Positions 1-64,000 of a DNA stretch of 64,000 bases are shown here, one piece after another. The stretch comes from an uncultured Verrucomicrobiae bacterium (GTDB lineage: Bacteria; Verrucomicrobiota; Verrucomicrobiia; Chthoniobacterales; JAFAMB01). The position numbers and the translations under genes are program-made. How positions within the stretch are numbered: the stretch's first letter is position 1; each line of letters begins with the position of its first letter. The notes below the pieces were generated by a model. That model saw nothing but the letters and a program-made list of their open reading frames with translations. It ran no database searches and was not told the origin of the DNA. Where the stretch lies: assembly GCA_963762565.1 (NCBI GenBank), contig CAVXLD010000005.1:160001-224000 (forward strand), given 5' to 3'.

Positions 1-1451
1 GTGGGGATGCAACGGATCGTAACCTTCAGGTCTTCTTTGATCTGCGCCTCGACAGAAGGGTCGCCGGACCAATGGGCAAACGCGAAACCGCCATGGATCT
101 CGGGCCGGTCAATGTCCTTGGGAGTGAAGAAGTCGTAGAAGTCGGCTTTGGAATCGATTTTAACCGTGTATCGGTCACGAAGTTCTTTGGCGCGCTCGTA
201 AAGGCCCGCCTGGATCTCGGTAAGAATTTCGGGGATGGCCTTTATCACCTCTTCGACCGGTCTAAATGCCTTTTCTTTGATCGGACGATCACGGCGAGCG
301 ATAGCAACGGTGCCTTTTTCCAAATCACGGGGACCGAGTTCGAGCCGGATAGGGACGCCGCGTTTGATCCAGTCCCAATTTTTCACCCCGCCGCCCAGGT
401 CGCGTTGGTCGACCTCTACCGTGACCGGTTCGTTCGCATAACGCTGGTTGCGGATTTCGGCAGCCAGGTTGTTCGCGGCTTCCAGGACAGTGGAGCGATG
501 TTCGGGTTTTTGGATCACAGGTAGGATGACGACCTGACTTGGGGCGATCCGAGGAGGCAAAATGATCCCATCATCGTCGCCGTGAGTCATGACGACGGTT
601 CCCACTAGGCGAGTGCTGGCGCCCCAGCTGGTGGTCCAACCGTATTCCTGGGTCCCCTCGCGTGATAGGTAACGGATGTCCGACGCCTTCGCGAAATTTT
701 GGCCAAGGAAATGCGAGGTACCGGCTTGGACGGCCTTCTGGTCTTGCATCATGGCCTCAATGGTCAAGGTGGTCACGGCGCCGGGGAACCGTTCGCTCTC
801 GGTCTTTTCACCGGCATAAACGGGAAGGGCGAGGAACTCTTCAGCAAAGGTCTGGTAAACCCGCAGCATTTGGTTCGCTTCAGCGACGGCTTCTTCGGCG
901 GTTTCGTGAACGGTGTGGCCTTCTTGCCAGAGGAATTCTGTGGTCCGGAGAAAGAGACGAGTCCGCATTTCCCAGCGCAGCACATTGCACCATTGGTTTA
1001 TCAGAATGGGTAGATCGCGATAGGACTGGACCCAGCGGGAGAAGGTTGCGCCGATGATAGTTTCCGAGGTTGGCCGGATTACTAAGGGTTCGGTCAGTTC
1101 GGCAGAGGGAGCCGGACGCATTTTCCCATCGGGGCCTATCTCGAGGCGATGGTGGGTGACCACGGCACATTCTTTGGCGAAGCCTTCGACGTGGGACGCT
1201 TCTTTCTCGAAATAACTAAGGGGGATTAGCAAAGGGAAATACGCGTTCTTGTGTCCGGTATCTTTGAACATCCGGTCGAGATGCCGCTGAATGTTTTCCC
1301 ACATGCCGAAGCCCCACGGCTTGATCACCATGCAACCACGGACGTCAGAGTTCTCCGCCAATTCGGCGGCGCGAACGACCTGTTGATACCACTCGGGGAA
1401 GTCTTCGGCCCGAGTGGGAGAGATGGCGGTCTTTTGGGCGGATGCTGACAT
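1..1451 (-). CDS. proS: Prolyl-tRNA synthetase (archaeal/eukaryote-like type), 3' end runs off window
   Basis: Not in ORF track (no stop in window). Manual minus-strand translation from ATG 1451: MSASAQKTAISPTRAEDFPEWYQQVV...VRGCMVIKPWG, VMTHGDDDG, and C-terminal AHWSGDPSVEAQIKEDLKVTIRCIP typical of ProRS. Confidence 0.93.
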   Translation of the reverse strand, partial: MSASAQKTAISPTRAEDFPEWYQQVVRAAELAENSDVRGCMVIKPWGFGMWENIQRHLDRMFKDTGHKNAYFPLLIPLSYFEKEASHVEGFAKECAVVTHHRLEIGPDGKMRPAPSAELTEPLVIRPTSETIIGATFSRWVQSYRDLPILINQWCNVLRWEMRTRLFLRTTEFLWQEGHTVHETAEEAVAEANQMLRVYQTFAEEFLALPVYAGEKTESERFPGAVTTLTIEAMMQDQKAVQAGTSHFLGQNFAKASDIRYLSREGTQEYGWTTSWGASTRLVGTVVMTHGDDDGIILPPRIAPSQVVILPVIQKPEHRSTVLEAANNLAAEIRNQRYANEPVTVEVDQRDLGGGVKNWDWIKRGVPIRLELGPRDLEKGTVAIARRDRPIKEKAFRPVEEVIKAIPEILTEIQAGLYERAKELRDRYTVKIDSKADFYDFFTPKDIDRPEIHGGFAFAHWSGDPSVEAQIKEDLKVTIRCIP

Positions 1452-1458
1452 GGTGACG

Positions 1459-1500
1459 TGAGCAGTGAGAAGTGAGAGGCGATTAGTGATTGGTGATTGG
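1459..1500. repeat. Heptamer tandem array (GTGAGAA/GTGAGAG/GTGATTG)
   Basis: Direct reading; same unit recurs at 3642-3820 and 29858-29895. Confidence 0.7.
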
Positions 1501-1540
1501 TCGCTCGGCGGGTGGCAGGGCGGCTGCCCGACTGCGATGT

Positions 1541-2653
1541 CTAGGCGAATGAATTCAGGAAGAAGCGGAAGAATTCGGCGCCGCGTTCGAGTTCCTGGAT
1601 CTCAATGTATTCGTCGCAGGTGTGGGCTTGTTTGATGCTGCCGGGGCCGATCGCGATAGCGGGAGTGTTTTGTTCGGCGAAAAAGGCGGCATCGCAGAAC
1701 CAGGGGACACCGATGCGTTTGGAGCCTAGAGCTACAAATTTTTCGATGAAGGGGTGCGTAGGATCGGTATAGAGCGGTTGAGAAACTTTCAGCGGGGTGG
1801 CTTTGACCTCAGGGAAACGGGCGGAAAGAAAGGCTTGGACGGCTTTTACCATTTCTTCCTGGCCTGGAATTGTGCGGACGTCGATCTCGGCCCGGCTATG
1901 GTCGGGGACGATATTAATTTTTACGCCGCCAGTAATGGTGCCGAGGCTGATGGTTGGTTTACCGAGAGCTTCGTTGGCGGGTACGGGGCAGAGATTTGGG
2001 AACTCCGATTTAAGGGCGGAGAAGGCTTCGGTCAGAAGTTCGATGGCGTTGATACCGGCGTCAGGACTAGCGGCGTGAACGGCCTTGCCGCGGGCATCCA
2101 GCTGCATCCAAGCAGTGCCTTTGTGAGTATAAACAACATTGAGATCGGTCGGTTCGCCGACCACGACAAAATCGGCTTCCCGGCGTTTAGCGCAGAGCTT
2201 GGAGCCAAGTTGCATGACTTCCTCGTCAGCGAGTCCTGCGAATCCGACGGCGACACTCAATTTCGAGAGGTCGATCGTGGTCAAAGCCCAAAGCATGGCA
2301 GCCATAGGTCCCTTGGTGTCGGTTGCGCCGCGCCCGAGCAAGCGGCCATCGACGATATCGCCTTTAAAAGGATCGATGGTCATTCCGCGGACCGGGACTG
2401 TGTCCAAATGGGGAGCAAACAAGATAGTCGTTTTGGCGGCCGGTGGTTTAGGGAACCAGCCATACACGTTTGGACGGCCTGGCGCGACATACTCGAATTC
2501 GACCGAGGCGCCGTGAGAACTCAAGAATTCGCCGACGAACCGGGCCAGGTCTTCTTCCCCCGCACCCGCACTTTCGGGTGCGCCGGAAGGGTTCTCGCTT
2601 GGGATACGAACCAAGTCGCGGCATAACTCAGTAACGGAAGCAATTGGGCTCAT
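1541..2653 (-). CDS. M20 family metallopeptidase (ArgE/DapE-like deacylase)
   Basis: HLDTVP, GRGATDTKG, DEE, GEPT, HKG and AHTCDE motifs. Confidence 0.88.
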   Translation of the reverse strand: MSPIASVTELCRDLVRIPSENPSGAPESAGAGEEDLARFVGEFLSSHGASVEFEYVAPGRPNVYGWFPKPPAAKTTILFAPHLDTVPVRGMTIDPFKGDIVDGRLLGRGATDTKGPMAAMLWALTTIDLSKLSVAVGFAGLADEEVMQLGSKLCAKRREADFVVVGEPTDLNVVYTHKGTAWMQLDARGKAVHAASPDAGINAIELLTEAFSALKSEFPNLCPVPANEALGKPTISLGTITGGVKINIVPDHSRAEIDVRTIPGQEEMVKAVQAFLSARFPEVKATPLKVSQPLYTDPTHPFIEKFVALGSKRIGVPWFCDAAFFAEQNTPAIAIGPGSIKQAHTCDEYIEIQELERGAEFFRFFLNSFA

Positions 2654-3585
2654 AGGGTGCGGAACCAGTCAACAAATTGCGGGATCCCTTTTTCGATGAG
2701 CGTGGTTGGCCGGTAACGGAGCAATTGAGAGGCCTTCGAAATATCGGCGTAAGTCTGTGGCATATCACCGGGGGCTGGTGGCTGGTATTGGATGACGGCG
2801 GATCGACCAAGCGCCTTTTCGATCAAGCCAATGACTTCGTTAAGCTCGACGGTTTGATTCTCACCTAGGTTGAAAATTTCAAAAGGCGAACCCTCGAAAT
2901 CGATTGCGCCCAAAACTCCTTGGATGGTGTCGTCGATAAACGTGAAATCGCGGCGCTGAGTTCCGTCTCCGTAAACTTCGATCGGGTTTCCGCCCGCAAT
3001 CAGCCGGGTAAATTTATGGATAGAGAGATCGGGACGCTGGCGCGGTCCGTATACGGTAAAGAACCGGAGACAAACGACTTTCAAACCGTAAAGATAAGAA
3101 TAGTTCGAGCAGAGCTGTTCGCCGGCCAGTTTGCTGCTGGCGTACGGGCTAAGGGTCTGCACCAGGACTTGATCTTCCCGGAACGGGATCTGGGGCGTAG
3201 CCCCGTAGACGGAGGAGCTAGAGGCAAAAACAAATTTGGTGACGCCGGTGCGTTTGGCGGCCTCGAGCAGGTTGAAGGTGCCGAAGATGTTAGTCTTAAG
3301 GTAGAGTTCCGGGCATTGGACGGAGGGAAGAACTCCGGCCCGCGCGGCGAGATGGACAATGACATCCGGGCGCTGGGTCTGAATGATAGTGTTGATCTGA
3401 TCCTGATCACAGACGTCGGCAGTGAAGATTTTGGCTGGAGTTTTCCGAAGGTTAGAACGTTTGATCTCAGGGTCGTAAAAGTCGTTGAAATCGTCGATGA
3501 CAACGACCGAATCGCCGCGTGCTGTGAGTACGTCGACGAGGTGCGAACCGATAAACCCAGCACCGCCTGTGACCAAGATTTTCAT
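2650..3585 (-). CDS. NAD-dependent epimerase/dehydratase (UDP-glucuronate 4-epimerase-like)
   Basis: TGGAGFIG, HLAARAGV, YASSK, RFFTVYGPRQRPD. Confidence 0.9.
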   Translation of the reverse strand: MKILVTGGAGFIGSHLVDVLTARGDSVVVIDDFNDFYDPEIKRSNLRKTPAKIFTADVCDQDQINTIIQTQRPDVIVHLAARAGVLPSVQCPELYLKTNIFGTFNLLEAAKRTGVTKFVFASSSSVYGATPQIPFREDQVLVQTLSPYASSKLAGEQLCSNYSYLYGLKVVCLRFFTVYGPRQRPDLSIHKFTRLIAGGNPIEVYGDGTQRRDFTFIDDTIQGVLGAIDFEGSPFEIFNLGENQTVELNEVIGLIEKALGRSAVIQYQPPAPGDMPQTYADISKASQLLRYRPTTLIEKGIPQFVDWFRTL

Positions 3586-3641
3586 TAAGAGTGGAAAGGG
3601 GGCAAGCTGGGATTAAATGGACACAGGCGCAAGGGGAAACC

Positions 3642-3820
3642 GTGAGAGGTGAGAGGTGAGAAGTGATTGGTGAAAGGTGATTGGTGGGTTGGCGAGGGGC
3701 ATGTCGCGTCCGGGGCCGAACATGAGACGAGTAAGGTGAAAAGTGAACGGGTGAGATGTCCGATGGCGCCGGGCTGCTGTTTACCAATCACGTCTCACTT
3801 CTCACGTCTCACTTCTCACC
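3642..3820. repeat. Inverted pair of heptamer arrays (GTGAGAG/GTGATTG ... TCTCACT)
   Basis: gtgagaggtgagaggtgagaagtgattggtga at left; caatcacgtctcacttctcacgtctcacttctcac at right. Confidence 0.75.
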
Positions 3821-3880
3821 GGGTTTTCAAAAGACGGGGTTGACAAGTGAACCGAACCGCGGGGATATACAAATTAGCGA

Positions 3881-4114
3881 ATGCCCGACGAGAAAAGAGG
3901 TCCGGCTCGGATCACACTTCCCCCACGCATTAAAGCTCCGGAGGTTGTGGAGCCGGTTGTTATTCCGGAGGGTGTTCCGGTGCACACTAGCGAGCGATTA
4001 ATCGCGCGGATGCCGCCGGTGCGGCGGGATCCGTGGGTGGTCCCATTGGCGGGGTTGGTCCTCGCTTTTTCCGTGATTTCGCTTATCGTACAATGTTTAG
4101 TTGCTTTCAGTTGA
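3881..4114 (+). CDS. Small hypothetical membrane protein
   Basis: 77 aa, Pro-rich N-terminus, single C-terminal hydrophobic helix; co-oriented with trxA. Confidence 0.6.
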   Translation: MPDEKRGPARITLPPRIKAPEVVEPVVIPEGVPVHTSERLIARMPPVRRDPWVVPLAGLVLAFSVISLIVQCLVAFS

Positions 4115-4160
4115 CAACAAGGGGAACCAGGGGTTGTGCTAACGAAAGAAAGAAAAGGTT

Positions 4161-4490
4161 ATGGTAACGGCTTCTGTACTACATTTGAATGAGTCGAACT
4201 TCGATCAAACCATTAGCGTGTCCGACGTGCCAGTGCTTGTCGATTTCTGGGCGAGCTGGTGCGGTCCTTGTCGAATGATCGCGCCTGTTTTGGACGAGAT
4301 TGCCAAGGAACAGGGTGAGAAGGTGCGGATCGTCAAGATCGACGTCGACGCTAATCCGGAAATTTCTAATCGGTTCGGAATTCGGAACATTCCGACTCTT
4401 CTGTTTTTCAAGGGAGGCGAGGTCAAGGATCAAGTAGTGGGATTAACGAGCAAGGCGGACTTGGTAGGCCGCCTGAATGCGTTAAAGTAA
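4161..4490 (+). CDS. trxA: Thioredoxin
   Basis: WCGPC active site, 109 aa. Confidence 0.97.
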   Translation: MVTASVLHLNESNFDQTISVSDVPVLVDFWASWCGPCRMIAPVLDEIAKEQGEKVRIVKIDVDANPEISNRFGIRNIPTLLFFKGGEVKDQVVGLTSKADLVGRLNALK

Positions 4491-4549
4491 ATCAAATACC
4501 TGGCGCGACGGGAATAGAGTGGGGTTAGTGCCAGTCGAATAGTAACGAA

Positions 4550-4879
4550 ATGAATATGCTAGCGTTAGGCTTTGGGAACTTCGGTGGCCCTGATCTATTC
4601 ATCATCCTGCTCATTGTGCTCGTATTGTTTGGCGCCAAAAAGCTCCCTGAGCTGGCCCGCAGTCTGGGGCAAAGCATGAATGAATTTCGCAAAGCGCGGG
4701 AAGAGTTCGATCGCGAGCTGCATACTGCGGCTAACGATACAAAGAGCCAACCTCAGTCGTATCAGCAGGCGCAAAATGTGCAACCGGCACAAAATGTGCA
4801 ACAGGCACAGCCGGCTGGGCAGGCGAACCAGTCTCAGCCACAGGTTACGGCTGGGAATGAGCAACGACCTCAGGTCTGA
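4550..4879 (+). CDS. tatA: Twin-arginine translocase TatA/E subunit
   Basis: LVLFGAKKLPELARSLGQSMNEFRKA. Confidence 0.93.
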   Translation: MNMLALGFGNFGGPDLFIILLIVLVLFGAKKLPELARSLGQSMNEFRKAREEFDRELHTAANDTKSQPQSYQQAQNVQPAQNVQQAQPAGQANQSQPQVTAGNEQRPQV

Positions 4880-4904
4880 GCAACGCCGAGAACGAAAAGA
4901 ATTT

Positions 4905-4937
4905 ACGCCGTCTGATCGCAGGGTCAGACGGCGTTTT
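4905..4937 (+). terminator. Probable intrinsic terminator after tatA
   Basis: 11-bp stem acgccgtctga/tcagacggcgt followed by T-run. Confidence 0.6.
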
Positions 4938-4953
4938 CGCGTCTTGGGGGTCT

Positions 4954-5125
4954 TGCGAAACGGCGAATGGGCGAAACGGCGAACTGGCGAATTACGCTGG
5001 GACCGAATGGGACTTATAGGACCTATAAGGAGATCCTATTAATGCCATCAGTCCTATAGGTCCGATCCGTTGGCAGTGTCCAACGCGTGCCCACACGCCG
5101 TTTCGCCCGTTCGCCGTTTCGCCCA
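4954..5125. repeat. Nested inverted STR pairs: octamer (GGCGAAAC/GGCGAATG) enclosing nonamer (GGACCTATA)
   Basis: Direct reading; octamer reverse complement at 5096-5125. Confidence 0.75.
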
Positions 5126-5222
5126 CTCGTGTTTTCTCTTGCGGTGGCACGTATGGGACTTAATGTCGCGGGGGTCCCGCGTTGACGTTTTTAAGCGCGG
5201 GACGTTTTCTGTCCAGAATTTT

Positions 5223-6551
5223 ATGGCCAATACAGTGTTGGTGGGTGCGCAGTGGGGGGATGAAGGCAAAGGCAAAGTCATCGATTATCTGACGGGCCGG
5301 GTCGATGTGGTCGTCAGGAGTCAGGGTGGCAACAATGCTGGGCACACCGTTGTAGTCGGGGATGTAAAATATATTCTTCGATTGATCCCGTCGGGTATTT
5401 TGCGGCCCGGGAAATTGTGTTTGATCGGGAACGGTGTGGTGGTGGATCCGATCTCGCTGTGCGAGGAGATTGCGGAGCTCAAACGCCAAGGCGTGGAGAT
5501 CTCAAACCGGAATTTGTTGATCAGCGATGCCGCGCATCTGGTGTTTCCTTACCACAAGTTGATTGATGAATACCGAGAGCTGGCAGTTGGGCCAAATAAG
5601 ATCGGGACAACCAAGCGTGGTATCGGTCCCGCCTATGGGGATAAAATTGCGCGGGTGGGTATTCGGTTGGGTGACCTTTTAGATCCAAGGCTTTTCAATG
5701 AGCGGCTGGAGAACAGGCGCCAGGAAGTGGATTGGCTGTTGGAGCGGTACGAAGCTAAGCCGATTGATTGGCGGGAGCTGAGTCACCAATATCTCGCTGC
5801 TGGAGAACAGCTCAGGGAGATGGTGACAAACACGGTGCTCGAGCTGCATCGTTTGATGGAGCAAGGGAAAGAGATTTTGTTCGAAGGGGCACAAGGCACG
5901 TTTCTGGACATCGATCACGGGACTTATCCGTACGTGACTTCATCGAATACCACCGCCGGTGGAGCGTGTACTGGCGCCGGAGTGCCGCCGACTCGAATTG
6001 ATCGGGTGGTTGGAGCAATGAAGGCGTATACGACTCGGGTGGGAGAAGGTCCGTTCCCAACCGAAGATCAAGGGCTATCAGATATGCTGCATGCGATGGG
6101 CCGCGAGTTTGGCGCGGTCACTGGACGAGAACGGCGCTGTGGTTGGTTCGATGCCGTTGCGACTCGATTTGCGGTGATCGTGAATGGGATCGATGAGATT
6201 GCGGTCACGAACCTCGATGGGCTGGATCAGCTGGAGACGATCAAGATCTGTGTGGAGTATAAGCGGGAAGGCAAAGGAGTCGGGTCACCGCCGACCTGTG
6301 TCCGGGAGTTTGGACGTTGTACACCGGTATATATCGAGGTGCCGGGATGGAAAGAATCGACCACCGGTACCCAGAGCTACGAGGATTTGCCGAAGAATGC
6401 GCGGCTGTATCTCGAGAAAGTTTGCGAGTTAATCGGGGCAAAGATCGGGCTGGTGGGTGTGGGGCAGAAGAGGGAGCAGACCCTCGTTGTAACGCCGGCA
6501 ACGCCGGGATCGCCGTCAACGCTGGGAACGGGTGCATGGCAAGCTCGCTGA
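5223..6551 (+). CDS. purA: Adenylosuccinate synthetase
   Basis: GAQWGDEGKGK, GGNNAGHT, EGAQG, GTYPYVTSS; start taken at ATG 5223 (MANTVLVG). Confidence 0.97.
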   Translation: MANTVLVGAQWGDEGKGKVIDYLTGRVDVVVRSQGGNNAGHTVVVGDVKYILRLIPSGILRPGKLCLIGNGVVVDPISLCEEIAELKRQGVEISNRNLLISDAAHLVFPYHKLIDEYRELAVGPNKIGTTKRGIGPAYGDKIARVGIRLGDLLDPRLFNERLENRRQEVDWLLERYEAKPIDWRELSHQYLAAGEQLREMVTNTVLELHRLMEQGKEILFEGAQGTFLDIDHGTYPYVTSSNTTAGGACTGAGVPPTRIDRVVGAMKAYTTRVGEGPFPTEDQGLSDMLHAMGREFGAVTGRERRCGWFDAVATRFAVIVNGIDEIAVTNLDGLDQLETIKICVEYKREGKGVGSPPTCVREFGRCTPVYIEVPGWKESTTGTQSYEDLPKNARLYLEKVCELIGAKIGLVGVGQKREQTLVVTPATPGSPSTLGTGAWQAR

Positions 6552-6588
6552 TAGGCCAGCTGGCGGCGATGACGCTCGTTGACGGCGT

Positions 6589-7317
6589 TTACACGCCTCC
6601 GTAGCGGCGTTGGCGGCGGTTGTATTCCGCGACGGCATCCACAAGATCTTGGCGGGTGAAATCAGGCCACAGTTTCGGGATCACGTACATCTCGGTGTAG
6701 CTCACTTGCCAAAGTAGAAAATTCGAGATCCGCATTTCGCCGGAGGTTCGGATCAGGAGGTCGGGATCGGGTAAGTCGCGGGTGTAAAGGAAACTGTTGA
6801 AGAGCTCGGCATCGATGGCGTCGGGTCGTAACTTGCCGTCAGCAACTTCTTCGGCCACGCGTTGAATGGCATCGATGATCTCGGTGCGGCCACTATAGTT
6901 AACGGCGAGGATGGCTGTCAGCTGGGTATTGTTGGCCGTGGTGGTGATGGCGTGTTGAAGCTGGTCCTGGCATTCCGGCGGTAGCTCGTTCAACCTGCCG
7001 ATGGCCTGTACACGGACGCCGCGACGGGCCATGTCTTTGGTGTAGTCGCGGAGGAACCGTTGCAATAGACCCATCAAGGTATCGACTTCTTCCTTCGGTC
7101 GCTGCCAGTTCTCGGTCGAGAAAGCGTACAGGGTGAGGTATTCGATACCGAGCTCGAGACAAGTTTCCACACACTCGCGGACTGCTTTTGCACCTTCGAG
7201 ATGACCCCGGGAGCGCGGCCATCCGCGTTGTCGTGCCCACCTCCCGTTGCCATCCATAATGACGGCAATATGCCTAGGAGTTTTACTGACCATGTTAAGC
7301 TGGTCAACAACCGGCAT
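6589..7317 (-). CDS. uppS: Undecaprenyl diphosphate synthase (isoprenyl transferase)
   Basis: HIAVIMDGNGRWA, YAFSTENW, RTSGEMRISNFLLWQ; start may be 7293. Confidence 0.96.
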   Translation of the reverse strand: MPVVDQLNMVSKTPRHIAVIMDGNGRWARQRGWPRSRGHLEGAKAVRECVETCLELGIEYLTLYAFSTENWQRPKEEVDTLMGLLQRFLRDYTKDMARRGVRVQAIGRLNELPPECQDQLQHAITTTANNTQLTAILAVNYSGRTEIIDAIQRVAEEVADGKLRPDAIDAELFNSFLYTRDLPDPDLLIRTSGEMRISNFLLWQVSYTEMYVIPKLWPDFTRQDLVDAVAEYNRRQRRYGGV

Positions 7318-7339
7318 GGGGAGGGAAAAAGCAAATCGG

Positions 7340-7500
7340 AAAGGAGCTAGGAGCTAGAATCCAGGAGCTAGGAGGGGGAGGCAGGCGGCGTGTTGGCGTA
7401 TGGGCGTGGCGGCGTATGGGCGTATGGGCGTATCGGCGTGTGGGCGTGTGGGCGTGTGAGTGGACTTAGTGGACCTTGTGGACGGAGTGGACGAAGTGTG
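7340..7500. repeat. Cluster of STR arrays (AGGAGCT heptamer, GGCGTATG octamer, GTGGACNNN nonamer)
   Basis: Direct reading. Confidence 0.75.
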
Positions 7501-7690
7501 GCAAGGGGCGAGTGGGGCTGCTCCTGAGATCGGCGGCTGGCGGCTGCCGGGAGCGTTCACGGCATTGTTTTTGAATATCGGTGCTTGCAGATTAGACAGG
7601 ATGGGCAAAAGATAACACCCGGTTTTTGGCTCGTTGGAGATAAGGTTGACCATTTAGGGGCATCCATACCCCCTACGAGCACGCAGTTTG

Positions 7691-9133
7691 ATGCAGACGA
7701 TTTTGCTTGTTGATCCAGAGACAGATTTCCTTGAGTGGGCCCAGAACCAACTCGAAACACCGACTACTCGTGTCCTGACGGCTACCACTGCGGACGAGGG
7801 CTACAAGGTTTATATCTCGGAAAACCCGGATCTTTTGGTTTCTGAGACCCACCTGATGCCTTTCAGTGGCTTGGAACTGTTGGCGCGCATTCGTCAGCGG
7901 GATACGAACGCGATGGTGATATTAATGAGCGCTTTCGGGACGACACAATCGGTCATTGAGTCGATGAAGTTGGGAGCTTTCGACTATCTGCGAAAGGAAT
8001 CGTTACCATTCAATCTTAAGCCAGTCGTGGACGCGGCGTTGACGGCTCAGGCGGAGATGCGCTCGGCGACGGCGTTTAAGCCACAACTGACGGTCGAGCA
8101 ATACCAGGACAGCCTGGTGGGGCAATCCCAAGCCATGCAGCAGGTCTTCAAGATGGTGGGTCGAGTCTCCCACAGTGATGCGCCGGTGATGATCACGGGT
8201 GAAAGCGGGTCGGGTAAAGAATTGGTGGCGCGGGCGATCCATCACTATAGCAATCGGAGTTCGCAAACCTTCATTGCGATCAATTGTGCGGCAATTCCGG
8301 AGAATCTTTTGGAAAGCGAATTGTTCGGTCACGAACGAGGAGCTTTTACGGGAGCGGCGTCGCAGCGGATCGGTCGATTCGAGCAGAGCAACGGCGGGAC
8401 TCTGTTCCTGGACGAGATTGGGGAAATGCCGCTGCCGGTTCAGAGCAAGATTCTGCGAGTATTGCAGGAAGGCGAGTTTTCGCGAGTAGGCGGAAATGCA
8501 GTGATTAAGACCGATGTCCGCATCATTGCCGCCACAAATAAGACTCTGGAACAAGAGGTAGCGAAGAAACAGTTCCGGGAAGACTTATTTTACCGCCTGA
8601 ACGTGGTGCGGATTCATTTGCCGCCGTTACGTCAGCGGAAAGAAGATATCCGTTTGTTGGCGGAATATTTCTTAAAGAAGATTTCTATCCAGAAACATCT
8701 GCCGCAGCTAACCGTATCCGCAGATTCGATCAAAGTTTTGGAGGACTATCCTTGGCCAGGGAACGTGCGCGAGCTTGAGAATACGATCCAACGGGCCTGT
8801 GTGTTGGCAACGAGCGATGTGCTTTTGCCGAAGGACATTCCGCTGGGAATTGCGAGTCAGACGGATCACTCGAATGGTGATCATCTCCCGAGTTCGTCCT
8901 CGGGAGTTACCAAACCTAGTTTGGATGTGGCGGTGGAGACGTTGTTGGATGCGGCGGCATCGGATCCCACGATTCAGCTTTTGCCATGGTTAGAACGGGA
9001 ATTCACGGTGTCGGCGATGAAGCGGACAAAAGGGAACCAGGTGAAGGCGGCGAAGTTGTTAGGGGTGACGCGAGCGACGTTGCGGAAGAGGATTGAGCGG
9101 TATGGGATTACCAAGGAATTGAGTTTTCAATAG
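7691..9133 (+). CDS. Sigma-54-dependent response regulator (NtrC/AtoC family)
   Basis: Receiver domain, GESGSGKE Walker [17 protein letters not shown], Fis-type HTH. Confidence 0.95.
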
Positions 9134-9217
9134 AGGCAGGAGCTAGGAGCTAGGATTGTCCCAGGTGATGCGACAGCCTACTAGAGGTGCGAAGCACTGG
9201 AATCATGATAGCCTAGG

Positions 9218-12200
9218 GTGGAGCGTAGCGGAGGCCTAGGAAGGGTGAGGAGTATTTCGAGTATTCAAGAGAAGCCGGTAGGCGACAGTGCGCCTCAGTC
9301 GGGGGACTTCGGGAATGGGGCTGAGAAGACGCAGCAAGAGGATGCGCCCACGGTAAAGCGGCAGCGGAAAAATGGGGATAAGCGGTCGAGGGATGATCGA
9401 AAGGGAGCGAACCAGGGAGAAGGGCCGCTTCAGTCGAGTGTTGGATTCGTTGCTGAGTCGCGGGCGTTCGTTCGGAGATTCAAGAAAAAGGGTTGGTTTG
9501 AGCAGGTGTGTGAGCCGGCTCAGGCGTTTGTGGCGGCTTGCGCGGTTAGACATTTTGCTTCCAGGAATTGTTGGTTGATCTGTCCGGACGCTCGCCGGCA
9601 AGAAGAGATTTTTAATGGACTTTTGAACTGGGGGATAACCGCCTGGTTTTTTCCCGAGTTGGAGGCGCCCGCGATTGAGGGTGCGGTTCCGGACCCAGAG
9701 GTTGTGGCGGAACGGCTCAATGTGCTTCAGCATTTGGCCGAAGGTAAACGGGCGGTGGTGGTAGTAACTCGGGCCGCTTTGGCAGACGAGGTACCGAATC
9801 GGGACCGCGTTGGTAGTCAAACCTTTGTGGTCAAACGAGGCCAGGCCCTGGATCGAACCGCATTGATCGAGGGGTTATTGAAGTGCGGTTATCAACAGGT
9901 GGGTCAGGTGAGCGGCCGAGGGGAGTTTGCTGTGCGCGGCGGCATCATCGATGTTTTCTCGCTGCAACATGCCTTACCGCTGCGCATCGAGCTATTTGGC
10001 AGTGATGTTGACTCATTGCGCGAGTTCGATCTAGATGATCAGACCGCCGTTCAGGTGGTTGATCGAGGCGAAATCTTTCTGGGAGAACCGGATTCCGAGG
10101 GTACCCGGTTTGCCGACTATATTCGGCGCGGCGACTTGTTGATCGATATCGAGTCGGAATACGAGGACGCGCCGGTTCGGATCAGCGCTGGAGCGCTCGA
10201 CTCCGATCGAATTGAGGATTTTGAGACCGCGTTTTACCCTTCCGGGTTTCACGACTTCGAAGCGGGCGATTTCCTGGTAGAAGAGACCAAGCGAGAACAA
10301 GCATTGGATCAACTCCGGCGGTGGCTAAAGGAAGGATGGCGCATTCTAGCGGTCTGCCATAATGAGGGTGAACTAGAACGGCTACGCGATGTTTTTACCG
10401 ACAACGAGCTGGATGTTCAACAGATGGTTTTTGCGGTAGGGGTTTTGAACCACGGTTTCACTTATGAGACCGGCAAGTTGGCGGTGCTTTCTGATGCCGA
10501 GATCTTCGGCCGGTACCAAAGCCCGAGCGCCCGGAGATTGGCCTTGCGGCGTTCTCGACTGCGAGGAGGGCGAGCGCCGGTTGATTTCAGCGAATTGGCC
10601 GAGGGCGATTACGTGGTTCATCTCGAGTACGGTATCGCGAAATACAAGGGCATCCGAAAGCTGGAGCAGGAGGGTGTCGAATCGGAGTGCGTGGTCCTTG
10701 AGTTTGCGGATGACGCCAGGCTGTATGTTCCATTCGAGCAAGCGTTTTTGATCTCGCGATATGTCGGCCTGGGTAAGCGCTTTCCGCTATTAAGCACGCT
10801 GGGCGATAGCAAGTGGGCAAGAGCGAAGAAAGCGGCAGAGACCGCGGTGTTCGATTACGCAGCCCAGTTGCTGAAACTGCAAGCTGAACGTCAGACTTTG
10901 ACCGGACACAAATTTCTGCCGGACACAAAGTGGCAGGCTGAATTCGAGGCTTCGTTTCTTTACAAAGAAACCCCGGACCAATTGCGAGCGATCGAGGATA
11001 CCAAGAGAGACATGGAATCCGAGCAGCCGATGGATCGGTTGATTTGCGGCGATGTCGGCTTCGGCAAAACTGAGGTTGCGATACGGGCTGCGTTCAAGGT
11101 GGTAATGGGGGGAAAACAAGTGGCGGTGTTAGTGCCGACGACCGTCTTAGCACAACAACATTTTCAAACGTTTCGAGAGCGGACCTCCGACTATCCGGTG
11201 ACAGTGGGGATGTTGAGCCGGTTTTTATCGGCGGCGGAACAGCGAAAGACGGTTGAGGCGCTTCGAGACGGCTCTTTGGATATCGTTATCGGGACGCACC
11301 GGTTGGTGTCGCCGGATATCGAGTTCAAGGACCTCGGGCTGGTGATCGTCGATGAGGAGCAACGGTTTGGGGTCCGGCATAAAGAACGTTTGAAAGAGCG
11401 GTTCAAGCTGGTCGATGTGCTCACCCTCTCGGCAACGCCGATTCCGCGCACTTTGTATCTCTCTCTGGTGGGAGCGAAGGATATGTCGGTCATTGAGACG
11501 CCGCCACCGAACCGGTTGCCGATAGAAACGATCGTTTGCGGTTACGACGAACGCGTGATTCGAGATGCGATTCAGCGAGAACTGAAGCGGCGGGGTCAGG
11601 TTTATTTTTTGCATAACCGGATCCATTCCATTCGGCGGGTGAAAGAGAGGGTGATTGAGCTTTGTCCCGGCGCCCGGGTTGAAATCGGGCATGGGCAAAT
11701 GGATGAAGAGGAACTGGAACGGGTGATGCAGCGCTTTGTAGAAGGGGAGATTGACGTCTTGATCTCGACGACGATCATCGAGAGCGGTCTGGATATTCCG
11801 AATGCAAACACGATCATCATCGATCGAGCGGATCGATTTGGATTAGCAGATCTGTATCAGCTGCGAGGGCGCGTGGGGCGGGCTCAGCACAAAGCCTACG
11901 CCTATTTAATGTTGCCGCGGGAGCTGATAGGTGTGGGAGCCGCTCGCCGGCGAATTAACGCGATTAAGCAGTATTCCGGACTGGGAGCCGGATTTAGGAT
12001 TGCGATGCGCGACCTGGAGATTCGCGGTGCAGGCAACATCCTGGGAACGGCCCAGAGCGGTCACATCACGAACGTAGGGTTCGAGCTTTATTGCCAACTC
12101 TTGCACGACGCGATCGAGAAGCTGAAAGGCAAAAAAGCGAAGGGTAGGTCGGAAGCGGTCCTCAGGCTTGATTTTGTGGCGACGAACGAGTCGGAATTTG

Positions 12201-12571
12201 TGACCGCCGGCGAGGCGAAAGCGCCGGCATTCATTGCGGCCGATTATATTCCGCAGCCGCATCTGCGAATTCAAGCGTACAAGAAGCTTGCTGCCGCGAG
12301 CAACCCGGAAGAATTGAGCAAGCTACAGACGGAGTGGAGAGATAGGTTCGGACCGCTTCCGGAGCCTGTCAGCAACCTGTTGTTGCTGACTGAAATTAAG
12401 TTGGTCGCAGGGAAGGCTCGGGTGGCGCGAGTCGAAGTCAAAGAGAACAAAGTGATGCTGCTACGGGGCGGAGATTATTTGCTTATTGGAGTTCGGTTTC
12501 CCCGCTTGACTTCGCCGGACCCGCAATCTAGGGTCGGCGAACTGTTGTCCCTCCTCCGGAGGCTTTCATAA
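9218..12571 (+). CDS. mfd: Transcription-repair coupling factor
   Basis: GEFAVRGGIID, CarD-like VVHLEYGI, GDVGFGKT, DEEQRFG, TRCF C-terminal domain; exact start uncertain. Confidence 0.96.
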   Translation: MERSGGLGRVRSISSIQEKPVGDSAPQSGDFGNGAEKTQQEDAPTVKRQRKNGDKRSRDDRKGANQGEGPLQSSVGFVAESRAFVRRFKKKGWFEQVCEPAQAFVAACAVRHFASRNCWLICPDARRQEEIFNGLLNWGITAWFFPELEAPAIEGAVPDPEVVAERLNVLQHLAEGKRAVVVVTRAALADEVPNRDRVGSQTFVVKRGQALDRTALIEGLLKCGYQQVGQVSGRGEFAVRGGIIDVFSLQHALPLRIELFGSDVDSLREFDLDDQTAVQVVDRGEIFLGEPDSEGTRFADYIRRGDLLIDIESEYEDAPVRISAGALDSDRIEDFETAFYPSGFHDFEAGDFLVEETKREQALDQLRRWLKEGWRILAVCHNEGELERLRDVFTDNELDVQQMVFAVGVLNHGFTYETGKLAVLSDAEIFGRYQSPSARRLALRRSRLRGGRAPVDFSELAEGDYVVHLEYGIAKYKGIRKLEQEGVESECVVLEFADDARLYVPFEQAFLISRYVGLGKRFPLLSTLGDSKWARAKKAAETAVFDYAAQLLKLQAERQTLTGHKFLPDTKWQAEFEASFLYKETPDQLRAIEDTKRDMESEQPMDRLICGDVGFGKTEVAIRAAFKVVMGGKQVAVLVPTTVLAQQHFQTFRERTSDYPVTVGMLSRFLSAAEQRKTVEALRDGSLDIVIGTHRLVSPDIEFKDLGLVIVDEEQRFGVRHKERLKERFKLVDVLTLSATPIPRTLYLSLVGAKDMSVIETPPPNRLPIETIVCGYDERVIRDAIQRELKRRGQVYFLHNRIHSIRRVKERVIELCPGARVEIGHGQMDEEELERVMQRFVEGEIDVLISTTIIESGLDIPNANTIIIDRADRFGLADLYQLRGRVGRAQHKAYAYLMLPRELIGVGAARRRINAIKQYSGLGAGFRIAMRDLEIRGAGNILGTAQSGHITNVGFELYCQLLHDAIEKLKGKKAKGRSEAVLRLDFVATNESEFVTAGEAKAPAFIAADYIPQPHLRIQAYKKLAAASNPEELSKLQTEWRDRFGPLPEPVSNLLLLTEIKLVAGKARVARVEVKENKVMLLRGGDYLLIGVRFPRLTSPDPQSRVGELLSLLRRLS

Positions 12572-12580
12572 TTCATTGGC

Positions 12581-13555
12581 ATGCTACCTAAGATTGTTTG
12601 TCGCGTTTCGCTCGTCGCTTTGCTACTCGTGCCGGGGCTTGTGTGGGGGGATGCCGAGGTAATCGATGGAATTGCCGCAGTAGTCAACGGCGACGTAATC
12701 ACCTTTTCCCAAGTACAAGAAGTTGCCGCTCCTGAGGAACAATCTCTGAAGCAGCAGTACACCGGTCAGGAACTGATCGACAAGATCAAGGAGACGCGCT
12801 TGGCGGTCTTGAACGATCTGATTAACCGGCAACTGATCCTTCAGGAATTCAAGAAGAAGGAATACACTCTTCCGGACTACGTCGTGGAAGAGCAGGTCCA
12901 GGACATCATTAAGGATGAGTTCGGCGGTGATCGTCAGGCCTTTGTGCGAACGTTGCAGGCACAGGGATACACGCTGAACAAGTTCCGGGATAAGGAGAAA
13001 GAAAAGATCACCGTGCAGGTGATGCGGCAGAACCAATTAAAGGACGACAGTTTTACCCCGTCGCCGGAGGCAATTGACGCCTATTACAACGCGAACAAGC
13101 AAGAGTTCGCGACGCCCGCCCAGGTCAAGCTGCGGATGATCGTGTTGAATTCCGATCCACTAGTGACCGATTCCGCGAAAACTACGCAACAGATGGCGAA
13201 CGACATCCGGGACAAAGCGACCCATGGAGGCGATTTTGCGACTTTGGCCAAGACCTATTCGATGGATGGAACCGCTGAGAACGGCGGTGACTGGGGTTGG
13301 GTCGATGAGAAGACTTTGAACCAGGACCTGACCAAGACCGCCTTTGCTCTGAAAAAGGGAGAGGTAAGCTCGGTGGCGCAGATCGGTGATTCTTTCTATC
13401 TGCTTTATTGTGAGGATAGAAAAGACCCGGCCGTCACCGCGCTGAACGATGTACGGGATGCTATCCAGAAAAAGCTGACCCAGATCGAGAAGCAGAAAGC
13501 GACGCAGCGATGGTTGGATGGCCTGCGGGAGAAGGCGTTTATAAAAGTGTATTAG
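12581..13555 (+). CDS. SurA-like parvulin peptidyl-prolyl isomerase
   Basis: Signal peptide, IAAVVNGDVIT, F..LAKTYS.D...GGDWGW rotamase motif; typical position after mfd. Confidence 0.88.
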   Translation: MLPKIVCRVSLVALLLVPGLVWGDAEVIDGIAAVVNGDVITFSQVQEVAAPEEQSLKQQYTGQELIDKIKETRLAVLNDLINRQLILQEFKKKEYTLPDYVVEEQVQDIIKDEFGGDRQAFVRTLQAQGYTLNKFRDKEKEKITVQVMRQNQLKDDSFTPSPEAIDAYYNANKQEFATPAQVKLRMIVLNSDPLVTDSAKTTQQMANDIRDKATHGGDFATLAKTYSMDGTAENGGDWGWVDEKTLNQDLTKTAFALKKGEVSSVAQIGDSFYLLYCEDRKDPAVTALNDVRDAIQKKLTQIEKQKATQRWLDGLREKAFIKVY

Positions 13556-13561
13556 GAAGTT

Positions 13562-13844
13562 GGTAGGGCGAGGCTCCCGATCTTCCTCGAATCGCTCGCA
13601 AGGCGACGAGGTCGTGCAAATCTATAGGGACCAGCGCCTAAACGTCTGCCGAGCCGCCGTCAAGCGCGTGGCGATGGTCCAAAGATAGTGACGGCCGAGG
13701 CAAAACAGCAACCACTCCTACGCACCGGGTCATGGTTCACCGGGGGCCTCGGCTCGGCAGTCCATCGGCCCGGAACACAAAATTTTTAATCAACGAGGCA
13801 ATCCCTGGATAGCCGCCAAGCTATTGCGGGAGCCTCGCCCTACC
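13562..13844. repeat. REPIN-like four-arm cassette, family B copy 1
   Basis: GGTAGGGCGAGGCTCCCG-68nt-GCCGAGCCG-93nt-CGGCTCGGC-68nt-CGGGAGCCTCGCCCTACC. Confidence 0.85.
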
Positions 13845-13850
13845 AACTTC

Positions 13851-14657
13851 ATGAGTCTCCGGGTCTATTTGAAGGCGTTCGACGTGGGATTGCAGGACAC
13901 CTTTGTTTATCGGTGGAATTTCTTTCTGCGCTCGATCTTCGAACTGCTGCCCTTGATGGGGACGGTCCTGATCTGGGGGGTCGTGTTTGACCAGCGGCAA
14001 AGTGGAGTCGGAGGGTTCGATTTTCGGACCGTGATCGCTTATTTTTTGCTCGTCTTATTTCTGGACGCTTTGGTTACGCCTAAAGATGACGAATTTCAGA
14101 TCGCGGCTGACATTCGAGAGGGGCAGATCAGTGCCTTTCTGGTGAAACCGATCAATTATCTTCTCTATCGGTTTAGTCTTTTCGCCAGTAGCCGGTTGCT
14201 TTTCACAGCCATGACTTTGCCGGTGTTTCTGTGTCTCTTTGCTTTCACCGCCAGTTATTTTAGTTGGCCATCCGACATCGGGTTATGGCTGGCAGCATTG
14301 TGGACAACGGCGATGGCGGCGCTGTTGCAGTTCTTCATCACGATCTCAATCGCCCTCCTGGCGTTCTGGATGTTGGAGATATCGACTGTCGTTTTTATCG
14401 TTTATTCGTTCGAGTACATGCTGAGTGGGAGAATGTTTCCGCTCGCGTTTATGCCGGAGGCAGTTCAGCAGGTGCTCCGCTGGTTGCCGTTTCCTTATGA
14501 ACTTTATTTTCCGGTATCAGTCCTGATGAACCGGGTCCATGGCGCGGATCTTTGGTTCGGGCTGGGCGTACAGGCGTTTTGGGTGATAGCGGCCGGTGCC
14601 TTGGCCCAACTGATGTGGCAGCAAGGGCTGCGGAAGTATCAAGCCGTTGGCGGCTAG
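13851..14657 (+). CDS. ABC-2 family transporter permease
   Basis: Multiple TM helices, IAADIREGQISAFLVKP, FPL..MP motif; start at ATG 13851. Confidence 0.85.
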   Translation: MSLRVYLKAFDVGLQDTFVYRWNFFLRSIFELLPLMGTVLIWGVVFDQRQSGVGGFDFRTVIAYFLLVLFLDALVTPKDDEFQIAADIREGQISAFLVKPINYLLYRFSLFASSRLLFTAMTLPVFLCLFAFTASYFSWPSDIGLWLAALWTTAMAALLQFFITISIALLAFWMLEISTVVFIVYSFEYMLSGRMFPLAFMPEAVQQVLRWLPFPYELYFPVSVLMNRVHGADLWFGLGVQAFWVIAAGALAQLMWQQGLRKYQAVGG

Positions 14658-14665
14658 CGCGCTAC

Positions 14666-14735
14666 GCGCGCATGACCGATAGCCAATAGCCGATAGCCAA
14701 TTTCACGATCGGCTATCGGCTATTGGCTATGCGCG
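14666..14735. repeat. Inverted heptamer array (AATAGCC/GATAGCC) hairpin between convergent genes
   Basis: gatagccaatagccgatagcc ... ggctatcggctattggctat. Confidence 0.75.
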
Positions 14736-14741
14736 AAGCGC

Positions 14742-15920
14742 TCAGCGCACGAACGCTGAAGCGTAGGTCATGGTGCTAGCGCTGCGGGCCTGGCGGACAT
14801 GCCGATGAATCCACACGCTCTCAAGCACGCCAAGGGCGAAAAGGATTAGCACTAGGAAAGAGCCGCCGTAGCTGATCAGCGGCAGCGGGACACCGGTGAT
14901 GGGGGTGATGGAAATGTTCATGCCGATATTCATGAACACGTGAGTGAAAACGAGGGCCACTATGGATACGGCAGCCAATCTGCCCAGTTCGTCCGGCGCA
15001 ACCGCGGCGATTAGTAGACCCGTGAGTAATAAGGCGGCGTACGCGGTGATCAGGGTAATATCACCGACAAAACCGAACTGCTCGGAGATACCAGCGAAAA
15101 TGAAGTCGGTATGGACAATGGTCGAAGGGAGGAACCCAAGCTGGATCTGGGTATTAGGCGCAGCGAACCCTTTTCCGTTGAAGCCGCCGGAGCCGATTGC
15201 GATCAGGGCCTGATTAATGGTCCAGCTGGCTCCTTGAGGATCGTAATCCGGATCGATAAAAGTCGTGAGACGCTCTCGTTGGTAGGTCTTTAGACCGAAA
15301 TTGGCGATCACCGGCACCACGGCGACTGCCATAATGATGATGACCAAAAGGTAACGTTTCGGGATACGTCCGACAAAGAAGAGGGCTAAGAGCGGTGGCA
15401 GCATCACAAGACACTCGCCGAGGTCGGGTTGAATCAGGATCAATAGCCAGGGAGGCGCGATGATCGCGGCGCAGCTGCAAATTCGGCCCACGGTTGGCCA
15501 AAAACCAGACCAATTCCCGGTGTTAGCGAGCAGCCACGAGAGCAGGAGCAGCGTGGAAATGATCGCTAATTGAGCCGGCTGAAAACTGATTGGGCCTAGT
15601 TCGAGCCAGCTCTTAGCGCCGTAAGTTGTGCGGCCGAAGAAATGCGTCAACACCAAAAACCCGAGGCCGGCGAGGTATAAAAGGAGCGGGAAAATGACGT
15701 TGGAAAGCCAAACCCGATAATTGATAAATGAGGTGACGAAGAAGCAAACGATTGCAATCACCAGCCAGATAATCTGTCGTCTCCACATCTCTTGGAGATA
15801 AACCTCTTCCCGCATGAAGGTGACGCTATAGATAGAAATAACCCCGAAGATCGCGAGGGCGACCGCGATGACCGCTAGCAACCAATTCATGCCCAACAAC
15901 TTCCGAAGAAACAAATTCAT
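14742..15920 (-). CDS. rodA: SEDS family peptidoglycan glycosyltransferase RodA
   Basis: GAKSWLELG, QPDLG, HTDFIF, TGVPLPLISYGGS. Confidence 0.9.
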   Translation of the reverse strand: MNLFLRKLLGMNWLLAVIAVALAIFGVISIYSVTFMREEVYLQEMWRRQIIWLVIAIVCFFVTSFINYRVWLSNVIFPLLLYLAGLGFLVLTHFFGRTTYGAKSWLELGPISFQPAQLAIISTLLLLSWLLANTGNWSGFWPTVGRICSCAAIIAPPWLLILIQPDLGECLVMLPPLLALFFVGRIPKRYLLVIIIMAVAVVPVIANFGLKTYQRERLTTFIDPDYDPQGASWTINQALIAIGSGGFNGKGFAAPNTQIQLGFLPSTIVHTDFIFAGISEQFGFVGDITLITAYAALLLTGLLIAAVAPDELGRLAAVSIVALVFTHVFMNIGMNISITPITGVPLPLISYGGSFLVLILFALGVLESVWIHRHVRQARSASTMTYASAFVR

Positions 15921-15935
15921 GAAACTGGCGAGATT

Positions 15936-16736
15936 CTAATCAAGGGAAGGAACGCTGGCGAGTAAGTTTCGAGTATAGTCGTGCTGTGGGTGGGTATAAA
16001 TCGAGACAGCATCGGCCTTTTCAACTATCTGACCGCGAAGCATGACGACGACATCATGGCTGATATGTTCCACGACTGCAAGATCATGAGAAATAAACAG
16101 GTAAGAAAGCCCCAGCTCATCCTGGAGGTCTTGGAGAAGGTTGACGATCTGAGCTTGGACACTGACATCGAGCGCGCTCACGACTTCGTCGCATACAATT
16201 AGTTTTGGTTCGACCGCCAGAGCACGCGCGATTCCTATGCGCTGGCGTTGACCACCGCTGAATTCGTGGGGAAACCGGCTGCCGTGATCGCGGGAAAGGC
16301 CGACTTTCTGGAGCAATTTAGCGACTCGTTCTTCGCGTTCGAGACGGCCTAGATTAGGGAAATGAATTTTAAGCGGCTCGCTGATGATTTGTAGAATGGT
16401 CCAGCGCGGGTTCAACGAACCGAACGGGTCCTGAAAGATCATCTGGATCTGCCGTCGCCAGGGCCGGAATTCTAACTGTGATAGAGGCGTGATATCAGTC
16501 CCGGCGAATCGGATCGTGCCTGCAGTAATCGGTAGCAATTTTAGGATAGCTTTGCCGACGGTTGTTTTGCCGCTTCCGCTTTCACCGACCAAGCCGACGG
16601 TTTTACCGGCGCCGACGCTAAAAGTGACGTCGGTAACCGCTTTGATGAAGCCGGTCCTGCCTTGGAGAATTCCGGTTCTGGTTGGAAACCAGACGCTCAG
16701 GGATTCGACTTCTAGGAGGGGCGAGGCGGGGGGCAT
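15936..16736 (-). CDS. Oligopeptide/dipeptide ABC transporter ATP-binding protein
   Basis: GESGSGKT, FSGGQRQR, SALDVSVQAQ, HPQHDYT. Confidence 0.92.
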   Translation of the reverse strand: MPPASPLLEVESLSVWFPTRTGILQGRTGFIKAVTDVTFSVGAGKTVGLVGESGSGKTTVGKAILKLLPITAGTIRFAGTDITPLSQLEFRPWRRQIQMIFQDPFGSLNPRWTILQIISEPLKIHFPNLGRLEREERVAKLLQKVGLSRDHGSRFPHEFSGGQRQRIGIARALAVEPKLIVCDEVVSALDVSVQAQIVNLLQDLQDELGLSYLFISHDLAVVEHISHDVVVMLRGQIVEKADAVSIYTHPQHDYTRNLLASVPSLD

Positions 16737-16765
16737 TGAGCGTCGAACGTCCGAGAGAATCCGGC

Positions 16766-16894
16766 AGGGCGCGCGTCCCCGCGCGCCGCGAAGATGTTCC
16801 CGACCTTGAGGTGTAATTTTATCATTCGGTTATGGAAGGCCGTTTGGCTCCGCGAACGATCCGGCGGCTGCCGGACGAGGACGCGATCCCTCCC
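16766..16894. repeat. REP doublet, family C (degenerate)
   Basis: AGGGCGCGCGTCCCCGCGCGCCG ... CGAGGACGCGATCCCTCCC. Confidence 0.75.
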
Positions 16895-16919
16895 TGTCGA
16901 GGACGATTGCGCGCTCGCC

Positions 16920-17711
16920 CTACTCATTCTGACGGAGGATGGCTTCAAGGGGGCTGGTGGCCTCGGCGCTGTTGCGTTCGTGACCAAGACCGACTTCGTA
17001 GGCCATGCGGCCGGCCTCAACCGCGCTCTTGAAAGCCATGGCCATGCGAACGGGGTCAGAAGCGATGGCGATAGCGGTGTTCACAAGTACGCCGTCCGCG
17101 CCGATTTCCATAGCTTCCGCGGCATGGCTAGGTGCACCCAGGCCCGCGTCCACAATCACCGGGACGAGCGCCTGATCAATGATGATACGAATCAGGTCAC
17201 GAGTACGCAGGCCTTGGTTGCTGCCAATGGGTGAGCCGAGCGGCATCACGGTAGCCGTACCGACTTCCTCGAGACGCTTCGCCAGAACGGGATCAGCATT
17301 GATGTACGGCAACACCACAAAACCCTCTTTTACAAGTCTTTCCGCGGCGAGAAGGGTCTCAATCGGGTCTGGCAACAAGTAATGGGGATCAGGATGGATC
17401 TCCAGCTTGACCCATTTGGGCAGCCCTGCCGATGCCGCTAATCGAGCGAGACGAACGGCTTCATCCGCGTTCATGGCTCCGCTGGTGTTCGGCAGCAGCA
17501 AGTACCGAGCGGGATCGATAAAATCCAAAATGTTGGCAAAAGGATCATGGCGCCCGGACAGATCGGCTCGGCGCAGAGCGACCGTTACAATCTGGGTGCC
17601 GCTCGCTTCGAGCGCATCTCGCATTAGTAGGTTGCTAGGGAACTTGCCGGTTCCGACCAGTAGGCGGGATTGGAACTCGCGGTCGGCAATACGAATAGGC
17701 ACACTCTGCAT
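16920..17711 (-). CDS. thiG: Thiazole synthase
   Basis: [34 protein letters not shown]; start at ATG 17711. Confidence 0.96.
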
Positions 17712-17808
17712 AGCTATAATGATTTCGATTCTCCGGCTCTTCTGCTTGTAAAACGAATTTAGTGACTTGCCGCTTGAACAGTGACACGCCGCCTTTAATC
17801 TCACCCTT

Positions 17809-18369
17809 GTGAGGCTCGAGGGCGAAGAGAAATTCAACGTCAGTGGAAAACTTTTGTTGGCCCATCCTTCGTTGAAGGATCCTAACTTTCGGCGAGCGAT
17901 CCTCTTTATCTCGAGTCATGAGGAGAATGTGGGAGCCTTTGGTGTGGTCATTAACCGGCCCACCCATCAAAAACTGGCTGATTTCGTGGTTGAAGCCGAT
18001 TTACCCGGGTTAGCTGGTGTTCCGGTGTACGAAGGTGGACCGGTCTCATCGAACGAGTTGATCTTGATGGGTTTCCTCGGGGAGGCAAGTGAGGGGCCGG
18101 ATCGTTTCCAAGTGCCTTTGTCGATCCCGGATGCCGAAGAGATATTGCGGGAAAAGCGTGGTTTTGTGCGGGCGTTCCGTGGGTATGCCGGCTGGGACCC
18201 TGGACAGCTGGAGGGAGAGCTGGGCCAAAATGCCTGGTTTGTTCGGGAAGTCGATGCCGAGTTCATGGCCGGAGAACCCGACCAAACGCTCTGGCTGCGG
18301 TTTATGAAGGGCCAGGGGCCAGTTAATTATTTGTTGGCGCTGGCGCCGGACGATCCGTCTCTGAACTGA
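17809..18369 (+). CDS. YqgE/AlgH family protein
   Basis: [33 protein letters not shown]. Confidence 0.92.
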
Positions 18370-18575
18370 CGGCGTTCGGCGTTCGGCGTGATCACCTGTG
18401 GGCGTAGCAGACGATGGCACAGGACGCCGCGAATCCGCGCTGCGACCGAATGGGACTTATAGGACCTATAGGACCTATGGGTCATCCCATTAGTCCCATC
18501 AGTCCTATAGTCCGATCCGCTCGCAGCGTCCAACGCCGAACGCCAAACGCCAAACGCCGAACGCCAAACGCCAAC
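18370..18575. repeat. Nested inverted STR pairs: heptamer (GGCGTTC/AACGCCR) enclosing nonamer (GGACCTATA)
   Basis: Direct reading. Confidence 0.75.
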
Positions 18576-18618
18576 TGTTGAGTTGCCGCAGACGCTTCTA
18601 CGGGATAAACAGGGCAGC

Positions 18619-19716
18619 ATGAAGATTGGCGTTCCCAAGGAGATTAAAGAACAAGAACATCGGGTTGCGTTGCTACCGTCCGTTGTTTATCTGCTGACGC
18701 GCTTGGGGCATGAAGTGTTCGTAGAACGGGACGCTGGCGCCGGAGCGGGATTTCCGGACGAGGAATACGCGCAGGCCGGTGGCAAAATCCTCGACGATCA
18801 TGGTTCTGTCTTTGAGCAAGGTGACCTTGTCATCAAGGTCAAAGAGCCGTTGCCTTCGGAGTATCCGCTACTGCGAGAAGGCCAGATCCTTTTCACTTAC
18901 CTGCATCTAGCCGCGAACAAAACGCTGACGGAGGCTTTGATGCGCAGCGGCGTAACCGCGGTGGCGTATGAGACGGTAGAGATCAACCGTCGACTGCCGC
19001 TGCTGGAGCCGATGAGTGAGATCGCCGGACGAATGTCCATCATTGTAGGCGGATATTTCCTGGCCAAACATCGTGGTGGAAAAGGGGTGCTGTTGGGGGG
19101 AGTGCCAGGAGTGTTGCCCGGAAACGTGATCGTGATCGGCGGCGGGACGTCGGGAATCAACGCGACCCGGATGGCTACGGGCTTGGGAGCGGATGTCACA
19201 ATCCTGGAGGTGGATATCGAACGAATGCGGTTTCTCGATATTACGATGCATACGGCGCACACGCTTTATTCGAGTGAGGCGCATCTTCTGGAGATCTTGC
19301 CTCGAGCTGATCTTTTGATCGGAGCGGTCTTGGTGCCCGGAGCCAGGGCGCCGCGACTGATTACCCGGGAGATGTTGCGGATGATGCGGCCGGGTAGTGT
19401 GCTTGTGGATATAGCGATCGATCAGGGTGGATGCTGCGAAACCTCGAGGCCAACAACGCACGACAATCCGATCTACGAAGAAGAAGGGATCATTCATTAT
19501 TGCGTGGCGAATATGCCCGGAGCTTATGCCCGGACAGCAACTCAGGCGCTGACCAATGTGACGGCGCGGTTTGTTGAGTTTTTGGCGGAAGGTCTCTCGG
19601 CGGCGATTAAGAAACAACCCGCTATCGTCGGTGGAATCAATGTAATGGATGGTAAGGTCAGGAACGAAGCGGTCGCGCAAGCGCATGGACTGCCGTATGC
19701 GCCACTCGATTATTAG
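18619..19716 (+). CDS. ald: Alanine dehydrogenase
   Basis: MKIGVPKEIK, KVKEP, FTYLHLA, PMSEIAGR, DIAIDQGGC, YCVANMPGA. Confidence 0.96.
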   Translation: MKIGVPKEIKEQEHRVALLPSVVYLLTRLGHEVFVERDAGAGAGFPDEEYAQAGGKILDDHGSVFEQGDLVIKVKEPLPSEYPLLREGQILFTYLHLAANKTLTEALMRSGVTAVAYETVEINRRLPLLEPMSEIAGRMSIIVGGYFLAKHRGGKGVLLGGVPGVLPGNVIVIGGGTSGINATRMATGLGADVTILEVDIERMRFLDITMHTAHTLYSSEAHLLEILPRADLLIGAVLVPGARAPRLITREMLRMMRPGSVLVDIAIDQGGCCETSRPTTHDNPIYEEEGIIHYCVANMPGAYARTATQALTNVTARFVEFLAEGLSAAIKKQPAIVGGINVMDGKVRNEAVAQAHGLPYAPLDY

Positions 19717-19896
19717 CTCGCTTAGGCTCGCTCGAATAGCCGATAGGGCGCGGCGCGGAGCGAATGACAGATGACAGATGACAAATGACAGATTGGAAAC
19801 GGCGATGGCGTAGGCCGGCTATCGGACATTCGCTAAGCGCCGATGGGACCCATGGGGAATATAGGTCCCAATCATTTGTCTAGCGCCTGAGGTTGC

Positions 19897-20112
19897 TTAA
19901 TAGAACCAGCTGTAGGCGGGGTTGGAGTCGTTGGTGGTTTCGTGAGTCGCGCTGGCCTTTTGGTCGATGTAGTTGGCGGTTTGCTTTTGGGTGTTCGGCG
20001 TCAACGTGGTACAGGCCATAAGGGCTAGGCAACTAACCATTGTAGAGTGCAATAGATGGTTAGCTAGTTTTGGGATTTTGTTAGTCGAGTTCATCGGATT
20101 GGGTAGGTTCAT
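19897..20112 (-). CDS. Small putative lipoprotein
   Basis: LALMAC lipobox-like motif, aromatic C-terminus (AYSWFY); downstream of serA. Confidence 0.4.
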   Translation of the reverse strand: MNLPNPMNSTNKIPKLANHLLHSTMVSCLALMACTTLTPNTQKQTANYIDQKASATHETTNDSNPAYSWFY

Positions 20113-20164
20113 TGTTACCCTTCTTCGATATATACCGAGCAGGACGCTGATCTATTCCAGTAGC

Positions 20165-21757
20165 CTAGAATTGCACGATATGGACGGAGCGAACGTTGGG
20201 GTTCTGCAACGCGGCTTGCAGGACCTCGTCGGGCGGAAGTGAGTCCAAATTGAGAACCGTCAGCGCCTTGCTATCTCCGTCGCCGCGACTGAGCGACATG
20301 TCGGCGATATTGATTTGGTGATTACCTAAAAGGGTTCCGATCTGACCGACGATTCCAGGGACGTCGTTGTTCTCGAAAATCATCAGCGTACCAACCGGGC
20401 GTGCCTCAACAAAGCGGCCATTAATGCGAACAATGCGAGGGGAAGCGCCCACGAAAGTTCCCGCCACAGATACCTTTTTCCCTTCACCTTCGACTTGCAT
20501 CTCGATGAGATCCGTGAATTCGCCAGTCACGTTTTCTTTTGTCTCAATGACCCGCAGCCCAAGGTTCTGCGCGAGTGAAGTGACGTTCACTTGATTTACA
20601 TCGGGGCCGCCGGCTTCTTCGAGAAAACCTTTCAGCGCATAGCGGGAAACGGGTGAGGTTTCCACTTCGTTCACTTTGCCGCTATAATTGATGTGGAATT
20701 GATCGCAACGTTTCGGCGCGAGCTGCCGTAACAGGCGACCGAGGCGTTCTGCTAAATCCAGATAGGGCCGAATGACGGCAAGAGTCTTAGCGTCAATATT
20801 AGGAACATTGACGGCATTCCTAATAACGCCGTCCAGTAGCACGGAACGGATGGCTTCGGCGATCTCGATTCCGACGCTCTCTTGGGCTTCAATGGTGGAC
20901 GCTCCTAGATGTGGGGTGCAGACTACATTAGGAAGGCGAAGCAACGGCAGATCTGCCGGAGGTGGTTCAGTTTCGAACACATCCAGCGCCGCGGCGGCGA
21001 TCTGGCCGCTGGTTAACGCGTCGTAAAGTGCTTCTTCGTCGATGAGTCCGCCCCGGGCGCAATTGATGACCCGCGCGCCCTTTTTCATCAGGGCCAACCG
21101 CTCCCGGTTGAGAACCGAGCGAGTCTCGGGAGTCATCGGCAAATGCAGAGTGACGAAATCCGCTCGCGCGAGTACTTCGTTGAGATTATCCAGCAGCTCG
21201 ACTTGCAGCGACCGGGCGCGAGTGGGAGAGAGATAGGGATCGTATGCTATCGGGAGCATACCGAAAGCGATCGCCCGGCGGGCAATCTCGCTGCCGATTC
21301 GTCCCATGCCAAGGATTCCCAACGTTTTACCACTGAGCTCAACCCCCTCGAAGCTCTTTCGGTCCCAGCGACCGGCCTTCACGCTCGCATCGGCCTGAGG
21401 GATGCTCCTGGCAATCGATACTAACAAAGAGAAAGCATGTTCGGCAGTTGATACGGTATTGCCTGCGGGCGTGTTCATCACGATGATCCCGCGTCGGGTG
21501 GCGGCTTCGACGTCCACATTATCAACGCCGACACCGGCGCGTCCGATGGCTTTCAACGATTTGGCGGCGCTGATCACCGGTGCGGTCACCTTGGTCTGGG
21601 ACCGGACCACGATGGCAGCGTACGACGAAATAACCTGAATGAGCTGTGGCTCTTTCAGGCCGGTTTGAACATCGACATCGAGCCGACCTCCGAGTCGAAG
21701 AGCTTCTACACCGCGTGGCGAAATGGCGTCGGCAACCAGGACTTTCTGGTTAACCAT
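20165..21757 (-). CDS. serA: D-3-phosphoglycerate dehydrogenase (long form with ASB/ACT)
   Basis: RAGVGVDN, GMGRIG, NCARGG, TPHLGAST, C-terminal ACT. Confidence 0.96.
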   Translation of the reverse strand: MVNQKVLVADAISPRGVEALRLGGRLDVDVQTGLKEPQLIQVISSYAAIVVRSQTKVTAPVISAAKSLKAIGRAGVGVDNVDVEAATRRGIIVMNTPAGNTVSTAEHAFSLLVSIARSIPQADASVKAGRWDRKSFEGVELSGKTLGILGMGRIGSEIARRAIAFGMLPIAYDPYLSPTRARSLQVELLDNLNEVLARADFVTLHLPMTPETRSVLNRERLALMKKGARVINCARGGLIDEEALYDALTSGQIAAAALDVFETEPPPADLPLLRLPNVVCTPHLGASTIEAQESVGIEIAEAIRSVLLDGVIRNAVNVPNIDAKTLAVIRPYLDLAERLGRLLRQLAPKRCDQFHINYSGKVNEVETSPVSRYALKGFLEEAGGPDVNQVNVTSLAQNLGLRVIETKENVTGEFTDLIEMQVEGEGKKVSVAGTFVGASPRIVRINGRFVEARPVGTLMIFENNDVPGIVGQIGTLLGNHQINIADMSLSRGDGDSKALTVLNLDSLPPDEVLQAALQNPNVRSVHIVQF

Positions 21758-23771
21758 GATTCAACTTCGTAAAGAACCCCTTTAATAACCCAAATCCCGG
21801 TCTTAATCCCAACCCGGACGCCCGTGTAGTTAGCGCCGGCTCAAGTTCTGCGTGCACCGTGCCGCGAGTTGCGCCGGATGGAACCTGAGCGCTGATTCGC
21901 TGCTGATAAAGAGAGAGTGCCATCAATGGCCAGGTATTCCTATACATATCGTACTTCAAGTAGAACACTTTTGGGAAACCGGTTCCAGTAATAAGCTCTT
22001 CATCCCAAGACCCATCGTTGTTCTGCGTCTTCAGCAGAAACTCAATTCCTCGGCGGATACTTTCCCGGTGACAGTCGCGGAACGAAAGTATCCCCATCAA
22101 GGCCCAAGCAGTCTGGGAAGGCGTGCTTCTTCCGCGACCTCGAAGTGAACTGTCCTCGTAGGAAGCGCAGCTTTCGCCCCAACCGCCGTCGGCGTTTTGA
22201 TGGCGTTCCAACCAATCGCGTCCGCGTCGGATCCAAGGTTCGTCCATGTTAATGCCGATAGCCTCAAGGCCCTTCAATACCTGCCAGGTACCATAGACGT
22301 AGTTAACACCCCAGCGACCATACCAGGCGCCATCGAACTCCTGGTGTTCGCGCAAGAGGCGTAAGGCGCGAACCACGACCGGATGAGAAGAATTGAACCC
22401 GTAAGTGCCCAATACCTCTAAGACTCTAGCGGTGATATTGCTGCAGGTCGGATCGAGAATCGCGTTGTGATCAGCGAACGGAACATACTCTAAAAGGCGG
22501 TTGGTTACGTCCTTATCGAAAGCGGCCCAACCGCCGTCCTTGCCTTGGAAACTAAGAAGCCACGTGAGCCCACGATCATACATCGCGGCGTCTTCAGACT
22601 CGTACCCCGCTGTCCGTAAAGCTAATAGCACCATCGCGGTGTCGTCGGCGTCCGGGTTGTAAGGGTTATTGAACTCGAAACACCAACCGGACGGTTCCGG
22701 CTTCGAGTTTCGGACTACCCAGTCACCGGGAATCCGCACTTCTCGGCGAGCAAGCCAATCGGTGGCGCGTTTGATCGGCTCATCGTTAATCGTTAACCCC
22801 GAGCGAGCCAGCACCAGAGTAGTGATCGCGGTGTCCCAGACAGGAGAAAAACAGGGTTGGATGCGGAACCCTTTCTTGTCCTCGACAAAAAGGGCCTTAA
22901 AATCGGCTTCTGCTTTCCGATAGAGCGGGTGCTCCGGGTGATAGCCCAGACAGCGCAGCGCAATCAGCGAGTTAAGCATGGCTGGGAAGATTGCGGCTAA
23001 GCCGTCGTTCCCGTCACCGATCCGTTCGATCATCCAACGTTCAGCGACTTGTAGCGCATATCGCCGAAACGGACGAATCTGATAGTCCTCACCAAACTTC
23101 AGGATGCGATCGATGAGGATGAAAAGCTTTTTTAGGCCCTTTGCCTGCAAACGCGGGGTTTTCTCGGGCGCCACGTACAGTTCTTTGATGCCCTGTTCTT
23201 CCGGAAGGCGATGAGTGTTTTTGTAATGGTTGATGATCGCAAGCGGGACCACCATTGAACGGGTCCAGGAAGAGACGGTATAGAAGTGAATCGGGGACCA
23301 CCGCGGCAGGATCAAGAATTCGACCGGTATGGTCGGGACCGCATCCCAAGGAACCTGGCCCAGGAGGGCGAGGTAAAGACGAGCATAAGTGTTCGTCTTT
23401 TCGATTCCGCCCAGAGCACGCGCACGTTCGCGCGCCTTTATCATTAGCGGGTGATTCGATGAGAATCCCGCAAGCTTGAGAGAAAAGTAGGCTTTGACCG
23501 TGGCATTAACTTCGGAGGGGCCTTCCGGATAGATGTTCCAACCTCCGTCAGGAAGTTGCCGTTCCAAAATGTGCCGCACGCATTTCGCTTCTAATTCCGG
23601 ATCGACATCGCCGGCCCAGTGCATGAAAGCGATGTAGTCGGAGCAAAGAGTGGAATCGACTACCAGCTCGCCGATCCAGTAACCGTCTGGGGATTGAAGA
23701 CTTAAGAGATGTTGTTGCGCCCTCGAGATTGCCGATCCTAGCAAGGAAAATAGCTCCGCAGAATTTACCAT
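21750..23771 (-). CDS. shc: Squalene-hopene cyclase
   Basis: DADDTA catalytic motif, QW repeats (QxxDGGW), SPVWDT, GTGFP. Confidence 0.96.
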   Translation of the reverse strand: MVNSAELFSLLGSAISRAQQHLLSLQSPDGYWIGELVVDSTLCSDYIAFMHWAGDVDPELEAKCVRHILERQLPDGGWNIYPEGPSEVNATVKAYFSLKLAGFSSNHPLMIKARERARALGGIEKTNTYARLYLALLGQVPWDAVPTIPVEFLILPRWSPIHFYTVSSWTRSMVVPLAIINHYKNTHRLPEEQGIKELYVAPEKTPRLQAKGLKKLFILIDRILKFGEDYQIRPFRRYALQVAERWMIERIGDGNDGLAAIFPAMLNSLIALRCLGYHPEHPLYRKAEADFKALFVEDKKGFRIQPCFSPVWDTAITTLVLARSGLTINDEPIKRATDWLARREVRIPGDWVVRNSKPEPSGWCFEFNNPYNPDADDTAMVLLALRTAGYESEDAAMYDRGLTWLLSFQGKDGGWAAFDKDVTNRLLEYVPFADHNAILDPTCSNITARVLEVLGTYGFNSSHPVVVRALRLLREHQEFDGAWYGRWGVNYVYGTWQVLKGLEAIGINMDEPWIRRGRDWLERHQNADGGWGESCASYEDSSLRGRGRSTPSQTAWALMGILSFRDCHRESIRRGIEFLLKTQNNDGSWDEELITGTGFPKVFYLKYDMYRNTWPLMALSLYQQRISAQVPSGATRGTVHAELEPALTTRASGLGLRPGFGLLKGFFTKLNHG

Positions 23772-23796
23772 GGTCCCGCCTCAAATATAGGTAGAA

Positions 23797-25083
23797 CTAC
23801 TCGCGAACCAACTCCGGATTTTGTACTGGTGGCGTGGACGCTGCGGAGACCCCATTAAATACTTCGGACAGCACCACTTTTCCTTTTGGGTTCGGCCGAG
23901 CTCCAAAATTGAAGATGATGTTCTTCCAGGTGTCACCTGGCTTGCCGTTAAGTCCCAAAGCCGCCGTCGGCTCGTAACCGCAATGGGTCATGCAGTTTTC
24001 GCAGCGCGGATCTTTGGCTACGCCGTCGACAACTCCATACTGGTCCCAGTCAACGTCATTCAGCATTTCCTTATAGGAAGGGTAATGGCCCTTGCCGGCC
24101 GTCAGGAAGTAGCAAGGCGCTTTCCAGCCCATGATGTTTCGGGTGGGGATGGCCCAAGCGGAACAAGTCAGATCGCGGTCGCCAGTCAGAAATTCCCAAT
24201 AGACCGGCGTCCCGAGCAGACGGAAACGTTTGCCCCAGGATTTGGCTTCGGAGAATTTTTCGATCGTGCTCCGCCGAGTCAGGAAGAAAGCGGAGGGATC
24301 AATACCGAGACGCTTCGCCATGTCTGTCTTCGCAGCGTCGTAGTCATATCCTGGAGTGACGGTGTGGCCATCCACGTCCAGATTCCCAAGATACTGCAAC
24401 AACGTCTCGATCTCTTTCATTTCGGTTTCCCGATAGACCGTGGTGTTGGTGGCGACCTGGTAACCAAGGATCTTGGCCATGCGAATCGCGAGTATGCACT
24501 CACGGAAGACGCCTTCCCGCTCAACGATGATGTCGTGAATCTTTTCTAAACCATCCAAGTGCACGTTCCAGTACATCCACTTTGACGGGGAAATGACTGG
24601 TTTCGATGCGTCCTTTGGCCCTTTTCGGATTTGTTCAACCTCGCTGGGCGCAACCAAATGTTCTTCGAGCAGTTTGCCAATAAGCGGCTCGATTTCCGCA
24701 GTACGTTTTTTGTGTTCGACCGCAAGATAGTCTCGCATTTTGCGCCGCATGAACATCGCGTTCGTGCAGATATAAACGATCCGGCCCTGCTGCCGCAGAC
24801 CCTCTACTAAAGCTTCAATCTGGGGATAGATCAGGGGCTCGCCGCCGCAGATTGAAACCATGGGCGCCTCGCATTCCGCAGCCGCCGAGAGGCAATCCTC
24901 CAGAGCCATCACATTCTTCATGGACGTGGAGTACTCCCGAATTCTTCCACAGCCTGTGCAGGTCAGATTGCAGGTATGAAGTGGTTCAAGTTGAAGTACT
25001 GTCGCGAACTTTTTCGTGCCCCGGAGTTTGTGACGCACGATGTGACTAGCGACTTTCAACGTAAGAGCCAAAGGAAACCTCAT
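23797..25083 (-). CDS. hpnH: Adenosylhopane-forming radical SAM enzyme HpnH
   Basis: CNLTCTGC radical SAM motif, GGEPL, C-terminal DPRCENCMTHCGYE; adjacent to shc. Confidence 0.88.
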   Translation of the reverse strand: MRFPLALTLKVASHIVRHKLRGTKKFATVLQLEPLHTCNLTCTGCGRIREYSTSMKNVMALEDCLSAAAECEAPMVSICGGEPLIYPQIEALVEGLRQQGRIVYICTNAMFMRRKMRDYLAVEHKKRTAEIEPLIGKLLEEHLVAPSEVEQIRKGPKDASKPVISPSKWMYWNVHLDGLEKIHDIIVEREGVFRECILAIRMAKILGYQVATNTTVYRETEMKEIETLLQYLGNLDVDGHTVTPGYDYDAAKTDMAKRLGIDPSAFFLTRRSTIEKFSEAKSWGKRFRLLGTPVYWEFLTGDRDLTCSAWAIPTRNIMGWKAPCYFLTAGKGHYPSYKEMLNDVDWDQYGVVDGVAKDPRCENCMTHCGYEPTAALGLNGKPGDTWKNIIFNFGARPNPKGKVVLSEVFNGVSAASTPPVQNPELVRE

Positions 25084-25468
25084 AGATAAAAGATTTAAGC
25101 GCGGCATACTAGCAGGCGCCAGTGGAGATTCAAGGTCTAGCTAAGTGTGGCATCAGATCGATTGTTGCATAATGCCCGATCTGCCCCTCGGCACAAAGCG
25201 CGTTGCATTGAATTATTTCGTACTTTGGTGAGTCTGGGTAGGTGTGTTACTTTTGACGGGCCACCCGCGAAAATTGTTCGCGTGTCCATGGATGTTTGAG
25301 TGGCGCGACGTCAATTTGGCGGAGGGGTCAGGGGACGGAGCGTACCGGAATAAGAAAAGTTAGGTACGTTTTTGCAAAAAAGACTACTAAATAAGTAGAC
25401 ATTATTTAGCCTGCGGGCTATATCTGTGAAACGGCTTCCGGATTTCGTAGCTGTACCAGGAGAAAAAA

Positions 25469-26230
25469 ATGGCGTCGACTTCTTCACCTCCTCGAACTCA
25501 GTTTTCCCGGCCGCCAGAGCCGGTGTTTGAGCCCCTAGAAAGTATTTCATCTTATCCTTCTCACTTGGTCCGTTGGCGAGAGTGCGCGGATTCGAGATAT
25601 AAGCTATCGAGTTACGTTTTTATCGGACAAAGGACGACCAATTTGCCGGTGCGGATGGCATTTGTGGCTGGTTTGCGGTCGCACGATGATTTGGCGCAGC
25701 GGGCGTTAGCGAAGTTGCTCGTGGAATTGGAGGTCGCGCCGTTGGTTGGGCGTGATTACGCGCTGTTTTCGTATGCGCTGACGCGTGAACCCAATGATGA
25801 GGGGGCTGAAACCTTCGGGAGCGATTGGTTGGATGAGTCGTCTGGGGTACAGCCGATCCTGCAAGTTCTTGAGTCGGATTTGGCGAGCAGCGATGTGGAT
25901 GGTTTTATCTCAATCGCAACGAACGAGCGAGTGAGCGGGTTCCAGTTCGAGACCGATAGCGAATTGATTGCGGCTGAAGTTGCGTGGCCGGCGTTAGAGG
26001 TGGCAGGCCGATTCGTTCCATTGGCAGACGAACCAGTTAAAGTTTTACCGAGCGCGGTTCTGCGCCGGCAAAGAGGGCTGGGGCGTGGGGTACCGAAACA
26101 GATGTTCGGTTTGACGTTGCGGACGCCGGAATTCTCAGGTGCGGTTGAGCAAGTTTCAGCCATCGTATTTTCTTCAATCCGGGTATTGCAGGAATATCGA
26201 AGGCTACGGCGGACAGTAGTGGATCTGTAA
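25469..26230 (+). CDS. Hypothetical protein, degenerate M14 metallocarboxypeptidase-like fold
   Basis: RMAFVAGLRSHD and DGFISIATN align by eye with M14 AGxHGDE and xISLH motifs but lack the His/Glu ligands. Confidence 0.5.
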   Translation: MASTSSPPRTQFSRPPEPVFEPLESISSYPSHLVRWRECADSRYKLSSYVFIGQRTTNLPVRMAFVAGLRSHDDLAQRALAKLLVELEVAPLVGRDYALFSYALTREPNDEGAETFGSDWLDESSGVQPILQVLESDLASSDVDGFISIATNERVSGFQFETDSELIAAEVAWPALEVAGRFVPLADEPVKVLPSAVLRRQRGLGRGVPKQMFGLTLRTPEFSGAVEQVSAIVFSSIRVLQEYRRLRRTVVDL

Positions 26231-26276
26231 GCCCATTGTGGAGCGCTGCCTCGCTTGCGAGGCCGTCGGCATCATT

Positions 26277-26371
26277 GGTGGGGCGAGGCTCCCGAACGGC
26301 GGGTTACCTTTCTCCACGATCCTGACTAGTCTCAATGAATCGTGGGCAACGCCGACAGACGCGCCGAGCCG
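26277..26371. repeat. Family B half-cassette
   Basis: GGTGGGGCGAGGCTCCCG-68nt-GCCGAGCCG. Confidence 0.8.
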
Positions 26372-26384
26372 CGAAAGCCCCTTC

Positions 26385-27083
26385 TTACAGCTCGGAGGCG
26401 ATGCGCAAAAAAGCCTCCCTAGGATCGGGCGAGGCGGTAATAGGACGGCCGATTACCAGATAATCGGCGCCTAGTTTGATTGCTTCTGCGGGGGTGGTAA
26501 ACCGTTTCTGGTCACCTGCGGCTGACCAAGTCGGGCGAACGCCAGGAGTGACGATCACAAACGCTTTGCCGAACTCTTTCCGCAACGCTTCCAATTCCAG
26601 CGGACTCGCGACCAGGCCGGTGATGCCCGTTGTTTTTGCGAGAGTCGCCAGGGCGATAACCTGTTGGGTCATCGATCGATTGACACCTATTTCTGAAAGC
26701 GTGGCTTCTGTCTGGCTGGTTAGAACGGTCACACCAAGGAGCAGAGTAGAATTGGACCCTCGACCTTTTAGCGCAGCGTGACATACCTCAGAGCCTCCGG
26801 AGAGATGGATGGTCAGCATGTCGACACCTAAACCGCAGGTGGATTCAACCGCAGCTTGCACCGTGTTTGGAATATCGTGGAACTTTAGATCGAGGAAGAC
26901 CTTTGCGCCGGACGATTTTACTTCTTGGACGAAGGGCGGTCCACCCAAGCTGAAGAGCTGTAGACCGATCTTGTACCAGGAAACCCCTTGGCCGAGGACA
27001 GAGATCAAATTGCGCGCTGCGGCGACCGAAGGGAGATCGAGCGCGACAATAATTTTATCTTTCGTTGTTACAGATTCTTCCAC
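26385..27083 (-). CDS. pyrF: Orotidine-5'-phosphate decarboxylase
   Basis: IIVALD, KIGLQL, DLKFHDIPNTV, VTPGVRP, GRPIT; likely GTG start at 27083. Confidence 0.96.
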   Translation of the reverse strand: MEESVTTKDKIIVALDLPSVAAARNLISVLGQGVSWYKIGLQLFSLGGPPFVQEVKSSGAKVFLDLKFHDIPNTVQAAVESTCGLGVDMLTIHLSGGSEVCHAALKGRGSNSTLLLGVTVLTSQTEATLSEIGVNRSMTQQVIALATLAKTTGITGLVASPLELEALRKEFGKAFVIVTPGVRPTWSAAGDQKRFTTPAEAIKLGADYLVIGRPITASPDPREAFLRIASEL

Positions 27084-27096
27084 AGGGTGATTCTGT

Positions 27097-27933
27097 ATGC
27101 GGATCGCGACGCCGGCGAAGATAAATCTCACACTCGAAGTACTTGGGCAAAGACCGGACGGATTTCATGAGCTGGCGACATGGATGATCCCGATTGGTCT
27201 CTATGACGAGTTAGCGATGGAGTTGGCGTCCGAGATGAGCTACGACACGAACCTTCCGAGCCTGCGGTTCGACTGTTCAAATCTCGTTCAGCGAGCGATC
27301 GAGAGATTTCACGAAGAGACTGGTCGGACAACCGCTTATCGGATTGATTTACGCAAAGAGATTCCCATCGGCGCCGGGTTAGGCGGTGGGAGCAGTGATG
27401 CTGCCGCCGCTTTGCTCTTGTTGAATGGGTTGCATCAAAACCTGCTGCCAGAGGAGAGGCTGCTTGGGCTCGCGGCGGGGTTGGGGTCGGATGTGCCGTT
27501 CTTTTTGAGGCGGCGTTCTGCCTGGTGCACAGGCCGGGGCGAGAAGATGGAAATTCGGGAATTTCCAAACGATCGTTGGGTGGTTTTGATTAAGCCGGAA
27601 TTTGGGGTTTCAACAGCGGCGGCTTACTCGGCCTATAAGGCGTTGCCGGCGGACCAGAAACGAGGACAGACCAAGGAAACGGAGTGGGGACCTATACGCA
27701 ACGACTTGGAGCAACCGGTATTTCAGAAATATCTGCTATTACCCGAGATAAAGAGTTGGTTGGAACAGCAGCCGGAGACTGAAGTAGCTTTGATGTCGGG
27801 ATCTGGTTCCACCCTGTTTGCAGTCGTAAAGAGCGATGACGACGGACAGCAGGTAAGTTACCGCTTTTCGTTATTCTTCGGGTTCAAGTTTTGGATTCGC
27901 GTATGCAGGCTCAATCCGCGCGAACTCGCGTGA
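27097..27933 (+). CDS. ispE: 4-diphosphocytidyl-2-C-methyl-D-erythritol kinase
   Basis: PAKINL, GAGLGGGSSDAA, GSDVPFF, MSGSGS. Confidence 0.96.
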   Translation: MRIATPAKINLTLEVLGQRPDGFHELATWMIPIGLYDELAMELASEMSYDTNLPSLRFDCSNLVQRAIERFHEETGRTTAYRIDLRKEIPIGAGLGGGSSDAAAALLLLNGLHQNLLPEERLLGLAAGLGSDVPFFLRRRSAWCTGRGEKMEIREFPNDRWVVLIKPEFGVSTAAAYSAYKALPADQKRGQTKETEWGPIRNDLEQPVFQKYLLLPEIKSWLEQQPETEVALMSGSGSTLFAVVKSDDDGQQVSYRFSLFFGFKFWIRVCRLNPRELA

Positions 27934-28077
27934 GGCTCGTTCGCGAATAGCAAATCGCAAATAGCAGATTTTGCCATTTGCTATCTGCTATTTGCTATCT
28001 GTCATTGCCGCGTAGCGGCTCGCCTCGCCCTACCAGAATCCTTGAACTCCTCGAACTTCTCCCGTAACGATCTGGCC

Positions 28078-28893
28078 ATGTCGACTCCTCGTTCACTAGG
28101 GTTAATTGCCGGGAATGGGATCTACCCGTTGCTGGTGGTACGAGCGGCGCGAGAGCGAGGCGTGCAGAAGATTTATGTGGCGGCATTCGAGGGAGAGACT
28201 CGACCGGAGATTGCTGAGGGCGTTGATTCGGTCGAGTGGATGCGCGTGGGGCAACTCGGGCGGTTATTGAACTATTTTACCCGGGGGGGTGTTCAGCATG
28301 CGATGATGGCCGGCCAGATCGCGCCGAAGAACCTGTTCGAGCTACGACCTGATCTGAAAGCGCTGGTGCTTTTGGGCGGATTGAAGACTCGAAATGCTGA
28401 AACGATTTTTGGCGGGATTGCAGGCGAGTTGGCGAAGGTAGGCGTTACGTTGCTGCCTGCCACTACTTTTCTTGAAGATTCATTGGCGGGGAAGGGTTGG
28501 TTAGCCGGTCCTAAACCGAAGCGGCGCGTGATCGACGATGCAGAATACGGATATCGGGTGGCCAAGGAAGTAAGCCGGTTAGACATTGGGCAAACCGTGG
28601 TGATTCGGCATGGGACCGTCGTGGCGGTTGAGGCGTTCGAGGGTACCAATGACGCGATTCGTCGGGGCGGAGCGTTGGCTAAAGGCCAAGCGGTGGTGGT
28701 GAAGGTGTCGAAACCAAATCAGGATTTTCGCTTTGACGTGCCGGTTATAGGGTGCCAGACCATCGATGTAGCAGCCGAAGCTGGGGTCAAGATGCTTGCG
28801 GTTGAAGCTGCCCGGACGTTGTTGCTTGATAGCCTTGCGGTTAAGGCATTGGCTGATCGGAGCCAGATCACTATTTACGGTATAGACGAATGA
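28078..28893 (+). CDS. lpxI: UDP-2,3-diacylglucosamine diphosphatase LpxI
   Basis: LGLIAGNG.YP, DIGQTVV, AVEAFEGT, QDFRFDVPVIG. Confidence 0.92.
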   Translation: MSTPRSLGLIAGNGIYPLLVVRAARERGVQKIYVAAFEGETRPEIAEGVDSVEWMRVGQLGRLLNYFTRGGVQHAMMAGQIAPKNLFELRPDLKALVLLGGLKTRNAETIFGGIAGELAKVGVTLLPATTFLEDSLAGKGWLAGPKPKRRVIDDAEYGYRVAKEVSRLDIGQTVVIRHGTVVAVEAFEGTNDAIRRGGALAKGQAVVVKVSKPNQDFRFDVPVIGCQTIDVAAEAGVKMLAVEAARTLLLDSLAVKALADRSQITIYGIDE

Positions 28894-29867
28894 ATCAATC
28901 CATCCGAGTCGGAGTGGTGGGAGTTGGGAGTATCGGGAAGAATCACGCTCGAATTTGCGCTGCCACAAAAGAAGCTAAGTTCGCCGCGATTTACGACACG
29001 AATAGTGATGTAGCGAGGAGTATCGCCCGGCAATACAACGTGCCCGTAGCCGGTTCGTTGGATGAGTTCATTCCGTTGATCGACGCAGCGACGGTCGCCA
29101 CTCCTACTGATACCCATTACGAGATTGGACGCCGTTTGTTGGAAGCGGGCAAGCATCTGTTAATTGAAAAACCAATCACGGAGACGCCAAAAGAGGCTGA
29201 AGAGCTGGTGCGCTTGGCCCGGGAACGCTCGCTGATCTTACAAGTTGGTCATGTAGAGCGCTTCAACCCGGTTATGAGCGCACTGCAAGAACGACTCACG
29301 AGACCGGTATTCATTGAGGTGCATCGACTGTCGCAGTATCCGTTCCGTAGTCTTGAGATCGGGGTAGTGCTGGATCTGATGATCCATGATCTCGAGATCA
29401 TCCTGCATTTGGTGCGCTCCCCAGTGAAGAGTATCGACGCGGTGGGTTTACCGGTGCTCAGTAAAACCGAGGATATAGCGAATGCCCGGATCCGTTTCCA
29501 AAGTGGGTGTGTTGCAAATCTAACCGCTAGCAGGATCAGCCCGGAAAAGATGCGTAAGATCCGGGTTTTTCAAGGGGAGCCCCAAGCTTATCTATCTTTG
29601 GACTATCAAAATCAGGCTGGTGAAATCTATCGTTTGGCCAACGGACAGATAACTCGCGACAAAGTTCCCATTGAGAGAGATGAACCCCTGAAACGGGAGC
29701 TGCAGTCTTTTATTGATTGTGCGAGCCGCGGTCAACAACCGTTGGTGTCAGGGTACGAAGGGACCGCCGCGCTCGAACTTGCGATCCAGATCACGGAGTT
29801 AGTGGAAGAGAATTTGAAAGTGGTACGCGCGGGGGGAGAGGGAGGGTCAGAGCAGCGTGAGAGGTGA
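28890..29867 (+). CDS. Gfo/Idh/MocA oxidoreductase (GnnA-like)
   Basis: GVGSIG, EKP, VGHVERFNP, DLMIHD; located between lpxI and lpxB. Confidence 0.88.
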   Translation: MNQSIRVGVVGVGSIGKNHARICAATKEAKFAAIYDTNSDVARSIARQYNVPVAGSLDEFIPLIDAATVATPTDTHYEIGRRLLEAGKHLLIEKPITETPKEAEELVRLARERSLILQVGHVERFNPVMSALQERLTRPVFIEVHRLSQYPFRSLEIGVVLDLMIHDLEIILHLVRSPVKSIDAVGLPVLSKTEDIANARIRFQSGCVANLTASRISPEKMRKIRVFQGEPQAYLSLDYQNQAGEIYRLANGQITRDKVPIERDEPLKRELQSFIDCASRGQQPLVSGYEGTAALELAIQITELVEENLKVVRAGGEGGSEQRER

Positions 29868-30010
29868 GAAGTGAGAAGTGATTGGTGATTGGGTAGGGCG
29901 TGGAGCGATGGCCAGGTTGGCTTCGTTCTCCGTTCCCGGCGTTGCCGGCGAATGACGGCGATGACGGCGTTCCTACTTGCAACTCGCGTTGTCCACGCCA
30001 ACTGATAGTT

Positions 30011-31138
30011 GTGAAGCTTTACATTATTGCTGGTGAGTCCAGTGGTGATGGCCATGCCGCGGTGTTGATGAGCGAACTGCTAGCGATCGCGCCGGAGATT
30101 GAGTTCTACGGTGCTGGCGGCGCCAAAATGCGGGAAGTGGGTGGCTCACACATCTTTGACTGGACGCAGGAAGCGGTTGTCGGGCTCTGGGATGTCCTAA
30201 TGAAATACCCGTACTTCCGAGGCCAGTTCTACCGGATGTACCATGAGATTGTCGACTTACAGCCAAGTGCTGTGATTTTTGTGGATTATCCGGGCTTCAA
30301 CCTTCGACTGGCTCGTTATCTTCACCGGAAAGGGTTCCCCGGAAAGAAGATTTATTATATTAGTCCGCAAGTTTGGGCCTGGAACCAGGGTCGGATCCCG
30401 AAGATGTCCTGCTTCCTCGATTTAATGTTATGCATCTTTCCGTTCGAAAAGCCACTGTATGAAGCCAGCGGACTGCGCACTGAGTTCGTGGGACACCCCA
30501 TGCTGGCGCATCTTGAAAAACGGAGAATTTCTGCGACCCGGGATCAAAAGTTAGTCGGCCTGCTTCCCGGTAGCCGGGAGCGAGAGGTTCGCCGGATCCT
30601 CCCCACTATGTTAACCGCGGCGTTGTTACTCAAGCAACGGGAAGCTGCACTGCACTTTGAGGTGTCAGCTGCTTCCGAGAAAATGACCGCTTTGATCAAG
30701 AGAATCGCGGCTACCGCCGAATTTACCGAGCTACCCATCAGCGTGGGTGATGCTTCGGGGCTTATGCAACGCGCTGCTGTGGGAATGGTGGCCTCGGGTA
30801 CCGCTACGATGGAGGCGAGTTTTTTTCGATTTCCTTTTGTACTGATCTATAAGGTGTCCTGGTTGACGTTTATTCCAGGGCGGTTGCTGGTCCGAGTTCA
30901 ACATCTCGGTATGCCGAACATTCTTGCGGGCCGCACGATGATCCCGGAGTTTATCCAACATCAGGCGCGTCCGGAAGCGATTGCGGACGCAGTTTGGCAG
31001 CTTTATAGCGATGAGTCCTATCGGGATTCCATGATCCGCGGTATGGACGAGGTAATTTTGCAACTCACCGAAGTAGAAGCTGGCCACCGGGCAGCGGAAG
31101 TAATTTTACATGAATTAGGTACCCCAGCGCTGAAATGA
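30011..31138 (+). CDS. lpxB: Lipid-A-disaccharide synthase
   Basis: AGESSGD, DYPGFN, SPQVWAW, LLPGSR, ASGTAT; likely GTG start at 30011. Confidence 0.95.
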   Translation: MKLYIIAGESSGDGHAAVLMSELLAIAPEIEFYGAGGAKMREVGGSHIFDWTQEAVVGLWDVLMKYPYFRGQFYRMYHEIVDLQPSAVIFVDYPGFNLRLARYLHRKGFPGKKIYYISPQVWAWNQGRIPKMSCFLDLMLCIFPFEKPLYEASGLRTEFVGHPMLAHLEKRRISATRDQKLVGLLPGSREREVRRILPTMLTAALLLKQREAALHFEVSAASEKMTALIKRIAATAEFTELPISVGDASGLMQRAAVGMVASGTATMEASFFRFPFVLIYKVSWLTFIPGRLLVRVQHLGMPNILAGRTMIPEFIQHQARPEAIADAVWQLYSDESYRDSMIRGMDEVILQLTEVEAGHRAAEVILHELGTPALK

Positions 31139-31281
31139 TTATTAGTATTGAATTAATCTACTTCGACCCTTAGGATGCCGTCACTTTGGCCCTGTGACGT
31201 GGTTACGGTTAGGTGGCAAGACTGGAATAAGTACAATTTTTGCAGTGACTCATCTGCTAGCAGTACTGAGGAGTTTGCCTT

Positions 31282-31665
31282 GTGAATAGGATCGGCTGTT
31301 CTATCAATCGTGAAGTTAAAGTAGCTAGAGACGACGGCAGCTTTTTTCTGCAGCGTTCAATCTGTTCGATTGAGCTGAAGTTCGAGGTTGAAACCGAAGT
31401 TTTCATCGCCATCGCCTGGCACACCGGAGCCAAGTTATTGGGCCACGGCCGCAAAGAATGGAAATCCGATAGTTTGGCCAAGGCAATTAAGGAGATGCGC
31501 GAGTATGCCCCTACTCCAGAAGTGCCTTACGCGGCCTGTCTCATGGATATCTTGGCTCAGTTGCCGTTGAATGTCGTGAAGTTTAATCCAGACGAAGCCG
31601 GCGAGAACGCAGGTACTGCAGCTCAGGATCAATCTGATATTCAGCGATCGTCTTCGGCTTCTTGA
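31282..31665 (+). CDS. Hypothetical protein
   Basis: 127-aa ORF filling the gap between lpxB and the HIT gene; no recognised motif. Confidence 0.5.
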   Translation: MNRIGCSINREVKVARDDGSFFLQRSICSIELKFEVETEVFIAIAWHTGAKLLGHGRKEWKSDSLAKAIKEMREYAPTPEVPYAACLMDILAQLPLNVVKFNPDEAGENAGTAAQDQSDIQRSSSAS

Positions 31666-31740
31666 AAACCTGATCGCCCCTTGCTAGCGAGGGGTCCCGC
31701 GGCCGCGGGATGTGCCTAGGCATTTTGCACGAATTAATCT

Positions 31741-32265
31741 GTGGACGAGTATAAGCAGTTTGTTGAGTCGCTGTGGGCGCCTTGGCGGGTCGAATATTTC
31801 GAACGGCGCGAACAGGACCAAGATTTCCTCGAGACGGCGGCGCATACTTCTAACGACGCCGAGCATCTAGTGGTTTACCGAAGAAAGAGCGGGTTTCTGA
31901 TCATGAATCGTTACCCATACTCAGTAGGGCACTTGATGGCTGTGCCGTATCGAAAAGTGAGCGAGCTCGAGGCTCTGACGCCAGCAGAACGCTGCGAATT
32001 ACTGGACCTGGCCCTTTACGCGCAAAAGTTGCTTCGAGATGTGATGAAGGCCCAAGGGTTCAATGTCGGGTTCAACCTTGGCTCCGCGGCGGGCGCCGGG
32101 GTTGAGGCGCATGTCCATCTTCATATCGTGCCTCGCTGGAGGGGAGACCACAATTTTATGCCGGTCCTCGGCCGGACACGAGTGATTTCCGAGGGCCTGC
32201 AGGGTCTTTACGAAAAGCTGATAGCGGCTGTCGGGCGGAATCCTTGGGTTAATGATCAGGGGTGA
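31741..32265 (+). CDS. HIT family hydrolase (Ap4A phosphorylase-like)
   Basis: LWAPWR, NRYPY..GHLM, HVHLHIVPRW.GD. Confidence 0.92.
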   Translation: MDEYKQFVESLWAPWRVEYFERREQDQDFLETAAHTSNDAEHLVVYRRKSGFLIMNRYPYSVGHLMAVPYRKVSELEALTPAERCELLDLALYAQKLLRDVMKAQGFNVGFNLGSAAGAGVEAHVHLHIVPRWRGDHNFMPVLGRTRVISEGLQGLYEKLIAAVGRNPWVNDQG

Positions 32266-32378
32266 TTCGTCGTCGAGCCAGCCATCGCGGGATAGCCGGT
32301 CGTACTCGTTCTCGTCGTCGAAAGAGGGGGTGTGCTAGCTGATGTGGAGTCGATCTGGTGGACAGCAGTCGACGGTTA

Positions 32379-32609
32379 TTGTCCCGAAGGGACTCAATGA
32401 AGGTAGCCAGGCATGAAATGCCTGGTAATTGGTAAACATGATCCGTCCCGGAGGGAACGGTATGATCCAAGGCGCTAGGTTTTGTTCACGTCCAAGACAA
32501 TCGTAAACTCTCGCCGACTCATCGTACCGTCCCGCCGGGACGGTACGCCTGGGATGCGTTTCCCAGGCATTTCATGCCAGGCTACTATCACCTAGTCCCT
32601 TCGGGACAA
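32379..32609. mobile_element. MITE/REPIN-like palindromic element, family D
   Basis: Terminal inverted repeat ttgtcccgaagggact/agtcccttcgggacaa; inner inverted repeats tagccaggcatgaaatgcctgg/ccaggcatttcatgccaggcta. Confidence 0.75.
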
Positions 32610-32697
32610 AACCTATCCGGTACCTGTCCGCAAAATCGACGCCACTCCACCTTCGAGCACGAGGACGACGACGAGGACGATTACGAGCGATACAAAA

Positions 32698-32728
32698 CAG
32701 AAAAGGCGAACAAGCGTTCGCCTTTCTG
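32698..32728 (-). terminator. Probable terminator for sugar ABC operon
   Basis: cagaaaaggcgaac-aagc-gttcgcctttctg hairpin with T-rich tail on minus strand. Confidence 0.55.
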
Positions 32729-32788
32729 CCAGAGGGCTGCTTGGCCAGAGAAAGACCGCCCGGCTGCGATCCTTCCTATAAGCGCGAC

Positions 32789-33847
32789 CTAAAAGTTGAA
32801 TTGGTCGATGTTGTCCTTGGTAAAAACAGTCGGGGGACCAAGCAAGACTTGGCTGCCGTTGATGACCTTGAGTTTACCGAGCTTGCCGCATTCGACTTCG
32901 GTATCGCCCGGTTTGAGTTTTCCATCGATTACTGCCCGCATTACATAAGCTGAGGCGTAACCGAGATCGACCGGGCTCCAAAGCACATCACTCTTGACCG
33001 CGCCGTTTTTAATGAACGGCTTCATTTGATTTGGGGTGGACTGGCCTACGACTGCAATTTTACCGATCAGACCCGCTTGAGTGATTGCGTCCGCCGCGCC
33101 CGGGAACGCCACACTGGAGAGACCGATAATCCCTTTGACGTTGGGATATCCTTTAATGATTTCGCCGGTCACTTGAAACGCCTTCTGCTGATCTTCTTCA
33201 GCGGGAACGATCGTTACCAAGTGGAGGTCAGGGTAGGCCGACGCGATGTATTTTTTGATTTCGGCAATCCAGGCGTTTTGACCCGCTGCGGTCAAAGAGC
33301 TCGTCACGATCGCGAAATCGGCTTTTTTCCCAATCTCAGCGACCAGGCAATCGATATCAGCCTTGGCAACAGCATCCGGTGTGCACATTTGAACGAACCA
33401 CTCGCGCGCATCGGGCTGAGATTCGGCGTCATAACCGACGACGTGAATACCGGCCTTGAGCGCCTTCCGGAGCACAGGCGAGATTGCGACCGGATCGTTG
33501 GCGGCAAAAAAGATACCATCGACCCCTTTGGAGACGGCGTTGTCGATGAACTCAATTTGCTTCTGGATATCGCCTTCCGTCGGCGCATCCGTGCTGACTT
33601 CGGTCGGAACACCGTTCTTGGTCATTTCGGCGCATGCATCCGCGATCCCTTTGGAAGTCGCATTGAAATACCCGATGCCGACGAGCTTCGGAATATCAGC
33701 TAGCACGACCTTCTTGCCCTTCAAGTCTTTTGGATTGGTGGCTTTGCCGCCGTTGTAAGCAGTATCGGCGCCGAACGCAGTCACGGTCAGAGCCGTAACC
33801 AAAGCGAAAATCGATTTGGTTAAGGTAATTGGTGTAGGTGGTTTCAT
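32789..33847 (-). CDS. Sugar ABC substrate-binding protein (RhaS/LsrB-like)
   Basis: Signal peptide, IPKLVGIGYF, LWSPVDLGY, FTKDNIDQFNF. Confidence 0.9.
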   Translation of the reverse strand: MKPPTPITLTKSIFALVTALTVTAFGADTAYNGGKATNPKDLKGKKVVLADIPKLVGIGYFNATSKGIADACAEMTKNGVPTEVSTDAPTEGDIQKQIEFIDNAVSKGVDGIFFAANDPVAISPVLRKALKAGIHVVGYDAESQPDAREWFVQMCTPDAVAKADIDCLVAEIGKKADFAIVTSSLTAAGQNAWIAEIKKYIASAYPDLHLVTIVPAEEDQQKAFQVTGEIIKGYPNVKGIIGLSSVAFPGAADAITQAGLIGKIAVVGQSTPNQMKPFIKNGAVKSDVLWSPVDLGYASAYVMRAVIDGKLKPGDTEVECGKLGKLKVINGSQVLLGPPTVFTKDNIDQFNF

Positions 33848-35889
33848 GTAGGTGTCGGGGGTGGGTTGGATTTGGTAAATCGGCGACCGGAACGCATAAG
33901 GCTTTCGAGCAGCTGATTTAGCAAAATGGAGATGATCAGAACGGCTCCGATCAGGATGACGGTGGCTTCGCCGCGGAAACCAGACAGCTGGAGGCCGTTC
34001 TTCAAAAGTTCGATAGTGACGACGCCGAGAGCGGTGCCAACAATAGTCCCGCGGCCGCCGACGATGCTGGTGCCGCCAAACACCACGGCCGCAATGACGT
34101 CCAGCTCCATTCCGGTGGCGGCATCGGCTCGAGTGCTAGTAAACCGGGAGGTTAGGATGAAGCCGGCGATGCCGGCCATAAAGCCGCTAAAAGTGTAGGC
34201 AAACAGTTTGATCCGATTAACTGGGATCCCGGCAAAGCGAGCGGCGGTCTCATTGTTCCCGATGGCGTAGATCGAACGACCTAAGGGGGTGGCTGCCAAT
34301 ACGACCGCGCTAATGATCAGGACCAGAAGTAAGAGGTAAAACTGGAAAGGCAACCCGAAGATCTCGCCGCTGCCGAAGAAAGCAAAAGAATCCGGGAATC
34401 CGTTAGCGGATCGAGATTCACTAATACCCAACGAAAGACCCCGATAGATAGCCAGGGTGGCCAAAGTGACGATCAGCGGAGGAACGCGCAGATAGACGAT
34501 AGCCAAGCCATTTAATAACCCGGCCAAAGACCCGGTCACGATGCCGACCATTACGGCCAGCCAGAGAGGCAATCCAAAGCTCTCCCAGGAAAATCCTAGC
34601 GCGATGGCGCTGAGCGCCAGCATCGATCCGACCGACAGATCGATGCCGCCAAGGATGATAATGAAGGTCATGGGTACGGCCAGCAGAGCAACCTCGGCTA
34701 GGAACCGAATTTGATTCATGAGGTTTGCGGCCGTGAGAAACCGATCGGTCCTAAAAGATAGGACGATCATCACGATGACCAGCACACCGAACAACAACGT
34801 CTCTTGCAGAGTCAGCCAACGGATACCGAAAAGTGTCGGAGAAGCAGCTTCCTGACCGCCGCCTGCCGTGGCTAATGCAACTGAGGCGCCCGGAGTGCGG
34901 CGCCGCCGGAAAACGTCCAACAAAATGGTCAAAAGGATGAGCGCACCCTGTACGGCCTGAAACCATTCCGCCCGGATGTGTAAGAAGACCAAAGCGGTCC
35001 CGATGGTTTGGAGAAGAATCGCTCCAAACAGCGCTCCGATCACCGTTCCGGTGCCACCAAGGATGCTGACTCCTCCGATTACCGCGGCCGTGATAACGGT
35101 CAGTTCAAAACCAGGCGCAACATTGGACTGAATCGCTGTGAAGTTAGTGGCGTAAATGATAGAGGCGACTCCCACCAAAAGTCCGTTCAGGAAGAATACC
35201 TTGATGGTTACCGCCCGCTGCGAAATCCCGGACAACCGTGCAGCCTCCCCATTGCCGCCGACTGCATAAGGTTCGCGGCCGGTAGAAAAAAACTTGAGCC
35301 AGATCGAGAAGATCGCGCCCAACGCGAGCATGCCGAAAATCGGGACCGGTATGCCTAAAACGTGTTCGCGACTGATGCTAAAATCCGGCGGTAAGCCATA
35401 GATCCATCTGCCGCCCGTCGCGAGAATCAGTCCACCCTTGAGGATGCTGGCCATGCCGAGAGTCGTCACGATGGCGGGAATGCGGCCATACGCGATCAGC
35501 ACCCCGTTGAGCAGACCGATCACGCCTCCGGTTAAAATCGTAACCGGGAAGACCAAATACATCGGTTGATGCGCGACCGCGAGTTCGCCCGCGACGGTCG
35601 CACAAATACCCAGGGCTGCTCCGACGGAGATGTCGATATGACCGCAAAGTATGACCATGGTCATACCGATCCCGGCGACGCCGATATAGGAAGAATTGTA
35701 AAGGATGTCGACTAGATTGCTCGGTTGGGCGAAGCCGGGATTAACCAGCGTGACTCCGGCAAAGACGATAATGAACGTCAGAACCAGCACTGTTTCCTGC
35801 TGGTTCAGCCAAGAAAGCCAGCCGGCGACAGAAGCGCGAGTAGAGGGTGAAAGGCCCGGAGCCGAGGGCGGTAAGGTCTCTGTACTCAT
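33844..35889 (-). CDS. Fused double sugar ABC permease (two RbsC-type domains)
   Basis: Two copies of IDxSVG, YAxGxN.EAARxxGI and ELxVIxAxVxGGxSIxGG motifs in one ORF; start at ATG 35889. Confidence 0.9.
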   Translation of the reverse strand: MSTETLPPSAPGLSPSTRASVAGWLSWLNQQETVLVLTFIIVFAGVTLVNPGFAQPSNLVDILYNSSYIGVAGIGMTMVILCGHIDISVGAALGICATVAGELAVAHQPMYLVFPVTILTGGVIGLLNGVLIAYGRIPAIVTTLGMASILKGGLILATGGRWIYGLPPDFSISREHVLGIPVPIFGMLALGAIFSIWLKFFSTGREPYAVGGNGEAARLSGISQRAVTIKVFFLNGLLVGVASIIYATNFTAIQSNVAPGFELTVITAAVIGGVSILGGTGTVIGALFGAILLQTIGTALVFLHIRAEWFQAVQGALILLTILLDVFRRRRTPGASVALATAGGGQEAASPTLFGIRWLTLQETLLFGVLVIVMIVLSFRTDRFLTAANLMNQIRFLAEVALLAVPMTFIIILGGIDLSVGSMLALSAIALGFSWESFGLPLWLAVMVGIVTGSLAGLLNGLAIVYLRVPPLIVTLATLAIYRGLSLGISESRSANGFPDSFAFFGSGEIFGLPFQFYLLLLVLIISAVVLAATPLGRSIYAIGNNETAARFAGIPVNRIKLFAYTFSGFMAGIAGFILTSRFTSTRADAATGMELDVIAAVVFGGTSIVGGRGTIVGTALGVVTIELLKNGLQLSGFRGEATVILIGAVLIISILLNQLLESLMRSGRRFTKSNPPPTPT

Positions 35890-35899
35890 CAGAAACGCA

Positions 35900-37465
35900 T
35901 TAGTTTGAATGCCCGTTCTCCGGCTGGCCAATGGCGGCCGCCAAGATCGCTTCCTCGCTGGCATCGCGCCGATCAAATTCCGCAACGGAACGACCTTCCC
36001 GCATTACACAGATGCGATCACTGACCCGCAGAATCTCGGGCAAATCGCTGGAGATAACGAGCACGGCGATTTTTTCATTTCGAGCGAGGTGATCAAGTAA
36101 ACGATGAATTTCGGCGCGAGCTCCGACGTCGATGCCTCGGGTTGGCTCATCGACGATGAGTAACTTGGGTTTAGTGGCCAGCCATTTCGCCACTACAATC
36201 TTTTGTTGGTTGCCGCCGGAAAGATTGCGGGCGACTTGGCGGATACTGGGTGTCTTAATTCGCAAAGCGGCGACGTACTCTTCGGCCAACCGGTCCTCCG
36301 CCCCGAAATCGAGGAACGGACCTTTGGTTAGTTTCCACAAACGAGTAAGGCCGATATTTTGGCCGACGGTCATGGCAGTGAGTAAGCCTTGCCTTTGCCG
36401 GTCTTCTGGAACGTAGGCGATGCCGAGTTCAATAGCCTGTTCCGGGCTCCTGATGTCCACCGGCTTACCATCGAGTTCAATCGAACCGGCCTCAGGCGGC
36501 GCGATACCAAAAATGGTCTGCGCGAGTTCAGTCCGCCCGGATCCGATCAGCCCAGCCATGCCCACAATTTCACCCGCTCGAAGCTCGATGCTGGCATCCT
36601 TGAGCAACGGCCGTCTTGCCAGGTTCTTCGCCCGCAACACAACCGGAAGACTTTCAGATAACTGACCCAAGTGCGGCGCCGGTTCTTGCGCTAGAGCGCG
36701 CCCTACCATCATGCGAATGAGCTCGTTTTCGTTGGTCTCTTTTGCCGATTTTACTCCGACCAGCTTTCCATCTCGGAGGACCGTGACTCTATCCGCCAAC
36801 ATGAAAATTTCTTCCAAACGGTGGCTAATGTAGATGATGGCGACCTCCTGTTCGCGTAGCCGGCGGATTACGCTGAACAAACGTTCAGTATCATGCTGGG
36901 TAAGAACGGCGGTCGGCTCATCGAGAATCAGAATCCGGGCCTGACGCGATAGCGCCTTTGCGATTTCGACTCGTTGACGATTCCCTACGGAAAGCGCGCC
37001 AACCCGGCTCGTGACTTCAAGGTCGGTCGCCTCCAATGAATCCAGCAGGGTACGAGCTTGGCGGTTCGCCTTTGGCCAGTCCAGCGCGGTTCCGAAGAAC
37101 GTCCGGGGCATATGGCCGGTGAAGATATTCTCTGCCACGGTGAGTTCCGGGTAGAGGCTGAATTCCTGATAGATGGTGGCGATACCAAGGCGTTGGGCTT
37201 CTCCCGGGTTTGCTAGATTAACGGGTTGGCCGTTGACAAGGATCTCTCCCCGATCAGGGCGATAAACGCCGGATACGATCTTGATCAAGGTGGATTTGCC
37301 GGCGCCGTTTTCTCCCAGTAAGGCGTGCACCTCGCCCGGCTTTACGTCGAAAGACACATCAGCCAACGCCACCACACCGGGGAAAGCCTTCGTAACGTTC
37401 CGAAGCTCCAGGGCTGGCGGTACGCTGGTCGGGGATGAAGATTCCGTGGCGGCTAGGTCGGCCAT
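35900..37465 (-). CDS. Sugar ABC transporter ATP-binding protein (two NBDs)
   Basis: [27 protein letters not shown]; probable start 37465. Confidence 0.93.
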   Translation of the reverse strand: MADLAATESSSPTSVPPALELRNVTKAFPGVVALADVSFDVKPGEVHALLGENGAGKSTLIKIVSGVYRPDRGEILVNGQPVNLANPGEAQRLGIATIYQEFSLYPELTVAENIFTGHMPRTFFGTALDWPKANRQARTLLDSLEATDLEVTSRVGALSVGNRQRVEIAKALSRQARILILDEPTAVLTQHDTERLFSVIRRLREQEVAIIYISHRLEEIFMLADRVTVLRDGKLVGVKSAKETNENELIRMMVGRALAQEPAPHLGQLSESLPVVLRAKNLARRPLLKDASIELRAGEIVGMAGLIGSGRTELAQTIFGIAPPEAGSIELDGKPVDIRSPEQAIELGIAYVPEDRQRQGLLTAMTVGQNIGLTRLWKLTKGPFLDFGAEDRLAEEYVAALRIKTPSIRQVARNLSGGNQQKIVVAKWLATKPKLLIVDEPTRGIDVGARAEIHRLLDHLARNEKIAVLVISSDLPEILRVSDRICVMREGRSVAEFDRRDASEEAILAAAIGQPENGHSN

Positions 37466-37651
37466 TTTTATGACGCAATCAGGGTCACAAACGGGGGGAT
37501 GGACTATTTTTCTAGGAGCAACGGTATCCGTTTGTTCTGGGGTTTTCGGAAAAAGATGCCGGTAATACATGCATGGAAAAAGGAGGGGGTGTCAATAAAT
37601 AAATCGGAATGATTTATTTTTGGAGAGAGGTATCGACCTCATGGCTAATTT

Positions 37652-37886
37652 GGTGGGGCGAGGCTCCGGAAAGGCCGTCAACATTTCGCAACGCGACGTC
37701 GTTTGCATAGACCATGGTAGTGCTGGTCGAAAAAGCTGCCGAGCCGGACCCAGGGTTTGCCATGTCCTCGAGATTAAGAGACGTTGGGATCGGCTCGGCG
37801 GCGAGTCGGTGCTGCACACAATGTCGGTACGAAAGCCCAGTCGTTCTGTTGGATTTCTGTCGGCCGTTCCGGAGCCTCGCCCCACC
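37652..37886. repeat. REPIN-like four-arm cassette, family B copy 2
   Basis: GGTGGGGCGAGGCTCCGG-68nt-GCCGAGCCG-44nt-CGGCTCGGC-69nt-CCGGAGCCTCGCCCCACC. Confidence 0.85.
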
Positions 37887-37933
37887 AAATTAACGACCCG
37901 CCCTACCGCCCGCGCACCAATTTCCGACATCAC

Positions 37934-38050
37934 AATACTCCAGTACTCCGCTACTCCGCTACTCCATCAACCCCGCGCACCGATTCCGAGGACGAGAACG
38001 ACGACCAGAACGAGAACGAGAACGAGAACGAGAACGAGAACGAGAACGAA
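37934..38050. repeat. STR arrays: octamer (NTACTCCR) and hexamer (GAGAAC)x6
   Basis: Six perfect GAGAAC units at 38012-38047; related GAGGAC/GACGAC arrays at 32300-32323 and 32652-32690. Confidence 0.85.
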
Positions 38051-38061
38051 GCGATCGTGCG

Positions 38062-38820
38062 CTACCAGCAAGTATACCCGCCGTCGACAACCAAATTGCT
38101 GCCGGTGAAATAGCTGCTCGCATCCGACGCCAGGAAAACAACGGCGGCAGCGACCTCGCGTGGTTCGCCGACGCGTCCCATCGGAGTGAAATCCAGCCAA
38201 TACTTGTACCACTCGGTATTGGTCATTCCTTCCTTGGTCATCTCCGTACCAATGTAACCTGGAGACACGCTGTTCACCCGGACGCCGCGCTTAGCCCATT
38301 CACCGGCCAGGGATTTAGTGAGCATAATCACGCCTGCTTTCGACGTGTTATAGGCAGATTGCGGTTGAGGAACGTTTGAGATCACACCGGACATCGATGC
38401 CGTATTGATGATGCTGCCTTGGCCTTGCTTAAGCATCACCTTCCCGAATTCGCGGCAACAGAAAAAAACCGCGTTCAGATTGATGTTGATCACCTTAAGC
38501 CATTGCTCGTCGGTGCATTCTTCGGAGGGCACATTGACCGCGATTCCCGCGTTATTGAATGCGATATCGATGCGGTTGTGCTTAGCAACGATATCGGCAG
38601 CCAGCTGAGCGACCTGGTCGGATTTCGTGAGATCAACGGGAAAGAAATCGGCTTCGAGCTCTGCAGCTGCTTTGGGTCCGGCTTCGCGGTTTATATCGAC
38701 AATAACCACCTTGGCGCCGCATTCTCGCAATGCCTTGGCTGATTCGAAGCCGATTCCGCGAGCACCGCCAGTTACGACGGCGACCCTGCCGTCGAGTGGG
38801 GTAAGGGGGGAGTAAGTCAT
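38062..38820 (-). CDS. SDR family oxidoreductase (polyol/sugar dehydrogenase-like)
   Basis: [24 protein letters not shown]; start at ATG 38820. Confidence 0.92.
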
Positions 38821-38883
38821 GGATGACCAATTGTTCGCGATGAGAACGGTTGTCAAGCGCGCGCAGCGCGCTTAGCGCTTACA

Positions 38884-39125
38884 GCGCTTCGCGCATAGCC
38901 AATAGCCAATAGCCGATAGCCAAGACGCGAAGCGCATGACAGATGACAAATGACAAATGGGCATGGCCACATGGGCGAATCGTGGAGCGTGCCATCTAGT
39001 GGCAAAGGGAAAGAGGCCGAATGGTCGGGTAGTCAGGAATTTTTTATGTCTGACCGGTCAGCGAATGAGATTCAATCTGTCATTTGTCATGCGCTTCGCG
39101 TTGGCTATTGGCTATCGGCTATTGA
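38884..39125. repeat. Long inverted repeat built from AATAGCC and ATGACAR heptamers
   Basis: atagccaatagccgatagccaagacgcgaagcgcatgacagatgacaaat ... atctgtcatttgtcatgcgcttcgcgttggctattggctatcggctat. Confidence 0.8.
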
Positions 39126-39199
39126 TCATTCACGCTGCGCTAATAGCGGCGTGATTCGGCTTGCCATCGTAGGCACAATCTGTAGTATCTGAAATCGTC

Positions 39200-39430
39200 A
39201 TGGCCACCTATATCTATGAGACGGTGCCCGACTCCGCAGAAATTCCAACGCGGAGGTTTGAGGTTCGGCAGAGCATGCTTGATGCGCCGCTGACTCGCGA
39301 TCCCGAAACCGGACAGCCAGTACGGCGCGTTATCTCCGGCGGTTTCGGGCTCATGACCGGGTCCAAGAATGCTCCTTCATCAGGGTCATCCTCGTCCTCC
39401 TGTGGCTCTGGCCACTGTGGCTGTTGCTAG
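39200..39430 (+). CDS. FmdB-like small regulatory protein (Cys-less ribbon, Cys-rich tail)
   Basis: MATYIYE..., FEVRQSM.DAPLT.DPETGQPVRRVIS, C-terminal CGSGHCGCC. Confidence 0.75.
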   Translation: MATYIYETVPDSAEIPTRRFEVRQSMLDAPLTRDPETGQPVRRVISGGFGLMTGSKNAPSSGSSSSSCGSGHCGCC

Positions 39431-39440
39431 CGCAAGCTTG

Positions 39441-40946
39441 ATGTCTACTACGGATACCCAACCTGGGCTCTTTCAGGAATCGGCCCGGCCAACGGTTACA
39501 CCGGCCGGTTCGCGGAACGGTCATAGCAGCCAGATCAAGAACTACGTTCTTGATACCAATGTCCTACTGCATGATCCCCATTCCGTTTATCGATTTGCCG
39601 ATAATCACGTTTGGATCCCCATCGATGTGCTCGGGGAGACCGACAAGTTTAAGAACGAACAGACCGAGCGAGGAGCGAACGCTCGCGCTGTTCACCGGTT
39701 CTTATCCCGCTGCTTTAATCAAAATCGAAAGCTGGTGACGAATGGGGCTAAGACGCCCGGGGGTGGGACTATACGGATCGCGGTCAACGAGTTCCTGGGA
39801 GACCTCCGCACCAACAAAGAGTTTCGTCGATTTCAACAAACGTTCCGTGACCTCGAGCACACGGATAATCGGATCCTAGCCTTTTGTTTGTATGTTCAGG
39901 GCAAGCACTTAGAGCGCACGATTCTGGTCACTAAAGACCTGAATATGCAGTTGAAAGCTCTCTCCATTGGCATCGAGGCTCAGGATTACGAGAACGATAA
40001 AGTCGCTTTGGCGGACGTCGAAGATTATGGGCATCCGATCGTGGAGATCGATCCTAAGAGTCTGCAGCGGTTTGCCAGCTCACGAGAACTACAGCTGGAT
40101 CCCAAGCCAGCCGCCGGCCTAGCCACGAATGAATATGTCTTCCTTTCCGATGGCGATAATAAGTTGATGCCGGCTCGACATTTTGGGGGCGGTCTCTGCC
40201 GGCGTTTAAATCTTCCACCCGCTCTGACGAACCCGCGCGGGGTACATTTGAAACCCATGAACCTCGGCCAACAATGTTTGCTCGATGCGTTACTGGATCC
40301 GGAGATTGCGTTAGTGACCTGCTACGGCCCGGCTGGTACCGGCAAAACTTTGTTGGCGGTTGCCGCCGGACTGCACCTTTACTGGAATGACGTATTTAGC
40401 GGGATCACCGTGAGCCGGCCGGTGGTAGCGATGGGTGACACGCTTGGTTATTTACCGGGCACGCTTAACGAGAAGATGAAGCCGTGGTTGCAGTCGATTT
40501 ACGATGCGTTCGAGTTGTTGCTGCCGCCCAATGTCGCATCCGACAGCTCGCGAAAAGTGAAACGTAACAAAGCGGACCTGAACGGGATGGCCGCTCCGAT
40601 TCCGCAGCTTCGGCCATATGAACAATTGATCGATCAAGGGGTCGTTGAAATCGAGGCCCTGTGTTACATCCGTGGGCGCTCGATCCCGAAGCGTTATTTC
40701 GTTCTCGACGAAGCGCAGCAATTGACGCCGCTGGAAGCGAAGACGGTTGTGACCCGAATGTCAAAAGGCTCTAAGCTAGTCATGGTGGGTGACCCGGCGC
40801 AGATCGACAATCCGTATGTCGATAGCCGTTCCAATGGCCTAGTCTACACCCGCAACCGCCTGAAGAATCAACCGATCACCGCTCATGTTTGTCTGACTAA
40901 GGGTGAACGGAGTGCGCTGGCAGAAGCCGGGGCGTCGCTGATGTAA
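39441..40946 (+). CDS. PIN-PhoH fusion protein (PhoH2/YlaK-like)
   Basis: YVLDTNVLL PIN start, DNRIL, GPAGTGKT, GYLPG, RGRS, DEAQ, GDPAQID. Confidence 0.93.
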   Translation: MSTTDTQPGLFQESARPTVTPAGSRNGHSSQIKNYVLDTNVLLHDPHSVYRFADNHVWIPIDVLGETDKFKNEQTERGANARAVHRFLSRCFNQNRKLVTNGAKTPGGGTIRIAVNEFLGDLRTNKEFRRFQQTFRDLEHTDNRILAFCLYVQGKHLERTILVTKDLNMQLKALSIGIEAQDYENDKVALADVEDYGHPIVEIDPKSLQRFASSRELQLDPKPAAGLATNEYVFLSDGDNKLMPARHFGGGLCRRLNLPPALTNPRGVHLKPMNLGQQCLLDALLDPEIALVTCYGPAGTGKTLLAVAAGLHLYWNDVFSGITVSRPVVAMGDTLGYLPGTLNEKMKPWLQSIYDAFELLLPPNVASDSSRKVKRNKADLNGMAAPIPQLRPYEQLIDQGVVEIEALCYIRGRSIPKRYFVLDEAQQLTPLEAKTVVTRMSKGSKLVMVGDPAQIDNPYVDSRSNGLVYTRNRLKNQPITAHVCLTKGERSALAEAGASLM

Positions 40947-41307
40947 GGTAGGGCGAGGGTGGGAGGGATCACGGCTTGTCCGCCATAGCCCTGATTTCGG
41001 TCGCGTCCTGTCGCGATGATGTTGGCGACGGCGGATCCTCGTGATCCGTTGTTCTCGAAGCCCAGCACAGACCCGATTGGACCGTTCGGCTATTCAGCGA
41101 CGCAGACCGGTTCGCGGCGCGCGGGGATCCGACTTCGCCGAGCCAATCGGAAAGCACGCCAAAGACCGCAGGCTACGTCGGACAGGCTGCGCGCCCTCCC
41201 CGTCAGGGGACGATCATGCGTCGATCCTCTCTTTTTTCGGTTGCTAGGACTCGCAAGCTCGATAAGCATCCGGCTGTGTTGTCCGTTGTCTTTAATCACT
41301 GCTGCCC

Positions 41308-42336
41308 ATGAGAATTGCTTTAGATGCGATGGGTGGCGATTACGCCCCGAAAAATACAATTGAAGGTGCTGCCTTAGCGCTCCAAGCCCTGCCCGAGATT
41401 GAAAAGCTGGTTTTGGTCGGTAGCACCCCAGCTATCGAAGTCGAATTGCAGCGTGTGGGCTGTCGTGACTCGCGCATCGAGATTTTTCACGCCACCGAGG
41501 TTGTCGATATGCATGAATCCGCTGCCAGAGCCATCCGGCAGAAGAAAGATTCATCCGTCGCGCGAGCAATCGACCTGGTAAAGAATAATACAGTCCAAGC
41601 CATGGTGTCTGCCGGCCATACCGGAGCGGTAGTGGCGGCATCCGTATTGAAGTTGCGAACTCTCCCGGGCATCATTAGGCCGGCGGTCTCTTGTCTGATT
41701 CCTACCGAAACCAAGTTGTTCGTGCTGATCGATGCCGGCGCCAATCCCGATTCCGATGCCCATCACATGGTCCAATTCGCGATTATGGGCAGCATTTACG
41801 CCCGCTATGTCCTGAACCGACAGAATCCGAGGATCGGGCTGATGTCCATCGGTGAGGAGGACACGACTGGAAACGAAACCACCAAAGAGGCGTTCAAGCT
41901 ATTGAAACGCACCCGGTTGAATTTCTACGGGAACATTGAAGGCTTCGATCTATTTGCAAATCCGGTGGATGTGGTCGTTTGCGATGGATTCACCGGTAAT
42001 GTCGTGCTGAAGACGGCCGAAGCGGCGGCTATAGCTATTTTTGCATCTTTAAAGCACGAGCTCTTCAAGAGTCCGATTCGCAAGTTGGGAGCGTCCTTCG
42101 CCAAAGGCGCATTCCAGACTATCCGGCGGAAAATGAATCCGGATACCTACGGAGGCAGCCAATTACTGGGAGTCAATGGCATCTGCATCATTGCGCACGG
42201 CGCCAGTTCTCCACTGGCGATCAAAAACGCCATTCGCGCGGCTGCAGATTCAATCAAGTACGAACTGAACCCTCAGATTATCAAAGAGATCGAAGCCTGC
42301 GAGGCGAGTCTCAAGGAGACAGCGAATAGCCAGTAG
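41308..42336 (+). CDS. plsX: Phosphate acyltransferase
   Basis: IALDAMGGDYAP, SAGHTGA, VVCDGFTGNVVLK. Confidence 0.96.
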   Translation: MRIALDAMGGDYAPKNTIEGAALALQALPEIEKLVLVGSTPAIEVELQRVGCRDSRIEIFHATEVVDMHESAARAIRQKKDSSVARAIDLVKNNTVQAMVSAGHTGAVVAASVLKLRTLPGIIRPAVSCLIPTETKLFVLIDAGANPDSDAHHMVQFAIMGSIYARYVLNRQNPRIGLMSIGEEDTTGNETTKEAFKLLKRTRLNFYGNIEGFDLFANPVDVVVCDGFTGNVVLKTAEAAAIAIFASLKHELFKSPIRKLGASFAKGAFQTIRRKMNPDTYGGSQLLGVNGICIIAHGASSPLAIKNAIRAAADSIKYELNPQIIKEIEACEASLKETANSQ

Positions 42337-42351
42337 GGAGGCGGTCGGAAC

Positions 42352-42476
42352 GGGGAGGGATCGCGTCCTCGCGATCCGTGAAGGCGTTCCTAACCTTGAG
42401 GCGTGTTTTTAGTCATTCAACAATCGCCTGGCGCTCGACTTCGCGAACAACGGCGCGCGGGGACGCGCGCCCTCCC
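42352..42476. repeat. REP doublet, family C
   Basis: GGGGAGGGATCGCGTCCTCGCGATCCG-72nt-CGGCGCGCGGGGACGCGCGCCCTCCC. Confidence 0.85.
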
Positions 42477-42510
42477 GATTTGGGCGAAGGCCGGCGTCTG
42501 TGTTCAAACT

Positions 42511-42557
42511 TTTTTCCGCAAAAGTCCGACAGAAATAGCAAAACTGCGACAGCAGGG
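42511..42557 (+). promoter_or_regulatory. Candidate direct-repeat operator (GCAAAAN4GACA x2, 20-bp period)
   Basis: Conserved at 43991-44037 upstream of the next oxidoreductase gene. Confidence 0.4.
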
Positions 42558-42691
42558 TAGGTCCGACCTGCTGTAGTAATCCTACGTGGGGAGGGGCTTT
42601 TCTGGGGTTAAGCCGGCAATTTCCCGACCGGTGGAACTGATTTGCTAGCCGCACTCGCGAAAACGATTAAATTGGGAGCAATACTACAGCT

Positions 42692-43744
42692 ATGAATAAT
42701 ACAAAGGCTTATGCCGCTAACAGCCCGACCGATCCGTTGGGCCCGTTCAGTTTTCAGCGGCGCGACGTTGGCCCGCACGATGTCCAAATTGATATCCTCT
42801 ATTGCGGAGTCTGCCATTCCGATATTCACCAAGCCCGCGATGAGTGGGGCGGTTCTATCTATCCGATGGTGCCTGGTCACGAGATTGTTGGGCGAGTGAT
42901 CAAGACCGGCAATCACGTAACCAAATTCAAAGCAGGTGATCTGGCTGGAGTCGGATGTTTCGTCGATTCCTGTCGCGAATGCCCGGAATGCAGAGCTGGC
43001 CTCGAGCAGTATTGCGACAAAGGGATGAGTGCTACGTATAACGGTTACGAGCAGGACAAAAAAACGCCGACCTATGGCGGCTATTCTACCCAGATTGTCG
43101 TGGATGAAAATTATGTGCTGTCTGTTTCTCCAAAGCTGGCTGTAGAAGGGGTAGGGCCTCTGTTGTGTGCCGGTATCACGACTTACTCGCCGCTTCGCCA
43201 CTGGAAAGTCGGACCGGGGCAGAAGGTTGCCGTTCTTGGGCTGGGCGGATTAGGTCATATGGCGGTCAAGCTAGCGTCGTCCTTTGGTGCTGAGGTCACC
43301 ATGCTGAGCACATCTGCCTCAAAGGAGGCCGACGCGAAGCGCCTCGGTGCTGAACGGTTTGTGCTGACAAAGGATCCGGAAGCGTTCAGCAAATTGGCTA
43401 AAACGTTCGATGTCATTATCGATACCGTCTCCGCGCAACACGACTTGGAACCCTATTTTTCGACTTTGAAAACGGACGGGGTCCTCGTGCTCGTTGGTCT
43501 CCCGCCTGAACCGCTCCCGGTATCGGGTTTCAGCCTGGTACCGAAACGCAGGAGCCTGGTTGGGTCGATGATCGGTGGGATTCAGGAAACTCAGGAAATG
43601 CTGGATTACTGCGCCGCACATAACATCACGTCTGACGTGGAAGTGATTCCGATCCAACAAATCAACGAGGCTTGGGAACGCACGATCAAGGGCCAGGTGA
43701 AATATCGGTTCGTGATCGATATCGCATCCTTGAAGAGCGAGTAA
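42692..43744 (+). CDS. NAD(P)-dependent Zn alcohol/aldehyde dehydrogenase (YahK/CAD-like)
   Basis: CGVCHSD, GHEIVG, CRECPEC...C, GLGGLG. Confidence 0.93.
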   Translation: MNNTKAYAANSPTDPLGPFSFQRRDVGPHDVQIDILYCGVCHSDIHQARDEWGGSIYPMVPGHEIVGRVIKTGNHVTKFKAGDLAGVGCFVDSCRECPECRAGLEQYCDKGMSATYNGYEQDKKTPTYGGYSTQIVVDENYVLSVSPKLAVEGVGPLLCAGITTYSPLRHWKVGPGQKVAVLGLGGLGHMAVKLASSFGAEVTMLSTSASKEADAKRLGAERFVLTKDPEAFSKLAKTFDVIIDTVSAQHDLEPYFSTLKTDGVLVLVGLPPEPLPVSGFSLVPKRRSLVGSMIGGIQETQEMLDYCAAHNITSDVEVIPIQQINEAWERTIKGQVKYRFVIDIASLKSE

Positions 43745-44277
43745 GGGACGGCGCATTGGAGGCGACGCGCCGGAGCATGGATAGCGTTTCGGTGGGTGCA
43801 GTGTGGGGCAGAGCGCCCGAATAGGACTTATAGGACCGATATGACTTATAGGTCATATAGGTCCTATCCGTTGTCAGCATCTATGGTGATGAGGCACCTG
43901 AGCCTTTGCTGGGCGCCTTAGTGGCTCTCTGGGAGACGTCGGGCTTCGCGAACGGCGGATCGCGAGGACGCGATCCCTCCCGGCGTGGCTCTTTTTCCGC
44001 AAAAACCCGACAAGCTCAGCAAAACCCCGAGAGAGGGATCGGGTGGCGGACTGTATGTTCGGCTTGTGAGAATTGACTCAGGAATGAACAATAATAAGGC
44101 GCGTGTTCGCACTAGTCCGGCCTCCTTAATCTTTTCGGCGGTTTGGGGGTTCGATTCTGCTTCGACGACCTGCGGGCGTCGCAAGCGAAAGGAATTAGCG
44201 ACCCTGTACGCCGCGTACGCCTCCTTTCTAACCCACTAACTAAACGTTCAAGATAGAAATACCTAACGAATCATATT

Positions 44278-45276
44278 ATGGCATCGATTCCTTTTCGTCC
44301 GCTTGGCAGTTCCGGCATCAACGTCTCTGCCCTCGGTTTGGGCTGCATGGGGATGACTTGGGCTTACGGGCCCAGTGATGAAGCAGAAGCACTGCGGGTT
44401 CTGCGGCGCTACGTTGAGTTAGGCGGCAATTTTCTTGATACCGCCGAAGTCTACGGTCCTTACACGAACGAAGAATTGCTCGGACGATTTCTCCGGGAAG
44501 TACCCCGGGAAAGAGTGGCGGTGGCAACGAAGTTCGGTTTCAAATTGGTCAACGGCGAGCGGCTAGGGCTGGATAGTTCGCCGGAGAACATCCGCCGTGC
44601 CTGCGATGGCAGTCTACGCCGGCTAGGCATCGACCACATCGATCTGTATTATCAACATCGGGTCGATCCTAATGTGCCGATCGAAGATACCATTAGTGCG
44701 GCTAAGGAGTTGGTTGCGGCTGGAAAGGTCCGGGCCATTGGCTTGTCTGAGGCTCATCCGGACACGATTCGGCGAGCGGCCAAAGTGCATCCGATCGCGG
44801 CGCTGCAGAATGAGTATTCGCTCTGGACGCGCGACATCGAAACCAACGGCACTCTGGCGACCTGTCGAGAATTGGGGATCACGCTTGTTCCCTATAGCCC
44901 GTTAGGGCGCGGCTTCTTAACGGGAGCGATCCAGAAACCTTCCGATCTCGACCCGAGCGATTGGCGGTTAACTAATCCGCGCTTCGCTGAAGCGGTGTTT
45001 GAGACTAACCTCAAACTTGCTGAGGCGGTGAAAGCGCTGGCCGCGAAGAAAAACTGTACACCCGCTCAGTTCGCTCTGGCCTGGGTTCTGGCTCAAGGGA
45101 ACGATATGATCCCGATCCCGGGCACCAAGCGGCTGAAGTATCTGGAAGACAACATGGGCGCGCTAGCCGTGCAGCTAACCGAGGCCGATCTGAAGGAGAC
45201 AAATGCGACCTTCAGCGAGCTGGCCGTGGCCGGCGAACGTTATACGCCCGAGTTGATGGCCGCGGTGCATCGCTAA
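44278..45276 (+). CDS. Aldo/keto reductase
   Basis: [40 protein letters not shown]. Confidence 0.94.
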
Positions 45277-45278
45277 TC

Positions 45279-45401
45279 GGGGAGGGCGCGCGTCCCCGCG
45301 CGCCGCGAGGGTGTGCCACAACCCTAAGGCGTATTTTCACCCGAGATCACAATACATCCTCGGCTTCGGTAACCACGGATCGCGAGGACGCGATCCCTCC
45401 C
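45279..45401. repeat. REP doublet, family C
   Basis: GGGGAGGGCGCGCGTCCCCGCGCGCCG-70nt-CGGATCGCGAGGACGCGATCCCTCCC. Confidence 0.85.
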
Positions 45402-45624
45402 GGCGTTGGGCCTGGCACTCAATCCGAGAACGGAGGCGCCGCGAGCGGCGCGACGGTGTAAGCGCGCCCGCATCCGGTCTGTCAAGGGAACGTTACTTGA
45501 CACTATTAAAGCCCGACCTATCAAATAGGGCTTCTCGCGAACATGGAGGATTCATTACCGGATGTTGATGCTGTTCCCAAGGCGTGGTTGTTCGATTTGG
45601 GCCCCGGTCGAGCGCAAATCCAGT

Positions 45625-45662
45625 AAATTAGTGTTAGCTAATATTATTTGTTCACACTAATA
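45625..45662. promoter_or_regulatory. Candidate DtxR/MntR-family operator(s)
   Basis: AAATTAG-TGTTAG-CTAATAT palindrome (TTAG-N6-CTAA) plus a weaker adjacent TTTG-N6-CTAA. Confidence 0.5.
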
Positions 45663-45683
45663 TCGCCAGCTTTACACCTTTCT

Positions 45684-47087
45684 GTGATCAATACCGCGAG
45701 ACTTTCCTTTCAGCTCCTGATCGTCTCTGCCCTCATAATTCCGTTCACCTTCGCCGCACGGGCACAGGATAACTCGCTACAGACCGCCGACGACTCTGAC
45801 GGCAAAACGCCGGTCCCCCTGGAAAAGAAGGCAGAACCGTCAGAGGCACCCGAACAACAGAACTGGGCCATTCATGTCGACGCGATTGAAGTCTTTCAAG
45901 GCCAACCAGGGTTTCATGCACCCTATAGCGGCACGAACAGCCTGTATCCGGACGAAACCTTTGACCAGACCAGCGAGGCCGATCTTTTTATCGATTTTCG
46001 TCTCTGGCCGGGCGCCGAATTTTATTTCAACCCTGAGTACTATCAGGGTTTCGGTCTGGGCATTACCCATGGGCTCGTCGACTTTCCGAATTCGATGGCC
46101 TACAAAGTTGGCAAATATCGAGGCGACGTAAATATTCCGCATCTTTTCATTCGCCAGATCATCGGTTTCGGTGGCGAACAAGAGCAACTGGACGCTGACG
46201 AACTGCAATTGGCTGAGAAAGTCGACATTTCGCGGCTAACCATCCAAGTCGGGAGAATGGCGGTTACCGATATCTTCGATAATAACGCTTATGCACACAA
46301 TCCAAGAGGCGATTTTCTTAACTGGGGCGCGGTCGATGGCATCGCTTTTGACTACCCGGCGGATGCGCTCGGGTATGAAGAAGGTGCGACCATTGAGCTG
46401 AACCAGAAAGGATGGGCCTTACGATACGCCTGGTTCACGATTCCGGAGCGTGGCAATCAAAACGCGACCAACGGCCGATATCTCGAGGGTTGGGATCAAG
46501 TTATTGAACTGGAGGAGCGCTACAACCTATTCGGCCATCCAGGTAAGCTCCGTCTCTTGGGATATCTCGAGCGAGCGAATATGGGCAGTTACCGAGCGAC
46601 CACAGACGAACCAAGTCTGCAGGCGGATATTATCGCGACGCGAAGATACCGATTAACCGAGGGGTTCGAAATCAACTTCGAACAAGAAATTACTTCGGAT
46701 CTCGGTGCCTTTCTTCGCCTGAGCGCGCGCAATCCGAACTATGAGGCCTGGCAATTCACTGATGCTTCGCGTGGCTTGGAAGTCGGTCTCTCTCTCAAGG
46801 GCACTGCTTGGCGGCGCCCGGACGACACGGTTGGGATAGCAGAGATGGCCACAGGAATCGGCCGCGCAGAGCAGGCTTGGTTCAACGCTGGCGGCCTCGG
46901 CATCTTGGCCGGCGATGGCAAACTACCGAATTACGGTCTCGAGAATGTGATTGAATTCTATTACAACTTCGAAGTCTACAAAGGGATTAACTTTACCTTC
47001 GATTATCAATTCGTGGCGAACCCGGCTTTCAACGAGGACCGCGGACCGGTCAATATTATCGGCGGGCGTATTGATGTGAAATTCTGA
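45684..47087 (+). CDS. OprB-family porin (MnoP-like, putative Mn2+ porin)
   Basis: Signal peptide; FHAPYSGTNSL, RLWPGAEFYFNPE, DYPADALGY, NPAFNEDRGP, terminal Phe; probable GTG start 45684. Confidence 0.85.
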   Translation: MINTARLSFQLLIVSALIIPFTFAARAQDNSLQTADDSDGKTPVPLEKKAEPSEAPEQQNWAIHVDAIEVFQGQPGFHAPYSGTNSLYPDETFDQTSEADLFIDFRLWPGAEFYFNPEYYQGFGLGITHGLVDFPNSMAYKVGKYRGDVNIPHLFIRQIIGFGGEQEQLDADELQLAEKVDISRLTIQVGRMAVTDIFDNNAYAHNPRGDFLNWGAVDGIAFDYPADALGYEEGATIELNQKGWALRYAWFTIPERGNQNATNGRYLEGWDQVIELEERYNLFGHPGKLRLLGYLERANMGSYRATTDEPSLQADIIATRRYRLTEGFEINFEQEITSDLGAFLRLSARNPNYEAWQFTDASRGLEVGLSLKGTAWRRPDDTVGIAEMATGIGRAEQAWFNAGGLGILAGDGKLPNYGLENVIEFYYNFEVYKGINFTFDYQFVANPAFNEDRGPVNIIGGRIDVKF

Positions 47088-47219
47088 GAAGGAGTTCCAG
47101 CTGTTCCAGGCTTGCCCGACGTAGCTTTCCATTCTGTCGGTTGAGATTTCTGTCGGCGGCGAAGTCATCTGCTATTTGCTATTTCCTCAGGGTCGCTCCT
47201 AGCTCCTAGCTTCTAGATC

Positions 47220-48245
47220 CTAGCTCCTCAAGATTTCTTCCGACTCGTTCACCTTGCTTCCGCGGAACAGACGGCGCCCCTCGATAATTTGCCAGACAAT
47301 CAAGCCCGGCACGGTAAACAAGGCTTCCCGTCCGCGCCGGATCAAAGAAAGCGCGAGAGCAATATCGCCGGGGATCCCTAGCAGGCCGCAGACCACGACC
47401 ATGCCACCCTCGAATACACCGAGACCGGCGGGAACGATAAACAAGACCGTGCGAACCCCCTGGCCGATGATCTCGACAATCCCAGCGGTCAGGAAACTCG
47501 CGTGTACTCCGAGTGCGAAAAGCGCTATCCAGGTTTCCAGGCTGGCGATGAACCAGGTGACAATCCACAGCAGGCTATAGATCAGTAAAGCCGCGCGCCG
47601 GGAGTAAAGGGAGCGCAGTGTTTGGTCAAACGTCGCGCCTCCTCTGGTGAACGAATCCCATTTAGAAATGTCTTTTACTCGCGAAATCAGGGCCGTAGTT
47701 AAGCGAAAGAACCCAAGTCGCTGGATAACGCAGAACGCCAGCACAGCCAGCAAGGCAATCACTCCGGCAGCAGAAATGGGAAGATAGAGACGCTGGAGAC
47801 CAGTGATGCTCGCGATCAAAAGCATGGCGCCGACGGTGAACAAAATTCTCAATGTGATGCTAAGCGTCATGTTCACGACGATGACGGCGGCTGCCAGGGT
47901 CGTAGATATCCCTCTAGTGATAGTAGCCAGACGGGTAGTTAGAATGTCACCGCCAAGTCGGGACGAAGGCAAAATGTCATTCACTGACCCGCCAACCCAT
48001 CGGATCCAGACAGCGGCGAGAAGCCTGGGTCGATTTGGCTTCGGAAAAAGCGCTGCCCAAGCAGCGCCATCGCTAAATAATCGCCCTGTACTGATCGCTA
48101 CAATGACCGGGAACGCCCAGCTCGCATGGGCGAGAGCGGCGATGATTTTGGCGGCGCCTTCGCGAACGATCAGCGCGGTCAATAGCGCCGCGCCAGCGAC
48201 ACCCAAAACGTACCCGATTAGCCGAATTCTAGATCCCTTTTTCAT
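47220..48245 (-). CDS. Lysylphosphatidylglycerol synthase-TM/flippase-like membrane protein (HpnL-like)
   Basis: Multi-TM, VND.LPS.RLGGD, VPAGLGVFEGG, SLIRRGRE. Confidence 0.8.
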   Translation of the reverse strand: MKKGSRIRLIGYVLGVAGAALLTALIVREGAAKIIAALAHASWAFPVIVAISTGRLFSDGAAWAALFPKPNRPRLLAAVWIRWVGGSVNDILPSSRLGGDILTTRLATITRGISTTLAAAVIVVNMTLSITLRILFTVGAMLLIASITGLQRLYLPISAAGVIALLAVLAFCVIQRLGFFRLTTALISRVKDISKWDSFTRGGATFDQTLRSLYSRRAALLIYSLLWIVTWFIASLETWIALFALGVHASFLTAGIVEIIGQGVRTVLFIVPAGLGVFEGGMVVVCGLLGIPGDIALALSLIRRGREALFTVPGLIVWQIIEGRRLFRGSKVNESEEILRS

Positions 48246-48273
48246 GCGCTAAACTCGCCAGAAGCTCGGTAAG

Positions 48274-48515
48274 CAATAGCAAATAGCAAAAGCGGAGTTC
48301 AAGGAGTTCAAGGGGTTGCAGGAGTTCAAGGAGAAGAGCGGTGGACGAGCTTTGGACGGAGCCGCGTGCTGTCTACTTAAAGAAATGCCACGCGACAAAG
48401 CGACCCCCAAACGTCTTGTGAGTGACACCCGGCCTCCTGATCCTGGATGCCCGCCTTGAACTCCTGTAACTCCTTGAACTCCTCGAACTCCTTCTTGTAT
48501 CTGCTATTTGCTATT
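48274..48515. repeat. Nested inverted STR pairs: heptamer (AATAGCA) enclosing nonamer (AGGAGTTCA)
   Basis: aatagcaaatagca-[ggagttcaaggagttcaa ... ttgaactcctgtaactccttgaactcc]-tgctatttgctatt. Confidence 0.8.
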
Positions 48516-48546
48516 ACGGAGCGAGCTTCAGGCGAGCTCCGGAGAT

Positions 48547-49284
48547 ATGAACTCTAAGCGGTTAGTGCCATTCATTGCTGGAATACTGGCTGGCCTATTG
48601 GCCATTTGGCTCCTAGTTGCTTACTTGCTGGTTCCAATGGGTTGGAAAATGTATGCCTCCCGGCACAAAGCGATCACCGATGGACCCCGGATTACCACGA
48701 CCAGCGCTGGCATACACGGTGACCCGCTTAATCTTTCTTTTATTGGAGACGAAAACGATTTGGTATCGGCGATGTTAGCTGCCGGTTGGTATCCGGCAGA
48801 TCCAATTACTCTGAAAAGCAGCCTCCGTATCGCCGAGAGTACGATTTTTCATCGGCCTTACATCGACGCTCCGGTGAGTAATCTGATGCTGTTTGGCCGC
48901 AAAGAGGATTTAGCGTTCGAAAAACCCGTCGGAAACGATGCACGTCAACGCCATCACGTTCGCTTTTGGCAGGTGCCGGCCCAGAGCGATTCCGGTAAGC
49001 CATACTGGCTTGGCGCCATCACTTTTGATCACAGCGTTGGGTTCAGCCATACGACTGGGCAAATCACCCACCATATTGCGCCGGATGTAGATACCGAACG
49101 AGACGGTTTGATCGTTGATCTTCAACGAGCCAGTAAGGTTTCTTCAATTGATTGGGAAGACAATTTCCAAGATCCTCCCCAAGGCCGGAATGGGGGAGGT
49201 GATCCCTGGAGGACGGACGGCCGTTTGCCAGTCATTACGCTGGCGACGGCAGCGCCAGTTGCGTCCCCGAGTGCGTCGCAGTGA
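48547..49284 (+). CDS. LssY C-terminal domain protein
   Basis: N-terminal TM, GDPLN, APVSNL.LFGR.EDLAFEK, RHHVRFW, THHIAPDVD.ERD, NGGGDPW.TDG. Confidence 0.85.
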   Translation: MNSKRLVPFIAGILAGLLAIWLLVAYLLVPMGWKMYASRHKAITDGPRITTTSAGIHGDPLNLSFIGDENDLVSAMLAAGWYPADPITLKSSLRIAESTIFHRPYIDAPVSNLMLFGRKEDLAFEKPVGNDARQRHHVRFWQVPAQSDSGKPYWLGAITFDHSVGFSHTTGQITHHIAPDVDTERDGLIVDLQRASKVSSIDWEDNFQDPPQGRNGGGDPWRTDGRLPVITLATAAPVASPSASQ

Positions 49285-49528
49285 GGGGGCGATCCTCCGG
49301 CTTCGCCCTAGCGGCGTTTTCTCCGCAATCGTCCATTCCTCGATCGTCAACGATCCAAGAAAGGAGCAGTATGAACCTTCCAACTCACTTATTCTTGGAT
49401 GCAGAGATCGCTAAGAGGCGCCTCCGAGAGGAGTTTATGCCGCCGTCAGAGGCGGATTCGGACGACCGCTAACGCGGTTTGGCCCCCTGCAAGGACGTCC
49501 AACCCAGTGGCGTCGCAGCGTGCAAATC

Positions 49529-49679
49529 GGGGAGGGCGCGCGTCCCCGCGCGCCGTTAGGACGTGCCATCACCCAAGGCCGTATTTTTGTCCGGGATTTA
49601 CAACCCGTCCTCAGCTTCGCTAATAAAGCGGATCGCGAGGACGCGATCCCTCCCGCGCGCGGCGACGCGCGCCCTCCCC
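49529..49679. repeat. REP doublet plus extra REP, family C
   Basis: Doublet with 73-nt spacer followed directly by a third REP. Confidence 0.85.
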
Positions 49680-49694
49680 GAACGAAGCTCCTTA

Positions 49695-50603
49695 CTAGGA
49701 AGCAAGCAACGCCTTACGTAGCTTGCACACCATCGTGTAAGCGGGATCGAATATGTTTCCTAGATCATATTCAACACATTGGCCGAGGAGAATGCTGGCG
49801 CTGACGGTGTCCAAGCCATAATCCTCGCCGAGCCAACGCAGCATTTCCGTTGTGGCATGCTGCACCGCTTGATCCAGCGGCCGAGCGTTCCCAACGGCGA
49901 AGATATATTCCTGGTTTTCGCCGCGAGGCCAACGAATCCGTTTTCCTTTGCTCAAGCGGACGGTGAATTGGACTTCCATCGAGATTTCTATCCCGGTACC
50001 GACGATCTCGCCGTCGCCTTGAGTGGCATGACCATCTCCAACATGGAGCAGAGCACCCGGCGCAAAGACGGGAAAATAGACCGTTACGCCCGCAGCAAAC
50101 CCTCGGTAATCCATATTTCCACCATGTTCAGCCGAGGTGTCAGTCGAGATCGCTTGGCCTTTCGACGGAGCTACTCCGAAGCAACCAAGCATCGGCGCCA
50201 GGGGGATGGTCAGATTTCTGAGCTTGGTATCTTTTTTCAGCAAACTGGCGGTTCCGCCCTTGTTATCGATCCGCCATTCCACCACGTCCGATTCGGGGAG
50301 CTGGCGAACAAAGGATGGATCCACCACATTCGGCGCGACCACCGAACGGGTGTACCCAATCGCCCGATTCGGCGAGATCCGATCTAACTCAACGACCAGG
50401 GTGTCACCCGGTTCTGCGCCATCGACGTAAAAGGGGCCGGTCTGGGGATTCCCTCGCGGTGTCACTTCCGTATCGCTCGCGTCCTTACCCCAAGCATCAA
50501 CCGTGGTCGTGATGACGGTATCGCCGTTCGCGATGTGCAACACCGGCGGATGCGAACCGATAACAGTGTGATAATGAGTGGGCTGGAAATGGTGGGTCGC
50601 CAT
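49695..50603 (-). CDS. Acetamidase/formamidase family protein
   Basis: NPQTGPFYVDGAEPGD, HGGNMD, GDGHATQGDGEI.GTGIE. Confidence 0.92.
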   Translation of the reverse strand: MATHHFQPTHYHTVIGSHPPVLHIANGDTVITTTVDAWGKDASDTEVTPRGNPQTGPFYVDGAEPGDTLVVELDRISPNRAIGYTRSVVAPNVVDPSFVRQLPESDVVEWRIDNKGGTASLLKKDTKLRNLTIPLAPMLGCFGVAPSKGQAISTDTSAEHGGNMDYRGFAAGVTVYFPVFAPGALLHVGDGHATQGDGEIVGTGIEISMEVQFTVRLSKGKRIRWPRGENQEYIFAVGNARPLDQAVQHATTEMLRWLGEDYGLDTVSASILLGQCVEYDLGNIFDPAYTMVCKLRKALLAS

Positions 50604-50690
50604 GGTCTGATCTCACGCGATGTGGTCGTGGACGCAAGGACCGAGTGGGCGAAACGGCGAAACGGCGCACGCGCGAATGGGCGAGACGCC

Positions 50691-50964
50691 TGGAGGGGAG
50701 CCGCTTTGGCGCGTGCCCAAGAATCCCGCGAATTTGCTCCGTCATGATCACGGCCGAGAAGCGTGCACAACAAGCGGCTCCCGCGATTGACCCAGCGCTA
50801 CGTTAGTTCTCCGGCCCGCGCAGAAAACGAATCAATGAAGCGTTGGATGAAGCATCCCGTTGGGTAATTTCCGGGAGCCGCTTGCTTTCACGTTTTCAAG
50901 CCAGGCTCGCGATATGACAAATATCGTGAGGTCTTTAGGCGCGCGCCAAAGCGGCTCCCCTCCA
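50691..50964. repeat. REPIN-like four-arm cassette, family A copy 1 (flanked by inverted octamer arrays 50644-50690 and 50978-51015)
   Basis: TGGAGGGGAGCCGC-69nt-GCGGCTCCC-90nt-GGGAGCCGC-69nt-GCGGCTCCCCTCCA. Confidence 0.85.
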
Positions 50965-51016
50965 GGCGCTCCGCGCCCGGTCGCCGTCTCGCCCATTCGC
51001 CCATTCGCCGTTTCAC

Positions 51017-52567
51017 CTAGCCCTTCCGCTTCCGCCTCGGTTTGACCGGCTTCGAGTCGAACGACCAGCGCCCAAGGCGATAGGTGCGCGCGTAACCGGA
51101 TGTGCGGTTAGCAATGGTTACCGTTAGCGATCCACTGGAATCGCATTCGTATCGTTCCTCGATGTTCTGAGAGGCAGCTTCCGGCGAACGCACCACCGGC
51201 GTTTTTTGCAGGTCGCTCTTATTTGCCAGCGCAGGATCAAAGGGAAAACGGATTTCGTCCCAGAGCGCGATTTCGCCACTGGGCACTCCCGAAGGTGGAC
51301 GATGACTGCACTCCAAGAAACGGAAATGGCCGATATTGTGGGCAGGAGAATAGCAGCGGCTTAACGAGAGATTCGGCTCCCCGGGTGATGGTAATCTCAG
51401 TCCTTTTTCAAATAACGGATCGAAAATGATGCTGGTTCCGCCGTATCCTTCTCTCCACACACCGAAGTATCGGGAAAGATGTTCGCTTAACCGATAGGTG
51501 CCCGGCTGATCGGCTTGGATCGCCAGCCCAATGGCCGTTGCCGAACGGGCGTAAGCGGACCGTCGAACCCGCCGTCCAAATCGTTCCCGCAACATTCTCG
51601 AAACCAAAGGCATTTCACTTCCGCCGCCGGTGATATAGAGAACGTCGCACTCAGGGCTTAGATCCTCTGCTGCCCGAATCGTCTCTTCTACTGCCGGGCG
51701 AGCCGTTTCGTAAAAGTCTCCGATCGGAACCTGGACCGCTTGCCAATCCTGATTCGCGTGCTCCAAGTCAACCGTGATTCGGCGCGTATTGGGGTTTAAC
51801 GCCTCCTTTTTGAGCCGGCATTCTTCCAGGAGACGAAACCAAGCGGAGGCCGGCAGGTTGTCGATGGCCTTTTGACTGAGTCCAGCCACCTCCAAAGCGA
51901 GCTCAGCCAGCATCTGGTCGAAGTCGTCTCCGCCGATGGTGGGGATGCCCTCGGAAGCAACGACGTGATGCACATTCTCATCGAGCTTGACCAGCGAAGC
52001 ATCGAAAGTGCCGCCACCAAGGTCGTACACTAGAATCGTTTCCGGGCTACTCTTGCTCTGTCTCTTGCCGTGCCCGAATTCGATGCTCGCAGCACTGGGC
52101 TCATTCAACACACCGAGTACGTCGAATCCCGCGTTCCGAAACGACTCCACGGTAAGAAAACGCTGATTGCTATTAGCATGGGCGGGAACACCAAGAACAA
52201 TCTGCAGGGTCTCACCAGTGGGGGTCTGCAAGTTTGAGCGTTGGCGCAAGGTGGCCAACAAAGCGCTTGTGAGGCCGTCAAGCAGGGCAGCCAATTTCAA
52301 TTGGTTTTCACCAAGATCGAGGAGAGTTTGCGGGCCGGCGTCTTCCAACAACCGTTTTATCGAGCGAATCACCGTCCATGATTCGTCGCCTTGTTTATCG
52401 TAGGCGTCCCACCCGTACGACCGTTCATCGCCTCGGATCGCTACCAACGACGGAAACCAATCTGCCGAAGTTCCATCGGGTGCATCGAAGCTAACGAGTG
52501 GGTAATTGCCGCGATCGGCGGCAGCGACTACGATCCGATTAGTACCAAAATCAACACCTAACTTCAC
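51017..52567 (-). CDS. Atypical Hsp70-family protein
   Basis: GVDFGT, NEPSAA, YDLGGGTFD, GGDDFD, TGGGS; C-terminal region not DnaK-like. Confidence 0.88.
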   Translation of the reverse strand: MKLGVDFGTNRIVVAAADRGNYPLVSFDAPDGTSADWFPSLVAIRGDERSYGWDAYDKQGDESWTVIRSIKRLLEDAGPQTLLDLGENQLKLAALLDGLTSALLATLRQRSNLQTPTGETLQIVLGVPAHANSNQRFLTVESFRNAGFDVLGVLNEPSAASIEFGHGKRQSKSSPETILVYDLGGGTFDASLVKLDENVHHVVASEGIPTIGGDDFDQMLAELALEVAGLSQKAIDNLPASAWFRLLEECRLKKEALNPNTRRITVDLEHANQDWQAVQVPIGDFYETARPAVEETIRAAEDLSPECDVLYITGGGSEMPLVSRMLRERFGRRVRRSAYARSATAIGLAIQADQPGTYRLSEHLSRYFGVWREGYGGTSIIFDPLFEKGLRLPSPGEPNLSLSRCYSPAHNIGHFRFLECSHRPPSGVPSGEIALWDEIRFPFDPALANKSDLQKTPVVRSPEAASQNIEERYECDSSGSLTVTIANRTSGYARTYRLGRWSFDSKPVKPRRKRKG

Positions 52568-52640
52568 TACCCGTATAGTGTAACGAAGTTGTGCAATCCG
52601 CTAGGCGGGCACTGCGTTTTTTAGAAGTTAAGAGTTCTTG

Positions 52641-52931
52641 GGTGGGGCGAGGCTCCCGCAAGGTGAGATGTCTTGACCGAAGGAATCAAAATTTCCGGCC
52701 CCGATTTAATCAGGCTAGGCCAATACGTTCGCCGAGCCGCGGCCCGGCGTTCACCAGCACCCGGTGGGAGAAAACGGCGCTGAGATTCGCGCGCTGACAG
52801 GGGAGGAAACATTAGAGCTGGCAAGCGCTGGGACCGGCTCGGCGCGCGTAGAGGCGTAGGTCGCGGCTGGGAAACGGAAAGCTCAGTTTCTTCGCACGTA
52901 CCATTTGGCCATTCGGGAGCCTCGCCCCACC
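52641..52931. repeat. REPIN-like four-arm cassette, family B copy 3
   Basis: Arms with 72, 95 and 70 nt spacers. Confidence 0.85.
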
Positions 52932-53003
52932 ATCGCGGACACGCCGCTTCGCGCTTGTCCTTGCCCGTCCACCTTGATACGCTCACTCGCCGGAGGAAAA
53001 ACG

Positions 53004-53393
53004 ATGTCGGACCGTAACACTATCAGTATCCTTATTTCTCAGGAAGCATCTGAACCGCCGAAAAGAGTCGCCGGCATTCCCTGGTATCCGGGGATCACGG
53101 TTTTGCAGGCAATGGTGATCGCACAATCGATGCACCCTGGAAGCTTCTCGTTCCGAGTGCTTTACCATTCATTTTACGGCGCCTTCGTCGACATGATCGA
53201 CGGCGCCACCGATGCGGACCCGAAGTATTGGACTGTTTCGGTCAGCAATAACCCATTACCTGTCGGTGTGAGCGAAGCGATCGTGCTCGAAGACAGGCAA
53301 GGGGAAAACGTTGAAATCGAATGGCGCTTCGGCATCCCGGAGGCCGACGACGCAGCCCAAGCGTCGCGTAAGACGAAGGCTTTAGCGGAGTGA
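53004..53393 (+). CDS. DUF4430-like (transcobalamin C-terminal-like) protein
   Basis: TVLQAM, YGAFVDMIDG, YW..SV, VGVS pattern; start at ATG 53004. Confidence 0.6.
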   Translation: MSDRNTISILISQEASEPPKRVAGIPWYPGITVLQAMVIAQSMHPGSFSFRVLYHSFYGAFVDMIDGATDADPKYWTVSVSNNPLPVGVSEAIVLEDRQGENVEIEWRFGIPEADDAAQASRKTKALAE

Positions 53394-53426
53394 GCGCCCC
53401 GGTAGGGACGATCCCCCGCATTTCTT

Positions 53427-53522
53427 GGTGGGGCGAGGCTCCCGAACGACCTAGAATTGTCAGCGAAGAATTCGAACCTGGCTAAACTGGGCGTCTGCTT
53501 CGCCGTTTGGCTTGCCGAGCCG
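53427..53522. repeat. Family B half-cassette
   Basis: GGTGGGGCGAGGCTCCCG-69nt-GCCGAGCCG. Confidence 0.8.
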
Positions 53523-53572
53523 TGTCCCAGCGTTTGGCAGCGGTTTGAGAAGGAAAAGGGACCCGGTTGCGG

Positions 53573-54319
53573 TTACAAGTGGTTCTGCCCGGTGTGTTCG
53601 AGCAACGAAATCAAGCCCTCCGGCGTGCATTCGCCGGTAATGGTGATTCGTGGCAGTCGGAGTGGATCATCGCCTAGCTTACTAATGCCTTCTTCAGTGG
53701 TAACCGCGACTGTGGTACCAGCCTCTCCGACTACCCGGCGAACGGATTCGTTTTGGTCGCCGTAAGGATAAGCAAGCGTTGGAACCGGAACCCCCAGGCC
53801 TTCTTCGAGAATCGCCCGAGTTCTCTTTGTGTCCTCCGCTAGCTCCTTGGACGTCATTTCGGTCATCTTTTTGTGGATGCAGGAATGAGCACCGAACTCG
53901 ATTCCTATCGGCTGAAGGGATTTGATCTCCTCCCAAGACATTAACGGTGCGCAGTCGCCAAAGCTTGCATCCCAAAGCGCGGTTTGGCCAATTCGCTCCG
54001 CCACTAAAAACATGGTTGCGGAAAAGTCATGGCGGCGGAGTGCCGGCACCCCTCCGCTTAGAAAATCACTGTATCCGTCGTCGAAAGTCAGTAACATGCG
54101 TTTTCCGCGGACTGGGCGAAGCTGAATCGCGGCGTCGGCCCAGTCTGCGAGCGTAATAGTTTGGTACCCGGCGCGATGAAGCGCGGCCATATGAGCATCA
54201 AAAAGCTCCGGTGCTACGCGCCATCTTTTCAGACCGGGCGGCCCGTCCGTTGCAATTCGGTGGTACATGAGGATGGGAACGCAAGAGGTGTGCGCGTCTG
54301 CTGTGTCGAGTTCCGGCAT
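53573..54319 (-). CDS. Polysaccharide deacetylase (CE4/NodB family)
   Basis: PILMYH, LTFDDG, GAHSCIH, AYPYG, LPRI. Confidence 0.9.
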   Translation of the reverse strand: MPELDTADAHTSCVPILMYHRIATDGPPGLKRWRVAPELFDAHMAALHRAGYQTITLADWADAAIQLRPVRGKRMLLTFDDGYSDFLSGGVPALRRHDFSATMFLVAERIGQTALWDASFGDCAPLMSWEEIKSLQPIGIEFGAHSCIHKKMTEMTSKELAEDTKRTRAILEEGLGVPVPTLAYPYGDQNESVRRVVGEAGTTVAVTTEEGISKLGDDPLRLPRITITGECTPEGLISLLEHTGQNHL

Positions 54320-54333
54320 AAGGCGAGGGTTGG

Positions 54334-54729
54334 CTACAATTCTGAAACCATCAACCGAATTGTGGCGCTGCGCGCAGCGACCCGCTCCGGCTCTTCCGTA
54401 GCGATCGGCCTTAGCTCAAGCGTTTGACCGTATTTTAGGCAGGTAGCGCTGTTTGCCAGCTCGACTGCCGCCTCAAAACTCTCTGCGTCGAAGATAATCA
54501 AACCTGCGATTGCTTCTTTAGATTCGATAAAAGGGCCGTCAACAATCACATCTTTACCTTCAAATAATTTCCCCCGGTGCACCAAAGGAACCGCGACTTT
54601 GATAGTTCCCGCCTCCTTAAGGCGTGTCACCCAGGCGCTGAATTCATCGAGGATCTTTTCGATTTCAGCGTCTGAAAAGTCCTTTTGCCAAGCCGTGTTG
54701 CGGATCAACAACAAATACTCGGATGCCAT
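54334..54729 (-). CDS. YciI/DGPF family protein
   Basis: VDGPFIESKEAIAG, LELRP; probable start ATG 54729. Confidence 0.85.
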   Translation of the reverse strand: MASEYLLLIRNTAWQKDFSDAEIEKILDEFSAWVTRLKEAGTIKVAVPLVHRGKLFEGKDVIVDGPFIESKEAIAGLIIFDAESFEAAVELANSATCLKYGQTLELRPIATEEPERVAARSATIRLMVSEL

Positions 54730-55014
54730 ATCTTGAGCGGGCGCTTTTGAAGTGGAGGTTTTTCTTCCTTTCAATCGTTAACAGAGTTCTTCGGATCGAT
54801 CAGTGACTGTAATGGGGGCTTCGAGACGACCCTAACCTCGAATGGGAGCGCACCGCCGACTGGGATGGGAAACATGCATTCAAAAAGCCCTACCCACATT
54901 GGGTGATTTATGAAAAGGGGTCCGGTAAAGGTTCCGACGGAGTAGTCGAGAACGCTGGATTGGCGAATCAAGCTGGATGGCAGATTCGCGCGCTGACGCA
55001 GTATCTTGCGGAGT

Positions 55015-55152
55015 ACAAATTGACCCTAAAGATGGAGAAGAAGTAAAACGGCGACTCAAGCAGATCAACGCCGATCGCCTCCTGGTTCAAAAGCGTTAAA
55101 GTGCCGACCAGCTCATCAGATTGCCGGAGGCGCCTGTCACCAGAATCCGCAT
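55015..55152 (-). pseudogene. Frameshifted N-terminal remnant of an NAD-dependent epimerase
   Basis: MRILVTGASGNL, then after a frameshift DELVGTLTLLNQEAIGVDLLESPF; no further intact frame. Confidence 0.55.
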
Positions 55153-55174
55153 CGCTGGCTAGCGCCAGCTTTAC

Positions 55175-55288
55175 CTAAGCGGTCTTCTTTGTGTCTTCTT
55201 TCTTAGCGGCAACGGTCTTGAGGCGTTCCACCTTAGCAGCGCGCCGTTTCCGGTGTTTTACATTCACACGACCTTTGTAAGCTCCCAT
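55175..55288 (-). CDS. Small highly basic protein (37 aa)
   Basis: Manual translation MGAYKGRVNVKHRKRRAAKVERLKTVAAKKEDTKKTA; below ORF-track cutoff. Confidence 0.55.
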   Translation of the reverse strand: MGAYKGRVNVKHRKRRAAKVERLKTVAAKKEDTKKTA

Positions 55289-55373
55289 AATCCCGAGGAT
55301 CTTAGTCGAAAGGGCCTCGGTTACAAGGGGGACGGGCAGGAAAATCGTGCCGTGCTTGAATTGGGACGTGGAC

Positions 55374-55642
55374 TGGAGGGGAGCTGCTTTGGCGCGCGCC
55401 TGACGACCTCTCGATATTTGTTATATCGCGTGCCTGATCTAAAAACGTGAAAACAAGCGGCTCCCGCGAATTACCCAGCGTTTCACCCACGGTGTCATTG
55501 ATTCGTCTTCTGCCCGACTGGTAGAACTGCACAGCGCTGGGCCATTCGCGGGAGCCGCCTGTTGAGCACACTTCTGAGCTGTGATCATGAAAAAGCAATC
55601 TTGATCTAATTCTTAGGCACGCGGCAAAGCGGCTCCCCTCCA
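55374..55642. repeat. REPIN-like four-arm cassette, family A copy 2
   Basis: Spacers 69, 84, 70 nt; roughly the reverse complement of copy 1. Confidence 0.85.
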
Positions 55643-55695
55643 AAGCGCTTGCTCCAAGACTCCAACACTCCAATACTCCATCACTCCGATCGCCT

Positions 55696-56943
55696 ATGAA
55701 GATCACCGAAATCCGGGCTACTACGGTCACGGTTCCGCTCGAGGCTCCTTTGCGCCATAGCAACGGCGCCCATTGGGGCCGATTCGTTCGCACAGTGGTG
55801 GAAGTCGAAACCGACGAAGGCATCACTGGACTAGGCGAAATGGGTGGCGGCGGTGAAAGCGCCGCTTCAGCCTTTGCCGGGCTAAAAACGTACTTGCTTG
55901 GACACGATCCGTTCGACCTCAATCGGATGCGGTACGCGATCTGTAACCCGACGGCGTCACTCTATAATAACCGGACGCAGCTCCATGCAGCACTGGAGTT
56001 TGCTTGCCTGGATATCATTGGGAAAAAACTGGGAGTGCCCGTCTATCAGTTATTCGGCGGCCGAGTACGCGACGAGATGAGATTCGCCAGTTATCTCTTT
56101 TATCGCTATCCCAACCCGAAATCTGGCGGTGGCGAGGTGCGCACGATCGAGCAACTCGTCGCTCAAGCGAAGGCATTAAAGGCCGAGCATGGCTTTACAA
56201 CCCACAAGCTCAAAGCGGGTGTTTTTCCTCCGGATTATGAATTGGAATGTTACCGGGCGCTGGCTGCCGCCTTCCCGGACGACACCTTACGTTACGACCC
56301 GAATTGTTCTCTCTCGTTCGAGCAGGCGTTGCGCTTTGGCCAGGCAATATCGGGGCTCCGGAACGATTTCTTGGAGGACCCGACTTGGGGGTTTGCCGGC
56401 ATGCGTCATTTGCGGGAAAAGCTGTCCACTCCGCTCGCGACCAATACGATCGTGATCAACTTCGAACAACTGGCAACCAATGTGCACGACCCCGCTGTTG
56501 ATGTGATCCTTCTGGACACAACGTTCTGGGGCGGGATTCGGCCCTGTATCCGGGCTGCCCAAATCTGCGAAACATTCGGTCTCAGCATCGCCGTGCATTC
56601 ATCTGGCGAGCTCGGGATTCAACTGGCCACGATGCTTCATCTCGGGGCGGTGCTACCTAACCTGACTTTTGCCGCGGACGCGCATTACCATCATCTTCTC
56701 GACGATGTCATCGTCGGCGGCAAGATGGGGTACCAGAATGGCTGTATCCCGGTGCCGAAAGGGCCTGGTCTCGGCATCACCTTGGACCGCGAAAAGCTCG
56801 AGACTTACGCAGAACTATATCGTTCGCTTGGCGGTTACCCCTACGATCGTGATCCAGGCCGTCCTGATTGGTACCCTCTGCTGCCAAATACCGATTTTGC
56901 TGATCCCAGGGACGGTACAACGCCAGATCTTAGCAGTCGCTAG
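55696..56943 (+). CDS. Enolase-superfamily dehydratase (glucarate dehydratase-related)
   Basis: KLKAG, RYDPN, EDP, ATN, HSS motifs. Confidence 0.85.
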
Positions 56944-57729
56944 GTCCCTCCCGGGAACGAAAGCATGGAGGGGAGCCGCTTTGGCGTGTGTACCGCCACC
57001 TGGCAGCATTCGTCGCAAAACAAATGCGGCCGAAACGTGTGAAAACAGGCGGCTCCCGGAAGCGTTCCAACGTGATGCAGCTCTATTGCTCGGGTGTAGA
57101 CGAAATCGGAAGGCGCGGGCTAGAGACAGCACCGTGGGTCGTTCCCGGGAGTCGCCTGATGCGACATTCTCTGGTCGGACGGAACGCTGAAACAAATAAC
57201 GCGAGGTCGTACGACAAATGCCAAAGCGGCTCCCCTCCAAGCGATTCAAACCTCTACTACGCGCCACTGAACGCGGAGGATAAGTCCCCGGCACGGAACG
57301 GAAACTGATCGCGATCCGGTTCCAACTGTTGATTGCCGTAATCGCAAGCGTCAGGTTAACCAGCTCGGTTTCATTGAAATGCTCGCGCGCTGCTTGGAAA
57401 GCTGCTTCGGGAACATGCGTCTCCGAGATTCGAGTCACAGTCTCGCTCCAGGCCAATGCCGCTCGTTCGCGTTCAGTATAGAAAGGCGTTTCCCGCCATG
57501 CGGTCAACGCTACCAGACGTTGCGGAGTTTCACCGGCGGCCAATGCATCTTTGCTGTGCATGTCCAGGCAATAAGCACATCCGTTAATTTGGGATGCGCG
57601 CATCTTCACCAATTCCAGCATTGATTTTTCGAGACCGCAATTGGCGAGATAGCGTTCAAATGCCTGTAGGTGCTTAATCCCTTCGGGTGCAACTTTGTAG
57701 TAGGCGATTCGGGGCTCATCAATGTTCAT
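56815..57729 (-). CDS. Carboxymuconolactone decarboxylase/AhpD family protein; conserved part ends near 57280, ORF reads on through the repeat
   Basis: [41 protein letters not shown]. Confidence 0.85.
56966..57239. repeat. REPIN-like four-arm cassette, family A copy 3
   Basis: Spacers 69, 89, 70 nt. Confidence 0.85.
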
Positions 57730-57803
57730 CACCGGGCAAATTGGCGCCGGAACCGGTACACCGGAAGATCCATAATCGATATAATGTACCGGTCCACTTC
57801 AGT

Positions 57804-57892
57804 GGCGCGCGGGGACGCGCGCCCTCCCCGAACGCCAAACGCCGAACCCAAACGCCAAACGCCAAACGCCGAACGCCGAACGCCAAACGCCG
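57804..57892. repeat. Single family C REP followed by AACGCCR heptamer array
   Basis: ggcgcgcggggacgcgcgccctcccc then aacgccaaacgccgaac... Confidence 0.8.
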
Positions 57893-57895
57893 CGC

Positions 57896-58618
57896 CTACC
57901 AGCGTCCAGCATGGGCGCCCCCGTCGATGTGCAGGATTTCTCCAGTGACGAAGGTGGCCGATGTGAGATACAACACAGCGTCAACGATCTCCGAAATCGT
58001 AGCCAGCCGATGAATCGGATGAAGTTGACTTAGAAGGTTGTGATCGTCGTTTTCGTGCATCGGCGTATCAACTACGCCCGGGGAAATGGTATTGATGCGA
58101 ATCCCTTTTGCCGCGTATTCAATAGCAAGTGCCCGCGTAACCGCGTTCAAGCCGCCTTTGGTTAACAATTGTAGAGCGCAGGGAGCGCCGGCGAAAGGCT
58201 GGTCGACCAGCGATGTCGAGATATTGACGATATGTCCCGACTCCTGGTGCAGCATCTGCCGAATGGCGCCTTGAGTAATATAAAAGAAGCCTCCCAAGAT
58301 CGTCGATACGAGCGCATTGAAATCTTCCGTAGTGTACTCCGTGAATGGCTTAGGTATGAAAATTCCGGCATTATTGACCAGCACATCAATGCGGCCAAAT
58401 CGTTCTATCGCGGTATCAGCGACTTTCTGCGCCGTGGGGGCATCACCGATATCTCCGTCTACTAATGCAAGCCGGGATGAAGCGGTGAGGTCCGTCGATT
58501 TGGTAACGCTGCGTGAAGTGCCGACGACGTTATAACCCTCTTCCAAAAATCGACTTACTAGCCCGGCTCCAATCCCTTTGGATGCACCTGTTACAATTGC
58601 TGTTTTTTTCGTTGTCAT
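57896..58618 (-). CDS. SDR family oxidoreductase
   Basis: TGASKGIG, NNAGIF, TKGGLNA, DGGAHAG. Confidence 0.92.
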   Translation of the reverse strand: MTTKKTAIVTGASKGIGAGLVSRFLEEGYNVVGTSRSVTKSTDLTASSRLALVDGDIGDAPTAQKVADTAIERFGRIDVLVNNAGIFIPKPFTEYTTEDFNALVSTILGGFFYITQGAIRQMLHQESGHIVNISTSLVDQPFAGAPCALQLLTKGGLNAVTRALAIEYAAKGIRINTISPGVVDTPMHENDDHNLLSQLHPIHRLATISEIVDAVLYLTSATFVTGEILHIDGGAHAGRW

Positions 58619-58627
58619 ACGCGTTTT

Positions 58628-59563
58628 CTACTTCAATCCCTGTTCCTTCATGAAGGCTTCGGTTAGCTGAATAATCTCCGCGGCTTTCAAATCCATCGCG
58701 AAATGTCCGGCCTTCAGGATATGAACCTCGGCCTGCGGATCATCGCGTCGATAGGCTTCGCCGCCGGCGACAGTAAAGGAAGTGTCGTACCGCCCCCAAA
58801 GCACCAGCATTGGAGGCTTATGATCCCGCAACCATTGTTGCCACTTCGGATAAGATTTTACGTTGTTTTGATAGTCGTAAAACAGGTCTAACTGGATATC
58901 CGCCTGTCCGGGCTGGTTTAGGAAGTAATATTCATCGACCCAGAGATCAGGATTGTACAATGAGAGATCAGGCGATGTTCCCACATGCCGTTTCTTCGTT
59001 GCCTCGAGCGATAGAAGGTTAGTTCGTACCTCGGATTCGTGGGCAGCTCGATCCTCCCAGAAAGCGCGACGAACGGTCCAAAGCGGCGATAATCCTTCTT
59101 CATGGGATACGGCATTTTGGATAATCATGGCTTGAATCTTGTCCGGATTTGCCAATGCCATGCGGAATCCAACGGGACCTCCGTAGTCTTGCATAAACAA
59201 AGTATATCGGGTCAGATGCAGTTCATCTGCAAAATCCTGCATTACTTTGGCGAGAGCGTCGAAAGTGTAAGCAAACTCTTTTGGGCTAGGCCAAGAGGAA
59301 TGACCAAACCCGGGATAGTCGGGCGCAACGAGATGATAATCTTCTGCCAGACTCGATTCCAATAGCGGTTGAAACATCCGAGATGATGATGGCAACCCGT
59401 GCAGAAGAAGGATGACCGGACCGTCTTTTGGCCCCGCCTCTCGATAGAATATGTTTAGACCGTCCACGTGAACGGACTGGTAGACGACAGCGGACGAAGT
59501 GGCAGCGGTGGCGGTATTCATAACGAAGAACAATGCCAGGAAAACAAAGCCAAGCGGCTTCAT
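58628..59563 (-). CDS. Alpha/beta hydrolase (epoxide hydrolase-like), exported
   Basis: Signal peptide, LLHGLPSSS, PDYPGFG, QDYGG nucleophile, AGHF. Confidence 0.9.
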   Translation of the reverse strand: MKPLGFVFLALFFVMNTATAATSSAVVYQSVHVDGLNIFYREAGPKDGPVILLLHGLPSSSRMFQPLLESSLAEDYHLVAPDYPGFGHSSWPSPKEFAYTFDALAKVMQDFADELHLTRYTLFMQDYGGPVGFRMALANPDKIQAMIIQNAVSHEEGLSPLWTVRRAFWEDRAAHESEVRTNLLSLEATKKRHVGTSPDLSLYNPDLWVDEYYFLNQPGQADIQLDLFYDYQNNVKSYPKWQQWLRDHKPPMLVLWGRYDTSFTVAGGEAYRRDDPQAEVHILKAGHFAMDLKAAEIIQLTEAFMKEQGLK

Positions 59564-59575
59564 AGGTTAATACAG

Positions 59576-60094
59576 TTAAATTTCAAATATTGTCTCAACG
59601 ACCACCGGCGTGCTGACCGGCAAACTGTAAACGCCATAGACGACGCGTGTGTGTCCGGCCGCAGAACCGAAGAGTTGGACGAAGAGGTTCGAGGCTCCAT
59701 CCGCTACCGTCGCGTGCTCAGTAAAATCTTCCGTAGTTGCTAACTGGACCGTGACCTTTACTAACTTTTTAATCTTGTCTAAATCGCCGAGGTATTCTTC
59801 GGCTGCCGCTAACGCGGTTAATGCTGCTAACCGGGCGGCCTCCTGACCCTGGCTGACCGAAAGATCGCGCCCGATACGCCCTTTGAAAGCGAGTTTGCGA
59901 TCGATTAGCGGTAATGTGCCGCTGATATAGAGGAGAGAACCGGCTTGAGACGCCTCAACGTAGGCACCTAAAGGTGAGGGCGGCTTCGGTAACTCAATGC
60001 CCAGATCTCGGAGACGCGAACCTGCTTTGCCGGACTCTCCCAGGGTTTGAGATGCTGGGGTCACATCGGCGGTTGTTGCTACTGGCGGGTTCAT
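59576..60094 (-). CDS. RidA/YjgF family protein
   Basis: LYISGTLP, VADGAS.LF, GHTR..GV.SLP. Confidence 0.88.
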   Translation of the reverse strand: MNPPVATTADVTPASQTLGESGKAGSRLRDLGIELPKPPSPLGAYVEASQAGSLLYISGTLPLIDRKLAFKGRIGRDLSVSQGQEAARLAALTALAAAEEYLGDLDKIKKLVKVTVQLATTEDFTEHATVADGASNLFVQLFGSAAGHTRVVYGVYSLPVSTPVVVETIFEI

Positions 60095-60163
60095 GAAGCC
60101 ACCTTTTGCACTTCGTAAAGGGAGAATCTATTGGACCAAAGTCCTAGGGTGATGGTCCGTGAC

Positions 60164-60441
60164 TGGAGGGGAGCCGCTGTGGATCGTACTGAAGGGACCC
60201 CGCACTATTTTTCTCGGCGCGTGGATGACCACAGATTTTTTTAAACAGGCGGCTCCCGCGAACGACCCAACATGTGTGTGTTTCCTCGTTCGTGAAAAAG
60301 AGTAATCGAACCAACCGTCGGGCAAAACGTCACCCTGGGTCATTCCCGGGAGCCGCCTGTTTAACCCGACATCTTGACCTACTTCGGACTGGGAAGAATA
60401 TGTAAGGTCGTTGAGGTATGCGCCAAAGCGGCTCCCCTCCA
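60164..60441. repeat. REPIN-like four-arm cassette, family A copy 4
   Basis: Spacers 71, 90, 71 nt. Confidence 0.85.
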
Positions 60442-60521
60442 GGCACATCCTCGGGGCGCGCGGGGATCCTCCGTCGCTAAAGCTATGGCGGACAGGCAGC
60501 ACGCCCTCCCGGATTTCCCGC

Positions 60522-60830
60522 TCAAGGAACTTTTGCCGCTAGAACTCCAACCTTTTCGATCGTGGGCGGCTCCGCCAAAAGCTCGGGAGCCTTCTGCATC
60601 AGCGCCGCGGCCAACCGGCCGGATAGATGTGCCTCTCGGCCGGACTCGTCCACAAATGTATCGAAAATTCCAAAAGTCGATGGTCCAAGCTTAAGGGCGA
60701 ACCAAGTGGTCGTACCCGCCTCTTCCTGCGCAATGGATAGTCCTGCCTTGAGAAACTGTTCTGTTTCCGCCTCTTTACCAGCCTTCGCCTCTAAGCGAAC
60801 CAGCAGCGCCAAATTCGAATCTTGTTTCAT
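60522..60830 (-). CDS. Antibiotic biosynthesis monooxygenase (ABM) family protein
   Basis: LLVRLEAKAGK, EAGTTTWFA, FGIFDTF.DESGREAHLSG; start ATG 60830. Confidence 0.88.
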   Translation of the reverse strand: MKQDSNLALLVRLEAKAGKEAETEQFLKAGLSIAQEEAGTTTWFALKLGPSTFGIFDTFVDESGREAHLSGRLAAALMQKAPELLAEPPTIEKVGVLAAKVP

Positions 60831-60850
60831 TTTGCGTCTAGGTTTTCTAA

Positions 60851-61123
60851 GTGTGCTGTCCCATAAATAACATGGCTTTCGCCGTCGGCCAGTTGGCTGT
60901 TTTTCAAGGCGCGAGCGAAGCGCCCATATCTGATTCATACGGGTCGAGCGAGCAACGCGGAAAAACAGCCAACTGGCCACGGCCCGGAGGGTTGCGATGA
61001 AAATGGGCCGGCGGCTGCGTTGCTCGTCGGTTACGTATCGATCTAGATATGCGCTCTCCTCGCGCCTTGCCGGCGGCCCATTTTGATCGCAACGAAAGCC
61101 ATGTTATTCATGGGACAGCACAC
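60851..61123. mobile_element. MITE with 31-bp terminal inverted repeats and TAA target-site duplication
   Basis: taa|gtgtgctgtcccataaataacatggctttcg ... cgaaagccatgttattcatgggacagcacac|taa (1 mismatch); two internal hairpins. Confidence 0.85.
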
Positions 61124-61400
61124 TAAGGTTGTTGTTTCGTTCAACGCGCGAGCCAAGGCGGCATCTGCGCCACAAGGTCCGCGCCATCACAAGTCGATGT
61201 CAGCGTAGTCTAGGGAGCGGTTTCAGTCCATTCCCGGCAATTTGGCTATCAGCGGCTGTTGCGGCGCCGCTATCAGCGCAGCTGATAACCGATCGCGAGA
61301 CGGAACTCCGTAAAGTACGGAATATCGGACGTGCATTTGTACAAATCCAGCTACGTACAACGTCCTCGTCGGCAGCTAGAAACAGCGCACCAGAAGGGGG

Positions 61401-61426
61401 TGGCATGCAACTTGTTATACAAATTT
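61401..61426 (+). promoter_or_regulatory. Candidate GntR/FadR-type operator overlapping a sigma-54-like -24/-12 motif
   Basis: AACTTGTTATACAAATTT imperfect palindrome; TGGCATGCAACTTGT resembles TGGCAC-N5-TTGC. Confidence 0.35.
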
Positions 61427-61429
61427 TCC

Positions 61430-62407
61430 ATGAGTCTTCGTTATTTCAGAAGCCTTTTTCTGCCTGGTCTTCGACTGGAATACAGGCCTTTCATTAGCGT
61501 CCTACTTGCAATCGGCTTAGCCGGACCGGTGTTGGCAGAGAAGAAGCTTAACTCTGTTGCTGTAACGGTAGGGGATCTCGGCAATCCTTTTTTTGTGCAG
61601 ATCGCGCACGGTGCGCACGATCAAGCAGCGAAAATCAACCCGGCGGTGAAATTCACGGCGCAATCGAGCAATTACGATGTTAATAACCAGGCTAACCAGA
61701 TCGATAACTTTATCTCTGCTGGCGACCAGTTGCTGATTTTGAACGCGGCCGACAGTAAAGGGATCGCGCCAGCGGTTATTCGGGCGAAAGCGGCCGGTAT
61801 GACCGTGATCGCCGTCGACGTCACTGCAGCCGGGGGCGTCGATGCTACCATTACTTCAAACAATAAGCAGGCAGGGGAGATAGCCGGGCAGTACCTCGCG
61901 GATCGTTTGAAGGGTAAGGGAAATGTTGTGATTGTAAATGGACCGCCGGTTTCATCCATTGCCGACCGGGTAGCGGGTTTCCTTGAGGTAATGAAGAAAT
62001 ATCCGGGCATCAAAATTCTGTCCCAAGACCAAAACGGTGGTGGTAGCAGAGATGGCGGTCTGCGGGTGATGACGGATTTATTGACTGCGTTTCCAAAAAT
62101 CGACGCCGTCTTTTCCATCAATGACCCGCAAGCTGTAGGCTGCGATTTGGCTGCTAAACAGGCCGGCCGAAAAGATTTCTTTATCGTCAGCGTCGATGGC
62201 GCTCCCGAAGTAGTGCCTTTTCTCAAGGATCCGAATAGCTTAGTCGCGGTTACTGCCGCCCAGGATCCTTATACCATGGCAGAGAAAGCCGTGAGCGTGG
62301 GTTACGACATTATGAATGGCAAGAAGCCAGAGTCACCAACCATTCTGATTCCGGTGCAGTTGATCACCAAAGAAAATGTCAATACCTACCAAGGATGGAC
62401 TAAGTAA
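61430..62407 (+). CDS. Sugar ABC substrate-binding protein (RbsB-like)
   Basis: DLGNPFF, NAADS.GI, NGPPVS, SVDGAP; start uncertain. Confidence 0.9.
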
Positions 62408-63929
62408 CGAGCAGCCGCTCCTGGAAGTACGCAAGATCAGTAAGAGTTTTCCAGGAGTACGTGCTCTCAATAGCGTCGATCTTCGGATCTGGCCCGGTGA
62501 GGTGCATGCCTTGATGGGTGAAAACGGCGCCGGCAAGAGCACGTTGATGAAAATCCTCTCCGGAGCCTATCATCCAGACTCCGGTGAGATTTTGATAGAT
62601 GGGAAAGCAGTACAATTCCGTAATCCTTACGATGCGCGAGCGGCTGGAATCGGCATCATTTATCAAGAACTAACGGTTGCGCCGAATCTGACGGTGACCG
62701 GTAACGTTTTTCTTGGATCCGAGCTTAAGCGGTTTGGGTTCATGAAAGATACGGCAACCATGGATCGAAAAACCCAAGAGGTGCTGCACCGGCTTGGGGC
62801 CAGGTTTCAAGCATCGGATCGCGCGGCGAATCTGGTAGTGGCGGAACAGCAACAGGTCGAAATTGCGCGCGCCCTATTTCATAAGAGCCGCGTGCTGGTT
62901 ATGGATGAACCGACAGCGGCTCTTTCCGATCGCGAGACTACCCGGCTTTTTGAAATTGTGAAGCAACTCCGTTCCGAAGGACTTGCTATCATCTACATCA
63001 GCCACCGTATGGCCGAGGTTTACGAGTTGGCCGATCGTCTCTCCGTGCTCCGAGACGGCGAGTACGTTGGCGAACTCAAACGCGCCGAATTTTCTGCTGA
63101 TAAGGTAATCGAGATGATGGTTGGCCGGCGGGTAGAAGAGTTCTATGAACGCGCCAGCCACACGGCAGGGCCCGTTGTCTTGGACGTCAAAGATGTGGGC
63201 GACGGCAAACGGGTGAAACACGCCAGCTTTCGGCTCCGGAAAGGCGAAGTGGTAGGACTGGCCGGACTGGTCGGAGCGGGTAGAACCGAGCTGGCCAGAA
63301 TGGTTTTTGGGGCCGACAAACGGAAGTCAGGCGACATCTTTCTAGACGGGCGAAAGCTAAAGATTAACCGGCCGCTGGACGCTATCCGGTCGGGGATCGG
63401 CTACGTGCCGGAGGACCGAAAGCTGCAAGGTCTTTTTCTCCAGATGTCGTCTTCAGCAAATATAACGATGAATATCCTCGGGCGTAGTGCGACCGGCGGC
63501 GTCCTGAACTTTGGTAAGCTAAAGGAACGAGCCAAAGCCGAGGTAGCGGCCATGCACGTGCGCACGGCGTCACTTGCATCTGTGGCCGGAGGGCTGTCCG
63601 GCGGTAACCAGCAAAAGCTCCTATTGGCGCGCTGGCTGGAAATTCAGCCGAAAGTTTTGCTGTTGGATGAACCAACTCGAGGTGTGGACGTAGCAGCCAA
63701 AGCCGAGATCTACGCGTTGATCCAGCGGTTGGTCGAAAAAGGGATGGCCGTGTTATTCATCTCCAGCGAATTGCCGGAAGTCGTCGGCGTGTGCGACCGA
63801 GTCCTGGTCATGCGAGAGGGAGAAATCTCGGGCGAGGTTGGGGGTGATACTGGGATCGAAATTACTCAGCAAAACATCATGAAACTGGCGACAGATGTCG
63901 CTCGGAGTGAACTAAACAATGGCAACTGA
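62376..63929 (+). CDS. Sugar ABC transporter ATP-binding protein (RbsA-like)
   Basis: [33 protein letters not shown]. Confidence 0.93.
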
Positions 63930-64000
63930 TATCTTAAGCCAACCGACCGATCTGGCGCCAACGAAGCGTAAGGATCTCAGGCGTTCCTGATTCAAGTGGC

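Follow-up and report, generated by a model that had tools for sequence, protein, structure and literature searches.

The repeat family that we call family B, which recurs in the 64,000-nt stretch of DNA analysed here (the window) and across the genome that contains it, is an unusual REP/REPIN variant in which the hairpin loop is stretched to ~70 freely drifting bases. Very probably it represents the REP/REPIN population of one RAYT, a reading supported by the association with the RAYT gene, homology to compact REPs, covariation of the stem, drift of the spacers, copying of whole cassettes and the better conservation of doublets. A new DNA-capturing or guide-RNA system is not involved.

Each half unit consists of an arm 1 (GGTRGGGCGAGGCTCCSG), a spacer and an arm 2 (GCCGAGCCG), and two inverted halves make up a full cassette. 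Exact copies of arm 1 occur eight times in the window against 0.02 expected (13562+, 13844-, 26277+, 37652+, 37886-, 52641+, 52931- and 53427+), and arm 2 is matched nine times against 1.34 expected, eight of these matches being paired with an arm 1 and the ninth (17564-) unpaired. The first-pass annotation had placed eight half units here, and all were recovered at the same coordinates with identical spacer lengths on re-measurement (68, 68, 68, 68, 69, 72, 70 and 69 nt). The three full cassettes have no strand assigned. The first, a REP doublet of 283 nt (13562..13844), carries arm 1 at 13562-13579, a 68-nt spacer and arm 2 at 13648-13656, followed by a long centre, arm 2' at 13750-13758, another 68-nt spacer and arm 1' at 13827-13844, and occupies the gap between the co-directional ORFs 12581-13555 and ~13851-14657. 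The second (37652..37886, 235 nt) has arm 1 at 37652-37669, a spacer of 68 nt and arm 2 at 37738-37746 on its left side and arm 2' at 37791-37799, a spacer of 69 nt and arm 1' at 37869-37886 on its right, with an inverted repeat that reaches 37646-37892. The third (52641..52931, 291 nt) again has a long centre, which separates arm 1 (52641-52658), a 72-nt spacer and arm 2 (52731-52739) from arm 2' (52835-52843), a 70-nt spacer and arm 1' (52914-52931). Two solo half units lie on the plus strand: 26277..26371, with arm 1 at 26277-26294, a 68-nt spacer and arm 2 at 26363-26371, between the convergent ORFs 25469-26230 (+) and 26385-27131 (-); and 53427..53522, with arm 1 at 53427-53444, a 69-nt spacer and arm 2 at 53514-53522, downstream of which there is no arm 2'.

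Throughout the 6.12-Mb genome (G000) we found 572 arm-1 sites with up to three mismatches, 355 of them exact, and these resolve into 209 inverted doublets (418 arms) and 154 solo halves, the inverted doublet being the predominant arrangement, as in REPINs. An exact arm 2 follows within 142 nt at 427 of the 572 sites, while 101 others have no arm 2. The arm-to-arm distance is 65-72 nt in 406 of these 427 units (mode 68-69, SD ~1.4), the narrow genome-wide distribution that had been predicted. Full-cassette length has its mode at 207-213 nt. High copy number goes together with an extragenic position, as is typical of REPs: 132 of the 209 cassettes lie wholly outside open frames of at least 200 codons, compared to 16% of random segments, and the elements amount to ~1% of the genome. 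Among 453 units, positions 2-5 of arm 1 read GTAG in 46% and GTGG in 53%, a terminal tag of the kind that REPs carry, and arm 2 varies no more than arm 1 (97-100% invariant). Furthermore, the arms of doublets are better conserved (a mean of 0.43 mismatches, with 295 of the 418 arms exact) than those of solo halves (1.24 mismatches, 60 of 154 exact), as is the case for REPIN doublets and singlets. The split pattern was present in all six genomes of the genus and in none of 25 genomes of other genera.

We listed arm pairs lying 500-6000 nt apart, and only in this way was the cognate RAYT found. The RAYT/HUH nuclease link suggested in the first-pass annotation is borne out by a single RAYT-scoring gene outside the window (G000:C10:17378-17833), which is enclosed by two half units in inverted orientation, the one reading arm1-spacer-arm2 and the other arm2'-spacer-arm1', ~750 nt apart. 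Its reading frame (L021:176-781(-)) scores 83.1 bits (E 1.7e-23) on the NCBIfam model NF047646, 'REP-associated tyrosine transposase', whose cut-off is 80, so that the score stands just 3 bits over it. In the PDB it matches E. coli TnpA-REP alone (4er8_A, E 6.2e-7), in an alignment that covers both the H-hydrophobic-H (H-L-H) and the Y..NPV..G.V (Y-x3-NPV) motifs; the gene thus combines a family-model score above cut-off with an HUH motif and a catalytic tyrosine motif. It is not matched by Pfam Y1_Tnp at E up to 0.1, and a PF01797 search of the genome returned 12 genes, none of which is the family-B RAYT and all of which are more than 1.4 kb away from any family-B arm. As expected for the RAYT of a REPIN family, the gene is single copy and flanked by the repeat; its paralogues are 48%, 32% and 30% identical. 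Orthologues in the congeners G002 (83%), G003 (80%) and G004 (87%) are flanked by the same arms with different spacers, both flanks being seen in G002 and one each in G003 and G004, where a contig end cuts off the other. In G005 (81% complete) and G001 (89% complete), which hold 105 and 17 units respectively, this query found no orthologue. Of the other arm pairs 500-6000 nt apart, L022 and L023 enclose only repeat-derived open frames and L024 a small hydrophobic ORF, and in the ORFs that we inspected there no transposase was recognised by eye; among ORFs between arm pairs, the scan against family libraries covered that of the RAYT.

The proposal that family B consists of 'split' REPs, its arms being the two strands of one GTAG/GTGG-tagged stem, is upheld by relatives in which the same ends are joined by a 4-8-nt loop. 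In sister genera and other PVC bacteria we found a compact 26-nt REP with the ends of family B, made up of a GTAG-like tag, an eight-position stem GGCGAGGC/GCCGAGCC (three base pairs, a tandem G.A mismatch and three base pairs) and a 4-nt loop (TCCY). The pattern GGTRGGGCGAG-N(4-34)-CGAGCCG has 85 copies in G014, 33 in G017, 21 in G010 and 18 in G018, mostly 25-26-nt hairpins, against no matches in any of the four genomes when the pattern is read backward. Records titled Planctomycetota, Phycisphaerales and Verrucomicrobiae also contain the family-B stem in its exact form around a TCCY loop, as does G000 itself at one site, and next to the RAYT of G017 the compact REP is arranged as inverted doublets (L048). 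The 24 RAYT-flanking loci contain 113 GGGCGA sites, and for 34 of these the 3 nt behind the site recur as their reverse complement, together with GAGCC, no more than 120 nt further on, compared to three matches for a reversed control. The stems start with GGC, GAA, AAA, ATT, AAGCC, AAACC, AAATC or AGACC, and the stem segment behind the conserved GGC-GA...GA-GCC frame covaries across eight REP families. In family B the stem strands lie 71-73 nt apart, the loop carrying an extra segment of ~66 nt. Measured against the usual stem-loop definition of a REP (stem 5-13 bp, loop 2-20 bp), the family-B stem falls within the range and its loop outside it, and the compact relatives conform in both.

The impression that the spacers are unrelated proved to be partly right. 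Their middle 30-40 nt hold ~0 bits of information, and 298 of 453 spacers are singletons; on the other hand, 155 of the 453 have a detectable relative, where shuffled spacers gave no pairs, and small conserved boxes (GAA at 19-20, CC at 24-25 and C-RRR-G at 38-42) show that all spacers are homologous. The RAYT/REPIN model offers no explanation for these boxes. Subfamilies combine in a regular manner inside cassettes (15 times cluster 0 with cluster 0, eight times cluster 1 with cluster 2, five times cluster 4 with cluster 5, these being the three largest subfamily pairings), and the spacers are diverged copies of subfamily masters, all 68-71 nt long, duplicated as whole cassettes, the doublet being the copied unit as in REPINs. 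The first-pass annotation had named alignment of the spacers as diverged copies of one ancestral MITE interior, matching a described REPIN, as one outcome that would count against a new architecture; this is in essence what we see, with several ancestral interiors in place of one. The closest pair of spacers is 94% identical, and since no two copies are near-identical there is no sign of recent transposition in G000.

Orthologous sites in congeners were compared in few pairs (six half units between G000 and G002 and five comparisons at the RAYT locus). Spacer identity is 83% between G003 and G004, 70-74% between G002 and these two, and 54-67% between G000 and G002, against a shuffled background of ~54%, while length is kept at 66-70 nt and arm 1 has 0-3 mismatches, mostly none. 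In these comparisons orthologous spacers decay gradually with species distance, without replacement. The arms remaining intact in place while the spacers randomise would need selection or conversion at the site, a point on which the RAYT/REPIN model is silent. The 13562 cassette recurs at the orthologous site of G002, where its arms are unchanged and its spacers share 63-67% identity, and the site is empty in G003, G004 and G005; the 37652 cassette has a G002 copy with 70/70-nt spacers at 57% identity and three mismatches in the left arm. Neither the 52641 cassette nor the half unit 53427 is present in the orthologous gap of G002, which in the case of the former holds other repeats, and in these presence/absence comparisons the orthologous gaps are too diverged for clean insertion joints.

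As single-stranded DNA, the cassette 37646-37892 folds at -73.1 kcal/mol (z -8.98) into an outer stem of 26+5 bp and a central one of 13 bp, the hairpin prediction expected of a REPIN, for one cassette; the folding prefers arm1:arm1' and arm2:arm2'. The half unit 26277 folded alone is as stable as shuffled sequence (z 0.00), and the stem within the half is not predicted. Because nearest-neighbour folding does not predict this stem and prefers the doublet pairing, we regard the hairpin across 71-73 nt as an evolutionary homology rather than a demonstrated structure, though we lean towards the view that it does form across the insert. These folds, together with the better conservation of doublets than of solo halves, would also suit an element in which the within-half stem is an evolutionary relic and the doublet hairpin does the work, arm 1 serving as a terminal inverted repeat (TIR) as in TIRtrons; tyrosine-transposase genes with long TIRs that form repeat families are described in the text of Di Nocera et al. 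2013 (PMC3733652). We consider such a reading possible but rather doubtful: arm 2 is invariant, complementary to arm 1 and carries the GA/GA pair of all compact relatives, and the halves flanking the RAYT are ~750 nt apart. A pure TIR model is disfavoured because a TIR does not require arm 2 to be invariant and complementary.

The narrow spacing invites other explanations. A REPIN-RAYT family whose spacer length of ~69 nt is actively selected, with a protein-bound or geometry-setting loop uniting the arms, would account for an SD of ~1.4 nt over 406 units though 298 of 453 spacers are singletons, for masters that are all 68-71 nt long and for boxes at fixed spacer positions; the cassette centre also admits large insertions, no more than 96 of 209 cassettes measuring 200-220 nt, compared to just 21 of 427 arm distances outside 65-72. 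We nevertheless think it improbable. Few indels separate the members of a subfamily (0.68 events per member alongside 14.8 substitutions, or 0.046 per substitution), and their effects on length do not cancel out: net length change has a variance of 1.18, where independent event signs predict 0.91, and is 0 in only 1 of 15 members with at least two events; related RAYT families use loops from 4 to ~50 nt; and common descent with a low indel rate accounts for most of the narrowness. The rare, non-compensating indels and the drift with species distance likewise speak against the ruler-like mechanism that had been postulated. That the spacers are foreign or genomic DNA captured between constant arms by a measuring device, in a CRISPR-like or guide-producing manner, would fit the length distribution and the low information in mid-spacer but is contradicted by the data and extremely improbable: subfamilies are copied along with their partner half, orthologous spacers decay and are not replaced, the boxes reflect shared homology, a comparison of one cassette (window 13562-13844) with phage and plasmid collections gave no match, and outside recognised units just 7 of 453 spacers match the genome, six of these matches being degenerate family-B copies and one spacer holding another repeat. 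Foreign, mutually unrelated spacers added at one end, as in a CRISPR-like array, were not observed. The guide-like RNA also envisaged fares no better, the spacers being diverged subfamily copies that fold like shuffled sequence (z -0.24; 150 of 453 spacers) and show no covariation. The many copies, their location between genes and their terminal inverted repeats might equally recall a structured small RNA family or a common DDE-transposon MITE, which we judge very improbable: the sole gene found between arms is the RAYT, the window has no Rfam match at the gathering threshold, neither alifold nor an explicit counting of pairs revealed compensated helices in the four subfamilies examined, and a helix scan of 5' against 3' spacer parts found none above expectation, the stem helix not extending into the spacer. 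At E up to 10, Rfam gave one chance-level flavivirus motif (E 3.1) on 52560-53640. A structured RNA of the Rfam kind was rejected as a candidate, a match to a curated model and a covariation-supported fold both being absent.

Under the preferred reading, a REP/REPIN population of one RAYT, each half unit would be one REP with tag, stem and a ~70-nt loop insert, and two REPs placed head-out around a short central hairpin would form the copied unit, a REPIN of ~210 nt. The RAYT may bind and cleave the family-B halves. As an HUH/Y1 enzyme acting on single-stranded DNA it would read the tag and basal stem only, which would keep both nearly invariant, as they are in all copies and at orthologous sites of different species, and leave the unread insert to near-neutral drift. 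Spacer length would be kept because all copies descend from one insert of ~69 nt and seldom undergo small indels, perhaps with some mild selection for spacing in addition. That the insert is itself a length-selected module, with its GAA, CC and C-RRR-G boxes, bound by the RAYT or a host factor so as to unite the two stem strands, strikes us as quite improbable; if true, 'giant-loop REPs' with their protein-bound loops would be a functional class of their own, the loops being able to carry sequence that can evolve new roles.

The HUH/Y1 enzymes of IS200/IS605 insertion sequences recognise subterminal hairpins of single-stranded DNA; unlike in these elements, the family-B enzyme gene is single copy, with repeats outnumbering it several hundred to one. 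In Pseudomonas fluorescens SBW25, as described by Bertels & Rainey 2011 (PMC3116915), REPINs are copied as two inverted REPs with 71 bp between invariant 16-mers. Family B resembles them, as far as that description goes, in its conserved ends, its less conserved interior of kept length, its better conserved doublets, its hundreds of extragenic copies and its repeat-flanked RAYT gene, but differs in that a variable, length-stable segment also lies inside each REP loop and not only between REPs, in its ~210-nt doublet and in the absence of near-identical copies. In the GTAG REP superfamily, according to Di Nocera et al. 2013 (PMC3733652), loops span 2-20 bp (Table 1), with one family reaching 27 bp, stems of 5-13 bp may contain an unpaired GA, and a verrucomicrobial family has a GTGG tag. 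The terminal tag, GA-holding stem, head-to-head dimers and tyrosine transposase are shared with family B, in which by contrast 71-73 nt of non-conserved sequence separate the stem strands; the compact REPs of G010, G014, G017, G018 and other PVC records have the very ends of family B. The same text describes TIRtrons (TIRYT), in which long inverted repeats flank tyrosine-transposase genes at a distance and form dispersed families; their motif GGGGWSAS resembles GGGGCGAG in arm 1 with one mismatch, but family B has an enzyme with the score of a RAYT equivalog, and its arms carry a GTAG-like tag and a stem homologous to compact REPs. In a full-text literature search we found no REPs with ~70-nt loops and none in Chthoniobacterales, and REPs of Verrucomicrobia and Planctomycetes were touched on only by Di Nocera 2013 (PMC3733652), whose figures and supplement may list related repeats.

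On a practical matter, RAREFAN calls a REPIN when seeds are up to 130 bp apart (bioRxiv 10.1101/2022.05.22.493013), and the outer seeds of family B lie ~190 nt apart, beyond this limit. Current REP/REPIN definitions and tools, as set out in these sources (loops of 20-27 bp; 130 bp in RAREFAN), would therefore miss such families or split them into singlets. Family B offers a natural experiment on RAYT recognition, in which the tag and the eight-position G.A stem stay fixed while the loop randomises, and a REP loop can apparently grow from 4 to ~70 nt without this being the end of the family. Together with several sister families, family B occupies much of the intergenic space of the genome.

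Family B, the repeats whose half units consist of arm 1, a spacer of about 70 nt and arm 2, is a REPIN-RAYT system, i.e. a known kind of association between inverted REP doublets and a REP-associated tyrosine transposase, in which a stretched and drifting REP loop is the new element. The underlying observation is real and statistically overwhelming. In the window, arm 1 has eight exact matches against 0.02 expected and arm 2 has nine against 1.34 expected, eight of the nine being paired with an arm 1. The arms lie where the first-pass annotation had placed them, in cassettes of two inverted half units at 13562, 37652 and 52641 and in solo halves at 26277 and 53427, and all eight spacer lengths were reproduced (68/68, 68, 68/69, 72/70 and 69 nt). 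The window corresponds to G000:C5:160001-224000 in the assembly of the source genome (6.12 Mb, 54% G+C). Over this whole genome arm 1 occurs at 572 sites (355 exact), arranged in 209 inverted doublets with 154 left as solo halves; among the 427 sites having an exact arm 2, it follows 65-72 nt downstream in 406. The most frequent doublet length class is 207-213 nt, and the commonest doublet reads outer arm TTGGTRGGGCGAGGCTCCSGAA, spacer, inner arm GCCGAGCCGTGG, a loop of about 10 nt, CCACGGCTCGGC, spacer and TTCSGGAGCCTCGCCCYACCAA. The split form was found in every genome of the genus (6 of 6) and in none of 25 from other genera.

A Pfam Y1_Tnp search of the source genome returned 12 genes, none of which has family-B arms beside it, and the partner protein, RAYT-B, has no match in Pfam. 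Its gene was located by listing arm pairs 500-6000 nt apart. It is single copy, lies on the minus strand and sits between inverted half units, the whole arrangement occupying G000:C10:17254-18009 (contig 10 of the source genome G000) in the order arm 1, 67-nt spacer, arm 2, gene, arm 2', 67-nt spacer, arm 1', which bears out the link to a RAYT gene drawn in the first-pass annotation. The protein scores 83.1 bits on the NCBIfam entry ‘REP-associated tyrosine transposase’ (cut-off 80), and its sole relative of solved structure is E. coli TnpA-REP, with which the HUH and tyrosine motifs align. Orthologues with 80-87% identity in three genomes of the genus (G002, G003 and G004) are accompanied by arms identical in kind and by different spacers; with this query none was found in G005 or G001, two congeneric genomes that are both incomplete.

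Compact hairpins with the same two ends as family B flank the RAYT homologues of sister genera (46-56% identity); they take the form GGTAGGGCGAG + 8 nt + CGAGCCG or GGTAGGGCGAG + CCTCCCGG + CGAGCCG and occur in 18 to 85 copies per genome. The exact family-B stem closed by a TCCY loop is found in records titled Planctomycetota, Phycisphaerales, Gemmataceae and Verrucomicrobiae, often in tandem arrays, and once in the source genome. The frame tag-GGC-GA...GA-GCC does not vary among 24 RAYT-flanking loci, and eight alternative stem segments stand behind it, complementary in each case (34 of 113 sites; reversed control, 3). Compact hairpins with the same ends and complementary stems within a constant frame thus indicate that family B is this REP with about 66 additional nt in its tetraloop, and the ‘split REP’ anatomy proposed earlier holds. 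Pairing of the family-B stem across the roughly 70-nt insert is putative; standard folding does not predict this stem and for the doublet favours arm1:arm1' together with arm2:arm2' (z -8.98). At one locus, in a record titled Verrucomicrobiae (L115), about 20 compact REPs with the family-B stem stand head-to-tail, one about every 38 nt. In a genome of another genus (G017, at L063 and other sites), a 49-nt REP that has these ends and 31 nt inserted in its loop is present in about 20 copies; this is an intermediate-sized loop expansion, and its sequence is conserved and undrifted, unlike that of family B.

In an information profile of 453 units the arms are almost invariant, and the spacer contains small boxes (GAA at 19-20, CC at 24-25, C-RRR-G at 38-42, plus a few positions preceding arm 2); across its central 30-40 nt the information is about 0 bits. 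Two split units carrying the GAA, CC and C-RRR-G boxes were also seen on long contigs in records titled Alphaproteobacteria and Actinomycetota (L095 and L130); they look genuine, and may result from mis-binning, mislabelled records or horizontal transfer.

The first-pass annotation had described the spacers as looking unrelated and had proposed a ruler that keeps their length, for instance around captured DNA. Yet 379 spacer pairs align at E < 1e-3, against 0 pairs of shuffled spacers, and 155 of the 453 spacers fall into clusters (sizes 40, 14, 11, 11, 6, 6 and smaller) with 72-94% identity, leaving 298 singletons. Cluster 0 occupies both halves of 15 cassettes, a cluster-1 half is joined with a cluster-2 half in eight, and cluster 4 with cluster 5 in five. 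Since clusters pair up within cassettes, duplication has acted on the cassette as a whole, and the spacers descend, with divergence, from subfamily masters. Family B is not a ruler-based capture system. Only seven of 453 spacers match DNA of the source genome beyond recognised units, six of these matches being to degenerate family-B copies and the seventh spacer holding another repeat, and the one cassette compared with phage and plasmid collections had no match. Spacers fold no better than shuffled sequence (z -0.24; 150 of the 453 spacers), single transitions break pairs in predicted or hand-picked spacer helices without compensation, and no helix joining both spacer ends was found.

At orthologous sites and the RAYT locus, spacer identity drops with species distance from 83% to 70-74% and then 54-67% (shuffled, about 54%), and the length stays at 66-70 nt, with 0-3 mismatches in arm 1 and zero in most copies. 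Among 88 members of six subfamilies there are 14.8 substitutions per member against 0.68 indel events, and a single ancestral insert of about 69 nt followed by rare small indels accounts for most of the narrow length distribution. The variance of net length change in these subfamilies, 1.18 against 0.91 expected for independent events, is not below expectation. Length variation is far larger in the cassette centre than in the spacers, which would suit mild selection acting on spacer length, and such selection may contribute alongside descent from one insert.

In Bertels & Rainey 2011 (PMC3116915), a REPIN is a pair of inverted REPs whose ends are conserved, while the spacer is less so but matters in its length; doublets proved better conserved than singlets, and a RAYT flanks the repeats. 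All of these features also hold for family B. In Di Nocera et al. 2013 (PMC3733652), the stems of REPs measure 5-13 bp and their loops 2-20 bp (maximum 27), a range outside which the family-B loop of about 70 nt falls; the paper also reports GA mismatches and GTGG tags among REPs as well as a planctomycete with many tyrosine-transposase genes and flanking repeats. According to the RAREFAN preprint (bioRxiv 10.1101/2022.05.22.493013), a REPIN call needs both seeds within 130 bp, whereas the outer seeds of family B are about 190 nt apart. A full-text literature search returned no description of a REP variant with a loop of about 70 nt.

Each of three RAYT-B paralogues in the source genome lies between copies of a separate inverted repeat family that has complementary arms and a variable interior. 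One (G000:C1:579805-580251, 33% identity to RAYT-B) is flanked by the window's other large family, palindromes of about 280 nt at 50690-50968, 55373-55646, 56963-57243 and 60163-60445 that read arm CTGGAGGGGAGCCGC..., variable stretch, ...GCGGCTCCCG and the mirror image; their 9-nt arm cores are perfectly complementary, and at the paralogue the interior is shorter, about 35 nt. The variable loop is about 31 nt at the second paralogue (G000:C7:542253-542699, 48% identity) and, by a rough count, about 75 nt at the third (G000:C4:78558-79009, 30% identity), a gene whose match came in two parts and that may be broken. Two long inverted repeats of other families lie in the window at 32379-32428/32560-32609 (50 nt, 86% complementarity) and 60847-60881/61093-61127 (35 nt, 94%). 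In many intergenic gaps, tandem repeats of 7-9 nt form mirrored arrays round cores of about 80-160 nt (3642-3819, 4957-5136, 18371-18551, 38888-39143 and 48294-48491). A G+C-rich short hairpin repeat (GGAGGG plus a CGCGCG-type stem) occurs at 16755-16830, 42437-42482, 43942-43986, 45272-45406, 49522-49684 and 57805-57834; a related copy inside one family-B spacer (G000:C9:18607) has 177 matches genome-wide.
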